51,629 nucleotides of DNA from an uncultured Alphaproteobacteria bacterium (GTDB lineage: Bacteria > Pseudomonadota > Alphaproteobacteria > RUG11792). A program made the position numbers and the translations under genes. The notes under the pieces were generated by a model. It did not search any database and was not told the origin of the DNA. It saw nothing but the letters and a program-made list of their open reading frames with translations. This document shows, piece after piece, positions 1 through 51,629 of this stretch. The DNA lies in contig CAUDEV010000001.1 in the NCBI GenBank assembly GCA_958448685.1, forward strand, positions 1-51,629, in the 5' to 3' direction. Every line of letters begins with the position of its first letter. Positions within the stretch are counted from its first letter, which is position 1.

Positions 1-112
1 TGCCACACTTTATTTATATACGTCGCAAATCGTGCTCCATTTGCGATATGTCTAAGGGTTAATCAACATCCATCCCTAAGGTGAAAGGGTTATTGGGAGA
101 GATTCTTGGGGA

Positions 113-154
113 GCGCGGCGTGTTGTATAATATCAAAGATATCACACGCCGCGC
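113..154. repeat. GC-rich hairpin repeat, copy A (inner stem degenerate)
   Basis: gcgcggcgtgt (113-123) is the reverse complement of acacgccgcgc (144-154). The loop ATAATATCAAAGATA matches the loops of the copies at 25102, 31539 and 41764. Confidence 0.8.
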
Positions 155-239
155 CTGTTATTATCCGCGCTTTGAAAAGCGGACTTTAGCGCCCCAGATC
201 TCCCTACTTTATAAATTCATCTATTCGCGTTGCCAGCGC

Positions 240-851
240 CTATGTCGGGGATAATGCCGGAACTTCAGGAATAATTGATAAAGCTTTACATTCTTTATTC
301 TTAAATACTAAACGATTTTTCACAACAATTCTCAGGAAATATCCATGATATGTGATACGTTTCAGAAAAATAGGAAAGCTTCTCATACGAAGCCTTTGTT
401 CCATTTTCTTTCTTGGAGCATCACGTTCCTTCAGAATTTTGATCATCGCTTCACGACGTTTTTCCTCACGAATCTCCTTTTTTGACATCACATGACGTGC
501 AAACTTCACATTACAAACATTCATCAAAAGTTTCTCGATATAATATTTCGAAGGAGATCCAATCCCGGGAATCCGAAGGTCACGTGCCACAATTTCGATT
601 CCATTATAATCATCCATATCAGATTCATAACCCCTGAAATTTAGACGACACTCCATCGCAAGAAACAAGGTTTTACCATGTTTATCATGAAGTTTTATAA
701 GTTGAGGACGCATAAAACATTCTTCATATTTCTTATTAATTCTAATAAAAATTTCTGGTTTTTTGTGATCCTCAATACGGCGGTTATCAAACTTAATCTG
801 CTTAAGCTTGACATCTTTCTCACCACCCCAAATTGTCATATAAATTCTCAT
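240..851 (-). CDS. hypothetical phage protein with a helix-hairpin-helix-like motif (RIPGIGSPSKYYIEKLL)
   Basis: 203-aa ORF with ATG at 851 and TAG stop at 240-242. Only the IPGIG HhH-like motif is recognisable. No integrase or recombinase motifs seen. Confidence 0.5.
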   Translation of the reverse strand: MRIYMTIWGGEKDVKLKQIKFDNRRIEDHKKPEIFIRINKKYEECFMRPQLIKLHDKHGKTLFLAMECRLNFRGYESDMDDYNGIEIVARDLRIPGIGSPSKYYIEKLLMNVCNVKFARHVMSKKEIREEKRREAMIKILKERDAPRKKMEQRLRMRSFPIFLKRITYHGYFLRIVVKNRLVFKNKECKALSIIPEVPALSPT

Positions 852-922
852 AAATTACTTCTAAAAGTTGATAATTGTTGTTATTAAGTTGCGCCATTTG
901 TTATAACTCCTTTTATATTATT

Positions 923-1049
923 TTTTCGAAAGGAACGAGGAGAGAGGGATTGATTTACGAAATTTAGTCAAGTCAAAAGAGTGAGTGGAACGAACGAGAC
1001 TTGACGAAATGGGAGTAAATCAATATAATCGTTTCCGCCTTTCGGAAAA
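923..1049 (-). ncRNA. candidate IS110-associated structured RNA (bridge/seek-RNA-like long hairpin in the 3' non-coding end)
   Basis: Nested inverted repeats: ttttcgaaagg/cctttcg(g)aaaa, aacg/cgtt, attgatttac (949-958)/gtaaatcaat (1015-1024), gtcaagtc (967-974)/gacttgac (998-1005). Two internal loops both start GAAAT. Confidence 0.3.
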
Positions 1050-1090
1050 TGTGCCGTGTTGAGTAGTAGTAAAAGTAGGGTTGTTTTTCA

Positions 1091-2122
1091 TCATGATTGA
1101 CCTCCTTTGGCTATTGATGAAGGATATATTGTTACGTTGTTGCTTGAAGGTTGGTTTAACAATTTTAACCCCTCTATCAAGCTAGGTTCTTTAAGCACTT
1201 CTCGCACTATTGCGTTGAGGTGTATTATCATCTTCCTCATACAGGCTACAAGGGCAGTCATTTTCCTTTTACCTTTCTTGACTAGCCTGTTGTAAAAGGT
1301 GGAGATGTTTTCGTTATATCTGATTGCACTTAGTGCTGCCATATATAATGTCCTCTTAACTATTGGTCTGCCGCAGCCTGCTGTCGTCATATGTCCTTTC
1401 TTGGTTCCACTTTCTCGTACATATGGAACTAATCCCGACAAGGCTGCTACCTTTTTATTTTTTAATGTCCCTATCTCTGGTAAGTATACCATAATCTTTA
1501 TTGCTGTTGTCAATGATACTCCACTATATTTTATCATAGATTCTACTTTTTTATTCCCTTTTTTACTTTTCTTTAATAATTCCTTTATTTTATTCTCAAC
1601 TTCTTGTATAATTTTATTTCTTTGTTCGATCGACTTTTCTATAATTTCTTCTATACCCCAATATCCAGGACTTTGTAATCTGTTCTTTTCCGCAGCTCTT
1701 TGTCTTTTCAACTCTTCCAAGTATGTCATTAACTTCTTTAATTCTTCTTCTGTTTCATCTGTTTTGTTATACAATCTCAAATCCTCATGACGCTCTTTCC
1801 CATATTGCGCCAAGGCTTTCGAATCCAATAAATCTGTTTTTGCTTTCTGTCCCAATGATTCTACATAGTGTTTAAAACTCTTATTTTCTGTTTTGTGTAT
1901 TGCAAATCCCATCTTAGTTAATGCTTTCACACATTTCTTTTCATATCCTCCCGTATTTTCCAGTATTACCAAGCTTCCTGCCTGTTCCACTTTCTTAAAA
2001 GCCGTTTCTATATTCTTAGTTCTATTTGCTATAGTCATATGTTTATTTGTCCCTAAGTTAAATATATCTACTTTATCCTTAGCTACATCGATTCCGATAA
2101 AATTTTTAAAATTCATTATCAA
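1091..2122 (-). CDS. IS110-family transposase (DEDD RuvC-like N-domain plus Tnp C-domain)
   Basis: 343 aa. Motifs seen: IGIDVAKDK, ILENTGGYEK, KTDLLDSKALAQY and the C-terminal LSGLVPYVRESGTKKGH with a serine. This is the typical IS110/IS1111 layout. Confidence 0.9.
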   Translation of the reverse strand: MIMNFKNFIGIDVAKDKVDIFNLGTNKHMTIANRTKNIETAFKKVEQAGSLVILENTGGYEKKCVKALTKMGFAIHKTENKSFKHYVESLGQKAKTDLLDSKALAQYGKERHEDLRLYNKTDETEEELKKLMTYLEELKRQRAAEKNRLQSPGYWGIEEIIEKSIEQRNKIIQEVENKIKELLKKSKKGNKKVESMIKYSGVSLTTAIKIMVYLPEIGTLKNKKVAALSGLVPYVRESGTKKGHMTTAGCGRPIVKRTLYMAALSAIRYNENISTFYNRLVKKGKRKMTALVACMRKMIIHLNAIVREVLKEPSLIEGLKLLNQPSSNNVTIYPSSIAKGGQS

Positions 2123-2380
2123 TCTCCTTTCAGACTATAGTCCTCTATTATTAACGTGTTTATTTCAACACTTCATGCCGTTCGAACTTAATTTCATGAA
2201 GTATGGCGCCTAACATTTTCCACGGGTTTATTCCATCCCTATTAACCTACAAGCTACCATACTTCGTTTTGCTGTCACGGCCATGACAACAAAATCTCTC
2301 TTCTTTATGGTTCAAGACAACATGCAATGAACCACAAAATATATCCTAGAACATACAGAGAAAGAGAGCCAATTGTCGCT

Positions 2381-2548
2381 TCAGCGACGTCCCTCCAACT
2401 CCATTTGTTCATCTTCCTTCACCTCTGGCATAGGCTCCCAGCATAATCCTGGACGCTCTTTGATTAACATCATTCCAAAATGCTCTATCTCAGCCAACTG
2501 CTCTGAGTTGGCTAAGACTTGTATTGTCATTAATGTCTGTTTAATCAT
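2381..2548 (-). CDS. small hypothetical phage protein (55 aa)
   Basis: Strong SD AAGGAGG 4 nt upstream of the ATG at 2548. ATGA overlap with the upstream gene's stop. Not in the ORF track because it is short. Confidence 0.55.
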   Translation of the reverse strand: MIKQTLMTIQVLANSEQLAEIEHFGMMLIKERPGLCWEPMPEVKEDEQMELEGRR

Positions 2549-2883
2549 GCTGCCTCCTTGGAGAAAATACTCTCTCTTGTTGGCAAAGGTTTGTTTAATT
2601 CCCTAAAATACTCTTCATGTGCTTTCAATCTCTGCTCATGATACCAAGCATTTAGTTTATCAGTGCAATAGTCATATTCATCACGTGTCTTACACGAGCT
2701 ATATAACCTATCTAAAGCATTATCTTTTTTGTCAGCTAGTTCCTTAATCTTGGCAAAGTATCTTCCTTTTGGAGTTTTCCTTAATTGCTTTTCCATTTTT
2801 GCTTGCCAGGAATAAGAGGGTACATTCCTATCAAATGTCCTGCTGAATTGCTCCAATTCTTGCATTTGCGATATATTATTCAT
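2545..2883 (-). CDS. hypothetical phage protein (112 aa)
   Basis: ORF-track ORF. SD GGAGG precedes the ATG, and it is translationally coupled on both sides (TAATG upstream, ATGA downstream). Confidence 0.6.
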   Translation of the reverse strand: MNNISQMQELEQFSRTFDRNVPSYSWQAKMEKQLRKTPKGRYFAKIKELADKKDNALDRLYSSCKTRDEYDYCTDKLNAWYHEQRLKAHEEYFRELNKPLPTRESIFSKEAA

Positions 2884-2996
2884 TATGCATCCTCCCTAGT
2901 GTTAGCTTCTTCTATAAGGAAGATTAAAATATCAAATAAATTTGCTTGTGCATTAACATACCACTCTTTGATTCTGTCTAATCTCTGTGTATTCAT
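2883..2996 (-). CDS. small hypothetical phage protein (37 aa)
   Basis: SD AGGAGGG then ATG at 2996. TAA at 2883-2885 overlaps the next ATG. Its initiation region GGAGG.TGCATAATGAATA is nearly identical to that of the next gene. Confidence 0.45.
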   Translation of the reverse strand: MNTQRLDRIKEWYVNAQANLFDILIFLIEEANTREDA

Positions 2997-3030
2997 TATG
3001 CAGCCCTCCTGAGTGAACGATAATCTTTTA

Positions 3031-3246
3031 TCATTTTCCACTTCTTTGCATAAGAATTAGCGAGATTCTCTCAGATTCCTCATAGGCCTGTACACGTGCA
3101 TTTAATACGCGTATAGCCCTTTCGTAGTCCTCTACGTATTATCCTAAGTCTGCTTCTACTTGAGTTTTCTCTGCGCATTCTACCGCAAACATAGCCTCTA
3201 ACTCAGCCTCTGAAGGTCCCGCTATTATTATTTCTTGATTGTTCAT
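3031..3246 (-). pseudogene. small phage ORF interrupted by one in-frame TAA (3139-3141)
   Basis: Reads MNNQEIIIAGPSEAELEAMFAVECAEKTQVEADLG-TAA-YVEDYERAIRVLNARVQAYEESERISLILMQRSGK-TGA. The 35 codons after the TAA contain no usable start codon. Confidence 0.5.
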
Positions 3247-3251
3247 ATGTA

Positions 3252-3404
3252 CTCCATTTACTACTAAAACCATCTCATGCCTCAGCAAAAATACCAAAGC
3301 ATGAGCATTCACCCCCGGTCGTAGTAAATGGAAAATAAACCAGAGGTGAAATCTTTCTAAAATTTTGATTTATAAAAATCATTTTCTGTCTCCATTTACT
3401 ACTA
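3252..3404 (-). promoter_or_regulatory. triple repeat: two SD-containing copies and one complementary copy
   Basis: ctccatttactacta occurs at 3252-3266 and 3390-3404, each directly upstream of an ATG on the minus strand. The reverse complement gtagtaaatgga occurs at 3321-3332. Confidence 0.55.
3275..3382 (-). CDS. candidate leader ORF (35 aa) containing an anti-SD copy
   Basis: GGAG, 7 nt, then ATG at 3382; TGA at 3275-3277. Codons FPFTT are encoded by the inverted copy of the 12-nt repeat. Confidence 0.3.
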   Translation of the reverse strand: MIFINQNFRKISPLVYFPFTTTGGECSCFGIFAEA

Positions 3405-3523
3405 TCAACAGCACCATTGCTATTGATAAATATCTCATAACATAGTGTTTAGAGCATGTCAAGAGGTTATTTGCATTTTCTTTGTAATTTAATTACACGT
3501 TTTTGCATTTTGCTTAATATTTT

Positions 3524-3904
3524 TTAGGAAAAGGTTTCGTCTATTATTCTCTTAATCTTATTAAAAATTGTTTTGTCTTTTTGTATAGCTGTTTTTATAG
3601 TTAATTTTATTGATGGATTTAGATTTTCTCGTTTTTCAACACTAGTAAAATCAGAACCACTAATAGAAAAATATTTTGTGATATTTATGTAAGACTGGTG
3701 AGACAGGCATTGTAATTGATGAGTCTCCAAGTATACCAAATGGTCTTTCTCATACTGATAAGGTCGTTTTTCATCCACTGAATTTATAAATAAAAACAAA
3801 TTATCCTTGTTTGAAATACAGATAACAAATTTATCTTTTGGAGGAATAGACTGTTTACATTGTTTTATAAAATAAACCGTTCCAGATTCGAATTTAAAAC
3901 TCAT
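3524..3904 (-). CDS. candidate toxin partner of the PanA-like antitoxin (126 aa, no recognised domain)
   Basis: Its ATG at 3904 directly abuts the TAA of the upstream DUF4065 gene. The size and two-gene architecture are typical of PanAT pairs. Confidence 0.5.
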   Translation of the reverse strand: MSFKFESGTVYFIKQCKQSIPPKDKFVICISNKDNLFLFINSVDEKRPYQYEKDHLVYLETHQLQCLSHQSYINITKYFSISGSDFTSVEKRENLNPSIKLTIKTAIQKDKTIFNKIKRIIDETFS

Positions 3905-4453
3905 TTAAAATACCAAAAACAATGATTCCTGTTTTAAATCCTCAATGATATCCTCTTTATTGGGGTTATCGTCTTGTATGAGTAACTCGTAATCCATATC
4001 TTTATTTTCTTCTGCACTTTCCCAAGCTTTTTCTTTGTGAGTAATATCAAAAAGGTCTTTAAAAGTTTTATCCTTACAGAAATCAAATGCTGTATCTAAA
4101 CACTCAATATCAGATTCAGAAAACAAATCAATATTCGCTTCTCTTAATGGAGAGATTAATTTTTCTTTACCATTCTGAGTTACTATAAATGATTTCAAAA
4201 TTTTATTAAAAAACTCTGAACTGAACTTAAAACTATTAAAATTAATAATATCTAAAACTTCAGAAGGAACAGGACCGCACTTCATCCTTATATAAGTATC
4301 TCCAATAATAGGACGCCCATATTTGTTTAAGTGTTCTTTGTCCGCATAAAAAAGCGTCTTTACAACATGATAATGATCTATATTTGGTTTCTTGTTTGCC
4401 AAATATAATACCCCCTCCAGTGCTTTATCGCTATTTACCCGAAACTTGATCAT
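3905..4453 (-). CDS. Panacea/DUF4065 (SocA/GepA-like) antitoxin-domain protein
   Basis: The segment VVKTLFYADKEHLNKYGRPIIGDTYIRMKCGPVPSEVLDIINF matches the KLxYxA...G.PitG..y....GPVp signature of DUF4065. Strong SD AGGAGG upstream. Confidence 0.7.
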   Translation of the reverse strand: MIKFRVNSDKALEGVLYLANKKPNIDHYHVVKTLFYADKEHLNKYGRPIIGDTYIRMKCGPVPSEVLDIINFNSFKFSSEFFNKILKSFIVTQNGKEKLISPLREANIDLFSESDIECLDTAFDFCKDKTFKDLFDITHKEKAWESAEENKDMDYELLIQDDNPNKEDIIEDLKQESLFLVF

Positions 4454-4532
4454 AACCTTATCTCCGATTACCTCCTAACCTTTCAATATAATTCTACCCG
4501 AAACAAAAGCAGATAGCCAGAGTTATTTCTTA

Positions 4533-5027
4533 TTAAAACTGAAAATGCCCAAATGGATCCCACCAAATAGGAATGAATTCGTCATGGTATGCAATTTCTA
4601 TAACTGCAAAGATGTTTTCACTTGGTCCGATACCACAGCATTGAGCTCCGTCGCATTTAAAAAGCCTCATTCTGTTGTCTTTTAGAATATCTTCAGAAAT
4701 ACCCATTTCTAATAAATTATCTCTACAGAAAGCCTCTTTCGATACTGGCTTGGATCTTAAACATTCTTTCGTTAAAGTTTGCTCGCATGTGAGTTTCGTT
4801 AAGTAATCCAACGACCTCGAAACAATCCACACACCATTTCCGCCTATCTTTTCAAGAGTATCCAAAGAATAGAAGTAGTTAAAAAATGTCAACGGATAGG
4901 TATTGTATCTGCTGTTTTCATGGCGTCTATACCAAAATTCTGGATTGATATCATACGAAAAACGAAATTCCGGCTTAGGAATGAACTCTTTAATATTTTC
5001 TCTTCCATCAAAAATTTTATTCATCAT
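4533..5027 (-). CDS. hypothetical protein (164 aa)
   Basis: ORF-track ORF with no recognised motif. Lies in the accessory region between the TA pair and the early genes. Confidence 0.5.
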   Translation of the reverse strand: MMNKIFDGRENIKEFIPKPEFRFSYDINPEFWYRRHENSRYNTYPLTFFNYFYSLDTLEKIGGNGVWIVSRSLDYLTKLTCEQTLTKECLRSKPVSKEAFCRDNLLEMGISEDILKDNRMRLFKCDGAQCCGIGPSENIFAVIEIAYHDEFIPIWWDPFGHFQF

Positions 5028-5079
5028 AATTCTAAAAAATAAAAAGCAAAAATAAAAAATATAATAAAATTTTACAATA

Positions 5080-5301
5080 TTATTTCTTATTTTTCTCCAA
5101 TAACTTTTTATATTGACTGATTCCGCTCTTAACGTCCTCTTTAGAAATATTTAGAAAATCACTAAGAGACCCAATGGCTTTAGGGTCATTTCTGAGAATC
5201 ATTGCCCTGAAATCTTCTTCGGAGATTTTTTTTGCCCTATTTAATTTCAGGGCGGTTTCAAGGAACTTTTCCGCTAAAACATGAAATAAAGTTTTAAACA
5301 T
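5080..5301 (-). CDS. small hypothetical protein, possible early regulator (position only)
   Basis: Divergent from the ERF gene across a 65-110-nt AT-rich region (depending on the ERF start used) that contains the palindrome ATTTATAAAT. I prefer the ATG at 5301 over the GTG at 5307. Confidence 0.4.
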   Translation of the reverse strand: MFKTLFHVLAEKFLETALKLNRAKKISEEDFRAMILRNDPKAIGSLSDFLNISKEDVKSGISQYKKLLEKNKK

Positions 5302-5414
5302 ATTCACATTAAATCTAATAATATTATAAATAATTATAACAAAAGTATTTATAAATTTAATATAAATATGTAATGATTATAAAAGGAAAATGTTATTCGA
5401 TATATTACTTGTCT

Positions 5415-6155
5415 ATGGAAAGTAATACAGAACACAAAGAAAATAAAAATATCTATCAAAGACTTCAGCTTGCCAGAGTTGCTCTTCAGGAAAAGAAACT
5501 TCCTAAAACGGGCAAGAATGAATATGCGAAGTTTAAATATTATGAATTGTCGGATTTCCTACCATCTGCGAATCAAATATTCTTAGATGTAGGATTAACG
5601 ACTTGTTTCAACTTGTCTGAGGACAAGGCAGAATTAACCTTAATTAACATTAATGATCCTAATGAGAGAATAATATTTTCCACATATCTTCCTGAAAAGT
5701 ACGAACAAAAAGGATCTACTCCTGTTCAACAACTTGGAGGTCTCCATACTTACCTTAAAAGATACCTCTATATGAATGCTTTAGAAATTGTCGAAAATGA
5801 TTCTATAGACTGCCAAAAACCTAAAGCAGAATCTAAACCTACTAAAAAACAGGAGAAATCGGAATATGAAGATGAGATACCAGAGGAATATGCAAAAACA
5901 ACTCCTCCATCAAAAGCAAATCCAGGAGTACAAACTTCAAAACCTCCAATGAATAGAGAACAGGTTTTCACTTATCTGACCAAGTTCTTGAATCAACCTG
6001 AAAAAGACCACAAAAAAGCATATGGCTGGATGATGAGAATTAATGAGACGAATATCTTATCAAATGAAGACAAAATGCAATTCTTAATGTCTATAGATAA
6101 CGTATACGATACGAAATATCATGAGACCTTTGAGAGAAAATTAAAAGGAGAATAA
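5415..6155 (+). CDS. ERF-family single-strand annealing protein
   Basis: N-terminal segment IYQRLQLARVALQEKKLPKTGKNEYAKFKYYELSDFLPSANQIFLDVGL fits the ERF signature. The C-terminal half is acidic and proline-rich. The longer ORF begins at 5373. Confidence 0.65.
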   Translation: MESNTEHKENKNIYQRLQLARVALQEKKLPKTGKNEYAKFKYYELSDFLPSANQIFLDVGLTTCFNLSEDKAELTLININDPNERIIFSTYLPEKYEQKGSTPVQQLGGLHTYLKRYLYMNALEIVENDSIDCQKPKAESKPTKKQEKSEYEDEIPEEYAKTTPPSKANPGVQTSKPPMNREQVFTYLTKFLNQPEKDHKKAYGWMMRINETNILSNEDKMQFLMSIDNVYDTKYHETFERKLKGE

Positions 6156-6745
6156 TGTCATTACTAAAATTAAATAAAAACATACCAGGAGTATCTTCTG
6201 ATAATTTTGCGAAGGAATTTTGCAATCACCCAAGTGTAAAGTCTTTTGTTACAGAATTTGAAAAGAATTGTAACAAAATGATACGATTCCTTCCTTTTGA
6301 TAGCGAGAGAGATTTTAAAAACATTCATTTGCTATATCCCGCTTGGAGTGCAAGAGAATTAGCTATTAACAAAAATATTAACTCAAGGATATCAAAACTT
6401 TGGGTATATGGTAAATATCCAAAGAACTTTGTCACATGCTTGATAAATGGTGAAGTATGCTTTATTCTTGGCTTTGCAACTGTAGACGACAGACATGCAT
6501 TAGAATTGTCTTTTCTATCAGGCAAGTCATTGAAGAAAACTTTCGGACATAAATTTGCAGATATATTTTCCATATATATGTCTGTTCTCGTAAAAACTTT
6601 TCCAAAAGATTTTATCATCGCAAGTTGTGACAAAGAATTTGAAGTGTACTCAAAATTTGTTAAGCATTTTGGATTTGTATTCTGGGAGGACTATAGTGGG
6701 TATGGACGCGAATATAGCCTTTACATATTCAAAACTGTTCTCTAA
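6155..6745 (+). CDS. hypothetical phage protein (196 aa)
   Basis: ORF-track ORF. Its start overlaps the ERF stop (ATAATG). Confidence 0.5.
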   Translation: MSLLKLNKNIPGVSSDNFAKEFCNHPSVKSFVTEFEKNCNKMIRFLPFDSERDFKNIHLLYPAWSARELAINKNINSRISKLWVYGKYPKNFVTCLINGEVCFILGFATVDDRHALELSFLSGKSLKKTFGHKFADIFSIYMSVLVKTFPKDFIIASCDKEFEVYSKFVKHFGFVFWEDYSGYGREYSLYIFKTVL

Positions 6746-7157
6746 TTTAACTGCAAGGAATTTAAAGAAGCCTGAGGATATTCTATCTCATAACTTAGCT
6801 ATTTGGCTACGGAACAAAGTAATTTCGGGAATTCCTTTGATATTTTTTCACGTTCCAAATGAATCATTCACAAGTTATTCATATGCAGCAAAATTAAATG
6901 CTATAGGAAGAATATCAGGAGCTCCAGATTTTGTTATTGCATCAAATGGAAAAGTCATCTTTCTGGAATTAAAAGCTCCCGGAAACAAGAAACCTAAATT
7001 GTCTGAAAACTAAAAAGCTTTCCAGGAATGGTCAGATATCTCCGGAACTCCATACTTTGTTGTGGATTCTTTAAATGATGCGAAACATATCGTCAAAGAA
7101 CATCTTTTAGGCGTCACTGATTTCAGCGTCTTGCGTAATACTCAAGACATTGAATGA
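6702..7157 (+). pseudogene. VRR-NUC nuclease with an in-frame TAA (7011-7013) at the conserved Gln codon
   Basis: Reads GAPDFVIASNGKVIFLELKAPGNKKPKLSEN-TAA-KAFQEWSDISGTPYFVVDSLNDAKHIV. The VRR-NUC consensus is PD..(E/D)xK...LS..Q..W, so the stop sits exactly where Q is expected. Confidence 0.7.
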
Positions 7158-10100
7158 AACCGGTTCCGAGTGTTCCATACGAAACTTTCTTTCTCGAATA
7201 TCTCTTGGATTTATTATAGGAAGTTCAATAACCCCTGAATATAATTCTTTTGTTTTATCATAGCTTCCTCTCGTTAGATTTGTTGGATATACAATCTTAT
7301 ACATGTTGTCAGATTCTGTTCCATATGTTCCCCCTAAAGAATAATATAATCTTGCAAATGCGGATTTCTGACTTCCTACACTTCCAACACTGCTTCCTCG
7401 AACATTTCCTCCACTTAAAGGCATCAATTCTAAAACTCCATTGTATTTATATCCTATATGTGCTTCCATATCATATACATCATTCTCAAAGGACAAAACA
7501 CCCGAAGCACTTACTGTATCATCCATGAGATAGTTTCCATCTAAAGCAACTGTTACTTTTTGTCCTGTAAGGTGTCCCAGTCCTACTAACTTATTGAAAT
7601 ACACATGCGCTATTCCGTTGTTTGGAACAGTTGTATCGTATACTCCCATATTTCTTGTATCGACAGGGTAATTTTCATCCCATATCTCATACTTAATTAA
7701 ACCTTGAGAGATAGAACTTGTATCTATATTTTTTACAAGGAATTTCTTCCCGTTAATTCCTTCCATTCCGACTACTCCATCTATATAGATATGTGCTAAG
7801 TCAAAAAATGTTTGTGTATATGTAGACTCAGAAATGCTCCTTAGAATCATTCCATCACTCAGCGCTAAAAATACTCTCTCATTTGCAACATAGCAACCAG
7901 ATATTTTCGAACCTATACTAATTGTTTGAAAATTATATTTTTGAGTAGAAGGGTCAAACAACAAAAGCTCTCCATTCTCAGACCAAAGAAGCAATTTGTT
8001 TTGATATATAGCTATTCCTTTCCAATCGCAAACATGATTGTTTTCTAAATATGTCCAGTTGTGAAAATATTCTTTAGGCCTCTCGTAGAACAGTCCTTCA
8101 TTCCCGACAATATAAACTTTGTCATTAAATATTATTCCGTCATTGACATTGCGAGATTCTCCGGGCAGGGTTCCAAGGTTTGTTTCCCCTCCGTCTTTAC
8201 TCCAGCATCCATATAATCCATTTGGTGTAAACCATTGTACCGTTCTATTTTCTGCATCTTCATTCACTAGAATAGCGGCTGTAACGTTATCTCTCGCATC
8301 GTCTTTTGAAACTTCAAAATATGCTGTATCTCGAGTTTCAATCTGAATAACTTTCCCTCCTGCTATAAAATAATAAAAATAAAAAGATCCTTCAACGAAT
8401 TCGTGTATAAATCCTATGTTCTTTTGAAATTTCCCTCCAAAAGGAATGGTTCGTTCCGGACGTTCATCATGTTTAAAACCAAACATACCTGAACTTGTAC
8501 AATATACCCCGGGCGAAAATGCCGATGCATCTAAGAGACATTGTATATCAGAATTTGATTCATATTGTCTTTTCCAAGTCGAAAAGTCTTTTGAAACATT
8601 ATATACAATTTTCCCTTGAGCTATACGATAATAATTACCATTATTACGAACCCCTGTGCAAATACCTGATTGCGGTATATCCTCAGAGTCCGGTATTTCA
8701 CTTAATGCAACAGCTTCTGCTATTGGCACATGCTGTGTTACTATAGCATTTCTTCCATGTTCTATTGTATATTTGTTTTCACTTTTGTATCTGTATATGG
8801 ATCCCCTGGTTTTAAAACTATCTGGAGTATATCCGGGATCTGTCCCATCTGCTCTTTTGATAATTATTCCAAACTCTGTCGTATACATACTAGCATCATT
8901 TGAATATACCTTAAGTGGTATATATTTTTCTTCTGTACTGTCTAAAGAATTTCCATCTTTGTCCTTGATTCCTGTGTCTCGCAAAATAATATTGTCTCCG
9001 TTTTCAAACAATGAACCGTCGCAAAGTAGTATTAACACATTATGATTTTCATTATAAAGAACTCCCGATATCTCTGTTTTGGAAATAGCTAAATTGCAGT
9101 TGTTAATTTTAATAATTTTCACATCTAAAGGCTTTTTCCTAAAAGATAGCCTTTTAATTCCGTCAATACTTTCGCTCTTCTCTATAATTTTTAAATCACA
9201 AAAAGAGACATAGTTTGTGATAGTTCCAGTATAAGATACAACTTGCCAAGTTCTGTCTGCATACAAATCGAATACAGTTTTTTGACTCTCCGTATCCAAC
9301 AATGCCAGTTGTATATACTGAGTGCGAGAGTTTTCATTTTGTTCTATTTGTTCAAATTCCCAATCTTTCACATCATTAATTTGCGGTGGTTGATATTGTG
9401 AGATATCCGCTAAATGATATTCATATTTCCTATCCAAGCCTGCATCTGCATAATGCTGTTGATATTGCTTCTTGTCAAGAGGCTCATATAATTTATCTAT
9501 ATATTCTACAAATCGTACGATTTCCCCATTGATATTTCTCCTTACAACCAAAAACACATAGTCATAGCCACCTATTTGAATTGTTGCTGCAGATTCTGCT
9601 GCGCTATTAACTCCACCTAATTCATGATAGCTCCAGGCCAAAACATTGTTCGATTTCTCATAGGTCATACTCGCAAGTGTGCCATCTTCGCAGACGACCC
9701 AATAGGTTTTAACAGGATATGAACTCCATGTTTGCGATATGCACGTACTATTTAATAACTCATTGGACAACAAACTTAAGTCATAGGTCTTGTATGTACC
9801 TGTTGTTTCATCAATCGCTATCTCATAGACATTCTTTGAAAGCGCATCTGTGAAAACTATAGTCGCATTAATATTCGTAGGTGCAAGTGTACTCGCATGT
9901 ACACTACTGAACTTTTTCAATGACATATTTGTAGAAGTTAACACTTCATCCTGATATGTCCCAGAACCTCCACTGATGTATATGCCTGTTGGGCTTCCAA
10001 CAAATAATTTGTCCTGTCCTATTATCCAATTGATTGTTCCGACATCATTATTCATTCTATATGAAATAGATGAATTTTCGTCAGAGCCCAATGTGAAATC

Positions 10101-10292
10101 GAATATATCATCAAATCTCACACAGCTTCCGTATATCACTAATTCTTTATCTGCCAAGAATAATCTGTTAGAAAGAATACCCGCAGCAATTGGCCATCCT
10201 CTGTTTGTTCCAAATGCCGGAACCGAAAAATGCGGAGTCGCTGGAGCTGGTACCTTGTCTATACTATCAAAAGAACTTACTCTTTCTCCCAT
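7107..10292 (-). CDS. large virion-associated protein (1061 aa) with a central beta-propeller-like region
   Basis: Uninterrupted 1061-aa ORF at the end of the structural block. No SD precedes its first ATG, and it overlaps the portal-like fragment in the +1 frame. Confidence 0.6.
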   Translation of the reverse strand: MGERVSSFDSIDKVPAPATPHFSVPAFGTNRGWPIAAGILSNRLFLADKELVIYGSCVRFDDIFDFTLGSDENSSISYRMNNDVGTINWIIGQDKLFVGSPTGIYISGGSGTYQDEVLTSTNMSLKKFSSVHASTLAPTNINATIVFTDALSKNVYEIAIDETTGTYKTYDLSLLSNELLNSTCISQTWSSYPVKTYWVVCEDGTLASMTYEKSNNVLAWSYHELGGVNSAAESAATIQIGGYDYVFLVVRRNINGEIVRFVEYIDKLYEPLDKKQYQQHYADAGLDRKYEYHLADISQYQPPQINDVKDWEFEQIEQNENSRTQYIQLALLDTESQKTVFDLYADRTWQVVSYTGTITNYVSFCDLKIIEKSESIDGIKRLSFRKKPLDVKIIKINNCNLAISKTEISGVLYNENHNVLILLCDGSLFENGDNIILRDTGIKDKDGNSLDSTEEKYIPLKVYSNDASMYTTEFGIIIKRADGTDPGYTPDSFKTRGSIYRYKSENKYTIEHGRNAIVTQHVPIAEAVALSEIPDSEDIPQSGICTGVRNNGNYYRIAQGKIVYNVSKDFSTWKRQYESNSDIQCLLDASAFSPGVYCTSSGMFGFKHDERPERTIPFGGKFQKNIGFIHEFVEGSFYFYYFIAGGKVIQIETRDTAYFEVSKDDARDNVTAAILVNEDAENRTVQWFTPNGLYGCWSKDGGETNLGTLPGESRNVNDGIIFNDKVYIVGNEGLFYERPKEYFHNWTYLENNHVCDWKGIAIYQNKLLLWSENGELLLFDPSTQKYNFQTISIGSKISGCYVANERVFLALSDGMILRSISESTYTQTFFDLAHIYIDGVVGMEGINGKKFLVKNIDTSSISQGLIKYEIWDENYPVDTRNMGVYDTTVPNNGIAHVYFNKLVGLGHLTGQKVTVALDGNYLMDDTVSASGVLSFENDVYDMEAHIGYKYNGVLELMPLSGGNVRGSSVGSVGSQKSAFARLYYSLGGTYGTESDNMYKIVYPTNLTRGSYDKTKELYSGVIELPIINPRDIRERKFRMEHSEPVSFNVLSITQDAEISDA

Positions 10293-10959
10293 GTAACTGT
10301 CGCATTTGCTCTGCTCCTATATTTTCTCCCCATAGACTATAGGCTTGTTCCGCGGTTAATGAATATTTCCTCGCGATATATTCTATTTGATCGTATGCCC
10401 CTGTATCTATGAATATGTCATTCAAACTTATGCAGTTGAAATATATATCTCCGGTGTCATTCCTTATGCTTACGTGTCTACATGCTGTCCCCAGTGTGAA
10501 CCAATCCCTGTGGAACATAAAAGAGGAGGGGTAAAAATTACTCTTCGGGTCATTGAATAAATCATATAAACAATTTTCACATTCTTGTAACCAACTCTCC
10601 ACTATAGGATTATCCGCAAAACTTACTTGCTGTCCGTCTATTAACATTGTTGGACTTTTCCTGAATGCTAATCCTATCCACTTCACCATTGGGTCTGTTA
10701 TTTGACTATGCAACATTGAGATTGCTTTCGTAATTTTCCCTGTGATTGCAGAACAATGATTTCCTATCTTTTCCGTTGAAGTTCCTTTCGTGATATCAGA
10801 TTTGGAACTATAGTCCCTCATATTTGGGTATGTCATATCCTGAATCTTCTGCCATTTCTGTTTCCATGGCTGTTTCTTTCCCTCCATATCCGAAAATCTC
10901 TTTAAGAGCCTTTGTACATCTAGAAAATTTCCGTATACGTTTTGCACTAAATCGTTCAT
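10267..10959 (-). pseudogene. N-terminal fragment resembling a podovirus head-to-tail connector (portal)
   Basis: 230 aa whose pattern of conserved W/P/hydrophobic blocks resembles the first third of T7 gp8-like portals. It ends prematurely, and the expected ~300 further residues are absent. Confidence 0.35.
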
Positions 10960-10962
10960 ATA

Positions 10963-11769
10963 CTATTTCCTCGCTTTCTTCTTGTTAGATGGAGACAAAG
11001 CATCTAAAAACAAATCAGGGACATCTGAATTTTCAGTCCCGGTATTAAGATAACGGAACCAACCATTTGGTCCATAAGAAATGCGACTCTTCACATATCT
11101 TCCTCCACTGTTTGCAAATACTCTTGCTCCTTTGCTTTGTCCATCTTTTCCAAATCCTACAAAATGCAAATTAGCTCCTCGTCCCGCTTCATATATCGCT
11201 ATCCTTCGTCTCAGATTAGATTGCAATACTTCCGCTTCTTGCTTTCGTTTCGATTCCTCTAACTTCCTTGCAGATATTTGGCTTTCATAGTCTGCTTTCT
11301 GCTTAGCAATCTCTAACCTGACTCCTGATAATTCTTTTGCTTGTCGTTCAAAATTTTCCGAAAATTGTGCTAATCTTGCTTCATAATCCTTAGACCTTCT
11401 TACATGCTCCTCTTCTCTTTGCGCTAATTCTGTTTGATGAGCACGTGTTAAATCTGTCCTTATATTACCCGCTTGTCTCTCGAAATCATTCAAAAGTTGT
11501 CTTCTTGTTGTTTCTGATTCTGCTTTTTGGTCTGCTAGTGCTCTATTGAACTCTTCTGTTTTAAACTTTAGTGCTTCTTCATATGATGCTTTAGCTGCTG
11601 CAGCTTGCGCCTGTTTCCTCAGCTCTTCTTGTCTCTTCGCCTCGGCTTCTGCAGCGGCCTTTCGCGCTTGTTCCGCTTGGTAGGCATTAATTCCTGCTAC
11701 TCCTGCGCTGATTTGGTTATACCATTCTTTACTTTCTTTTTGATATCGTACATGTTGTCTAATATTTTC
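10963..11769 (-). CDS. coiled-coil protein, possibly scaffold-like, with no canonical start for its first 92 codons
   Basis: The reading frame is open from directly after the TAG at 11770-11772 (ENIRQHVRYQKESKEWYNQISAGVAGINAYQAEQARKAAAEAEAKRQEEL...). The first ATG/GTG/TTG is the TTG at 11493. Confidence 0.6.
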   Translation of the reverse strand, partial: ENIRQHVRYQKESKEWYNQISAGVAGINAYQAEQARKAAAEAEAKRQEELRKQAQAAAAKASYEEALKFKTEEFNRALADQKAESETTRRQLLNDFERQAGNIRTDLTRAHQTELAQREEEHVRRSKDYEARLAQFSENFERQAKELSGVRLEIAKQKADYESQISARKLEESKRKQEAEVLQSNLRRRIAIYEAGRGANLHFVGFGKDGQSKGARVFANSGGRYVKSRISYGPNGWFRYLNTGTENSDVPDLFLDALSPSNKKKARK

Positions 11770-12315
11770 CTACCAATTCCTGGATGAATGTCCATCTCCT
11801 TTTATTTTTCTCCTATACTGCAAGTCAATAGGAATAGCAAAAGCATATTTCCTATTTGGAGTATCTTTATATCGGTTAATTTCCTCTGGATAATACATAT
11901 GTAATGGATATTCCTGCTTTAAAGTTCCTGATTCGTATGCTAGCCCTCCAATAATTTTATCTGGGACATCTCCTATAAAACCACGCTCTCCATTAGGTAT
12001 CTGAAGAGCTGAAAGATTAGTATTAATCACTTTTTGATATTTAGCTCTACTAGTAGCTGAACTCATATTCATCATATGCATAAATTCTCTATTTCTCATA
12101 AAGTTTTCTCGCATTAGATTTCTTTTTACCTGCTCAACAAAATACGATTCTTCCAGTGTTAAAGGTACGGACGTTTGTTTTAGTCTATCTAATAAAGGCT
12201 TATAGTTTATATTCGCAATTCCACCATATAACTGCATAACATATGGTCTATCTTTCTTTAGTTTCTCATACTCTAATGCACTTAATCCTTCTGCAAACGG
12301 TACTCCTTTAGGCAT
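11770..12315 (-). CDS. hypothetical virion-module protein (181 aa)
   Basis: SD AAGGAG upstream of the ATG at 12315. Its TAG stop is in frame with the downstream coiled-coil ORF. Confidence 0.6.
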   Translation of the reverse strand: MPKGVPFAEGLSALEYEKLKKDRPYVMQLYGGIANINYKPLLDRLKQTSVPLTLEESYFVEQVKRNLMRENFMRNREFMHMMNMSSATSRAKYQKVINTNLSALQIPNGERGFIGDVPDKIIGGLAYESGTLKQEYPLHMYYPEEINRYKDTPNRKYAFAIPIDLQYRRKIKGDGHSSRNW

Positions 12316-12328
12316 AATTACACTCCTT

Positions 12329-12790
12329 TCAACTTATCTTCTGTAATATTCTTGTTAATACGTTTTCAATGCTCCCTATTGCTACCGCTCCTCTATAATT
12401 ATTTCCGGATACTGCAACATACTTATTCTCTCCATAGCACACGCTATACCAATCTGAAGAACTTGGTAGTGTAATTGTCTTCCAGTTAACTCCATCATAG
12501 CTATATGCTGCTGTACTTGTATCGTAGCGTATTGCTACAAACTTCCCACCTCCATAGCATATACTCCTCCAATAACCGGAACTTGGTATGTAGTACCAAT
12601 CCAATTAATTCCGTCACTACTGTATGCTGCTGTATTTGTATCCCATGTCGCTGCCACAAACTTCCCTCCTCCATAGCACACACCTCCAATTTGCAGAAAC
12701 AGGCAGTGTACTTTCTGTCCAATTGATTCCATCATAGCTATACGCAGTTTTATTTGTGTTATAGCCTAATGCTATAAATTTATTCCCATC
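12329..12790 (-). repeat. tandem ~120-nt coding repeats (Asp-box-like S.DG..W units)
   Basis: The anchor ccatagca recurs at 12432, 12552 and 12671, giving spacings of 120 and 119 nt. Confidence 0.75.
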
Positions 12791-13753
12791 ATAAAATACA
12801 TAATAGCTATACATGGAATTCGGAAATGTAAAAAATGACCAATTTTCCACATCCGGAAAATCAGAGTACGGCCATCCAGAATTAGAAAAATTTACAACCT
12901 TATCTAGGGCTTGGCGACATTTTCCTTCCACATTTATTATATTTTCTAAAGATTTCTGAGAATTCGTAAAACTATTTTGAGCAATAATTTTTGCATCAAT
13001 TGCATTGGTTTTTGCATCATCTGCTATGCTTTTCGCTTCATTAATCCCTGTTTGGTCCACAGAAATCTTCCCTTCCTCCGCTAAAATAAAACCTTCCCCA
13101 ACCTTTATAATCCCAGACCTTGCCTCTCCCGCATATGGTACTTCTATCTTTCCAACATCATTCACTTCTAATGTGCTTCCTACCATTATCGTTCCAAGAG
13201 ATGTCTTCGTCGCCGGATATATTACCCCTCCTTCTACTCTGTCATATATCCTCGGTAATCCATCTTCCCCAAACCCTAAAATTTTGTTTACTCTTTCCTC
13301 CTTACTCGGTAATTCATAGGATTCGCTATTCTCTAATTTTTCATCACTCGGTGCCCTCAACGTATAGTTCTTAAAATTCATGTCCTGTACAAGGCTCGTC
13401 AATTTGTCCAGTGCATACTCCGTAGTCGATGAATACAATGTGTCACTCGTAAAATTCACATCCTGGTCGTTCTCTATTTTCCGTTCAATAGTTATGCTCT
13501 CTACCTCTTCTATATCTTTAAGTATGACTATCCTGCCATAAATGTTGTTTTTCCCATCTGTTAACTCTAAGGAGTAATCCGTATCCATTATTAAATCTTT
13601 TTTTGCAGATTCGATATTTCTATACCAAACAGAAACATATTTTTCGTTGTTTAAAAACGGAAATGTTATACTAAAAAACACTCCGGAAAGAAGATTCCTC
13701 GCAGGAATAATATATTTTACACTCGCTATTGAATTCCTCGCACTGATTGTCAT
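12329..13753 (-). pseudogene. tail fibre / receptor-binding protein with C-terminal ~40-aa repeats, broken by two frameshifts
   Basis: The N-terminal region is fibre-like (ITIERKIENDQDVNFTSDTLYSSTTEYALDKLTSLVQD...RAPSDE). The C-terminus repeats W.S(V/I)CYGGGKFVA...TAAYS(Y)DG(I/V)NW across three reading frames (ORFs 12617-13753, 12535-12735, 12329-12604). Confidence 0.65.
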
Positions 13754-14097
13754 CTCTTCGCTCTCCTTTCTCCAGATACTCCTTCTGCTAATCTTTTTTT
13801 TGCTTCTTTTGTATATGGAAGATTTCCAACCACTGGAATCGCTGACAATGCTTTATTTGCCTGTTTATACGTCAAATCCCCGTTATAAAGACTAAAAATC
13901 CCTCCTATCAAGCTGCAAATATAATCTCCATATTTTAAAAGTGGTATATTGTTCTTGATTACTCGTCCTGAATCCCTATATTTTACCGCATTTGCTATCC
14001 CTTCAAAACTTCCCGCATGTATTCCGATAGTCCCTGCTATATCGTCTAATCCTCGACTAAATACATTTTTTTTCGAACCGTTCTCTCTCTTCTTCAT
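13750..14097 (-). CDS. hypothetical virion protein, or the C-terminal part of the upstream 400-aa protein
   Basis: It has its own ATG at 14097, but it is also reachable from the upstream frame by a 1-nt change in the A8 tract (T8 on the plus strand, 14066-14073). Confidence 0.45.
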   Translation of the reverse strand: MKKRENGSKKNVFSRGLDDIAGTIGIHAGSFEGIANAVKYRDSGRVIKNNIPLLKYGDYICSLIGGIFSLYNGDLTYKQANKALSAIPVVGNLPYTKEAKKRLAEGVSGERRAKR

Positions 14098-15259
14098 CTG
14101 ATAAATCATATGGCTCACCATTTGCAATCCCTCGAATAGACTCACTTATCGCTTGCATCATGGTTACACTCAAAACGGATGATGCAATAAGCCCCTTTTT
14201 TATATTCCCTTTCAATATAGGGTATAAATAGTTCGAACTATTCGCAAATGACCATGATTTCAATGCAAAAAACAACTTTCCTAATTCGTTATATGCAATG
14301 CTTGGCACATCTGCTAATGTCGGTTTGTTCATCACTCTGTTCACATTTTTGTATACGAGTTCTTCTATCTCTTCTGAAAATTCTTTCTTCTGTATCATCT
14401 CAGCAATGGATTTTGCATACTTTGGATTTTTCTGTAAATCCTTCAATACAATCCATGCCATCGTTCTCCTTAATGTCTCATCTAACCACCTAGAACCAGA
14501 AAGTTGATATGTTAGATTCGATAGCTTCCTTGTAGCAAAGGCGCTTCTTTCTCCTATTGTCGCCTTTGATGGACCATAGAACAATTCTCCGTTCCTCGTA
14601 GGTAAAATCCTCAATTGCGCATTAATTCTTGTTTCTTCAAATCCCAAAACTAAAGAATCCAGTATTTGCCTTCTCTCACTTTCAGGCAATTTCAAAATAC
14701 CTCTTAATCCATTGTTGATTGAATCTACCAATCCTCCCCCAACGTTTCTTAAAACTTTTCCAAGCCCACATCTTAAAATCATTCCTTTGATGTCGCTTAA
14801 TGAGTTAAGTCCAGCTACTCCTAAAAATGCTGAATACATGCAATTTGTAGCACTTTCTATCGCTTCCTGCGCTTTCTTGCTTTCGAGTAGATTCTCTCTT
14901 GTGATATACCTGTTCCTGATTATTGTTTCTGTTTGTTCTAACAGTTTTCTCGTTTGCTCTTGTTCATGAAGAAGCTTTTCTTTTTCTTCCCCACGAAGTG
15001 CTGCGGCCTTTTCCTCGTAATCGCTCATGATATCTTTTGTTAAGCTCTCCCAGTCCTTATATCTCGCATCATGTATACTCTTTTCAAACTCTAACTCTGC
15101 TTTTTCTCTCCTTAGAAAATCATACAATTCTGCTAATGGATCTTTCGAATAGAACTTGTATAATGCTCTATCATCCACTCGAATAGTCCTTCTTTCTGGG
15201 CTGCTCTTTCCTTTTCCCGATCCACGATAACTAGTTAAATGATATATCTGCTTGTTCAC
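14057..15259 (-). CDS. internal-virion-like protein (400 aa, helical/coiled-coil N-terminal half)
   Basis: ORF-track ORF with a GTG start, in the block of large virion genes. Confidence 0.55.
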   Translation of the reverse strand: MNKQIYHLTSYRGSGKGKSSPERRTIRVDDRALYKFYSKDPLAELYDFLRREKAELEFEKSIHDARYKDWESLTKDIMSDYEEKAAALRGEEKEKLLHEQEQTRKLLEQTETIIRNRYITRENLLESKKAQEAIESATNCMYSAFLGVAGLNSLSDIKGMILRCGLGKVLRNVGGGLVDSINNGLRGILKLPESERRQILDSLVLGFEETRINAQLRILPTRNGELFYGPSKATIGERSAFATRKLSNLTYQLSGSRWLDETLRRTMAWIVLKDLQKNPKYAKSIAEMIQKKEFSEEIEELVYKNVNRVMNKPTLADVPSIAYNELGKLFFALKSWSFANSSNYLYPILKGNIKKGLIASSVLSVTMMQAISESIRGIANGEPYDLSDEEERERFEKKCI

Positions 15260-16901
15260 CGCTTTTTAGATCACTGCTTGCGGCATATTCCTTCAAAGCT
15301 TCCGGCGTAATTGCATCTCCAAGTTCACGAGCTCTAGTATTAATCAATCCTTGCTTCGCTAGTTCTCGTAATTCTTCTTCATTTTCTATGATTGCTTTTT
15401 TGTTCCATGTTCTTGGTACGTATCTCGGCTTGCTTCCTTGTATTCCGCTCTTTTGCCTCTCAATTATTTTTTCTATCGAAAAATTCTTTCCTGTTTCTTC
15501 ATATGGCAAAAAGCTCTCTTCCAGCTCTAAGGTTTCTCCTGTCACTTCTTTCCTTAATTTTGAAAGATCTTCTAGTTTCTTTTCCAGCCTACCAACTATT
15601 CCTGAAATCTTTTCTCTATGCGGTAGGTCCGCTGGCAAAACTTCCTCTCCTCCATAAAAGGCTCTTGCGAACCATTCTCTTGAAGTCGTCCCATCATATG
15701 CCTTCACGTCTTTGTTAATTTCATTTAATGTTTTGAGCGAATTTTTGAACTCTAAGGCGTTCTTCTCGTTGTATATGTTAACTCTAAATTCTAGTGGTCT
15801 TAATTCTGCCCCAGGTACCCATTCATCATTCAATACAAATAACTCTCTTGTTAGATTACTTGTTTTCTCATTTTTCGAAAACAACATCATGTATGGATGT
15901 GTCTTGGTTAATGGTGATTTAGTTGCAAGAACTTCAACCGTTTTGGCCCCTATGCCACCTTGCAAAAGAATGTTTTTCCATTCGTTTTCCATTTCATCCA
16001 GGACCAATTTCTTTCCATCTGCTGCGGATGCTCTTGCCATCACATCATTTGCAATCCTATTAATGATAGCTTTTCCTCCATGTACAGCCCCTACAAATAC
16101 TCCACCAGTAAGCGCATATACTCCAGCTCTTGCTATTGCCTCTTGCCCACTGATATCATATCCCGCCGCATACTCAGCTCTTCCTAGCGCTGCTCCAACT
16201 CCTGATGCCTTCACTATATCTTTCAAGACTTCTGATCCCAAAGGTGATAGTATCTTGTTGATTCCATCTGTCAGAGTCATTCCTTTCGCAATCTTGGTAG
16301 CTCCGCCTATTGCTCCAGCAGCTTTCCCCACTACTGGAAACATTGCAAATTCTAGCATTTCCGGCACTGTGCGAAATATACCGTCATTTTCATTTAGTAG
16401 TTGAATGTCTTCTCTTTCTCTCTCTACACCTTCTTTAATATATTCATATTCTCTGAGACTTGTCACTCCATCATATAGCTCTCTGTCATATTCAGAAATT
16501 CCATCTTCTTTCATTTTAGTTTCTAAATCAAATGGTTCATTATCTTCTTTCTCAAAAATTCCTGAAATCCAATATTTCGCTTTCCTTGCTCCAGCATATA
16601 TCCAGTTAGTTAATGGAGATTCCGTCCTAAAATATGCACCTGTAGCTTCTCCTGTTTTCTCATATGTGTTCGCGTATTCTTCCGCTTCTTCTTCACTCTC
16701 AGGAGCAATGAATCTTCCAATATCCTCGTATCCTATACTATTTCTAGTCTGTCGTTTCGCCCATTCTGTATCTAGATTATTTTCTGATAATGATAATTTC
16801 TCTTTTTCAAGTTTCAGTCTTTCTGATTCTTCTCTTTCCTCTTCTTCCTCCAAATCAAGGAGCTCTAATTCTTCATCAAGGGTCAGTCCGTTATTTTCCA
16901 T
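15231..16901 (-). CDS. internal-virion-like protein (556 aa, acidic N-terminus, Gly/Ala-rich hydrophobic centre)
   Basis: ORF-track ORF. The central segment FPVVGKAAGAIGGATKIAKG...GVYALTGGVFVGAVHGG is membrane-like. Confidence 0.55.
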   Translation of the reverse strand: MENNGLTLDEELELLDLEEEEEREESERLKLEKEKLSLSENNLDTEWAKRQTRNSIGYEDIGRFIAPESEEEAEEYANTYEKTGEATGAYFRTESPLTNWIYAGARKAKYWISGIFEKEDNEPFDLETKMKEDGISEYDRELYDGVTSLREYEYIKEGVEREREDIQLLNENDGIFRTVPEMLEFAMFPVVGKAAGAIGGATKIAKGMTLTDGINKILSPLGSEVLKDIVKASGVGAALGRAEYAAGYDISGQEAIARAGVYALTGGVFVGAVHGGKAIINRIANDVMARASAADGKKLVLDEMENEWKNILLQGGIGAKTVEVLATKSPLTKTHPYMMLFSKNEKTSNLTRELFVLNDEWVPGAELRPLEFRVNIYNEKNALEFKNSLKTLNEINKDVKAYDGTTSREWFARAFYGGEEVLPADLPHREKISGIVGRLEKKLEDLSKLRKEVTGETLELEESFLPYEETGKNFSIEKIIERQKSGIQGSKPRYVPRTWNKKAIIENEEELRELAKQGLINTRARELGDAITPEALKEYAASSDLKSGEQADISFN

Positions 16902-19164
16902 TTTGACCTGCTTTCTTCGCTAAAATCTCCGCTCGTCTCTTGGCTCTTGTTCCTTTATTTGCAGCAAGCTCTTGTTCCCTTTTGCTGATTTCTTCTTTTC
17001 TGTTGACCTTCTGTTCATGTGTATTCTCTGCTCTAGTATTAGGTTGTTCAGTAGCATTCGTTGGTATTTTGTCAAAATCAAGAGTCTTCAATCTTCCATT
17101 CGCCTCTGTCAGATATATCCGCGTTCTATCATCTCTCATCAAATATACTTCATAGGCCTCTTTCTCTCTCGACCACTCTATGTTCAATGGAGCGCTTCCT
17201 TTGCTTCCTGCCCCATTATCAAAGTCGAATACAACTTTGTTGTCGTTTGCTTTGCTTGCCAGCTTTAATTCGTATCCTGCTGGCTTAATATTCTTCTCTC
17301 GATATTCTGCTGCAATTGCTGAGCCAAAGTCCTTAAACCTCTTCATCAATTCCCCCGTCTCTGCAAGTTTAGGATATCTCCTCTCAGGCGGCATATACAT
17401 TAATTTGTTCGGTACAAGTTTAGTAGGCCCGTATGTCAGCAATATTTCATCTTTTATTTTTGTTGCCGCCCCTTTCGGTCTCCATCCATGTTTCATTAAA
17501 TCTTTCATGCGGTTATTGAAATATCCATTAAAGAAATCGTTCGCTTCTTCATATTGCGCATTCTTCGATGGATTTTCGTCATCATTCCAAGGCCAAATAG
17601 TATAATATGTGTCTAAATCCGCGCTCTTCTCTAATTCCTCCCATGTTTCTTTCTTTAACTTAGAAAAGTCTTTATTGCCAGCGCTCACATAGTTAGAGGC
17701 CGTTTCTTGTATGCTTTTCCAGTATGTAGGATCCTCATTCAATCTTTTCACTTGCGCTAATGCATCTTCTCGAACCTTCATGATGATATTAGGATCTCCG
17801 CCTCCATTATATGTCATCATTCCTATCACATATTCTGTGTCTTCATCCGGCTTCTCTATCAATTTGCACCCTGAAATTTCCGCATACTTCCAATCGTCCA
17901 ATCTCTTCGTCACTTCTTCCGCATTGTCTGATTTTAGTATTTTTCCATACAATAACGAAGACAATCCTGTATCTTTGGCATCTATCCCGTATTCATTCGC
18001 CATTTTCATTGTGCTCCGTAGTGTCGCATCTGCTGGCAAATGCTTGTACAAAAGTCCTAACTGTTGCGCTGATGAAAAGGCCCCAAGTCCTTGCTTCGAT
18101 TCCACACTTGCCATCATCGCTTCGTTTGTCTGAGCTTGCCTTAATTCCGCTTTCTTTACTTGCCTTCTCGCCTCTTTGATTTCCGTTTTGCTCGTCTCAG
18201 AAACGCCCATTCCTTCCATCAATGCATCCGAAACAGAGTCCGCACCTTCCTCTAAAAGACTGTTCTTCAACTGGATACACATCACTGCATCATTTGTTAC
18301 TTGCTGCGATTGTACGGCCTCTCTCATCCTCCTTGCTTGATTTTCTCTCTTCTCTATCTCCCCTTCTGTTGCATTCATCAAATGGTTCACTTGTTGCGGA
18401 CTTAATACTTTAATTCTTTCGTTCTGTAGTAAATCCTTCAATCCATATGGATTCTTTTGTAAAAGTCCCAATCCATAACAATATGTGAAATTCTTTTTGC
18501 TAGAATCAAATACTTTCGTGTATGCTTGTTCCCCAGCTACGTTCCTATATCCTTCTAAAGCATTCTCTATCGCCATCATTCCAGAATCAAAGTTTCCTGG
18601 ATTCGTCACCATTCCAACGCATATGTTGTTGATTTCGTTTTCTGTCTTCCTTAAGGTATACGCTGTCCTCATGCTTTGTTCTTCTTCAAAAGCGGAATTC
18701 TCCCAATCTGCTTTCGATTTCAATAACATGGTTTTCAGTTTTCCGCTATACTCCGGATCAAATACTCCTGACAAGTATTTCTCACTTAACTTCGCATGCG
18801 CATCACTGATGTAGTCTAAATATCCTTCTCCACTTTCACTGTTTTTCTTGAATTCTCTCGATTTGTTCCTTAATTCTTCATTCAGTGAGTTGTATGTTTC
18901 TGCTAAATTAACACTATCTTGCGTTCTCTTCAGATTCTTTAGATGTTCTCCTCCCATCTGCGCCAACGTCTCATAGAATCCAACTCGTCCACTAACGTCT
19001 GTTTTCCATGTCGTATAATTCAATGTCTTGTATGAAGGTTTGTAATAGTCTAACTCAACTGGATATCTCAAACTCTCTCTGTCTGTTGTTCTGGTCCTAG
19101 CGGTTGATGCTTCAGGTCTCGATCCACTCTCTCTGCTTAAATCTAATACATCTCTTCTTGCCAT
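16891..19164 (-). CDS. large internal-virion/ejection-like protein (757 aa)
   Basis: ORF-track ORF with SD GAGG upstream of the ATG at 19164. No enzymatic motif recognised. Confidence 0.55.
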   Translation of the reverse strand: MARRDVLDLSRESGSRPEASTARTRTTDRESLRYPVELDYYKPSYKTLNYTTWKTDVSGRVGFYETLAQMGGEHLKNLKRTQDSVNLAETYNSLNEELRNKSREFKKNSESGEGYLDYISDAHAKLSEKYLSGVFDPEYSGKLKTMLLKSKADWENSAFEEEQSMRTAYTLRKTENEINNICVGMVTNPGNFDSGMMAIENALEGYRNVAGEQAYTKVFDSSKKNFTYCYGLGLLQKNPYGLKDLLQNERIKVLSPQQVNHLMNATEGEIEKRENQARRMREAVQSQQVTNDAVMCIQLKNSLLEEGADSVSDALMEGMGVSETSKTEIKEARRQVKKAELRQAQTNEAMMASVESKQGLGAFSSAQQLGLLYKHLPADATLRSTMKMANEYGIDAKDTGLSSLLYGKILKSDNAEEVTKRLDDWKYAEISGCKLIEKPDEDTEYVIGMMTYNGGGDPNIIMKVREDALAQVKRLNEDPTYWKSIQETASNYVSAGNKDFSKLKKETWEELEKSADLDTYYTIWPWNDDENPSKNAQYEEANDFFNGYFNNRMKDLMKHGWRPKGAATKIKDEILLTYGPTKLVPNKLMYMPPERRYPKLAETGELMKRFKDFGSAIAAEYREKNIKPAGYELKLASKANDNKVVFDFDNGAGSKGSAPLNIEWSREKEAYEVYLMRDDRTRIYLTEANGRLKTLDFDKIPTNATEQPNTRAENTHEQKVNRKEEISKREQELAANKGTRAKRRAEILAKKAGQNGK

Positions 19165-19168
19165 ATCC

Positions 19169-19546
19169 TCACCACGTCTTTAGTCCGTTTCTTAATGGCG
19201 CACTGTTTAGAGCATTCGTTGCTCTACTCGCTGCAGCTAAATCTACTCCAGTCGACGAACTAAATGGATTCCCATTCCTGAACATTCCACTAAACGCACT
19301 AATTCCGTCTATCGCTGAATTAAACATACCAAGTCCTGCTCTCTTCTCATTATATCTCGAGTTTATTAAATCTGAATCCAAACTGTTTAAAACCCCCTTT
19401 GCTCTAAATTTCTCGTTTTTCATATCTACCTGATGATTGAATGCCGCTCTTTGCAATTCCTTCACTCCCATCTTGTTGATATCTCCTATCACAAAATAGG
19501 GAGAGGCGCTTCCTGGCGCCGCTCCCGAATGCGCAAAGGTCAACAT
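19169..19546 (-). CDS. hypothetical virion-module protein (125 aa)
   Basis: ORF-track ORF, tightly packed with its neighbours. Confidence 0.5.
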   Translation of the reverse strand: MLTFAHSGAAPGSASPYFVIGDINKMGVKELQRAAFNHQVDMKNEKFRAKGVLNSLDSDLINSRYNEKRAGLGMFNSAIDGISAFSGMFRNGNPFSSSTGVDLAAASRATNALNSAPLRNGLKTW

Positions 19547-19554
19547 CTGCCTTG

Positions 19555-19767
19555 CTACGGTCTCGTTTGTAGCTTAATCATCTCCAAGGTCTCAGGATAT
19601 AGCTTGTTCAATACGCCCTTATTGAATGCAGCTACCTCTTCATTCAAGTGCTTTTGTTCTGATATAGTTCCTTGTTGTTGCCTATAGGCCTTCTTTTGCT
19701 GATTATACGCGGAAACCCCTACAACTGTAGATGCTATTCCAGCTACAAATGGTACTGCTTGAGCCAT
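19555..19767 (-). CDS. small membrane protein (70 aa, N-terminal transmembrane helix)
   Basis: The segment AVPFVAGIASTVVGVSAY is hydrophobic. Confidence 0.5.
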   Translation of the reverse strand: MAQAVPFVAGIASTVVGVSAYNQQKKAYRQQQGTISEQKHLNEEVAAFNKGVLNKLYPETLEMIKLQTRP

Positions 19768-19786
19768 ACGATTCTCCTAAAAGTCT

Positions 19787-20293
19787 CTAGCCCATTATAG
19801 GAGTTCCCGGGAGCATCGCTCCTGGTTTCATCCAGGGAAATCGTCTCTGTCTCATTAAATTCTGTATTTCATTCATACCTCCTTGTACCACTCCCTTTGT
19901 CTGTTGATACATATCTCGTCCTTGTTGATACATACTCCTTCCGCTATCTATCATTCCCCCTATACTTTGCTGCATACTTGGCATTTGTCTTTGGAATGCA
20001 TCTACTCCTCCTCTAAATCCTCCTTGCTTAAACCCTTGGTATATCTGCCTTCCACTATTTATCATTCCTCCCATATCGCTCGTAAATTGTCTCCCCTGGT
20101 CTATCATACCTTGTACTCCTCCACCTTGTGCCGCTTGGCTTTGATGTTGTCCGCCTCTATTTTTGTTCCCTGTAAATATACTCTTTATTCCTCCTACTAC
20201 TTTCTTCCCTATATTCCATGCTCCTTTTGCTATCTTCCCTACTACAGGTAATGCCCCGATTACTTTACTCGCTACTCCGGCTACTGCACTCAT
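19787..20293 (-). CDS. Gly/Gln/Met-rich repeat protein (168 aa)
   Basis: Hydrophobic N-terminus followed by repeated GGMI(D/N)SGR.(I/M)YQ motifs. SD AAGGGAGAAG upstream. Confidence 0.55.
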   Translation of the reverse strand: MSAVAGVASKVIGALPVVGKIAKGAWNIGKKVVGGIKSIFTGNKNRGGQHQSQAAQGGGVQGMIDQGRQFTSDMGGMINSGRQIYQGFKQGGFRGGVDAFQRQMPSMQQSIGGMIDSGRSMYQQGRDMYQQTKGVVQGGMNEIQNLMRQRRFPWMKPGAMLPGTPIMG

Positions 20294-20371
20294 ACTTCTT
20301 CTCCCTTATATTCTTATGTTTTATTTAATTTTATATCTATATTATATCAAATATTATTATAAATATATACT

Positions 20372-20848
20372 TTATTCACTTGTCCTTTTAAATGTAAACT
20401 CTATCTTCTCTGTATTTTCTTTCTCTTCTTCCTTATTATTTATCAAATACGGTTCCGCATACTTTATAAAATCTAACAATTGATTCGACCTAATTTGTCT
20501 TTCCCCAAGTTTGCTCATTAAACTCGAGTATGTGTTTGCTATCAACTTCCTGAATGCTCTCTTTGCCATCCTTTCATATCTTCCTCTCGAAAATATCTCT
20601 GGATAATTCTCAAATGCTCTTTCCAATATCTCTCCAGCATAATCTCCTGAATACAGCTTTAACGAAGGCATCTCCGCCCCACTAAAATATCCCTCCACAT
20701 CTTTTAAGATTTCATTCAATTCCTCTTGACTCGCTTTCTTCTCCTTAACCTTCTTTTCCAATTCTGCTAAATACTTATTCTTTTCCTTTATTTGCTTCGT
20801 CCTGTTCTCTTCTTCCTTGTTCTTAAGTGTATTTTTAGTACTTCTCAT
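20372..20848 (-). CDS. hypothetical protein, first gene of the leftward virion block
   Basis: I prefer the ATG at 20848 (MRSTKNTL...). The track's TTG at 20890 would overlap the terminase start codon. Confidence 0.5.
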   Translation of the reverse strand: MRSTKNTLKNKEEENRTKQIKEKNKYLAELEKKVKEKKASQEELNEILKDVEGYFSGAEMPSLKLYSGDYAGEILERAFENYPEIFSRGRYERMAKRAFRKLIANTYSSLMSKLGERQIRSNQLLDFIKYAEPYLINNKEEEKENTEKIEFTFKRTSE

Positions 20849-20883
20849 GTATAATATTATTATAAACTCTTTTATATTAGTAT

Positions 20884-22198
20884 ATGACAAATACAGCTAA
20901 TATTGAAATACGAAAACCTTTTAGGTGGATTTATGATGAACCTGCTCTTGTGAATATCCTAGTATATTGTCGGGGCTCCGGAAAGTCTTTCGCTGCTCTA
21001 GATTGGATTATTTCGAAGCTTTTGGCCAATCCTGACCCTACCGCTACAGGCGTATATTACAATAAATCACTAAAGCAAACTCGTTCTATCATTGAACTTG
21101 CTATGTCCAGATACAAACCTCTTTTCTCTTCTGGAAAATTCGATTACAACAAATCTACACTGACCTATACTTTACTATGACAAAAAGAATTCTAAGAAAA
21201 AACTATTTCTCAAAAGCTATGAAGAATCCGAATCATCTCGTGGGTTTCACCCTTATGTCGGTGTCTTCGATGAAGCTCAAACTATGCCTGATGGTCTCTA
21301 TGGACAAGTCTTGTTTCCTATGTTCGGACCTGCTCTCCAAGATTCTCCTGAACATGCTGGATTGCTCGTAATCGGAACTCCCGAAGGTCCTGATAACATC
21401 TTGTACGAACTCTTTCAAAAAGGCCTAGATAGTTCAAATGAATTCTATAAGTCTAAACTAATTACCATATATACTTCTGAACTCTTCACTCCTTCCACTA
21501 TCAAAGCTATTCGTATGTCTATGACCGAAAAAGAATTCGCTCAAGAATACGAATGCGATTTCAATGCTAACGTCGTCACTGGCGCCATCTACAAAGAACT
21601 CCTCGACCTATACCGCTACAATAATTTCGACTCTTTCAAACACGATCCTTTATACCCTGTTCATATGTCTTGGGACTTAGGATACACACACTACACTTCT
21701 GTTTGGTTTTGGCAATGCATTAATGGTGAAACTCGTATAATCGATTTCTATGAATCCACAGGCCAAGATATTAGCAAATGCCTCTATGAAGTGCTAGCTA
21801 AACCATACCAATTTGGTCACTGCATTCTTCCTCATAATGCTAACCATCACAATATCCGTTCCCCTCTCACTATTACTCAGATATTCAAAAACAACAACTT
21901 TCGTTGTTCTGTTCTTCCTCCTTCCTCTATCACTGCCGGAATAGAAGCAACGAAGCTCCTCCTGAAATCCCTTAAATTCGATGAAGAACACACTAAACAA
22001 GGTGTACTTCACTTGGAAAAGTACGCTTACAAACTCGTTAGTGACAAAGGTATCGACAAATCCAAACCCGATCAGTCCTCTCCACACGCTGACGCTGCTG
22101 ATGCTCTCCGTATGATGGCTGCCTCCCAATCTATTTGGTTCCCTAAACCTCTTTCTTTCGCTTCTCCAATTAACTATTCTCCTAATGTCCTTTCCTAA
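20884..22198 (+). pseudogene. terL: terminase large subunit, split by a +1 frame change near 21164-21180
   Basis: Walker A is VYCRGSGKSF in frame 1. Walker B GVFDEAQ, IGTPEG and the nuclease motifs SWDLGY and HADAADALR are in frame 2. Frame 2 is open from 21164 and frame 1 stops at 21178-21180. Confidence 0.8.
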
Positions 22199-22244
22199 AT
22201 GTTAGAATATTATCAGAAGGTCTATTTTTTATAGGTATACTGTC

Positions 22245-22532
22245 ATGTTCTTCAAGTATATTATCATTTCTCTTTCTTTCACTTCTCTCGTATTCTCGGG
22301 ACCGATACAAGCCCAAGTTTCGGAAAGTAGCTCTAACACTCTAACAATCCACAAATCTTATAAATCCTATGATTATAATTCTAATTCCTCTACTACCATC
22401 AATAACAATCATTATTCCTCCGTTTCTAACCACTATCACAAGAACAACTCTACCAGGTACTTCGTGCAAGGTATCGCTATTTCTGCTATAATATTCCTGT
22501 TATTTAAAATTTGGAAAGCTCATCATGAATAA
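22245..22532 (+). CDS. small secreted/membrane protein (signal peptide plus C-terminal transmembrane helix)
   Basis: MFFKYIIISLSFTSLVFSGPIQAQ leader, a Ser/Asn-rich middle, and FVQGIAISAIIFLLFKIW at the C-terminus. Confidence 0.5.
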   Translation: MFFKYIIISLSFTSLVFSGPIQAQVSESSSNTLTIHKSYKSYDYNSNSSTTINNNHYSSVSNHYHKNNSTRYFVQGIAISAIIFLLFKIWKAHHE

Positions 22533-22833
22533 TTTAAAGTTCGATTTCTCTAATCGCCTCCGTACTCAAAAAGGTGCTGAATATTACATTAGATTAGGTA
22601 AATCTTCAGATGATTTAGACCAAATCCTCGTTGCTCCAACTTCCTGGTTTTCCAACGATTATTTGATTTTCCCTGATGATAAAGTTAAACTCCTCCTACG
22701 CTACGAATTTTTTTCTAATGGTAAATCCCACTTGAAAAAGGAAGAGTTCATAACTGCGCACGATATGCCTCGTTTCTTAAATAATTCGCCAGACCTTTGC
22801 GTCCGTTTCTCCCTAATCTCCATCCGATTCTGA
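22525..22833 (+). CDS. hypothetical protein (102 aa)
   Basis: ORF-track ORF; its start overlaps the upstream stop. Confidence 0.45.
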   Translation: MNNLKFDFSNRLRTQKGAEYYIRLGKSSDDLDQILVAPTSWFSNDYLIFPDDKVKLLLRYEFFSNGKSHLKKEEFITAHDMPRFLNNSPDLCVRFSLISIRF

Positions 22834-22914
22834 TTCGCTCACCAATCGCCTCAGACTTCTCAGACCAAGAATATATAGCTCCTCCTTTTAGCGTATATTA
22901 TTTTTGCTCTATTT

Positions 22915-23028
22915 TCAACCCAGAAATACAATTGCACATACCACTAATGCTAAAAGTAATGGTATAATAGACAACTTTAATGCTTCTTTTCCACTTAATT
23001 CTGGTTAATTTTTCTTACCGTCGTTCAT
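22915..23028 (-). pseudogene. small transmembrane-peptide ORF with an in-frame TAA at codon 8
   Basis: Reads MNDGKKN-TAA-PELSGKEALKLSIIPLLLALVVCAIVFLG-TGA. Its ATG overlaps the upstream stop (ATGA). Confidence 0.3.
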
Positions 23029-23429
23029 ATCAACCCCATCTCCTTACACTTGCGTTCTGCGACACGATATACTATTATAGGATATTTTTCCTCTATTTCA
23101 TTCTTTGCATATTGATATTTCTTTTTCAACCACTCTTTCAATGAATTGATTTCAAAAGCATTGGAAAAATGCAGCATACCTTTAAGCGGTATGATCTCAT
23201 GTTCTATTTCTGATATATTTTTCAGCACTATCGAACGCGAATAGGAGCCCTTAATTTTACTAATAGTACCTGACCTCAAATGCGTATATCCATCAGCTAA
23301 ATATTTATTCAACCTATCTAACGCTTTATTTAAATATTCATCTGCTACTTCGTGCAATATCTTGCAGCATTCCTGGTAATTTGTATTAGTATTTTTACAC
23401 CAAATCGTGCAGTTTAATCTTATAGACAT
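23025..23429 (-). CDS. hypothetical protein (134 aa)
   Basis: I prefer the ATG at 23429, immediately after the TAA of the upstream small ORF. Confidence 0.5.
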   Translation of the reverse strand: MSIRLNCTIWCKNTNTNYQECCKILHEVADEYLNKALDRLNKYLADGYTHLRSGTISKIKGSYSRSIVLKNISEIEHEIIPLKGMLHFSNAFEINSLKEWLKKKYQYAKNEIEEKYPIIVYRVAERKCKEMGLI

Positions 23430-23430
23430 A

Positions 23431-23607
23431 TTACACCGCCTCATAAAGCATATTAGCTATTGCCATTTTTTCTTCTTGTACTTCCTTACCAAAATACTCT
23501 GTATCCTCTCTATCTCCTTCTTCCTTTGCCATTTCCAGCTCATGTTGATACATTTCCAGCATGTCCAATTTCTTCCTCATCTCTTCCGTAAATTTTGCAT
23601 CTATCAT
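23431..23607 (-). CDS. small acidic hypothetical protein (58 aa)
   Basis: SD GGAAGGAGAAAAGGAA then ATG at 23607. Not in the ORF track because it is short. Confidence 0.45.
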   Translation of the reverse strand: MIDAKFTEEMRKKLDMLEMYQHELEMAKEEGDREDTEYFGKEVQEEKMAIANMLYEAV

Positions 23608-23625
23608 TTCCTTTTCTCCTTCCTC

Positions 23626-23925
23626 TTAATCCTCTCCTGTAATTTTCTTCCTAATATATATTCTGAACAACTGTTCCACTTCGTCTAAATGATATTCCCA
23701 TCCGAAAAATTTCCCTTTAAACCTATACGATTTCCAATAGCTTTCATATTCCTCAGATTTCAAAAACTCTTCCCAATATTCCAGTGTTTTCTCTAATCCT
23801 TCTTCCGGTTTTTCAAACTCCGTAAATGCTGTTAATACCGTATCTTTATCCCAATATATCCTAAAACATACTTTCGCCGTTGCTTCTACTATCTTCCTTA
23901 ATTCTAATTCTTTATCTTCCATCAT
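23626..23925 (-). CDS. hypothetical protein (99 aa from the ATGA-coupled start)
   Basis: The ATG at 23925 overlaps the TGA of the upstream gene. The longer track ORF starts at 23991. Confidence 0.5.
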   Translation of the reverse strand: MMEDKELELRKIVEATAKVCFRIYWDKDTVLTAFTEFEKPEEGLEKTLEYWEEFLKSEEYESYWKSYRFKGKFFGWEYHLDEVEQLFRIYIRKKITGED

Positions 23926-24905
23926 CCATTCGCCTTTCTTAATCCGATATTCAAACTTTCCAATACCTCTCTGTATTTGTTCCCTATCCAATCAAACTTG
24001 AAATTGCTTTCCACTTCCATAATCACTCTTCCATGTTCCTCCACCAAATTTGCTTTGCTGAACCAACTCCTAAAACTCGGTACTCCCACTTTTCGGAATA
24101 ACTCATATCTCGCTTTTATGCATTTCGGACTTTCCTCGCTATTTTCTAGTTCTATTGCCATTTTTCGCGTCTCCAAGATTTCCCATTCTTCCTCTTTTTC
24201 CTTCCGTTTTTCTCTCTCTTCTTCAAGCTTCTTGTTCCATTCCTCTGCTCTTCGTTTCTTCTTCTCCTCAAAACTGTCGTACTCTCCCGCTGAAATCTTC
24301 TCTATCGTTTTAAATTTCAAGACCCACTTGATCGTTAACAGAAATTTCTCTCCCATTAAATACCAGCTCTTTTTGATGGCTTCTAAAAACCTTCGCCACT
24401 TCTCCAGTGTTTGGAAGTACGCATTCCTCGCTGCTCCCATCCATGCTATTTCCTTCGTCAGTCTAAAACTTAGCTTTTCACCTAGTACTTCGTTCGCTAC
24501 GTCGTACATTTCCTGTACGGTCACCGCAGGTGCGGTTATAACAGATGGGGTTTTGGGATTTTCTTCTGCCACCTGCGGTATCTCTCTCGTATCTTTTTTC
24601 GTTATTTCATTATCATGATTTATTAAAGATTTATATTTAAATAATTTATTATTTAAATAGGAATCATTGCTTGTTAAATTTTTAATGTTTAATTTAACAT
24701 TCGTAACAGCCATTTTGCTTTCTTTCAATGTATATGAATATGTATGGTCTTTATAGTATCCATCTTTTAGGTATTTCCCATTGTTTGTGAATTTCATAGA
24801 TAGTTTCTCTCCTTCTATAATTCCTAATTTCATGAGCCTCTTTACTGCCGACCAAATTGTTACACGAGATACATCAAATATCTCCCCTAACTCCTCTTGT
24901 GTCAC
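23922..24905 (-). CDS. wHTH DNA-binding protein, probable replication/initiation function
   Basis: HTH segment TQEELGEIFDVSRVTIWSAVKRLMKLGIIE, a C-terminal W-rich domain and an acidic coiled-coil. The frame stays open upstream to a TAA at 25008-25010. Confidence 0.5.
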   Translation of the reverse strand: MTQEELGEIFDVSRVTIWSAVKRLMKLGIIEGEKLSMKFTNNGKYLKDGYYKDHTYSYTLKESKMAVTNVKLNIKNLTSNDSYLNNKLFKYKSLINHDNEITKKDTREIPQVAEENPKTPSVITAPAVTVQEMYDVANEVLGEKLSFRLTKEIAWMGAARNAYFQTLEKWRRFLEAIKKSWYLMGEKFLLTIKWVLKFKTIEKISAGEYDSFEEKKKRRAEEWNKKLEEEREKRKEKEEEWEILETRKMAIELENSEESPKCIKARYELFRKVGVPSFRSWFSKANLVEEHGRVIMEVESNFKFDWIGNKYREVLESLNIGLRKANG

Positions 24906-25101
24906 GGTTATCCATTTCTTGTTGTCTAAGATATATACGTTATTTTTTCTATGCCTAATCGCATTCTCTAGCCAACTTATAAACTTTTTTTCTGTTTTTG
25001 TAAGTTTTTAAGAGACTTTTTCGATTCCTCGTGCTATACTGTCTTTGTAATCGTACGCAGAATTAACTAATAATATAAATTACGCAAAAGTCATATGGGA
25101 G

Positions 25102-25149
25102 GGCGCGCGACATGTGGTAAAATATCAAGGATACCACATGTCGCGCGCC
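25102..25149. repeat. GC-rich hairpin repeat, copy B (perfect 18-bp stem)
   Basis: ggcgcgcgacatgtggta (25102-25119) pairs with taccacatgtcgcgcgcc (25132-25149). Loop is aaatatcaagga. Confidence 0.9.
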
Positions 25150-25416
25150 GGTATATCCCCTTATATTTTTAGTATATCTTCAATATCTCCTATATGTCAA
25201 AAAATAAAAAGTCCCATAAAATTTTAAAGATTTTACAGTGTTTTTAAATATTTTAAAATGTGATAACTATGATAAAATTAACGGCATTAGTAGTAACAAT
25301 GTTAATGATTCATAGAGTCACATTATCATTTCTGATTACTCATTCAAATCTATATGGGAGGGACTTTTGAAGGTTGTTTTTACTAAATTATCCTTAACCC
25401 AAATACCAATAATAGA

Positions 25417-25917
25417 TTAGAAATTATTTAAAGAAAAAGCATGACAAAGCGATATGGCTAATGCATCCATTGAATCAAATGTGTGAATAATGTTATCATT
25501 TGTTATATTGATATTTAAAAGTTTCTTAACCATAAATTGGACTTGTTCTTTGGAAGCATGACCTGAGCCTGTTATGTTTTTTTTTATTTCATTCGGTCTG
25601 AAAGAATTTACATTAAATCCAGATTTTGAAACAGCTAAAAAAGCAGCTGTACGTGCCATAATTAATTTTTCACTTGTCTTAGCATTAGTATTGACAAAAA
25701 CCTCTTCCATAGCAACAGAATCAGTATTAAAAGATGTTATTAAATTGCAAATGGAGTCATATATGAAAGTTAAACGTAATTCCATTTTTTGATTAGATTC
25801 TGTTCTAATAACCCCACAATCAATATATTTTGCTGTATATCCAGTTGTCGATATAACTCCCCATCCTGTTTTTACTAACCCTGGATCTATACCAAGTATT
25901 ATTTTTTCATTCGACAT
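25417..25917 (-). CDS. ruvC: crossover junction endodeoxyribonuclease RuvC
   Basis: ILGIDPGLVKTGWGVI at the N-terminus, AMEEVF, GSGHASKEQVQFMV and DSMDALAISLCH at the C-terminus. Confidence 0.9.
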   Translation of the reverse strand: MSNEKIILGIDPGLVKTGWGVISTTGYTAKYIDCGVIRTESNQKMELRLTFIYDSICNLITSFNTDSVAMEEVFVNTNAKTSEKLIMARTAAFLAVSKSGFNVNSFRPNEIKKNITGSGHASKEQVQFMVKKLLNINITNDNIIHTFDSMDALAISLCHAFSLNNF

Positions 25918-27010
25918 TCTTTTTCAGTTTTTTCTTAAGGAACTTAAACAATCCAAAAGCCATAATACTTAAAACCACAGTATCTCGTAATATGACTTCC
26001 CAAACATCACCTACTAAACATATTGTCCTGACACTTGAAACGTAGTATTTTGCAGGGAAGATATAAGAAAAAACCTGAAGCCAAATAGGCATACTTTTTA
26101 TTTCAAAAACAAACCCAGAAAGCATCATGGTTGGAAGAAAAGTAACCATAACGGCCATCATAGCTGCTACGAATTGATCTTTTGCCATTGTTGAAACTAT
26201 AAGTCCAATAATCAGAGATACTATAATAAAAACAGATGAGACTAATGCCATTGAAAATACAGATCCTTCAAATGGCATATTGAAAGCAATTTTAGCATAA
26301 AATAACGAAAATAATAGCGAAACAACACATAGACCAAAATAAGGTATTACTTTTGATATTATTATTTCATTAATCGATATAGGAGTTGCTATCATAGCTT
26401 CCATCGTTCCTCTTTCCCATTCTTTTGCAACAACTAAGGAGGTTAAGAAAGTTCCCACAATGGACAAAACCATTGTTAAAGCTCCCGCCATCATAAAGTT
26501 TATAGTTTCTGTTGTTGGATTAAACCAAAGGCGGTTTATTATATTCATTGTTTTATCTTTGATATTGGTCAATGATAAGAGATATTTATTGAATACTCCA
26601 GAAGCATAAGATTCTATATAAGCAGCGGTGTTTGGATCTGTTCCATCACTTATTACTTGGATTTTAGTTTTTTGTCCTCTTTGCATTTTTTCCGAAAATC
26701 CTTCAGGAATTATTATTGTTCCCATAGTTTTTCCGGATTCCATATTCCCTTTTGCCTCTTGAGTTGAATAAACAACATTTGTTTTGAAATATTCTGAATG
26801 GGAATATAAATCAACCAAATCTTTTGATAATTTTCCAGAATCTTGTTGAACTAGGTCTATTCTAATATGTTTTATATCAAATGAAAGACCATATCCAAAA
26901 ATAATGAGTAAAGTTAGCGGCATTATAAAAGCAACAAGAATACTACTAGCATCTCTTTTTATTTGCTTTACTTCTTTAAACACTAAAGCTTTTATAGTTT
27001 TTATATTCAT
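25907..27010 (-). CDS. ABC-2 type transporter permease (YbhS/YbhR-like)
   Basis: 367 aa with an N-terminal transmembrane helix, a large periplasmic loop and 5 C-terminal transmembrane helices. Sits in an operon with the ATPase and HlyD genes. Confidence 0.8.
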   Translation of the reverse strand: MNIKTIKALVFKEVKQIKRDASSILVAFIMPLTLLIIFGYGLSFDIKHIRIDLVQQDSGKLSKDLVDLYSHSEYFKTNVVYSTQEAKGNMESGKTMGTIIIPEGFSEKMQRGQKTKIQVISDGTDPNTAAYIESYASGVFNKYLLSLTNIKDKTMNIINRLWFNPTTETINFMMAGALTMVLSIVGTFLTSLVVAKEWERGTMEAMIATPISINEIIISKVIPYFGLCVVSLLFSLFYAKIAFNMPFEGSVFSMALVSSVFIIVSLIIGLIVSTMAKDQFVAAMMAVMVTFLPTMMLSGFVFEIKSMPIWLQVFSYIFPAKYYVSSVRTICLVGDVWEVILRDTVVLSIMAFGLFKFLKKKLKKNVE

Positions 27011-27016
27011 AATTAA

Positions 27017-28786
27017 TCACTCTTTAAATGTTTTAGTGAATTCTTCATCTGATTGATCTGCTATTTCAACAATCTTTATGAATGCTTGTTCTAATGTTGG
27101 ATCAGTAATATCTTTGCAAAGTTTTTTCAATTCATCAGGAGATCCCATTGCTCTTATTTTTCCTCTATAAACTAAAGCTATCTCATCGCAATTTTCTGCT
27201 TCATCCATAAAGTGTGTTGTGACAACAACACTGACTCCATGAGACACCATACAATTTATATGCATCCAAAATTCTTTTCGTGTTATAGGATCAACTCCAG
27301 AAGTTGGTTCATCGAGAAATAAAACAGGAGGTTTGTGCATAATAGCACAAGCCAAGGCTAAGCGCTGTTTAAATCCCAAAGATAATACTCCAGAATTTAT
27401 ATTTTGTAAATCTCCAAAGTGAAAGATATCAATCATGCTATCTACTGCTTTTTTCTTTTCTTCCCCTTTTAATCTATAAGCACCTGAGAAAAATTCCAAA
27501 TTTTGACGAACAGACAGCATAGTGTAAAGTGAAAATTTTTGAGCCATATATCCAATATTTAATTTCGCGTCGCTTCCCATATCAGAGATATCTATCCCGG
27601 TTATTTTGGCAGTTCCTGAAGTTTGCTTCAAAAGACCGCATAACATTCTGAATGTTGTTGATTTTCCAGATCCATTTGGGCCTAATAAACCAAATATTTT
27701 TCCGGGAGTTACAGAAAAAGATATGTTATTTGCAGCTGTAAAATCACCAAACTTTTTTGTTAAATTGATAGCTTCGACAACTGGTTTTTCTCCTGAGAAT
27801 TTCAAATTTTTAAGGTATTGTGAAACCGGAGATTCTTTTTCATTAAGTCCACCTAAAATATCAACACAAGCATCTTCAAAAATAGGAGTAACAGCTTTTG
27901 GTTCTTTTGTTTCTTTGAATTCTTCTTTTATATCCTTGTAAATTTCATTTATATCACGATCTTTTATTAATATTTTAACATTTTTTCCCTGAATTACAGA
28001 ATCTATAACTCCTTCCTTTTTCATTAATTCTGAAGAGAAATACCTTCTTTTTTCTGTAATATTTGTGAATAAATAAACTCTTCCATTTACACGTTTTTTT
28101 GCTTCTTTTGGAGAACCTTCGAATGTAACTTTTCCATTATTCAAAAGGATAATATGATCAAGATTTTCTGCTTCGTCTAGATATGCAGTGCTCCATAAGA
28201 CAGTTGTATTTTTGTCCAGCATAGAATTGACCATAGCAATTAAATCTTGGCGTGAAATAGGATCAACTCCAACTGAAGGTTCATCAAGTATTAAAATCCT
28301 CGGTTTTTTTAAAAGAGCACAAGCTAATCCTAATTTTTGTTTCATTCCTCCAGATAATTTTCCGGATAATCGATTTATGAAATTAGATAGTTTGGTCATT
28401 TGCAAAACATTTTCGAAAGCGGCTTGTTTGACATCACCTTGGAGATTTTGCAATTGAGCATAAAGCTCGAGGTTTTCCATAATAGTCAAATCTTCATATA
28501 AACCAAATTTCTGAGGCATATATGAAAGCATTTCATGCAATTCCTGGATGCTGATAGAACCTTTTTCATTTTTTTCATATATATCCAATGTTTTGTTATT
28601 AATGAATATCTTTCCGGAATCAGGAGTCAAAATTCCAGCTGCAATCCTTAAAAGAGTCGTTTTCCCAGCTCCATCAGGACCTATGAACCCAATGATTTTA
28701 TTACTTTCTATATTGCAAGAAACATTGTCAAGAGCTTTCAATGTACCCTTGTTGAAAGATTTGGTTAGATTTTTTATTTCAATCAT
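27017..28786 (-). CDS. ABC transporter ATP-binding protein with two fused NBDs (YbhF-like)
   Basis: Two Walker A motifs (GPDGAGKTT, GPNGSGKST), two signature motifs (LSGGMKQK, LSLGFKQR) and two Walker B motifs (ILDEPSVGVD, FLDEPTSGVD). Confidence 0.9.
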   Translation of the reverse strand: MIEIKNLTKSFNKGTLKALDNVSCNIESNKIIGFIGPDGAGKTTLLRIAAGILTPDSGKIFINNKTLDIYEKNEKGSISIQELHEMLSYMPQKFGLYEDLTIMENLELYAQLQNLQGDVKQAAFENVLQMTKLSNFINRLSGKLSGGMKQKLGLACALLKKPRILILDEPSVGVDPISRQDLIAMVNSMLDKNTTVLWSTAYLDEAENLDHIILLNNGKVTFEGSPKEAKKRVNGRVYLFTNITEKRRYFSSELMKKEGVIDSVIQGKNVKILIKDRDINEIYKDIKEEFKETKEPKAVTPIFEDACVDILGGLNEKESPVSQYLKNLKFSGEKPVVEAINLTKKFGDFTAANNISFSVTPGKIFGLLGPNGSGKSTTFRMLCGLLKQTSGTAKITGIDISDMGSDAKLNIGYMAQKFSLYTMLSVRQNLEFFSGAYRLKGEEKKKAVDSMIDIFHFGDLQNINSGVLSLGFKQRLALACAIMHKPPVLFLDEPTSGVDPITRKEFWMHINCMVSHGVSVVVTTHFMDEAENCDEIALVYRGKIRAMGSPDELKKLCKDITDPTLEQAFIKIVEIADQSDEEFTKTFKE

Positions 28787-29604
28787 TTCTTATAACTGAC
28801 AGTAACAGGCATACCTTGCTTGAGTTCTGGAGCTGGTTCATCAATGATCACTCTGACACGATACATTAAACTGGTTCTTAGCTCTTTTGTTTCAATATTT
28901 TTTGGAGTAAATTCTGCCTCAGATGAAATGAAACCTATATGGCCAGTGAATTTTTTCTCAGGCATTGTTTCGATATTGACATAAACAACATCGCCGTATT
29001 TTATTTTAGATAAAACAGATTCACTAGCAAAGGTTTTTATTTTTGTTTGACTATTAGGCATAATTGAAAAAACTACTGTCCCAGAAGAAACCATTTCTCC
29101 AGGTTCTATATTTCTGGTTAGTATAACACCGTCTACAGGAGATTTTAAATCCGTGTCTTTTAGGTCAATGTCCATATATTCATATGTTGCTTTAGCTGAT
29201 TCGAGTTTCGCTAATGCTACTTCATATTCTGTTTTTGATGTATCATAAAGTTTTTCAGAAATGCTTTTGTTTTTGAATAATCCCTGATCTCTTTTATAGT
29301 TTTTTTCAGCATTTTTTAAGTTTATGGAAGCCTCATTTAATTGAGCTTTTGCAAATTTTAATTTTGCATTGAAAATATCTTTATCTAAGAAAGCTAATAA
29401 ATCTCCACATTTGACTTTATCTCCCTCATCAACTTTGATTGCGTTAACACGTCCTGAAACACGAAATGCTAAATTGATATCTTGAACTTCAACATTTCCA
29501 TTTAAGATAATATCATCTGCTTTATTCCAGAAAAGTTTATATCCTGCAAAAGAGAGCGCAATAACAGTACAGGCAACTATAGAAATCTTTTTTATACTAC
29601 TCAT
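28783..29604 (-). CDS. HlyD-family membrane fusion protein (YbhG-like)
   Basis: N-terminal transmembrane helix, lipoyl-like and coiled-coil segments. First gene of the exporter operon. Confidence 0.75.
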   Translation of the reverse strand: MSSIKKISIVACTVIALSFAGYKLFWNKADDIILNGNVEVQDINLAFRVSGRVNAIKVDEGDKVKCGDLLAFLDKDIFNAKLKFAKAQLNEASINLKNAEKNYKRDQGLFKNKSISEKLYDTSKTEYEVALAKLESAKATYEYMDIDLKDTDLKSPVDGVILTRNIEPGEMVSSGTVVFSIMPNSQTKIKTFASESVLSKIKYGDVVYVNIETMPEKKFTGHIGFISSEAEFTPKNIETKELRTSLMYRVRVIIDEPAPELKQGMPVTVSYKK

Positions 29605-29883
29605 GATCGATTTTTAGAACAAATACCTAATTTTATTATTATATCATATAATTAATTTTTATGCAAACAAATTAAATAATAAATTCACTTTGATATAACA
29701 CAAATTTAATTATGATTAAAGAAATTCCCTGTTGTTTTCATAAGCGCCTAACTAAAATATCATTGAAATAAAAAGAAGTAAAATTAACGGAAAATTTACC
29801 TTTTTTTTTAGAATTGAAAATAGGGAAGAAAAGTTGTGAAAATGCTTCCCTATAACGTAAATATAATTTTTATGGAGGTTTTT

Positions 29884-31512
29884 ATGAATAAATTATTACA
29901 AACAGCATTAATCTCAGCTATTTTATCAACAGGTCTTATGGCTCAAACTACAGAACCATTACTCTTGGAAGGAAGTATAAATATGGAAGGTGGTGAATTT
30001 CAAATATCTAAAAATGATTACAAACTAACTGGAAATATGGATTTTCATATGGGCGGGAAATTAACAATTGATGCTAATCGAACTCTTGAAGTTAATGGCG
30101 GACATATCATGAGTGATCATGCTGGCATGGGTGTTTCTGAATTCACTTTAAATGGAATCTTAAGATTGACAAAAGGAGGTGATGATGGAACACAAATGCC
30201 GAATCTAATGTTTGAGAGTATGAGACTTTCATCTGGGACTTCAGAGATAATTGACACATTTAGTTATTCAGCAGATGGACAAACATATATAGTAAAAATT
30301 CCAGAGATAGGACTGTCTATAAAAAGTGGAGACTTCGTAGCAACGAAGTATAAAACGACCCAAACAATTTTAACAGATGATATTCAGAACACGGCGTTAG
30401 GAGATAATCAAACAGAGAGCAATCCGAATGAAACTGAGGTAGTTATCATAATTGAAAATGAAGATAGTTCTGTTTGGATTAAGAAAGGAAAAATTACGGA
30501 AAGTGAAGTTGGAGAAGAACCTTCTTTATATAAGTCATCTGCTTTTTATTGGACGAATACCAGTTCTGACAGCAAAGAGCAATTGATAGAAGTAAAAAGC
30601 CTGACTGAAGGGGAAGGATATGACTATTATGAAAAATTAGATCTTAGTAAGTTTGTCCAAAATGGAGGACTCATTGATATGTCAACACTTAGAGAATATA
30701 CAAGTACACTTGAAAATGATGCAACAGAACCAACGAATCTAGGTGTGAATGGAGTTAATCCAATTGTTCTGGGAACAGTTAAACTGCCATTTAATTGCAG
30801 TTTTGGAATTTGCGATTTATCTAATGTTGATAAAGTTGAATATACAAAACTCACAGTTGGTGAAAGTTCTGCTCCTGGTTTAGAACCTCTTATGGACGGA
30901 GAAGGTGAAAATGCAAAGTTGAAATATAACTATATCAAAAAGATAGTATTGAAAGAAGGTCAAGTTTATGGTGATTATCTGACTAACAAGGAATTAGGAA
31001 TAACACTAACAACCAAAAATGCGGAAATTACTGAAAAAATGGTTGATGGTGATGTGACATCACTAGAACTCGAAAAATTACAGAAAGATACATATGAAGT
31101 GAAGGATAGCGAAGATAATCAAATAAAGTTTAATGCAGAAGGCACAACAAATAGACTTTGGACAGATGATCTAAATGTTGTAGCTCAAGATATTTCAGCA
31201 AATACGACCTATAACTTCGGATTTTCAGGTTCTAAAGCTGTTAACATTTCAGGAGAAGGGAAAGCAATATTCAAAGGTAATAACACTGAATATGAACCAG
31301 ATGAAATGATTGGAGTGCCAAATGAAGTTGAATTTGTGGGAAATAATACTCTCTTCCAATTTAGTCAAAATTATGGACACGGGATATTTTCCAAGGGATC
31401 TGAAAATTGGGCTAGTAATACTGTCCCTGAAAACAAAACAATTGCATTTTCAAATGGATTTGATATTACATCTGGATGTGGTCTACGAGTTCGAGGAAAA
31501 CTCATAGGATAG
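29884..31512 (+). CDS. secreted protein of unknown function (about 540 aa)
   Basis: SD GGAGG then ATG at 29884. Signal peptide MNKLLQTALISAILSTGLMAQT. No outer-membrane barrel or enzyme motif recognised. Confidence 0.6.
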   Translation: MNKLLQTALISAILSTGLMAQTTEPLLLEGSINMEGGEFQISKNDYKLTGNMDFHMGGKLTIDANRTLEVNGGHIMSDHAGMGVSEFTLNGILRLTKGGDDGTQMPNLMFESMRLSSGTSEIIDTFSYSADGQTYIVKIPEIGLSIKSGDFVATKYKTTQTILTDDIQNTALGDNQTESNPNETEVVIIIENEDSSVWIKKGKITESEVGEEPSLYKSSAFYWTNTSSDSKEQLIEVKSLTEGEGYDYYEKLDLSKFVQNGGLIDMSTLREYTSTLENDATEPTNLGVNGVNPIVLGTVKLPFNCSFGICDLSNVDKVEYTKLTVGESSAPGLEPLMDGEGENAKLKYNYIKKIVLKEGQVYGDYLTNKELGITLTTKNAEITEKMVDGDVTSLELEKLQKDTYEVKDSEDNQIKFNAEGTTNRLWTDDLNVVAQDISANTTYNFGFSGSKAVNISGEGKAIFKGNNTEYEPDEMIGVPNEVEFVGNNTLFQFSQNYGHGIFSKGSENWASNTVPENKTIAFSNGFDITSGCGLRVRGKLIG

Positions 31513-31538
31513 AATTAATAAATATATATTAGAGAAGC

Positions 31539-31580
31539 GCGCGGCGCATGGTATAATATCAAAGATACCATGCGCCGCGC
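31539..31580. repeat. GC-rich hairpin repeat, copy C (15-bp stem)
   Basis: gcgcggcgcatggta (31539-31553) pairs with taccatgcgccgcgc (31566-31580). Loop is taatatcaaaga. Confidence 0.9.
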
Positions 31581-31816
31581 ATCTGGAAATCGCTATTTAT
31601 CGGCGCAAAGCAATTCAGAAGATACATTCGATTGATTTTTATCAAATTTAGAAAACTTCGAAGAAAATTATATTATCATGCACATCATGCACTTTTACAA
31701 ATCAGATTCAATTAAAGTTATCGCAATATGGATAGATTTTGTGATAACATATATAAGAATAAAAAGTAGGACTTAATAAGAATTAGCATAGAGTTAATTA
31801 AGAAGAAAGGTTTTTA

Positions 31817-33877
31817 ATGTTTTCAGTCATAAGTGAAACGATAAATTGGGGCGGTAAGAATTTAACCATAGAAACAGGAAAAATTTCAAGACAAGCAGAC
31901 GGGGCTGTTGTTGTGAAATACGGAGAAACAACAGTTTTATGTACATGTGTATTTTCTAAAAAAACAGCAGAAAATGCGAGTTTTTTCCCATTAACAATAA
32001 ATTATCAGGAAAAATTTTATTCAGCAGGGAAAATTCCAGGAGGATTTGTAAAAAGAGAGGGAAAACCTTCAGATAGAGAAGTTTTGATTGCAAGATTAAT
32101 TGACAGACCGATTCGTCCACTTTTCCCTGATGGATTCTTGAATGAAGTTCAAGTTGTATGCACAACTTTAAGTTATGATTCAGAATGTTCCCCTGAAATA
32201 GCTGCTCTTATTGGTGCTTCTGCAGCTTTGTCGATTTCCGGGGTTCCTTTCCTAGGCCCTGTTGCTGCTTGCAGGGTCGGGTATGATGAAAATAATGGGT
32301 TTTTACTTAATCCAACAAAAAAATCAGATCTGGAGTTAACAGTAGCCGGAACTGATGAGGGAATATTAATGGTCGAATCAGAAGCAAATGAGCTTTCTGA
32401 GAGCGTTATGTTGGATGCCGTTATGTTTGGTTTTGATTCATTCCAACCCGTTTTAAAAATGATAAAGAAATTGAAAAAACTTGCTGGAAAAGAAGTTTTA
32501 GAAGTTATTCCTTTTGAAGAAAAATATTCTGAAATTTCTAAAAAAGTTGAAGAATTGTCTATTGAAAAAATCCAAGAAGCTCTTTCAATAAAAGAAAAAT
32601 TAAAAAGAAGAGATATGCTTGAAAAAGCAAAAGAAGAAGTTTTTGAGAAATTGTCAGAAGAACAAGATAAAGTTATTTTGGATACTCTGTTTGAAAGTAT
32701 CTTGGCAAAAACTATGAGAAATAATCTTCTTGCAACAAAGAAGCGTATTGATGGAAGGAATCTCGATGAAATTAGACCTATAACCTGCGAAATTGATATA
32801 TTACCAAAAGTCCATGGAAGCGCCTTATTCACACGAGGAGAAACGCAAGCACTTGTTGTGACAACCTTAGGATCTTCTTCAGATGAGCAGATATTGGATT
32901 CTATTGAAGGCGAAAGCAAGGAAAGCTTTATGTTACACTACAATTTTCCTCCATATTCTGTTGGAGAGATAGGAAGATTAGGAGCTCCCGGAAGAAGAGA
33001 GATAGGCCATGGGAAGCTTGCTTGGAGAGCGTTGCATGCGCTTATTCCAAATAAAGATGCATTTCCATATACTATCAGAGTTGTTTCAGATATAACCGAA
33101 TCAAATGGTTCGTCATCAATGGCAACGATATGTGCTTCTTCTTTATCTATGATGTCTGCAGGGGTTCCTATGAGAGAGCATGTTGCGGGAATTGCCATGG
33201 GGTTGATCAAAGAAGGAAAAGATTATGTCGTTTTGTCTGATATAATGGGCGATGAAGATCATTTGGGAGATATGGATTTCAAAGTTGCAGGGACAAAAGA
33301 TGGTGTGACAGCTCTTCAAATGGATATAAAAATCACAAGTATAAATCGTGAAATAATCGAAAACGCGTTGAAGCAAGCGAAAGAAGGCAGATTGCATATT
33401 CTTAATATTATGAATTCTGTTATCTCGAATGCAAAGAGTGATTTAAACGCCAATGCACCAAGAGTTGAAACTTTACTTATAGATAAGGATAAAATTCGGG
33501 ATTTAATAGGTCCTGGAGGGAAGGTAATCAAGGAGATTTGCGAAAAAACTCAATCGAAAATCGATATTGATGATGACGGGGTTGTTTCTATTTTTTCATC
33601 AGATAAGGAAAAAATGGAAGAAACTTTATCTATAGTAAAATCGATTTGCTGTCCTCCAGATGTTGGTTCTGTTTTTAATGGAAAAGTAGTTAAAATAACA
33701 GATTTTGGAGCTTTTGTTTCCATAGGAAATAAAGAAGGCTTGGTTCATATAAGTAATATTGCAGATCATAAAGTAAAATCTGTTGCGGATGTATTGAAAT
33801 TAGGCCAAGAAGTAAGAGTGAAAGTAATTGATATCGACGAAAAGAACCGTATTAAACTTTCTATGAAAGATGTTTAA
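31817..33877 (+). CDS. pnp: polyribonucleotide nucleotidyltransferase (PNPase)
   Basis: 686 aa with two RNase PH domains, then KH (GPGGKVIKEI) and S1 (GKVVKITDFGAFVSI) domains. Confidence 0.95.
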   Translation: MFSVISETINWGGKNLTIETGKISRQADGAVVVKYGETTVLCTCVFSKKTAENASFFPLTINYQEKFYSAGKIPGGFVKREGKPSDREVLIARLIDRPIRPLFPDGFLNEVQVVCTTLSYDSECSPEIAALIGASAALSISGVPFLGPVAACRVGYDENNGFLLNPTKKSDLELTVAGTDEGILMVESEANELSESVMLDAVMFGFDSFQPVLKMIKKLKKLAGKEVLEVIPFEEKYSEISKKVEELSIEKIQEALSIKEKLKRRDMLEKAKEEVFEKLSEEQDKVILDTLFESILAKTMRNNLLATKKRIDGRNLDEIRPITCEIDILPKVHGSALFTRGETQALVVTTLGSSSDEQILDSIEGESKESFMLHYNFPPYSVGEIGRLGAPGRREIGHGKLAWRALHALIPNKDAFPYTIRVVSDITESNGSSSMATICASSLSMMSAGVPMREHVAGIAMGLIKEGKDYVVLSDIMGDEDHLGDMDFKVAGTKDGVTALQMDIKITSINREIIENALKQAKEGRLHILNIMNSVISNAKSDLNANAPRVETLLIDKDKIRDLIGPGGKVIKEICEKTQSKIDIDDDGVVSIFSSDKEKMEETLSIVKSICCPPDVGSVFNGKVVKITDFGAFVSIGNKEGLVHISNIADHKVKSVADVLKLGQEVRVKVIDIDEKNRIKLSMKDV

Positions 33878-33889
33878 AATTGAAATTTG

Positions 33890-33917
33890 AAGGCGGGCAT
33901 AGCACATCGCCTTTTTC
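33890..33917 (+). terminator. rho-independent terminator of pnp
   Basis: aaggcg (33890-33895) pairs with cgcctt (33908-33913), followed by a T-run. Confidence 0.6.
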
Positions 33918-34355
33918 TAAAGTTCCGAGAGTTTTTGAGATCGTTTATAAGTTTGTGTAAAGTGAAAATATATTCTCAGGATATTTCAAAGCTGTATCAT
34001 GGTAATTATCAGAGTATTCATTATCTTATAGCCACTTCAAGACTCTCATAACGTCATGAATCGCACCTAAATCCTTTCTTTCACAATTTTATTTTTCATA
34101 TTTACACAAATTTTTGGATAATTTTGAAAAAAGGATAAGAAATAATTCCCGTATTTCAAAAAATCGGATAGATAATTTTGGCGAATTATTAACATTTTAA
34201 AAATACCCTAAGAAGACTTATTTATATGATACAAATCCAATAGGATCATTTAATTGAAATATGAGGAAATATACGAAAAACAAGCCTATTTCTGAATGAA
34301 AAATCGGTTATAATTTACCCACAGTTAGTTTATATTTCTGGACGGTCTCGTAGTT

Positions 34356-35279
34356 TTATATCTGTATTTTTTCTACTTCTTTTAGTGAAATTAACTTTTC
34401 GACTAAACGTTCGAGTTCCTCACATGACTTACAAATCAATGTAAAAACCCCACCTTTACGCGTGATTTTTAGTTTTGTTTCCACATTTAGGGCCTCAGCT
34501 ACTCTGATTGCAATATCCATACTTTCCGGATCTGTTTGCATATCAATAGGAGTTCCTGATTTTGTTTGTGGTGGCGTTTCAGGCATGTTATAGCTATTAT
34601 TTTGCAAATTATCCATATTTCCTCCAGCACGTAAATCTTTGAGAGAGTTCTCCAATTGACGTACTGTCAGTCCTTGATCTACTGAAATTTCGGCAATTTC
34701 TTCTGCATTTGAGATTCCAGATAGAATTTTCCCATGACCTGCTGTTAATCTCCCCTGACGTATTAAATCACGCACTCTTTTGGGCAACGCGAGTAATCTC
34801 AAAGAATTCGCAATATAACTGCGACTTTTCGAGACGATATATCCCAAATCGTTTTGTTTGCAATCGCAAAGTTCCATTAAGTTTTCTAGAGCTTCTGCTT
34901 CTTCAATAGGATTTAAATCTGCTCTTTGCAGGTTTTCAATCAGTCCTAAGGTCATTTTTTCAATACTATCGCACTCTATGACATGGACGGGCATTTCTGT
35001 CAAACCTGCTAATTTTGAAGCCCTCCAGCGTCTTTCTCCTGCAATGATTTCATACTTCCCATCTTGCTCCCGAACAGTTATAGGTTGCAAGACTCCATGA
35101 AGACGTATTGAATCTGCTAATTCTTTTAATTTTTCTTCGTCAAAATTTTTACGTGGCTGGGATGGATTTGGAAATATTAAATCAATACTTATCATATTTG
35201 AGCGCATATTATTTCTTATTTGTTCTTCCTCATTTTCTCCTAATAATGCAGATAATCCTCTTCCTAATTTTTGTTCCAT
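34356..35279 (-). CDS. parB: chromosome partitioning protein ParB
   Basis: MEQKLGRGLSALLG start, then NPSQPRKNFDEEKLKELADSIRLHGVLQPI and GERRWRASKLAG boxes. Confidence 0.9.
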   Translation of the reverse strand: MEQKLGRGLSALLGENEEEQIRNNMRSNMISIDLIFPNPSQPRKNFDEEKLKELADSIRLHGVLQPITVREQDGKYEIIAGERRWRASKLAGLTEMPVHVIECDSIEKMTLGLIENLQRADLNPIEEAEALENLMELCDCKQNDLGYIVSKSRSYIANSLRLLALPKRVRDLIRQGRLTAGHGKILSGISNAEEIAEISVDQGLTVRQLENSLKDLRAGGNMDNLQNNSYNMPETPPQTKSGTPIDMQTDPESMDIAIRVAEALNVETKLKITRKGGVFTLICKSCEELERLVEKLISLKEVEKIQI

Positions 35280-36046
35280 TTTCCTGATTTCTCCTTTTCT
35301 AAAAATTCTTTTGCTAACTCCATATATGCGCATGAACCCACGCATTTTACATCATAAATCAATACTGGCCGCCCATAAGAGGGAGCTTCTGATATTTTAA
35401 TATTTCTTGGAATAATACTTTTGAATACTGAGTCTCCTAGATGTTTTCGCACATCATTTTCGACAGATATACTTAATGAATTACGTTTATCATACATAGT
35501 TAATACTATGCCAAAGAGTTTTAATCCTGGGTTATATGCCTTTCGTATTCTATTAATTGATCCTAAAAGATAGCTTAGACCTTCCAACGCATAATATTCG
35601 CATTGCAAAGGCACTAAGACTCCATTTGCCGCTACAAGAGAGTTTAAACTGAGAATTCCCATTGAAGGTGGTGAATCTATTATTATATAGTCAAACATTT
35701 CTCCATATGCTTCTAAAGCCGTTTTTAAGATACTTTCACGATTTTTTTCTTGGACTAACTCAATTTCTGCCCCAACTAGATCAAGGCTGGCCGGAATTAA
35801 TGTTAAACTTGGTATGCTGGTTTTTGTAATTACCTCAGCAAGTGTTTTGCTCCTCGTCAAGAGATCATAGCTGGTGTTTATTTTTTTTGAATATACACCT
35901 AATCCAGTGGTCGCATTACCTTGAGGATCAAAGTCGATTAAAAGTACACGTTTTTTTATGGCCGCAAATGCAGTCGCTAGGTTTACTGCTGTAGTTGTCT
36001 TTCCGACTCCGCCTTTTTGATTTGCTATAGAAATTACTGTTGCCAC
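35264..36046 (-). CDS. parA: chromosome partitioning ATPase ParA (Soj)
   Basis: Deviant Walker A NQKGGVGKTTTAVNLA, then IDFDPQGNAT. Confidence 0.9.
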   Translation of the reverse strand: MATVISIANQKGGVGKTTTAVNLATAFAAIKKRVLLIDFDPQGNATTGLGVYSKKINTSYDLLTRSKTLAEVITKTSIPSLTLIPASLDLVGAEIELVQEKNRESILKTALEAYGEMFDYIIIDSPPSMGILSLNSLVAANGVLVPLQCEYYALEGLSYLLGSINRIRKAYNPGLKLFGIVLTMYDKRNSLSISVENDVRKHLGDSVFKSIIPRNIKISEAPSYGRPVLIYDVKCVGSCAYMELAKEFLEKEKSGKWNKN

Positions 36047-36618
36047 TACTTTCTCCTTATATTTTCAATTAATAGTATTGCGCTTTTGAGATTTGTAACA
36101 CTAGGTTTAGCCAAGAAGTCAAATTCAAAAAAATGTTTTGCTTCTTCTATTTCTTTCATATAATTTTCACCTTTATGAAAAACCCCTTTCAATATTTTCT
36201 TTTTATTTAGAAAGTCAATTAAAATTGATAACGAACCAAATGCTCTAGATGTTGCAATTGTATTTTGCAATGTTTCACGTGAAACATTTAATTTAAAAAC
36301 ATCTCCATTAAATATATCATAATTTAAATCTAACTTCTTTTTTAAATATCTTAAAAAGATACATTTCTTTAGATTTTTTTCACACAATAAAACTTTTTTA
36401 TAGCCATATATTGATAAAGGCACTCCAGGAAATCCCGCCCCAGAACCTATATCTATAATGTAATTATCCTTGTCAATAAAATCAACTATTTGAAGACTGT
36501 CTTTAACATGACGAAGGAAATAATCATTCAATGTGTCTTTTTGGACTAAATTAATTTTTTTGTTCCATTCTTTCAAAATCGATAAGTATTTGTCAAATAG
36601 CTCATTTTGCTGCATCAA
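36046..36618 (-). CDS. rsmG: 16S rRNA (guanine527-N7)-methyltransferase RsmG (GidB)
   Basis: SAM motif DIGSGAGFPGVPLSI. Position immediately upstream of parAB. Confidence 0.85.
   Translation of the reverse strand: MMQQNELFDKYLSILKEWNKKINLVQKDTLNDYFLRHVKDSLQIVDFIDKDNYIIDIGSGAGFPGVPLSIYGYKKVLLCEKNLKKCIFLRYLKKKLDLNYDIFNGDVFKLNVSRETLQNTIATSRAFGSLSILIDFLNKKKILKGVFHKGENYMKEIEEAKHFFEFDFLAKPSVTNLKSAILLIENIRRK
36271..36286. promoter_or_regulatory. parS site 1 (inside rsmG)
   Basis: tgtttcacgtgaaaca matches the parS consensus TGTTNCACGTGAAACA. It encodes VSRET in rsmG. Confidence 0.85.
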
Positions 36619-36684
36619 TTGATTGTTAAATCAGCCTCTTACTATAAGTCTATCATGAATTTTTTTATCTTTCAATAAATAAAA

Positions 36685-36700
36685 TGTTTCACGTGAAACA
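36685..36700. promoter_or_regulatory. parS site 2 (supplies the rimI stop codon)
   Basis: tgtttcacgtgaaaca sits within the 22-bp perfect palindrome aaatgtttcacgtgaaacattt. The rimI TGA (36689-36691) lies inside it. Confidence 0.85.
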
Positions 36701-37159
36701 TTTTGAATTTATAATTTTCTGCATCAAATAAGCATCCGTATTTTTAAAATAAGCCTTTCTTAAGAAGATTATCTTAAATTCTTGCTTCTTATAAAATTCA
36801 ATAGCTATTTTATTTGTAACAGAAACTTCAAGGAAAATTTTGAATTCTGATTTAGAAATGTTCCACGTGAAACATTTTGAATTTAAAAGTGCTGTACCAA
36901 TACCCATTTTTCGATAATTGGGATGAGTTGCTATATATACGATATCTGCTTCGAAATCAGATACCTGAAATATAATATATCCTAGCAATGTTTTATTTAA
37001 GAATGCTCCCGCAGTTTTGTATTGTTGAAGATTTAAATAGGCGTTAAGAGAAGAATCTGAAATTGGATAGTTAGCAAAATGTTTCACGTGAAACATTTTC
37101 AAATTTTGAAAATCATTAAGATTTAAAATTCTAATATGAATATTCTGGAGTAAATCCAT
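36689..37159 (-). CDS. rimI: ribosomal-protein-alanine N-acetyltransferase (GNAT) RimI
   Basis: GNAT motif A (IATHPNYRKMGIGTALL). Directly downstream of tsaB, as is usual. Confidence 0.7.
   Translation of the reverse strand: MDLLQNIHIRILNLNDFQNLKMFHVKHFANYPISDSSLNAYLNLQQYKTAGAFLNKTLLGYIIFQVSDFEADIVYIATHPNYRKMGIGTALLNSKCFTWNISKSEFKIFLEVSVTNKIAIEFYKKQEFKIIFLRKAYFKNTDAYLMQKIINSKCFT
36859..36874. promoter_or_regulatory. parS site 3 (inside rimI)
   Basis: tgttccacgtgaaaca. The C at 36863 makes the rimI codon TGG (W) instead of TGA. Confidence 0.85.
37080..37095. promoter_or_regulatory. parS site 4 (inside rimI)
   Basis: tgtttcacgtgaaaca, read as MFHVKH in rimI. Confidence 0.85.
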
Positions 37160-37715
37160 AATTTATTTGAAGATCTGTGTTTATAAATTGAGAATTTAGT
37201 AAAATAAGAGAAGTATTTAGGAGATCCATTTGAAGTTTTGCTAAGTTAATATTTGAAAATAACCCTGAACTCTCAGCAAATATTAGCTCATTATTTTGTG
37301 AATACTCTTTTGACAAATTTTCTATATTTATTTCCTCTAATTTATTGTTATTGAATCGAGAAGTGAAATAGTCTCCTCGCATTGTCGGGATACCAATAGT
37401 TCCTTTTGAGTAAGTTTCATTTAAGACTTTAAGATAAGTCAGAAAATGGGAAATTCCGCAAAATTTAGCTGTTGGAAAGGAAATTGCAAAGGCCTTTACG
37501 ATAGAATTAATAATTCGAATACTTGTAAAAGAGCAAGGCCCCGAAGAATAGATTAAATTTTCTAAATTATTGATTGAACATTTCGAAATAACATCAGAAA
37601 TAAAAAGAGGTATATTGTCCGCAAGATTCCTCGTTTCGGTTTCAATATATATGTCTTCCAGATCTCCACAAACTATATGAAATTCCTTGCCTTTCAAGAA
37701 AATAGAAATATTCAT
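37131..37715 (-). CDS. tsaB: tRNA t6A37 biosynthesis protein TsaB (YeaZ)
   Basis: GPCSFTSIRIINSIVKAFA matches the GPGSFTGLRIG signature. Synteny with rimI. Confidence 0.7.
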   Translation of the reverse strand: MNISIFLKGKEFHIVCGDLEDIYIETETRNLADNIPLFISDVISKCSINNLENLIYSSGPCSFTSIRIINSIVKAFAISFPTAKFCGISHFLTYLKVLNETYSKGTIGIPTMRGDYFTSRFNNNKLEEINIENLSKEYSQNNELIFAESSGLFSNINLAKLQMDLLNTSLILLNSQFINTDLQINYGFTPEYSY

Positions 37716-38398
37716 TGACGTCTGATCTCGACTTCCGTATATTTTGAAATATCAGCTAAAACATTCTCATCAGGCAGAGGTATGTTCAAATCTTTGCCTG
37801 AAGAACGTATTATGCACTCTTGCAAAACCCACTTTTTAACACCTTTTGAATTTAAAAATTTTGCAATATTAATTAGATCTTCTGAATTGATATTTCTTGA
37901 ATCTACAGTGGTTCTGATTTCAAAATTTATTCCAGAATTTCGAAGTAATTCAAAAGATTCCAAAGCTAGTTTGCCGGAATTTGGCACTTTTGTTATATTT
38001 TCATATTTTTCAAAATCCGTTTTTATATCAAAACCCACCCAATCTAAAATAGGCAAAACTTGTTCAAATTTATTCGGAATTGTCCCGGCCGTATGAATTC
38101 CTGTTAAAAATCCCTCTTGTCTTATAATTGAAATTGCATCATATAGATCCTTTTGCATAAGAGGTTCTCCTCCACTAAACACAACTGCATCCAATAGATC
38201 TTTTCGTTCTTTCAGAAAAGATAAAAGTTCATCAAATTCAATAGTGGCCGGTTTTTTATAATCTTGAAAATCCGGATTATGGCAATAAACGCAACGTATT
38301 GGACAGCCTTGAGAAAAAACAACTGCAGATAATTTCCCCGGGTAATCTAAAGTAGAAAATTTTAAAACTGCAGCTATTTTAAAATCAAGAGTTGGCAT
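37712..38398 (-). CDS. radical SAM activating enzyme (NrdG/PflA-type)
   Basis: STLDYPGKLSAVVFSQGCPIRCVYCHNP contains the CxxxCxxC cluster, followed by the glycine-rich FSGGEPL. Confidence 0.65.
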   Translation of the reverse strand: MPTLDFKIAAVLKFSTLDYPGKLSAVVFSQGCPIRCVYCHNPDFQDYKKPATIEFDELLSFLKERKDLLDAVVFSGGEPLMQKDLYDAISIIRQEGFLTGIHTAGTIPNKFEQVLPILDWVGFDIKTDFEKYENITKVPNSGKLALESFELLRNSGINFEIRTTVDSRNINSEDLINIAKFLNSKGVKKWVLQECIIRSSGKDLNIPLPDENVLADISKYTEVEIRRQ

Positions 38399-38404
38399 AG
38401 ACTT

Positions 38405-40321
38405 TTATTCCGAAAAAGATTTAGATTTTTGTTCAAGATTTTTAAAGAATTCGAGCATAGAATTAAGATCTATTGTTAGTGTATCGTTTGAATTAAGTTG
38501 CCTGATACTAATAGCTCTTTTTTCAATTTCATTTTTCCCTAGGATTATAATAGCAGGAATCTTTGCAAGAGAATGCTGTCTGATTTTATAATTTATCTTC
38601 TCATTTTCCGTATCAAGCTCTGTTCTAAATCCTTCGTTTGCCAAAATAGATTGAACTTCCTTTGCGTAATCAATACTTTCATCCGTCACTGTTGCTATTG
38701 CAATCTGAACAGGAGCAAGCCAAAATGGAAATTTCCCAGCATAATTTTCAATAAGAATTCCAATAAATCTTTCCAGAGATCCCACAATTGCACGATGAAG
38801 CATAACCGGCGTTTGCTTGTTTCCATCAGGATCAATATAGTGAATATTAAAACGTTCTGGCAAATTGAAATCAACCTGAAGAGTTCCACATTGCCAATCA
38901 CGTCCGAGACAATCTTTCAAAACAAATTCTAATTTAGGACCATAGAAAGCTCCTTCACCTTTGTTTATAGTATAACTTAGGCCTGCAGCATTTGCCGCAT
39001 CCATGAGCGATTTTTCAGCTAAATCCCAAACTTCATCACTTCCAACGCGTTTTTCAGGGCGATCCGAAAATTTGACTTTAATTTCATGAAATCCGAAAGC
39101 AGCATAAATCTCTTTCAAGATTGAACAAACATCCATAGTTTCTGAAACTATTTGGTCTGAAGAACAGAAAATATGACCATCATCTTGCATAAACGCTCTT
39201 AGTCTCATGACTCCATGAAGTGAACCTGAGGATTCATTTCGATGACATAAACCAAATTCTCCCATACGAATTGGTAAATCGCGATAACTCTTGACGGCGC
39301 CTGTTTTATAACATATTATATGTCCCGGGCAATTCATAGGCTTTACGGCCATTTGAGTGTCTTCATCTTCAACAACAAACATATTTTCTTTGAATTTCGC
39401 CCAATGTCCAGAAGTTTCCCAGAGAGATTTATTCATAAGCTGTGGAGTTTGAACAAGAAAATATCCATGTTTTCTAATAACAGATGTAATGTAATCTTTA
39501 ATTAAATTAAATAAAATGCAACCGTTTTTTAACCAAAAAACATTTCCTGGAGCAACGTCATCCAAATGAAATATCCCCAATTCTGGCCCAAGTTTCCTGT
39601 GATCACGAGCTTGTGCTTCTTCAAGAAGAGTGAAATAAGCCGTCAGTTCTTTTTTTGTTGGGAAAACGGTCCCATAAATTCTTTGAAGCATATCATTCTT
39701 GCTATCTCCACGCCAATAAGCACCAGCAACAGAGGTCAATTTAAACGTCTCAGAAGAAATATATCCCGTTGAAGGAATATGAGGACCCCGACATAAATCT
39801 GAAAAATCTCCTATTGCATATATGCTTACTTTTTCAGAATCTATAGAGTCAATCAATTCGAGTTTATATTTCTGATCTTTTGAAGAGAAGTATTTTTTAG
39901 CTTCAGATTTTGTCATTTCAGAACGAACAAATGGCAAATTAGCCGCAATGATTTCTTTCATTTTTTGTTCTATCAATGGCAGCTGATCAATTGAAAAATC
40001 TTTTTCAGATTTTATATCATAATAAAATCCATTCTCAATGGCAGGTCCAATTGCTAATTTGGCCTTTGGATCTATTTCCAAAACCGCCTTTGCAAGAACA
40101 TGAGCTGTTGAATGACGAAGTATGTCAAGACCTTCTTGATCAGAATAGGTTAGTAATGTAATTTTATCATTTTCATTTAATTTCGTTGATAAATCAACAA
40201 GTTTTTCATTAATCTTTGCTGCTAAAACTTTTTTTTGTATACCGATTTTGCAAGCAAGATCTAATGCAGAAGAATCATCTTCTATTTCAAATTTTTCGTT
40301 ATTTTTTAAGTATATAATCAT
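38405..40321 (-). CDS. thrS: threonine--tRNA ligase
   Basis: 638 aa with an N-terminal TGS domain, the editing HSTAH motif, class II core motifs (HRNE, FHQFE-like) and an anticodon-binding C-terminus. Confidence 0.95.
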   Translation of the reverse strand: MIIYLKNNEKFEIEDDSSALDLACKIGIQKKVLAAKINEKLVDLSTKLNENDKITLLTYSDQEGLDILRHSTAHVLAKAVLEIDPKAKLAIGPAIENGFYYDIKSEKDFSIDQLPLIEQKMKEIIAANLPFVRSEMTKSEAKKYFSSKDQKYKLELIDSIDSEKVSIYAIGDFSDLCRGPHIPSTGYISSETFKLTSVAGAYWRGDSKNDMLQRIYGTVFPTKKELTAYFTLLEEAQARDHRKLGPELGIFHLDDVAPGNVFWLKNGCILFNLIKDYITSVIRKHGYFLVQTPQLMNKSLWETSGHWAKFKENMFVVEDEDTQMAVKPMNCPGHIICYKTGAVKSYRDLPIRMGEFGLCHRNESSGSLHGVMRLRAFMQDDGHIFCSSDQIVSETMDVCSILKEIYAAFGFHEIKVKFSDRPEKRVGSDEVWDLAEKSLMDAANAAGLSYTINKGEGAFYGPKLEFVLKDCLGRDWQCGTLQVDFNLPERFNIHYIDPDGNKQTPVMLHRAIVGSLERFIGILIENYAGKFPFWLAPVQIAIATVTDESIDYAKEVQSILANEGFRTELDTENEKINYKIRQHSLAKIPAIIILGKNEIEKRAISIRQLNSNDTLTIDLNSMLEFFKNLEQKSKSFSE

Positions 40322-40334
40322 TATTTCCCCTTAT

Positions 40335-40619
40335 TTATTCAACAACTTTCGGAACTGAATACATGTCAAATTTTTTGTATTTCGAGTTGCTCAATAACTC
40401 TTCTTTTGTGTTTGTCATTAATGGAATATCTTTTCTTTCAGGAGTATCTTCCATATCTTTCAGATTATTTATATCAACATCAGAAACATCAATTTTTGAG
40501 AGCTGCTCTATCCAATTGAAAACTTGGTTTAATTTATTGAGGAATTGATCTTTCTCGTTTTCCTCAATTTTAATTTTGGCTAACCGACAAACTTTGTCAA
40601 GATCCGTTATATTTAACAC
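40335..40619 (-). CDS. gatC: Asp/Glu-tRNA amidotransferase subunit C
   Basis: 94 aa with the pattern KVCRLAKIKIEENEKDQFLNKLNQVFNWIEQL, typical of GatC. Confidence 0.85.
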   Translation of the reverse strand: MLNITDLDKVCRLAKIKIEENEKDQFLNKLNQVFNWIEQLSKIDVSDVDINNLKDMEDTPERKDIPLMTNTKEELLSNSKYKKFDMYSVPKVVE

Positions 40620-40683
40620 GATTCATTTATGAAAATGATATTACACCTTATATGATATCATTTTATGGATAATTTTCCAATAC

Positions 40684-41664
40684 TCATAATATATGATCAT
40701 GACCTTTTAAAGTGATGATTCTTCCTCTTGGAGTTTTTTGAATTAATCCTCTTTGAATTAAATATGGCTCTATGACTTCTTCAATTGTATTTGCTGATTC
40801 ACAAAGTGCCGCTGCAATTGTGTCCAAGCCAACAGGACCTCCTCCAAATAGGTCTTTTATAATTCCAAGATACTTTTTATCTTCTGAATCCAATCCCATA
40901 GGATCAACATTTAATTGATCTAAAGAAGCAACCGTTATATCATAAGTTATTATTTTTTTCTCACTAAAACTTGAAAAATCCCGGATTCTCCTGAGCAATC
41001 TATACGCTATTCTTGGAGTTCCACGTGATCTTTTTGAGATTTCTAATGCTGCTGCTTCTTCTATTTCAAATCCCAATAAAGTTGTATTCCTCTCGATTAT
41101 TGAGGCTAGTTCTTCAATTGTATAAAATTCAAAACGAAGTGGTATACCAAAACGTTCACGCAATGGTTGAGTTAATAATCCTAATCGCGTTGTTGCTGCA
41201 ACGACAGTAAATTGAGGAATATCTATTCGAATGGATTTAGCAGTTTGTCCCTCTCCAATTAATATATCTATTTTAAAATCCTCCATTGCCGGATACAACA
41301 TTTCTTCAACAGCGGGATTCATACGATGTATTTCATCAATAAATAAGACATCCTTCTCATTCATATTTGTTAGTATAGCTGCTAAATCTCCAGGCTTTGT
41401 CAATATAGGACCAGATGTAATTTTTATGGAAGAGCCCATTTCATTAGCAATTATTTGTGCCATTGTGGTTTTTCCAAGTCCCGGAGGGCCTGATAAAAGA
41501 ACGTGATCCAAAGCCTCATTACGTGTTTTTGCTGCGTTTATGAAGACTTCTAAATTCTTGCATATTGCTTTTTGTCCTGTGAAATATTCCAAAGATTTTG
41601 GACGAAGAGACTTGTCTGCAAAAATATCTTCAGGTGATAAATTCGGAGTTACAATCCTATCCAT
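40684..41664 (-). CDS. ruvB: Holliday junction branch migration helicase RuvB
   Basis: LRPKSLEYFTGQ, Walker A GPPGLGKTT and Walker B LFIDEIHR. I prefer the ATG at 41664 (MDRIV...) over the track start at 41742. Confidence 0.95.
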   Translation of the reverse strand: MDRIVTPNLSPEDIFADKSLRPKSLEYFTGQKAICKNLEVFINAAKTRNEALDHVLLSGPPGLGKTTMAQIIANEMGSSIKITSGPILTKPGDLAAILTNMNEKDVLFIDEIHRMNPAVEEMLYPAMEDFKIDILIGEGQTAKSIRIDIPQFTVVAATTRLGLLTQPLRERFGIPLRFEFYTIEELASIIERNTTLLGFEIEEAAALEISKRSRGTPRIAYRLLRRIRDFSSFSEKKIITYDITVASLDQLNVDPMGLDSEDKKYLGIIKDLFGGGPVGLDTIAAALCESANTIEEVIEPYLIQRGLIQKTPRGRIITLKGHDHIL

Positions 41665-41763
41665 TATACTCTCATTATGAATAATTAAAATTATTATAAC
41701 ATATTTTGAATAGCTTTGATTATTTGTTGTTTTCGGGAACAAATAGATTTGGGAATCATGAGC

Positions 41764-41805
41764 GCGCGACGTGTGGTAAAATATTCAGGGTACCACACGT
41801 CGCGC
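41764..41805. repeat. GC-rich hairpin repeat, copy D (15-bp stem)
   Basis: gcgcgacgtgtggta (41764-41778) pairs with taccacacgtcgcgc (41791-41805). Loop is aaatattcaggg. Confidence 0.9.
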
Positions 41806-41841
41806 ACTAAATTTCAGACGTAATGGCCATAAAAAGTTTTG

Positions 41842-42423
41842 TCAATTTTTTATTTCAACTCCTGTTTTATCATAAGTTTTTGTATATCCTTGAGCTTTTC
41901 CTTCTATGTATGGTGTTATGGACATAACTTCTCCTGATGGATAGAAGGTTACTTTATCTCCGCTTAATAATCCATTTTCAAAAAAGGAAAGCTCATATAT
42001 ACCCCCTCCTTGCGATTTTGGATAATAAAGTAGATTTTTTCCGGATTTCAATCCATGAATATATTCGCATTCCAAAACTACATCACCAAACTCATCAAAC
42101 GCTTTAAAATGCCCATGTTGAAGTCCGTTCTTATATTCGGACTGAATTTGCTTAATTCCATTTTCGAAATACGTAGTAAATTTTCCGTCTTGTTTCCCAT
42201 TTTTGTATTCGATAATCGAAAGAATCTTTCCCGTTGGATAATATTGTTTTACTTCTCCATTTATGAGGTCGTTTTCATAGTTTATTTCAGAGAGAATAAT
42301 ATTTTCAGGAGATACAAATGTCGTTTTCCCATGCTTTTGTCCATTGACAAAGTGTATGATAACTTTCCCATTTGTAACTTCCTGAACAAATTCTCCAGTG
42401 AAATTATCATTAATTTCAGGCAT
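41842..42423 (-). CDS. MORN-variant repeat protein (YwqK-like)
   Basis: Repeated G..(H/D)G....Y(Y/F).(N/S)G units run through the 193-aa protein. Confidence 0.7.
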   Translation of the reverse strand: MPEINDNFTGEFVQEVTNGKVIIHFVNGQKHGKTTFVSPENIILSEINYENDLINGEVKQYYPTGKILSIIEYKNGKQDGKFTTYFENGIKQIQSEYKNGLQHGHFKAFDEFGDVVLECEYIHGLKSGKNLLYYPKSQGGGIYELSFFENGLLSGDKVTFYPSGEVMSITPYIEGKAQGYTKTYDKTGVEIKN

Positions 42424-43054
42424 TTTCTTTTACAAAGTTATCTAATGCTTCACAGCATCTTTTTGCTCTTTCATTAGATGTTAAAGCATTAATCTTGATT
42501 CCGTTTTTTTCAAAATATTTTCTCATAACAGATTTTGCCCCATCAATAAGAGGAATATTTAGAACAATTATTTCCCTTATTTTTCCAAGTTTAGAATCAT
42601 CTTTTGAAAAAATAACAGACATATCAACATTGTCATTTTTTCCGTTTAAAATACATTTTGTGGAAAGTGTTGAGTTTTTTTCAACTGTATGAAAATTACT
42701 TCCTAGTTTATATTCTTTTACAGTTTGTAATGTTGCAGTTTTTAATCTCCAAAGCAAAAAATTCACTAAAGATTCAATCAGCTTATCGTTTTTTTCACCA
42801 CAGAAATTTTTTGAAATCGCGGTCGTATCCAAATTGTTTAAAGCAAATTTCATCATACTCTGCTCATTTGCTCCTTTTTCAACTAAGTTAATAAATTCTG
42901 GATACATTTCTTTTATTTTATTTTCTGCAGTTGTTTGCAAGTCTGTTTTTTGGCTATTTGCTATTGCTTTGTTTAAATATGACTCACTAATAAATCCTGA
43001 ACATAAGAAAGCAAACATAGCCGTCATAGCTAAAGAAATTTTTTTTAATGACAT
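42416..43054 (-). CDS. periplasmic MlaC/Ttg2D-like lipid-binding protein (tentative)
   Basis: Signal peptide. Size and the C-terminal segment KIREIIVLNIPLIDGAKSVMRKYF resemble MlaC-family proteins. Confidence 0.4.
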   Translation of the reverse strand: MSLKKISLAMTAMFAFLCSGFISESYLNKAIANSQKTDLQTTAENKIKEMYPEFINLVEKGANEQSMMKFALNNLDTTAISKNFCGEKNDKLIESLVNFLLWRLKTATLQTVKEYKLGSNFHTVEKNSTLSTKCILNGKNDNVDMSVIFSKDDSKLGKIREIIVLNIPLIDGAKSVMRKYFEKNGIKINALTSNERAKRCCEALDNFVKENA

Positions 43055-43159
43055 AATATTAAAACCAGTTAAAAATTCTTTCTTTTATTATAACATATTT
43101 TTCATATGATACACTTGTTAGATTTCAAAATTTTCATGTATAGCTAATTGTTAAGATTA

Positions 43160-43246
43160 TGGTGCCCTCGGGGAGACTCGAACTCCCATGTTTCGAAAAA
43201 CGGCAGATTTTGAGTCTGCTGCGTCTACCAATTCCGCCACAAAGGC
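43160..43246 (-). tRNA. tRNA-Leu (anticodon CAA), CCA encoded
   Basis: Reverse complement reads GCCTTTGTGGCGGAATTGGTAGACGCAGCAGACTCAAAATCTGC...GGGAGTTCGAGTCTCCCCGAGGGCACCA. It has a 7-bp acceptor stem, anticodon loop CTCAAAA, a long variable arm and a T-arm GGGAGTTCGAGTCTCCC. Confidence 0.9.
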
Positions 43247-43349
43247 TTATTTTGATTATAAGCCACATTATCAAAAAAATCAATCTAAATATGATAAACT
43301 GTATTATTTCAAAAGATGTGAGACAAAAAGAGAGTCTTCTAACGCAGAT

Positions 43350-43541
43350 TTAATATACAATTAAGAAATCTTCCTGTGTTTCATGTAAAAATTCTTCTAT
43401 AATAATGCGATTCATTCGCTCCAGATTTCCATTGATCTTCGGTGAAGTATGCGGCAAAACAAATAATGGAATTCTTAATTCTTCGCATATTGTTTCAAAA
43501 TCTTTCATAAATTCACTATCTCTATCAACTTGTATAGACTT
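43350..43541 (-). pseudogene. C-terminal remnant of a DDE (rve-domain) transposase
   Basis: Reads IQVDRDSEFMKDFETICEELRIPLFVLPHTSPKINGNLERMNRIIIEEF, matching D.G.EF...P..P..NG..ER.N. There is no N-terminal part or start codon. Confidence 0.7.
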
Positions 43542-43863
43542 AATAGGAAAGGATCTCTTTATTCAATATTTCTTTGGGAAGGTTTTCTAATTTAAAATTC
43601 GATATAAATAATTTCTTCTTTCTAGATTTTCGGCCACTTTTTATTACTAAGTTTGATTTGGCAATTTTAAATTTTTTTGAAATAAATTCTATAAGGGCCA
43701 TATTAGCTTGATTATCTGTTGGTTTTGCATGAACCATAATCTTTAAAAAATATTGGTTTTCAATGGATACCACTCCGGAAATAGTCTCTTTCTTTGCTCC
43801 AGGAGTTAAATAAACTGAAAACTCAATACCATTATTTACCTCCTTAAAGATTTTACCCAGCAT
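43540..43863 (-). CDS. yggU: DUF167 (YggU) family protein
   Basis: VYLTPGAKKETISG...VHAKPTDNQANMALIEFISKKFKIAKSNLVIKSGRKSRKK matches the YggU pattern. Confidence 0.7.
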   Translation of the reverse strand: MLGKIFKEVNNGIEFSVYLTPGAKKETISGVVSIENQYFLKIMVHAKPTDNQANMALIEFISKKFKIAKSNLVIKSGRKSRKKKLFISNFKLENLPKEILNKEILSY

Positions 43864-46219
43864 GGAGTATTTCCTTAACTTTCGTAGCTAAGTCTTTTAA
43901 GCTAAAAGGTTTTTGAAGAAAATGAATTTTTGAATTTTTTCCGATATCTTCTCTGAATGTATCTTTCGTATATCCGGAAATAAATATCGTTTCAAAATCA
44001 TTTATTGTTTCTCTTAGTTTTTTATTTAATGTCGGACCATCAATCTTTGGCATGACGACGTCTGTAATTAATAAATCAAATTTTTCTTTTTGTGCAATTT
44101 CCAATGCTTCTTCTCCAGAAGCTGCTTCCAATACCTTGTATCCTTTATCTTTTAAGGCTCTTGATGAAAATAACCTCACTGGATCTTCATCTTCCACTAA
44201 TAATATAGTTTCTGTGCCTGTTAAATCCCTTGAAACTTGCTCTGAATTGATTTTTTGAATAGTTTCTGTGCCTTGATATCTCGGAAGATAGATTTTGAAA
44301 TTTGTCCCTTTATTGAGTTCTGTTTCAACATTTATAAAACCTCCTGTTTGATTTACTATTCCATAAACAGTAGCCAATCCAAGACCTGTTCCTGATCCTG
44401 ATTCTTTTCGGGTTTTCTCGTCTTTGTCAGAAAAGAAAGGTTCAAAAATTTTCTCTATAAATTCAGGTTTTATTCCGCATCCTGTATCTATAACTTCTAT
44501 TAACACATAATCTCCGGAAGGTGCCGTGTCATAAACACATTTGAAATCTTTATCGGAAAAATAATTTCTTGTTTTTATTTTTAATTCACCCTTTCCAGAC
44601 ATAGCATCTCTTGCGTTTATTACCAAGTTTATTATTACCTGTTCGAATTGGTTAATATCAACTTTCACAGGCCAAATATCTCTTCCATGAATCATTTGAA
44701 AATCTATACCCACTCCTATTAATCTTTTTAATAAGGATGATAGATCTGTCAAAACTTCAGTTATTGAAACAATTTTTGGCATTAAAGTTTGTTGTCTTGA
44801 AAAAGCAAGTAATTGACGAACTAAATTAGCTGCTCTTCCAGCGTTTTGTTTTATTTGCATAACATCACTGTAAGAGGAATCATTGATGGTATATCTTTGA
44901 AGTAATAAATCGCAGAAACCTATCATTGCAGTTAATAAATTATTAAAATCATGTGCAATACCTCCTGCAAGCTGCCCCACTGCCTGGATTTTTTGGGATT
45001 GCATAAATTGTTGTTCGAGAATTTTCTGACTTGATATATCAACTAACTGAATCAGAAAAAGGGGTTCTTTCGAGATTTTATCTATTGGACTAACATACGC
45101 AATTGCTGTTGTGTTCCCATCAGATAGTTTTACTTCTACTGAAGAAGATTTTTGGTGTTTTAAATGTTCAATAAGCTCGTCGCTATTTGTTATAAATTCA
45201 GATAAATTTCCATTTTTAGTTAGTATTTTGTTTTTTTCTATTATTACTTTATCCTGAATCATTGCTGAAAAGGCGGGATTTATAGCTTTTATTGCTCCGT
45301 TAATATTTACAGTAATAGATGGAATAATTGAAAAAGAGAAGATATTTTGATTGATAGAGTTGTCTTGTCTCTCATTTTCAAAAGTTTCAGATTTCATTAT
45401 AATCCATGGCTGAATGGAGTTTTTTTGAGCTGGGGATTTTATTAATAAGGCATTAAAATCTTTTGAAAATTTAGGAGATATAATTACTTTGCAAGGTGTT
45501 TGTGAAGATATGTTATAATTAAAATCTTTTATAAATTCATTTATGCTTACACCAATAAGCTTTTCTCGGGAACTATTAAGTTGATTTGCAAATGTAATAT
45601 TGGAACCAATGATTATTCCTCTATTGTTTATATAAAATATCCCTAATGGAAAATGATCTAAAAATCTTTCAAGCTTCTCATGATTTTTAAATATCTTTTC
45701 ACTTTCCCAAAACTGCTTTGAAACATCTGTCAATGTGACAAGTGAAATAGATTCATCAATTAAAGAATCGTTTTCATTCAAAAAAGTTTCGGTTACAAGC
45801 CACCTTTTAAATTGGTTATTTAATCCCGAACCAGAACCTGATAACAAAGTATTGTAATTTTGTCTTTTTTCAAATAATTTATAGAACTTCTGAAAATCTT
45901 GAGATGCAGTAATCTTACCCATTAAATTTCGAAAAAATGAATCTTTATCTGAATATGATTGAGGATGAGTTGTATAAATTATATCTCCATTTTCATTGAA
46001 GGCAGCTAATTCATGATTGAAAGAAAGTGATTTTGAAACTGATCTGATTATATCCAAAAAATAATTAGACTTATCTAAATTTTGCTTTGTTTTGTAAAGG
46101 AATATACAAAGAAGCAAGATAATCAGAAAGAAAACAATTAGTGAAATACCTAAAAATTGATAACTTATGAGAATCTTTTGGTTAATAAATTCTAAGACTT
46201 TTTCCACAAAATTAGACAA
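43853..46219 (-). CDS. cckA: hybrid sensor histidine kinase / response regulator, CckA-like
   Basis: N-terminal transmembrane helix and PAS-like regions. H-box GGIAHDFNNLLTAMIGFCDLLL, G-boxes DTGCGI and GTGLGLATVYGIV, and a receiver domain (ILLVEDEDPVR...DLLITDVVMP). Confidence 0.75.
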   Translation of the reverse strand: MSNFVEKVLEFINQKILISYQFLGISLIVFFLIILLLCIFLYKTKQNLDKSNYFLDIIRSVSKSLSFNHELAAFNENGDIIYTTHPQSYSDKDSFFRNLMGKITASQDFQKFYKLFEKRQNYNTLLSGSGSGLNNQFKRWLVTETFLNENDSLIDESISLVTLTDVSKQFWESEKIFKNHEKLERFLDHFPLGIFYINNRGIIIGSNITFANQLNSSREKLIGVSINEFIKDFNYNISSQTPCKVIISPKFSKDFNALLIKSPAQKNSIQPWIIMKSETFENERQDNSINQNIFSFSIIPSITVNINGAIKAINPAFSAMIQDKVIIEKNKILTKNGNLSEFITNSDELIEHLKHQKSSSVEVKLSDGNTTAIAYVSPIDKISKEPLFLIQLVDISSQKILEQQFMQSQKIQAVGQLAGGIAHDFNNLLTAMIGFCDLLLQRYTINDSSYSDVMQIKQNAGRAANLVRQLLAFSRQQTLMPKIVSITEVLTDLSSLLKRLIGVGIDFQMIHGRDIWPVKVDINQFEQVIINLVINARDAMSGKGELKIKTRNYFSDKDFKCVYDTAPSGDYVLIEVIDTGCGIKPEFIEKIFEPFFSDKDEKTRKESGSGTGLGLATVYGIVNQTGGFINVETELNKGTNFKIYLPRYQGTETIQKINSEQVSRDLTGTETILLVEDEDPVRLFSSRALKDKGYKVLEAASGEEALEIAQKEKFDLLITDVVMPKIDGPTLNKKLRETINDFETIFISGYTKDTFREDIGKNSKIHFLQKPFSLKDLATKVKEILHAG

Positions 46220-46329
46220 GTTGCCTATTTGATTTTTCCACTCTTTCTTTATTATAACAAAAAAAATTTGAAAATCTCATAATAAAGTTGTAAACTCCAA
46301 GAGACTGTTTGTTATAGAGGTATATAAAA

Positions 46330-47580
46330 ATGTTAAGATCAATAGTCGGATATGTTCTGTTTCTTGTAGCAACTTTATGGTTATGCGAAGATAAGGATAT
46401 AAAATTTGGAAGAAATTGGAGACCTGTTATTTATGGCATAATATTTCAATGTGGAGTTATGTTTTTAATGACAAATTTGCCAGCATTTATATCGGGAATA
46501 GAATATGTTGCAAGAGGATTTATGCGTTTAAAAGATGCAACTCTAGAAGGAACTAAATTTGTTTTTGGATATGTCGGAGGTGGTGATTTGCCATTTGAAT
46601 TGAAAGAAAATGGAATTCCATTTGTTTTTGCATTCCAAGTATTACCTACAGTTATTTTAGTCAGTGGTTTATCCGCAATTTTAACTTATCTTAAAATATT
46701 GCCGATTTTTTCAAAAATGATAGGATCAGTTTTCAGATTTGTTTTTAGAATCAAAGATTCAATAGGAATGGTTGCTGCTGCAAAGATATTTGTTGGACAA
46801 CTTGAAGCCCCTTTGTTGATAAAACATAAATTACAATACCTTCCAAAATCAGATATATTTATTATATTATCATTGGCATTTGCAACGACTTCATGTGCGG
46901 TTATGCCTATATATGCAAGTGTACTAGATGGACTTTGCCCGAATCCGATGAAACATATAATAATTTCAACTGTTTTAAGTGTTATTTCTGTTTTAATCGT
47001 ATGTTCTGTTGCAATGCCTGAAGATAAACTTGAATATAATTATAAAGACGATGAAAAACCTGAAGAACAGCAATACACGAGCTTTATGAGTGCTATGTCA
47101 AAAGGTCTTTCTGACGGAACATTTGTTTGGTGGTCTATTATAGGTTCATTAATCGGCATGATTGCTCTAATCACTCTAGCAAATTATTTATTAGCTTTAT
47201 TACCGAATTATTCTGGCTCTCCTATAACTTTACAAAGAATTTTTGGATTTTTTATGTATCCTTTTGCTTGGCTTATGGGAATAGAAAGCTCGGATTTATC
47301 CGCTGTATCCCAAATCTTGGGGACCAAAATGGCTTTAAATGAGACTATTGCATTTTTCGATTTGGCGAAGGCTAATATTTCTCAGGAAAGTATTTTAAAA
47401 ACTATATATGCAATAAATAACTTTGGTAATTTTTCATGTATTGGAATAACTGTTGCAGGTTTGACAGCTTTGGCTCCAAGTCAAAAGAATATAGTAACTT
47501 TAGCAGGAAAAGCTTTTGTTGCTGGATTTTTAGCTTCAGGATTAACCGCAACATTAGCCAGTGCTTTCTTTTCTATTTAA
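46330..47580 (+). CDS. nupC: concentrative nucleoside transporter (NupC family)
   Basis: 416-aa polytopic membrane protein with CNT-like blocks (GTKFVFGY, FAFQVLPTVILVSGL, GLTALAPSQ). Confidence 0.75.
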   Translation: MLRSIVGYVLFLVATLWLCEDKDIKFGRNWRPVIYGIIFQCGVMFLMTNLPAFISGIEYVARGFMRLKDATLEGTKFVFGYVGGGDLPFELKENGIPFVFAFQVLPTVILVSGLSAILTYLKILPIFSKMIGSVFRFVFRIKDSIGMVAAAKIFVGQLEAPLLIKHKLQYLPKSDIFIILSLAFATTSCAVMPIYASVLDGLCPNPMKHIIISTVLSVISVLIVCSVAMPEDKLEYNYKDDEKPEEQQYTSFMSAMSKGLSDGTFVWWSIIGSLIGMIALITLANYLLALLPNYSGSPITLQRIFGFFMYPFAWLMGIESSDLSAVSQILGTKMALNETIAFFDLAKANISQESILKTIYAINNFGNFSCIGITVAGLTALAPSQKNIVTLAGKAFVAGFLASGLTATLASAFFSI

Positions 47581-47592
47581 AAAGGAGATTTT

Positions 47593-49533
47593 ATGCAGAC
47601 TATAATAGATAAGGCTTTTTTACAACATAAAGATGCATGGAGAAATAAAGAAATTTATAAGAAAATATACGATTTCTCCATACAAAATCCAGAAGAATAT
47701 TGGAGAGCTCAGATTGATACATTGTCATGGACAAAAACACCCAATATTGTTATGGAAAAAAAGCCTCATGGAGCCACAAAATGGTTTCCTGATGGAAAAA
47801 TTAATGCTTGTTATAACTGCGTTGATCGCCATGCTGAAAAAAATCCGAATAAAACTGCAATTATTTGGCAAAGTGAAACAGACATTGAACGATATGAATA
47901 CATTTCATTCAAAAAGTTGAAAGAGGAAGTTTGCAGATTTGCAAATACATTGAAGAAACTAGACCTTACAAGAAAAGATTATGTCACAATATATATGCCT
48001 ATGGTTCCTGAAGGAGTTTATGCCTGCTTAGCTTGTACTCGTCTTGGAATTCCATATACAGCAGTGTTTGCAGGCTTTTCACCAAGCGCAGTTGCTCTTC
48101 GTATGAATGATTGCGGATCTAATTTTATTATCACATGTGATGGAAACTCAAGAGGAGGAAAAATCATTCCTCTGAAAAAAAATATTGACGAAGCAAGGAA
48201 AATTTGCAAACGAGAAATACGCTCACTTATAGTAAAACGCCAAAATATTGATATTGATTGGGACGATAAACTTGATTTCGACTATTATGACATTTCAAAG
48301 GATCAATCTACTGATTGTGAAATTGCTGACACAGATTCTGATTCTGAATTATTTATTTTATATACTTCCGGTTCTGTTGGAAAACCAAAAGGTGTTACAA
48401 TGGGAACTGGTGGTTTTCTGATGTTTTCAGGATTAACAGGAAAATATTTCTTTAATCAATTTGATGATGAGATTTTCTGGGGATCAGGAGATATCGGATG
48501 GATGGGAGGACATGCATATGCCCTGTATTCTGCTTTATGTAATGGAGTTACATCTGTTTTCTTTGAAGGCATTCCAACATATCCGAGAAACTCGATTTTC
48601 TGGGAAATTATTGATAAACATAAAGTAACATCTTTCAACACAGCTCCAACAGCACTCAGAGCTATGATGAAACATTCCGAAGAAACGCTAGCTAACACTT
48701 CTCGTGATTCTTTGAAATATCTTGGCGTTTTCGGAGAAATTTTGAATAAAGATGCCTGGTATTGGTATTTCAATGAAGTTGGAAAAGGAAGATGCCCTAT
48801 AGTCAATATGTGGGGACAAACCGAGCTTGGAGGAGTTCCAACAGCTCCTTTGAGTTGTTTGGAGGATATGAAAACTTATGGACATATTGGACGTCAATTT
48901 TTTGGTTGCAAATTAATACTAAAAGATGAAGATGACAATGACATTACAACCCCTGAAACAACTGGAGCTATGTTTATTAAATATCCTATTCCGGGAATGT
49001 TAATACGAGTTTTTGGTGATGAAAATGCTCTTGAAAAAATGTATTATTCACAATCGAAAGAAGATATATATTGTACAGGAGACGAAGCTTATTTCGATTT
49101 TGATGGCAATTTCTGGGTAACTGGAAGAATAGATGATGTTTTGAATGTTTCTGGACACAGAATAAGCCCTATTGAAATTGAAGAAGTCATTGCCGGATGT
49201 GAGGTTGTTGCTGAAGTATCTGTTGTGGGGTATCCTCATGAAGTCAAAGGAGAAGGGATTTATGCTTTCGTAGTTTTGAAAAAGGAAATAACTGACGAGC
49301 AAAGAAGAAATGCTACGAAATTAATTTCTGATAGAGTGAGAAAAATCATAAGTCCAATAACAAAACCGGATATAATTTCAATAGTTAACGATCTTCCAAA
49401 GACACGTTCTGGAAAAATTATGCGAAGAATATTAAGAAAAATCGCAGCTAATGACGTTCAAGATTTCGAAGATTTAACAACCATCTCCAATCCTGATTGT
49501 ATTGAAGATATAATAAATACGTTAAAAAGTTAA
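47593..49533 (+). CDS. acs: acetyl-CoA synthetase (AMP-forming)
   Basis: AMP-binding motif YTSGSVGKPKGV, GDEAYFDFDGNFWVTGRIDDVLNVSGHR and C-terminal PKTRSGKIMRRILRKIA. Confidence 0.9.
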   Translation: MQTIIDKAFLQHKDAWRNKEIYKKIYDFSIQNPEEYWRAQIDTLSWTKTPNIVMEKKPHGATKWFPDGKINACYNCVDRHAEKNPNKTAIIWQSETDIERYEYISFKKLKEEVCRFANTLKKLDLTRKDYVTIYMPMVPEGVYACLACTRLGIPYTAVFAGFSPSAVALRMNDCGSNFIITCDGNSRGGKIIPLKKNIDEARKICKREIRSLIVKRQNIDIDWDDKLDFDYYDISKDQSTDCEIADTDSDSELFILYTSGSVGKPKGVTMGTGGFLMFSGLTGKYFFNQFDDEIFWGSGDIGWMGGHAYALYSALCNGVTSVFFEGIPTYPRNSIFWEIIDKHKVTSFNTAPTALRAMMKHSEETLANTSRDSLKYLGVFGEILNKDAWYWYFNEVGKGRCPIVNMWGQTELGGVPTAPLSCLEDMKTYGHIGRQFFGCKLILKDEDDNDITTPETTGAMFIKYPIPGMLIRVFGDENALEKMYYSQSKEDIYCTGDEAYFDFDGNFWVTGRIDDVLNVSGHRISPIEIEEVIAGCEVVAEVSVVGYPHEVKGEGIYAFVVLKKEITDEQRRNATKLISDRVRKIISPITKPDIISIVNDLPKTRSGKIMRRILRKIAANDVQDFEDLTTISNPDCIEDIINTLKS

Positions 49534-49834
49534 GATTATTCTTATATTTATTTAAAAATTTAAATATTAAAAAGTTTTGTTTTTTGGATTTATGGTAGTT
49601 CATATAATGAAAGTTAGTTAACTAATAAGGATAATATTTTTATTAATAAAAATATTATTAGACTCGCGCTTGCCGGTGTCATAGCCTCTAGTTCTTTAGC
49701 TATGGCATCTTCAAGTTATACCTTTGAATCAACGTATGATCCAATGAATGATCCGACGAATCCGGCCAGTCCTATGTATGGTCCCACGATGATGTAATAG
49801 GTGTTTAGCTGAATTTGGACTATATCATATTACG

Positions 49835-49857
49835 AGAAGAGGTGTTTTGCCTCTTCT
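49835..49857. terminator. hairpin between convergent genes (bidirectional terminator candidate)
   Basis: agaagagg (49835-49842) pairs with cctcttct (49850-49857). Confidence 0.5.
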
Positions 49858-49878
49858 GTTTCAATAACTTTTCGTATC

Positions 49879-50555
49879 CTACATTTTGTCATCAAATAAT
49901 TCTTTCAATTTCGCTGTCACAAAGTTTATGCCACTGAGACGACATATCATTTTTTGACGACAAAATGACGGGATGAGATCATTAAAATGGTCGTATAAAA
50001 AATTAATTAAAAAATATAGTTCTTTGATTTTTTGATTATCATAGCCGTTTTTTTTCATTACTACAGCTAGATTCTTATAAGAGCCGGGATAAGAGTCACC
50101 ATTCTGCAATAACTCAGAAGGTACTTCTATTTCGTCTTGTAAAAAACGTTTAAGGAAAAGCTGAGTGTAAAAACTTACTCTATCTTTCATGTAAATTCGT
50201 AAGAATGATATACGATTTTGCTTTTCAGAGGAAATATTCCGATTTCTAAATAATTCTTTATTCAAACAGCTGTGCTCTTTATCCAGCTCTTTCAAGGATA
50301 TACTGTTGCATTCTTCATAATTGCTTTTATAACTGGGGTCATAAACGAATTTTGAATTGAATGCATTTATTTCATTTTTAGACAAGGGACTGCTTATTGT
50401 GAGCTTTATATCTGTACTCAAATCAGAAACATTTGTCTTAAAAAAGAAGGATCTGAAGAGACCGTATAGAGTAAAATACTTTCAAGTGATGCAGCTTCGT
50501 ATATGGTTATACAATTTATCAAAAGCATAACGGGTAAGAATTTTAAAATTTTCAT
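49879..50555 (-). pseudogene. lipoprotein gene split at a T6 tract (A6 on the plus strand, 50440-50445)
   Basis: Signal/lipobox ORF MKILKFLPVMLLINC... (50418-50555) is in one frame. The 180-aa body (49879-50421) is in another frame and has only a TTG start. One extra T in the tract would fuse them. Confidence 0.55.
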
Positions 50556-50628
50556 AAGTTTAATAAAAAATAATTAACATTGTCGCATTTTAATACAACT
50601 ATAGGTGATTGTCAATAATTAAAATATA

Positions 50629-51629
50629 TTATGGAATATGTATTGATTCTTCTTCAATTATGTCTTCCTCATCGGTTTCATAAAGCTTGTCAAGCAAAGC
50701 GCTCATTTTTGGTTTTCCTTTTGTGTTTTCTATAAATATCGACTCATCTTCTATTACTACCTTATCCAAAATTTCTTTCTTATCTATTTGAGCAAAAAGA
50801 CTATTTTTTGCATTTTTCAAGTTTTGTGTTTTGTTTGTTATAGGATAGTCTTTGAAATATTTATCCATTAATTGTGCAGCATACATATCTCTTGATTTTG
50901 CATTTTCACCCCCCATTACAACAACAAACAGGCGTTTTGCTTTTCCTGTTTTGCTATACCTTATGGCAGTTACTAAAAGATTATATCCTGACGCATTAAT
51001 ATATCCTGTTTTGGCTCCATCAGCTCCTTTGTACCAATGCAATATTTTGCAATGAGTGCTATAAGTTTTTGATTTATAAGTGAATTGTTTTAAGCAAAAT
51101 AGATGTCTGTATTGGGGAAAATCTTTATATAAAGCTATTCCCAATCGAGCGAGATCTCTCGCACAGCTTTTTTGTTTTTTGTTTGGAACGCCTGAAGGAT
51201 TAACGAAATTTGTATTTCTCATACCTAATAACCGGCATTTTTGATTCATAAGAGCGCAAAATTTTGTAACATTTCCAGCTATTCCTTCTGCCGCAACAAC
51301 AGCAGCATCATTTGCAGATTTTATAAATAATGCTTTTATAAGATTTAAAACGCTGATCTTTTCTCCGACTTTTAAGCCTAATTTTGAAGGCATTTGATTG
51401 CAGGCAAATTTCGAAGCTTTAAATTTTGTATTGAAGGTAATTTTGCCTTTTTTTATATGATCAAAGAGGATATAAATAGTTATAAGTTTTGTTATCGAGG
51501 CCGGAAACCTTGAGGTTGTAGCTCTATCTGAAAATAAAACCTTATTTCCATTTGTATAATCGATAACTATTGCCGCCTTTTTAGAAGTATTCGCATTTAA
51601 AATCGGAATAAGAAAAAAACAGATTAAAA
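50629..51629 (-). CDS. D-alanyl-D-alanine carboxypeptidase (S11, PBP5/6-like); 5' end runs off the window
   Basis: SxxK (PASITK, upstream of the track ORF), SxN (SANDAA) and KTG (KTGY) motifs. The frame is open to position 51629. Confidence 0.85.
   Translation of the reverse strand, partial: LICFFLIPILNANTSKKAAIVIDYTNGNKVLFSDRATTSRFPASITKLITIYILFDHIKKGKITFNTKFKASKFACNQMPSKLGLKVGEKISVLNLIKALFIKSANDAAVVAAEGIAGNVTKFCALMNQKCRLLGMRNTNFVNPSGVPNKKQKSCARDLARLGIALYKDFPQYRHLFCLKQFTYKSKTYSTHCKILHWYKGADGAKTGYINASGYNLLVTAIRYSKTGKAKRLFVVVMGGENAKSRDMYAAQLMDKYFKDYPITNKTQNLKNAKNSLFAQIDKKEILDKVVIEDESIFIENTKGKPKMSALLDKLYETDEEDIIEEESIHIP

Follow-up and report, generated by a model that had tools for sequence, protein, structure and literature searches.

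The window analyzed here, a stretch of 51,629 nucleotides, carries four copies of a short hairpin with a GC clamp. The family to which they belong probably represents lineage-specific, dispersed extragenic palindromic repeats, REP-like in the broad sense and comparable to the REP elements of E. coli, that would supply an orientation-independent hairpin at transcript ends. On the best reading the family is one module within a mosaic of intergenic repeats, and as an element it adds a new example to a known class instead of founding a new one. A single narrow clade of Holosporales-like gut bacteria acquired the unit, which inserted into intergenic DNA that was already there, typically 10-36 nt past a stop codon or where small RNA-like modules end. 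At a given site it has been gained or lost among close relatives, its arms are kept complementary by paired substitutions, and its loop can invert in place. A full-text literature search found no palindromic repeat of this sort described in uncultured gut Holosporales-like bacteria, to which a well-resolved family is now added.

The host and the repeat family

The host is a Holosporales-like, AT-rich, uncultured gut alphaproteobacterium recorded solely as mouse-gut MAGs. The window has a GC content of 34% and, according to Pfam scans and gene calls, contains housekeeping genes (pnp, thrS, ruvABC-type genes, parAB and rsmG) and a prophage-like block. A phage genome was rejected as the identity of the window, as phage records give no match and bacterial chromosome genes are present. 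The four hairpins are the following.

Hairpin A, 113..154, + strand: subfamily 1, GCGCGGCG clamp; upper stem slightly decayed
Hairpin B, 25102..25149, + strand: subfamily 2, GCGCGCGAC clamp; perfect 18-bp stem, 12-nt loop
Hairpin C, 31539..31580, + strand: subfamily 1; perfect 16-bp stem, 10-nt loop
Hairpin D, 41761..41808, + strand: subfamily 2

A first-pass annotation, made from the letters alone, had taken the four as homologous members of one family rather than as simple terminators or palindromes arisen by chance, and this is borne out both by counts within the window and by additional copies in relatives. The pattern GCGCG-N20-45-CGCGC has four sites in the window, hairpins A-D alone, against 0.02 expected, and the loop core GTAWAATATYMARGRTA with up to two mismatches allowed finds the same four and nothing else (0.8 expected). 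Chance palindromes were rejected on these counts and on the folding energies. The covariance-model scan of relatives that the annotation had proposed was carried out and yielded more copies; together with exact-pattern collection scans, a GC-hairpin scan of part of the loci and the fetched loci of relatives, it brings the family to 17 distinct aligned copies. All covariance-model matches are near full length except for one copy truncated where its contig ends. Of the 13 genome-scan matches, eight were non-hairpin chance matches, the metagenome pattern scan added one further true copy only (L014), and no other hairpin of this kind was found by the collection scans or by the GC-hairpin scan of part of the loci. 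The arm motifs never occur singly (GCGCGG is found 20 times inside hairpins vs. twice outside), for which reason uptake-sequence pairs were rejected.

The number of copies per genome looks like tens, not hundreds. There are four in the 51.6-kb window and at least 10 in the DNA of MGBC162888, with one more at site D in its sister assemblies. A strict exact-pattern census of the whole MGBC162888 MAG gave five copies, which is a lower bound because MAGs break at repeats. Indeed, MAG and Logan contigs end at these hairpins, so that the repeats account for assembly breaks in these genomes; they are also usable as a clade marker.

Stem structure and covariation

The window hairpins are 42-48 nt long with arms of 16-18 nt. 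The arms of B and C are fully (100%) complementary, those of D to 94% and those of A to 88%; the stem top of A has decayed to TTGTA...TATCA and contains a single T-C mismatch and a single G-T pair. Their RNA folding energies range from -24 to -37 kcal/mol (z-scores -5.6 to -8.5). Three zones can be delineated in the unit, a duplicative DNA element of about 42-48 bp: a GC clamp that is conserved (GCGCG/CGCGC), a middle part of about 5 bp that covaries freely, and an invariant top (TGGTA/TACCA) closing a loop that starts with WAAT. The description of the stems as nearly pure G+C holds for the basal 8-9 bp only, the whole hairpins having 50-62% GC. The two subfamilies, GCGCGGCG and GCGCGCGAC, are seen as described, and the compensatory changes quoted for them (TGT/ACA in A vs. 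CAT/ATG in C, A-T in B vs. G-C in D) are correct; the indel assumed between B and D disappears, since D aligns to B without one. A recurrent purine-rich 5' flank had also been reported, and it amounts to a weak preference for (G/T)GA directly before the GC clamp in about nine of 16 copies.

Compensatory change extends well beyond the window. In the 17-copy alignment 97.0% of 263 cells are paired and double changes occur in six of the 17 pairs (23 cells), values that none of 500 shuffles reached. The same holds at one orthologous locus between genomes: at locus D, GCGCGACGTGTGGTA in the window corresponds to GCGCGGCACGTGGTA in L016-19, a difference of three compensated pairs next to RuvB proteins that are 98% identical. 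The middle of the stem covaries; the upper stem never does. Such comparisons, those at single orthologous sites above all, show that it is the palindrome as such that is kept, and they set structural constraint (mid-stem) apart from sequence constraint (clamp, top and half-loop). Compensation in a DNA palindrome can also occur without selection at the RNA level.

TGGTA and TACCA, invariant on both arms and free of covariation, could be read as half-sites 12 bp apart in a palindromic double-stranded operator for a dimeric DNA-binding protein, the function of which would be independent of orientation and would suit the loop flips described below. Such an operator would have no need of 16-18 bp of perfect complementarity or of compensated changes in the middle and clamp, its sites would be expected at promoters and not behind stop codons, and its arms never stand singly; we regard it as very improbable.

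Loop sequence and loop inversion

Conservation of the loop together with the stem top had been claimed, and it is confirmed for the top and the 5' half of the loop. The 3' half is variable, and within the loop only WAAT is invariant, so that stem top plus WAAT forms the sole contiguous invariant block in the family. That the top and half-loop do not vary counts against the preferred reading given below, since a purely structural role would not account for it.

At locus C the stems of the window and of the sister species are identical and the 10-nt loop of one is the exact reverse complement of the other. At locus D the loop of the sister-species orthologue is inverted as well, in addition to the three compensated pair changes. 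With respect to the upstream gene the loop direction is mixed (8 vs. 3) in one-directional contexts. The orientation at D is the same in three samples of the window strain, flips being seen only between species, and there is thus no sign of rapid switching. All four window copies lie on the + strand; a replication-linked bias was nevertheless dropped, as L002 contains copies in both orientations and the loops of relatives are inverted with respect to each other. A DnaA box, an IHF site and a dif-like site in the loop were dropped too, by-eye matches being partial and unconserved across copies.

Given inversion at orthologous C and D and mixed direction, an RNA would carry either the loop or its complement, and therefore any sequence-specific reader would have to act on DNA, if one is needed at all. 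This argues against the earlier proposal of a loop-specific ligand in so far as it concerns a folded RNA. The corresponding reading, in which a specific ligand or protein binds the conserved loop of a structured RNA (or single-stranded DNA), draws on real covariation, on the invariant 5' loop half and stem top and on a very stable fold. Against it stand the reverse-complemented loops at orthologous sites, the mixed orientation relative to transcription, the freely varying 3' loop half and, as noted, the possibility of compensation in DNA palindromes without RNA-level selection. Furthermore, Rfam 15, run on the window and on the hairpins and the n, M and P modules, matched only a tRNA-Leu in the window and nothing at hairpins or modules, on which ground a known RNA family was rejected. 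The loop-binding element is accordingly highly improbable.

The invariant block also equals TGnTAtAAT at each specified position, and each hairpin might then be a terminator-plus-promoter cassette in which the stem stops transcription both ways, TGGTAWAAT restarts it one way as an extended -10, and inversion of the 10-12-nt loop redirects it. The motif occurs 25-40 nt upstream of ruvB (where it is kept in four genomes), a hybrid kinase gene, an hlyD-like gene and others in the window; a promoter scan calls copy C promoter-like with a TG extension; the upper stem is invariant while the mid-stem covaries; the loop flips at C and D; and in tandem-gene contexts six of nine copies face the downstream gene. 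However, TGNTAWAAT is common in the AT-rich window (21 sites vs. 13 expected), the six-of-nine bias is not significant, eight copies face gene 3' ends, the loop at D is uniform in the three window-strain samples, and ruvB already has its own promoter. We consider the cassette quite unlikely. If a promoter does lie in the loop, this would be a new regulatory device. Very unlikely in our estimate is the fuller version, according to which each hairpin is an "insulator" cassette, a bidirectional stop plus a TGGTAWAAT promoter that is reversed by hairpin-templated inversion of 10-12 nt without an invertase. If true, it would be the smallest known invertible promoter, dispersed over the genome, and would allow insertion between genes without polar effects and the rewiring of neighbours' expression (pnp, ruvB).

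Genomic position and transcript ends

The statement that all copies are intergenic is true for the four and for all 17. Eight copies lie 10-36 nt past a stop codon (C, D, the D orthologue, L002a, L002b, L021, L027c and L027d). Hairpin C is 26 nt past the stop of ORF 29836-31512(+), which encodes a 558-aa protein almost without homologues, and 236 nt before pnp; hairpin D is 33 nt past the stop of a MORN-repeat gene (41842-42423, -) and upstream of ruvB. Hairpin A forms the 3' terminus of an RNA-like repeat, the n module, 85 nt from the 3' end of ORF 240-851(-), and hairpin B lies within DNA that is missing after ruvC in the sister species. L002a is situated between convergent genes, and L007b and L003b between convergent promoter-bearing modules. 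Downstream of greA, the position taken by a family hairpin in L027 is occupied in L038 by a canonical T-run terminator.

As reported earlier, no T-run follows any of the four window copies, and in the family one of 17 has a T-run directly after the stem (L002a, TTTTT); termination would thus have to be non-canonical. Ordinary T-run terminators are also present in the same genome, and a scan of the window returned no terminator-like site at hairpin B. The contention that the hairpins are "not just a terminator" was half right: their location 10-36 nt past stops and the replacement of the greA terminator speak for a transcript-end role. From position alone we infer this putative role at RNA 3' ends.

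In the preferred reading, that of a REP-like repeat, transcription from either side would give an RNA that folds into a highly stable hairpin (-24 to -37 kcal/mol), and this hairpin may mark and protect transcript 3' ends, as an exonuclease barrier and/or as a bidirectional terminator, which would work in either orientation because it has no U-tract. The symmetry of the arms could be kept by intra-hairpin templated repair or by template switching on single-stranded DNA, a process by which the loop would be flipped as well. Whatever machinery copies the element might recognise the clamp and top, which are conserved.

Neighbouring modules and mobility

Several other repeated units accompany the hairpins in the window.

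n module, 3' part, 1..112, + strand: truncated by the window start
M module, 914..1050, - strand: repeated imperfect palindrome, about 135 nt
IS110-family (DEDD) transposase gene, 1091..2116, - strand: associated with the repeat mosaic
P module, 25150..25234, - strand: repeated promoter-like unit, AAAATTTTATGGGACTTTTTA..TTGACA 25200-25195, 18 nt, TATACT 25176-25171

About 250 nt long and RNA-like, the n module is a repeated unit that carries a promoter of its own, and four of its five aligned copies end in a family hairpin (n5 lacks it). The P module adjoins a hairpin in five family members and at B is directed toward the hairpin. Four copies lie about 20 nt downstream of this promoter-like module, an odd placement for a strong terminator. 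In the sister species a family hairpin follows the M module within 15-30 nt; in the window M instead abuts the end of the IS110-family element (~1050).

A co-distributed recombinase had been suggested as something to look for. An IS110-family transposase does lie 1 kb from A; its element abuts M and not a hairpin, and no RAYT was found in the sequence searched. Pfam scans of the window ORFs and gene tables of the fetched loci, a small part of any genome, contain no Y1_Tnp/RAYT domain. No GTAG stands 5' of the hairpin foot in the flanks of all copies on both strands, where (G/T)GA is the commonest 5' flank. The copies show neither target-site duplications nor defined ends, no enzyme that could mobilise them was found, and exact look-ups of the PNPase and IS110 transposase of the window gave no match. 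Insertion of the IS110 element into a hairpin is unsupported, since it abuts M and neither side carries a hairpin or half of one (one IS copy; short-word BLAST was uninformative). Hairpins A and B bracket a block of about 25 kb (prophage and IS) that is absent in the sister species; as the two belong to different subfamilies and each is self-complementary, hybrid att sites of this insertion were rejected. CRISPR arrays and integron attC sites were set aside as well: copies are 6-25 kb apart among housekeeping genes, with no cas or intI genes.

These observations bear on the suggestion that the hairpin is a DNA recognition or target site for a structure-specific recombinase or transposase (IS110 bridge-RNA, Y1/RAYT-like, phage integrase), effects on transcripts being incidental. 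The nearby transposase in the same repeat mosaic, the M module that follows tnp here and stands alone elsewhere, the 25-kb block flanked by A and B, and a conserved clamp, top and half-loop suited to sequence-specific recognition of a folded single strand all fit it, as does the known targeting of REP hairpins by IS110-family elements (PMC1525189; 10.1101/2025.01.17.633520; 10.64898/2026.03.19.712850). Yet the IS end abuts M exactly with no hairpin remnant at its other side, insertions have neither split nor duplicated any hairpin, the different subfamilies and self-complementarity of A and B speak against hybrid att sites, mobile elements are missing from the vicinity of most copies, and the Pfam scans and gene tables hold no Y1/RAYT domain. 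This alternative is quite unlikely.

Comparison with known systems

REPs are extragenic, species-specific and general targets of insertion sequences (PMC1525189), and in REP doublets (REPINs) hairpins with compensatory changes are common (PMC3116915). Similarly to the REP/REPIN/BIME elements of gamma-proteobacteria, the present repeats are short, lineage-specific extragenic palindromes, often just past genes, with compensated hairpins, and like REP/BIME they occur in either orientation and in mosaics with other repeated motifs. In REP and REPIN sequences a GTAG tetranucleotide is conserved on the 5' side of the hairpin foot (PMC8266576); the present family lacks it, and no RAYT was found for it in the sequence searched either. 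Further differences from REPs are that a single arm is no palindrome in its own right, that long, perfect stems of 16-18 bp carry a GC clamp in a genome of 34% GC, that neither the top nor the half-loop varies, and that the copy number looks like tens vs. hundreds.

With intrinsic (Rho-independent) and bidirectional terminators the family shares a GC-rich hairpin 10-36 nt past stops and copies between convergent genes or promoters; one copy takes the place of the canonical greA terminator. It differs from intrinsic terminators in that 16 of the 17 copies have no T-run and that sequence as well as structure is common to the loci.

"Flip-flop" loop inversions in small inverted repeats are well known in chloroplast non-coding DNA. 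As there, the loop is exactly reverse-complemented between close relatives with the stems unchanged; unlike there, the inversions are found in a family of repeats dispersed in bacterial DNA, and two loci of one lineage show them.

REPs attract IS110-family elements (PMC1525189; 10.1101/2025.01.17.633520). ISPpu10 requires a stem-loop in its target DNA (10.64898/2026.03.19.712850), and in ISPpu9 the tnp gene is followed by a modular sRNA, orphan copies of which occur at other places (10.1101/2025.01.17.633520). Like the targets of IS110/IS1111 elements (ISPpu9, ISPpu10, IS621), the family is an intergenic hairpin repeat in a genome with an IS110-family element, and like ISPpu9 ssr9 there is a modular small RNA-like unit after tnp with orphan copies elsewhere. 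What differs is that the IS borders on M and that no hairpin is seen to carry an insertion.

Turnover among relatives

In about 85 kb of DNA from relatives that share 80-84% identity in RuvB/RuvC, not one copy is present. Among closer ones, site D is empty in L021 and L025, in which RuvB is 97% and 96% identical, respectively. Compensated stems, loops inverted exactly, hairpins gained or lost, and a hairpin in place of a canonical terminator, all at single orthologous sites, constitute rare comparative evidence. Behind an mgsA-like gene the hairpin stands between the stop codon and a promoter module, and L038 keeps the module without the hairpin.

Four hairpins of a new repeat family

The four GC-clamped hairpins of the window, here called A, B, C and D, are real and well supported, and they belong to a known class, the dispersed extragenic palindromic repeats, of which they represent a new lineage-specific family. 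Reading of the sites and an inverted-repeat scan placed all four where the first-pass annotation had put them:

113-154, hairpin A: arms 16 nt, complementarity 88%, loop 10 nt
25102-25149, hairpin B: arms 18 nt, complementarity 100%, loop 12 nt
31539-31580, hairpin C: arms 16 nt, complementarity 100%, loop 10 nt
41761-41808, hairpin D: arms 18 nt, complementarity 94%, loop 12 nt

In the window the pattern GCGCG-N20-45-CGCGC matches only these hairpins (0.02 expected), and so does the loop core GTAWAATATYMARGRTA (0.8 expected, with up to two mismatches allowed). RNA folding of A-D gives -24 to -37 kcal/mol (z-scores -5.6 to -8.5). The compensatory stem differences, the two subfamilies and the lack of a T-run after any of the four hairpins had also been described correctly from the sequence. 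Slight decay is visible in the upper stem of A, where one T-C mismatch and one G-T pair occur.

Stem and loop anatomy

In an alignment of 17 distinct family sequences with 17 stem pairs, 97.0% of the 263 cells are paired. Both sides have changed in six of the pairs (23 cells), while single unpaired or G-T cells are few. In all of 500 shuffles the pairing, the number of double changes and the covariation score stayed below the values observed, and slid registers collapse. The basal GCGCG clamp is nearly invariant, the mid-stem columns 8-12 covary freely (TGT/ACA, CAT/ATG, CGT/ACG, ACGT/ACGT and others), and the top five pairs, TGGTA/TACCA, are constant in all but copy A. The loop starts with an invariant WAAT and is variable thereafter.

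Distribution of the family

RuvB/RuvC homologues at 56-82% identity to those of the window carry the labels Holosporales bacterium or Alphaproteobacteria bacterium, and the closest genomes are mouse-gut MAGs, among them GCA_950097285.1 and the sister species MGBC162888 (GCA_910588255.1). A covariance-model search for more copies had been suggested earlier, and further copies do exist in relatives. An exact loop-anchored pattern scanned over 185,579 species genomes retrieved true hairpins in MGBC162888 only (5 hits), the remaining eight hits being chance matches without a hairpin. Three further copies, which the exact pattern is unable to match, lie in the 8-kb flanks of the MGBC162888 hits. 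One additional copy (metagenome contig L014) came from a metagenome scan with the stems and most of the loop left free, and four from loci reached via RuvB/RuvC homologues: the D orthologue of loci L016-19, one in L021 and two in L027. In one L027 copy a G is bulged and a G:C pair has been swapped to C:G; the other has lost the GC clamp and kept the upper stem and loop. The covariance model, built from 12 copies and run with filters off over ~0.37 Mb, recovered these copies only; all are near full length except one that is truncated where its contig ends, and clearly decayed relics are absent. No other such hairpin was found by a generic GC-rich hairpin scan of AT-rich contigs from part of the loci, and arm motifs are almost absent outside the hairpins. 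The copy number of the family appears modest.

Mosaic of repeated modules

Several copies form part of a mosaic with other repeated intergenic modules, named n, M and P:

1-112, n module; also L003 6050-6375 (-), L007 4180-4490 and 5570-5875; at least five copies
914-1050, M module: repeated imperfect palindrome of ~135 nt, RNA fold -30.5 kcal/mol, z -2.6
1091-2116 (-), IS110-family transposase gene, ending 40 nt from the M module
25150-25234 (-), P module, AAAATTTTATGGGACTTTTTATTTTTTGACA-N17/18-TATMCT; also L027 17211-17300 and L038 16440-16530

The n module consists of a TTGACA-17-TATATC promoter followed by ~250 nt of conserved RNA-like sequence, which ends in a family hairpin, as in A, L003b, L007a and L007b. 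Its copies have no Rfam match; possible identities of the module are a multicopy gene for a small RNA and a non-autonomous element. The M module is followed by the hairpin in L003a and L003b and also stands alone, twice in L003 and twice in L007. Together with the transposase gene it recalls the modular tnp/ssr9 layout of ISPpu9. The IS110-family element borders directly on the M repeat, at the very point where other loci run on to a hairpin, and no hairpin remnant was found at its far side, so targeting of the hairpin by this element is not supported. The P module is a strong promoter-like unit beside five hairpins, pointing at them or away, and is conserved at the orthologous locus even in a relative without the hairpin family. 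In the window strain, every Logan contig breaks off within this module, 221 nt beyond ruvC.

Turnover at single loci

At locus C, window positions 31440-31700 are 95% identical to the MGBC162888 orthologue. The stems are identical, and where the window has the loop AATATCAAAG, the orthologue has the exact reverse complement, CTTTGATATT; the same flipped state is found in four other assemblies. At locus D, the hairpin of L016-19 (RuvB 98% identical) shows three compensated pair changes relative to the window, and its loop is flipped and carries some substitutions; three samples of the window's own strain keep the window orientation with one loop substitution. The hairpin is absent from this locus in L021 (RuvB 97%) and L025 (96%), where the intergenic space measures 76 and 42 nt, and the promoter-like TGTTATAAT of ruvB is conserved in all four genomes compared. 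Downstream of the mgsA-like gene, a hairpin separates the stop codon from the P module in L027, and L038 (RuvC 80%) has the same P module and no hairpin. After greA, a family hairpin stands 20 nt past the stop in L027, with a canonical terminator and its T-run at that place in L038. Relatives at 80-84% RuvB/RuvC identity have no copies in ~85 kb.

It follows from these comparisons that the family arose or arrived in a narrow clade, that it inserts into existing intergenic DNA and turns over, and that the hairpins evolve in place with pairing kept. Shared sequence at unlinked loci, gain and loss of copies and the lack of single arms indicate common descent as one duplicative unit, and terminators that evolved independently are rejected on the same grounds. 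Two processes can yield compensated changes in a DNA palindrome, selection for folding and templated correction inside the hairpin, and the latter would also produce loop flips. The first-pass annotation had proposed a folded DNA or RNA with a loop-specific ligand. The exact loop flips at orthologous sites and the mixed orientation overall argue against such a ligand on RNA; anything that recognises the conserved clamp, top and half-loop has to do so in DNA.

Position relative to genes and transcription

Gene tables bear out the intergenic placement of every copy, both in the window and in relatives. Eight copies lie 10-36 nt past a stop codon, L002a is flanked by two convergent genes whose stops are 10 and 18 nt away, and L007b and L003b lie between convergent promoter-bearing modules. 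The placement of copies just past stops or between convergent units, with one hairpin taking the place of a canonical terminator, points to action at transcript ends, independent of orientation. Most simply, this would be the effect of a very stable RNA hairpin. A T-run directly follows L002a only, and with the U-tract missing any termination would be non-canonical. With respect to the transcription unit upstream, loops point both ways: in one-directional contexts 8 are canonical and 3 flipped.

According to a weakly supported alternative, the hairpin is a cassette of a transcription stop and a directional, flippable promoter. TGGTAWAAT is the sole contiguous invariant block and equals the extended -10 consensus, and motifs of this type (TGnTAtAAT) are found 25-40 nt upstream of the start codons of several window genes:

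41693-41701 (-), ruvB
43087-43095 (-), 212-aa gene
46251-46259 (-), hybrid kinase gene
29638-29646 (-), hlyD-like gene
20341-20349 (-), prophage gene

However, the extended -10 motif is common in AT-rich DNA, the 6/9 orientation bias is not significant, and loop orientation does not vary within the strain (three samples, locus D). The five motifs suggest that -35-independent promoters with short leaders are common in this organism.

Relation to known palindromic repeats

The nearest kind of element is the REP/REPIN/BIME type. These elements are hairpins with compensatory changes (PMC3116915), extragenic and species-specific (PMC1525189) and built into mosaics, and REP-type elements attract IS110-family elements (PMC1525189; 10.1101/2025.01.17.633520; 10.64898/2026.03.19.712850). 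REPs associated with the Y1 transposase RAYT are defined by a 5' GTAG (PMC8266576). As the family hairpins lack this GTAG, no RAYT was seen in the limited sequence covered (the window and related loci) and the copy number appears modest, membership in the RAYT-associated class is not established. A full-text search of a paper library found no report of palindromic repeats in Holosporales. The family gives unusually clean comparative evidence on how dispersed extragenic palindromic repeats evolve.

Gene content of the window

The window (34% G+C) is bacterial chromosome, with genes for PNPase, ThrRS, an ABC-F protein, acetyl-CoA synthetase, a hybrid kinase, RuvB, RuvC, ParA, ParB, RsmG, GatC and tRNA-Leu. 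Two larger regions can be delineated:

2200-24905 (~2.2-24.9 kb), prophage-like block: SocA/Panacea, ERF, tail, head-tail adaptor, internal virion, terminase-like and DnaA_N/HTH proteins
34356-36618 (-), parB-parA-rsmG(gidB) cluster

The prophage-like block contains no hairpin copy. It is inserted or rearranged DNA, because in MGBC162888 ruvC directly precedes aroK-like, recR and hfq genes. The par cluster is of a type often near the chromosomal origin; GC skew over the window tracks gene direction with no clear switch.

Beside hairpin C, the ORF at 29836-31512 (+; 542-558 aa) is without a Pfam domain and has almost no homologues: apart from its own cluster, a single hit (45% identity) turned up among 5.8 billion proteins. 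The ORF at 240-851, within 240-897 (-), has no Pfam match either. Immediately upstream, in a different frame, is a 25-aa ORF with a good RBS, so the gene may be frameshifted. Its homologue on L014 (484-1740; 73% DNA identity) has beside it a family hairpin and TGTGAC..GTCACA repeats in an iteron-like array; together they could be the replication module of a mobile element. A sub-threshold Rfam match to RF03531, 'C. difficile sRNA included into helicase gene', at L003 991-1092 (-) (51 bits vs gathering score 65, E 8e-6) sits within a UvrD/PcrA-like helicase ORF, whose conserved coding sequence is the probable reason for the match.
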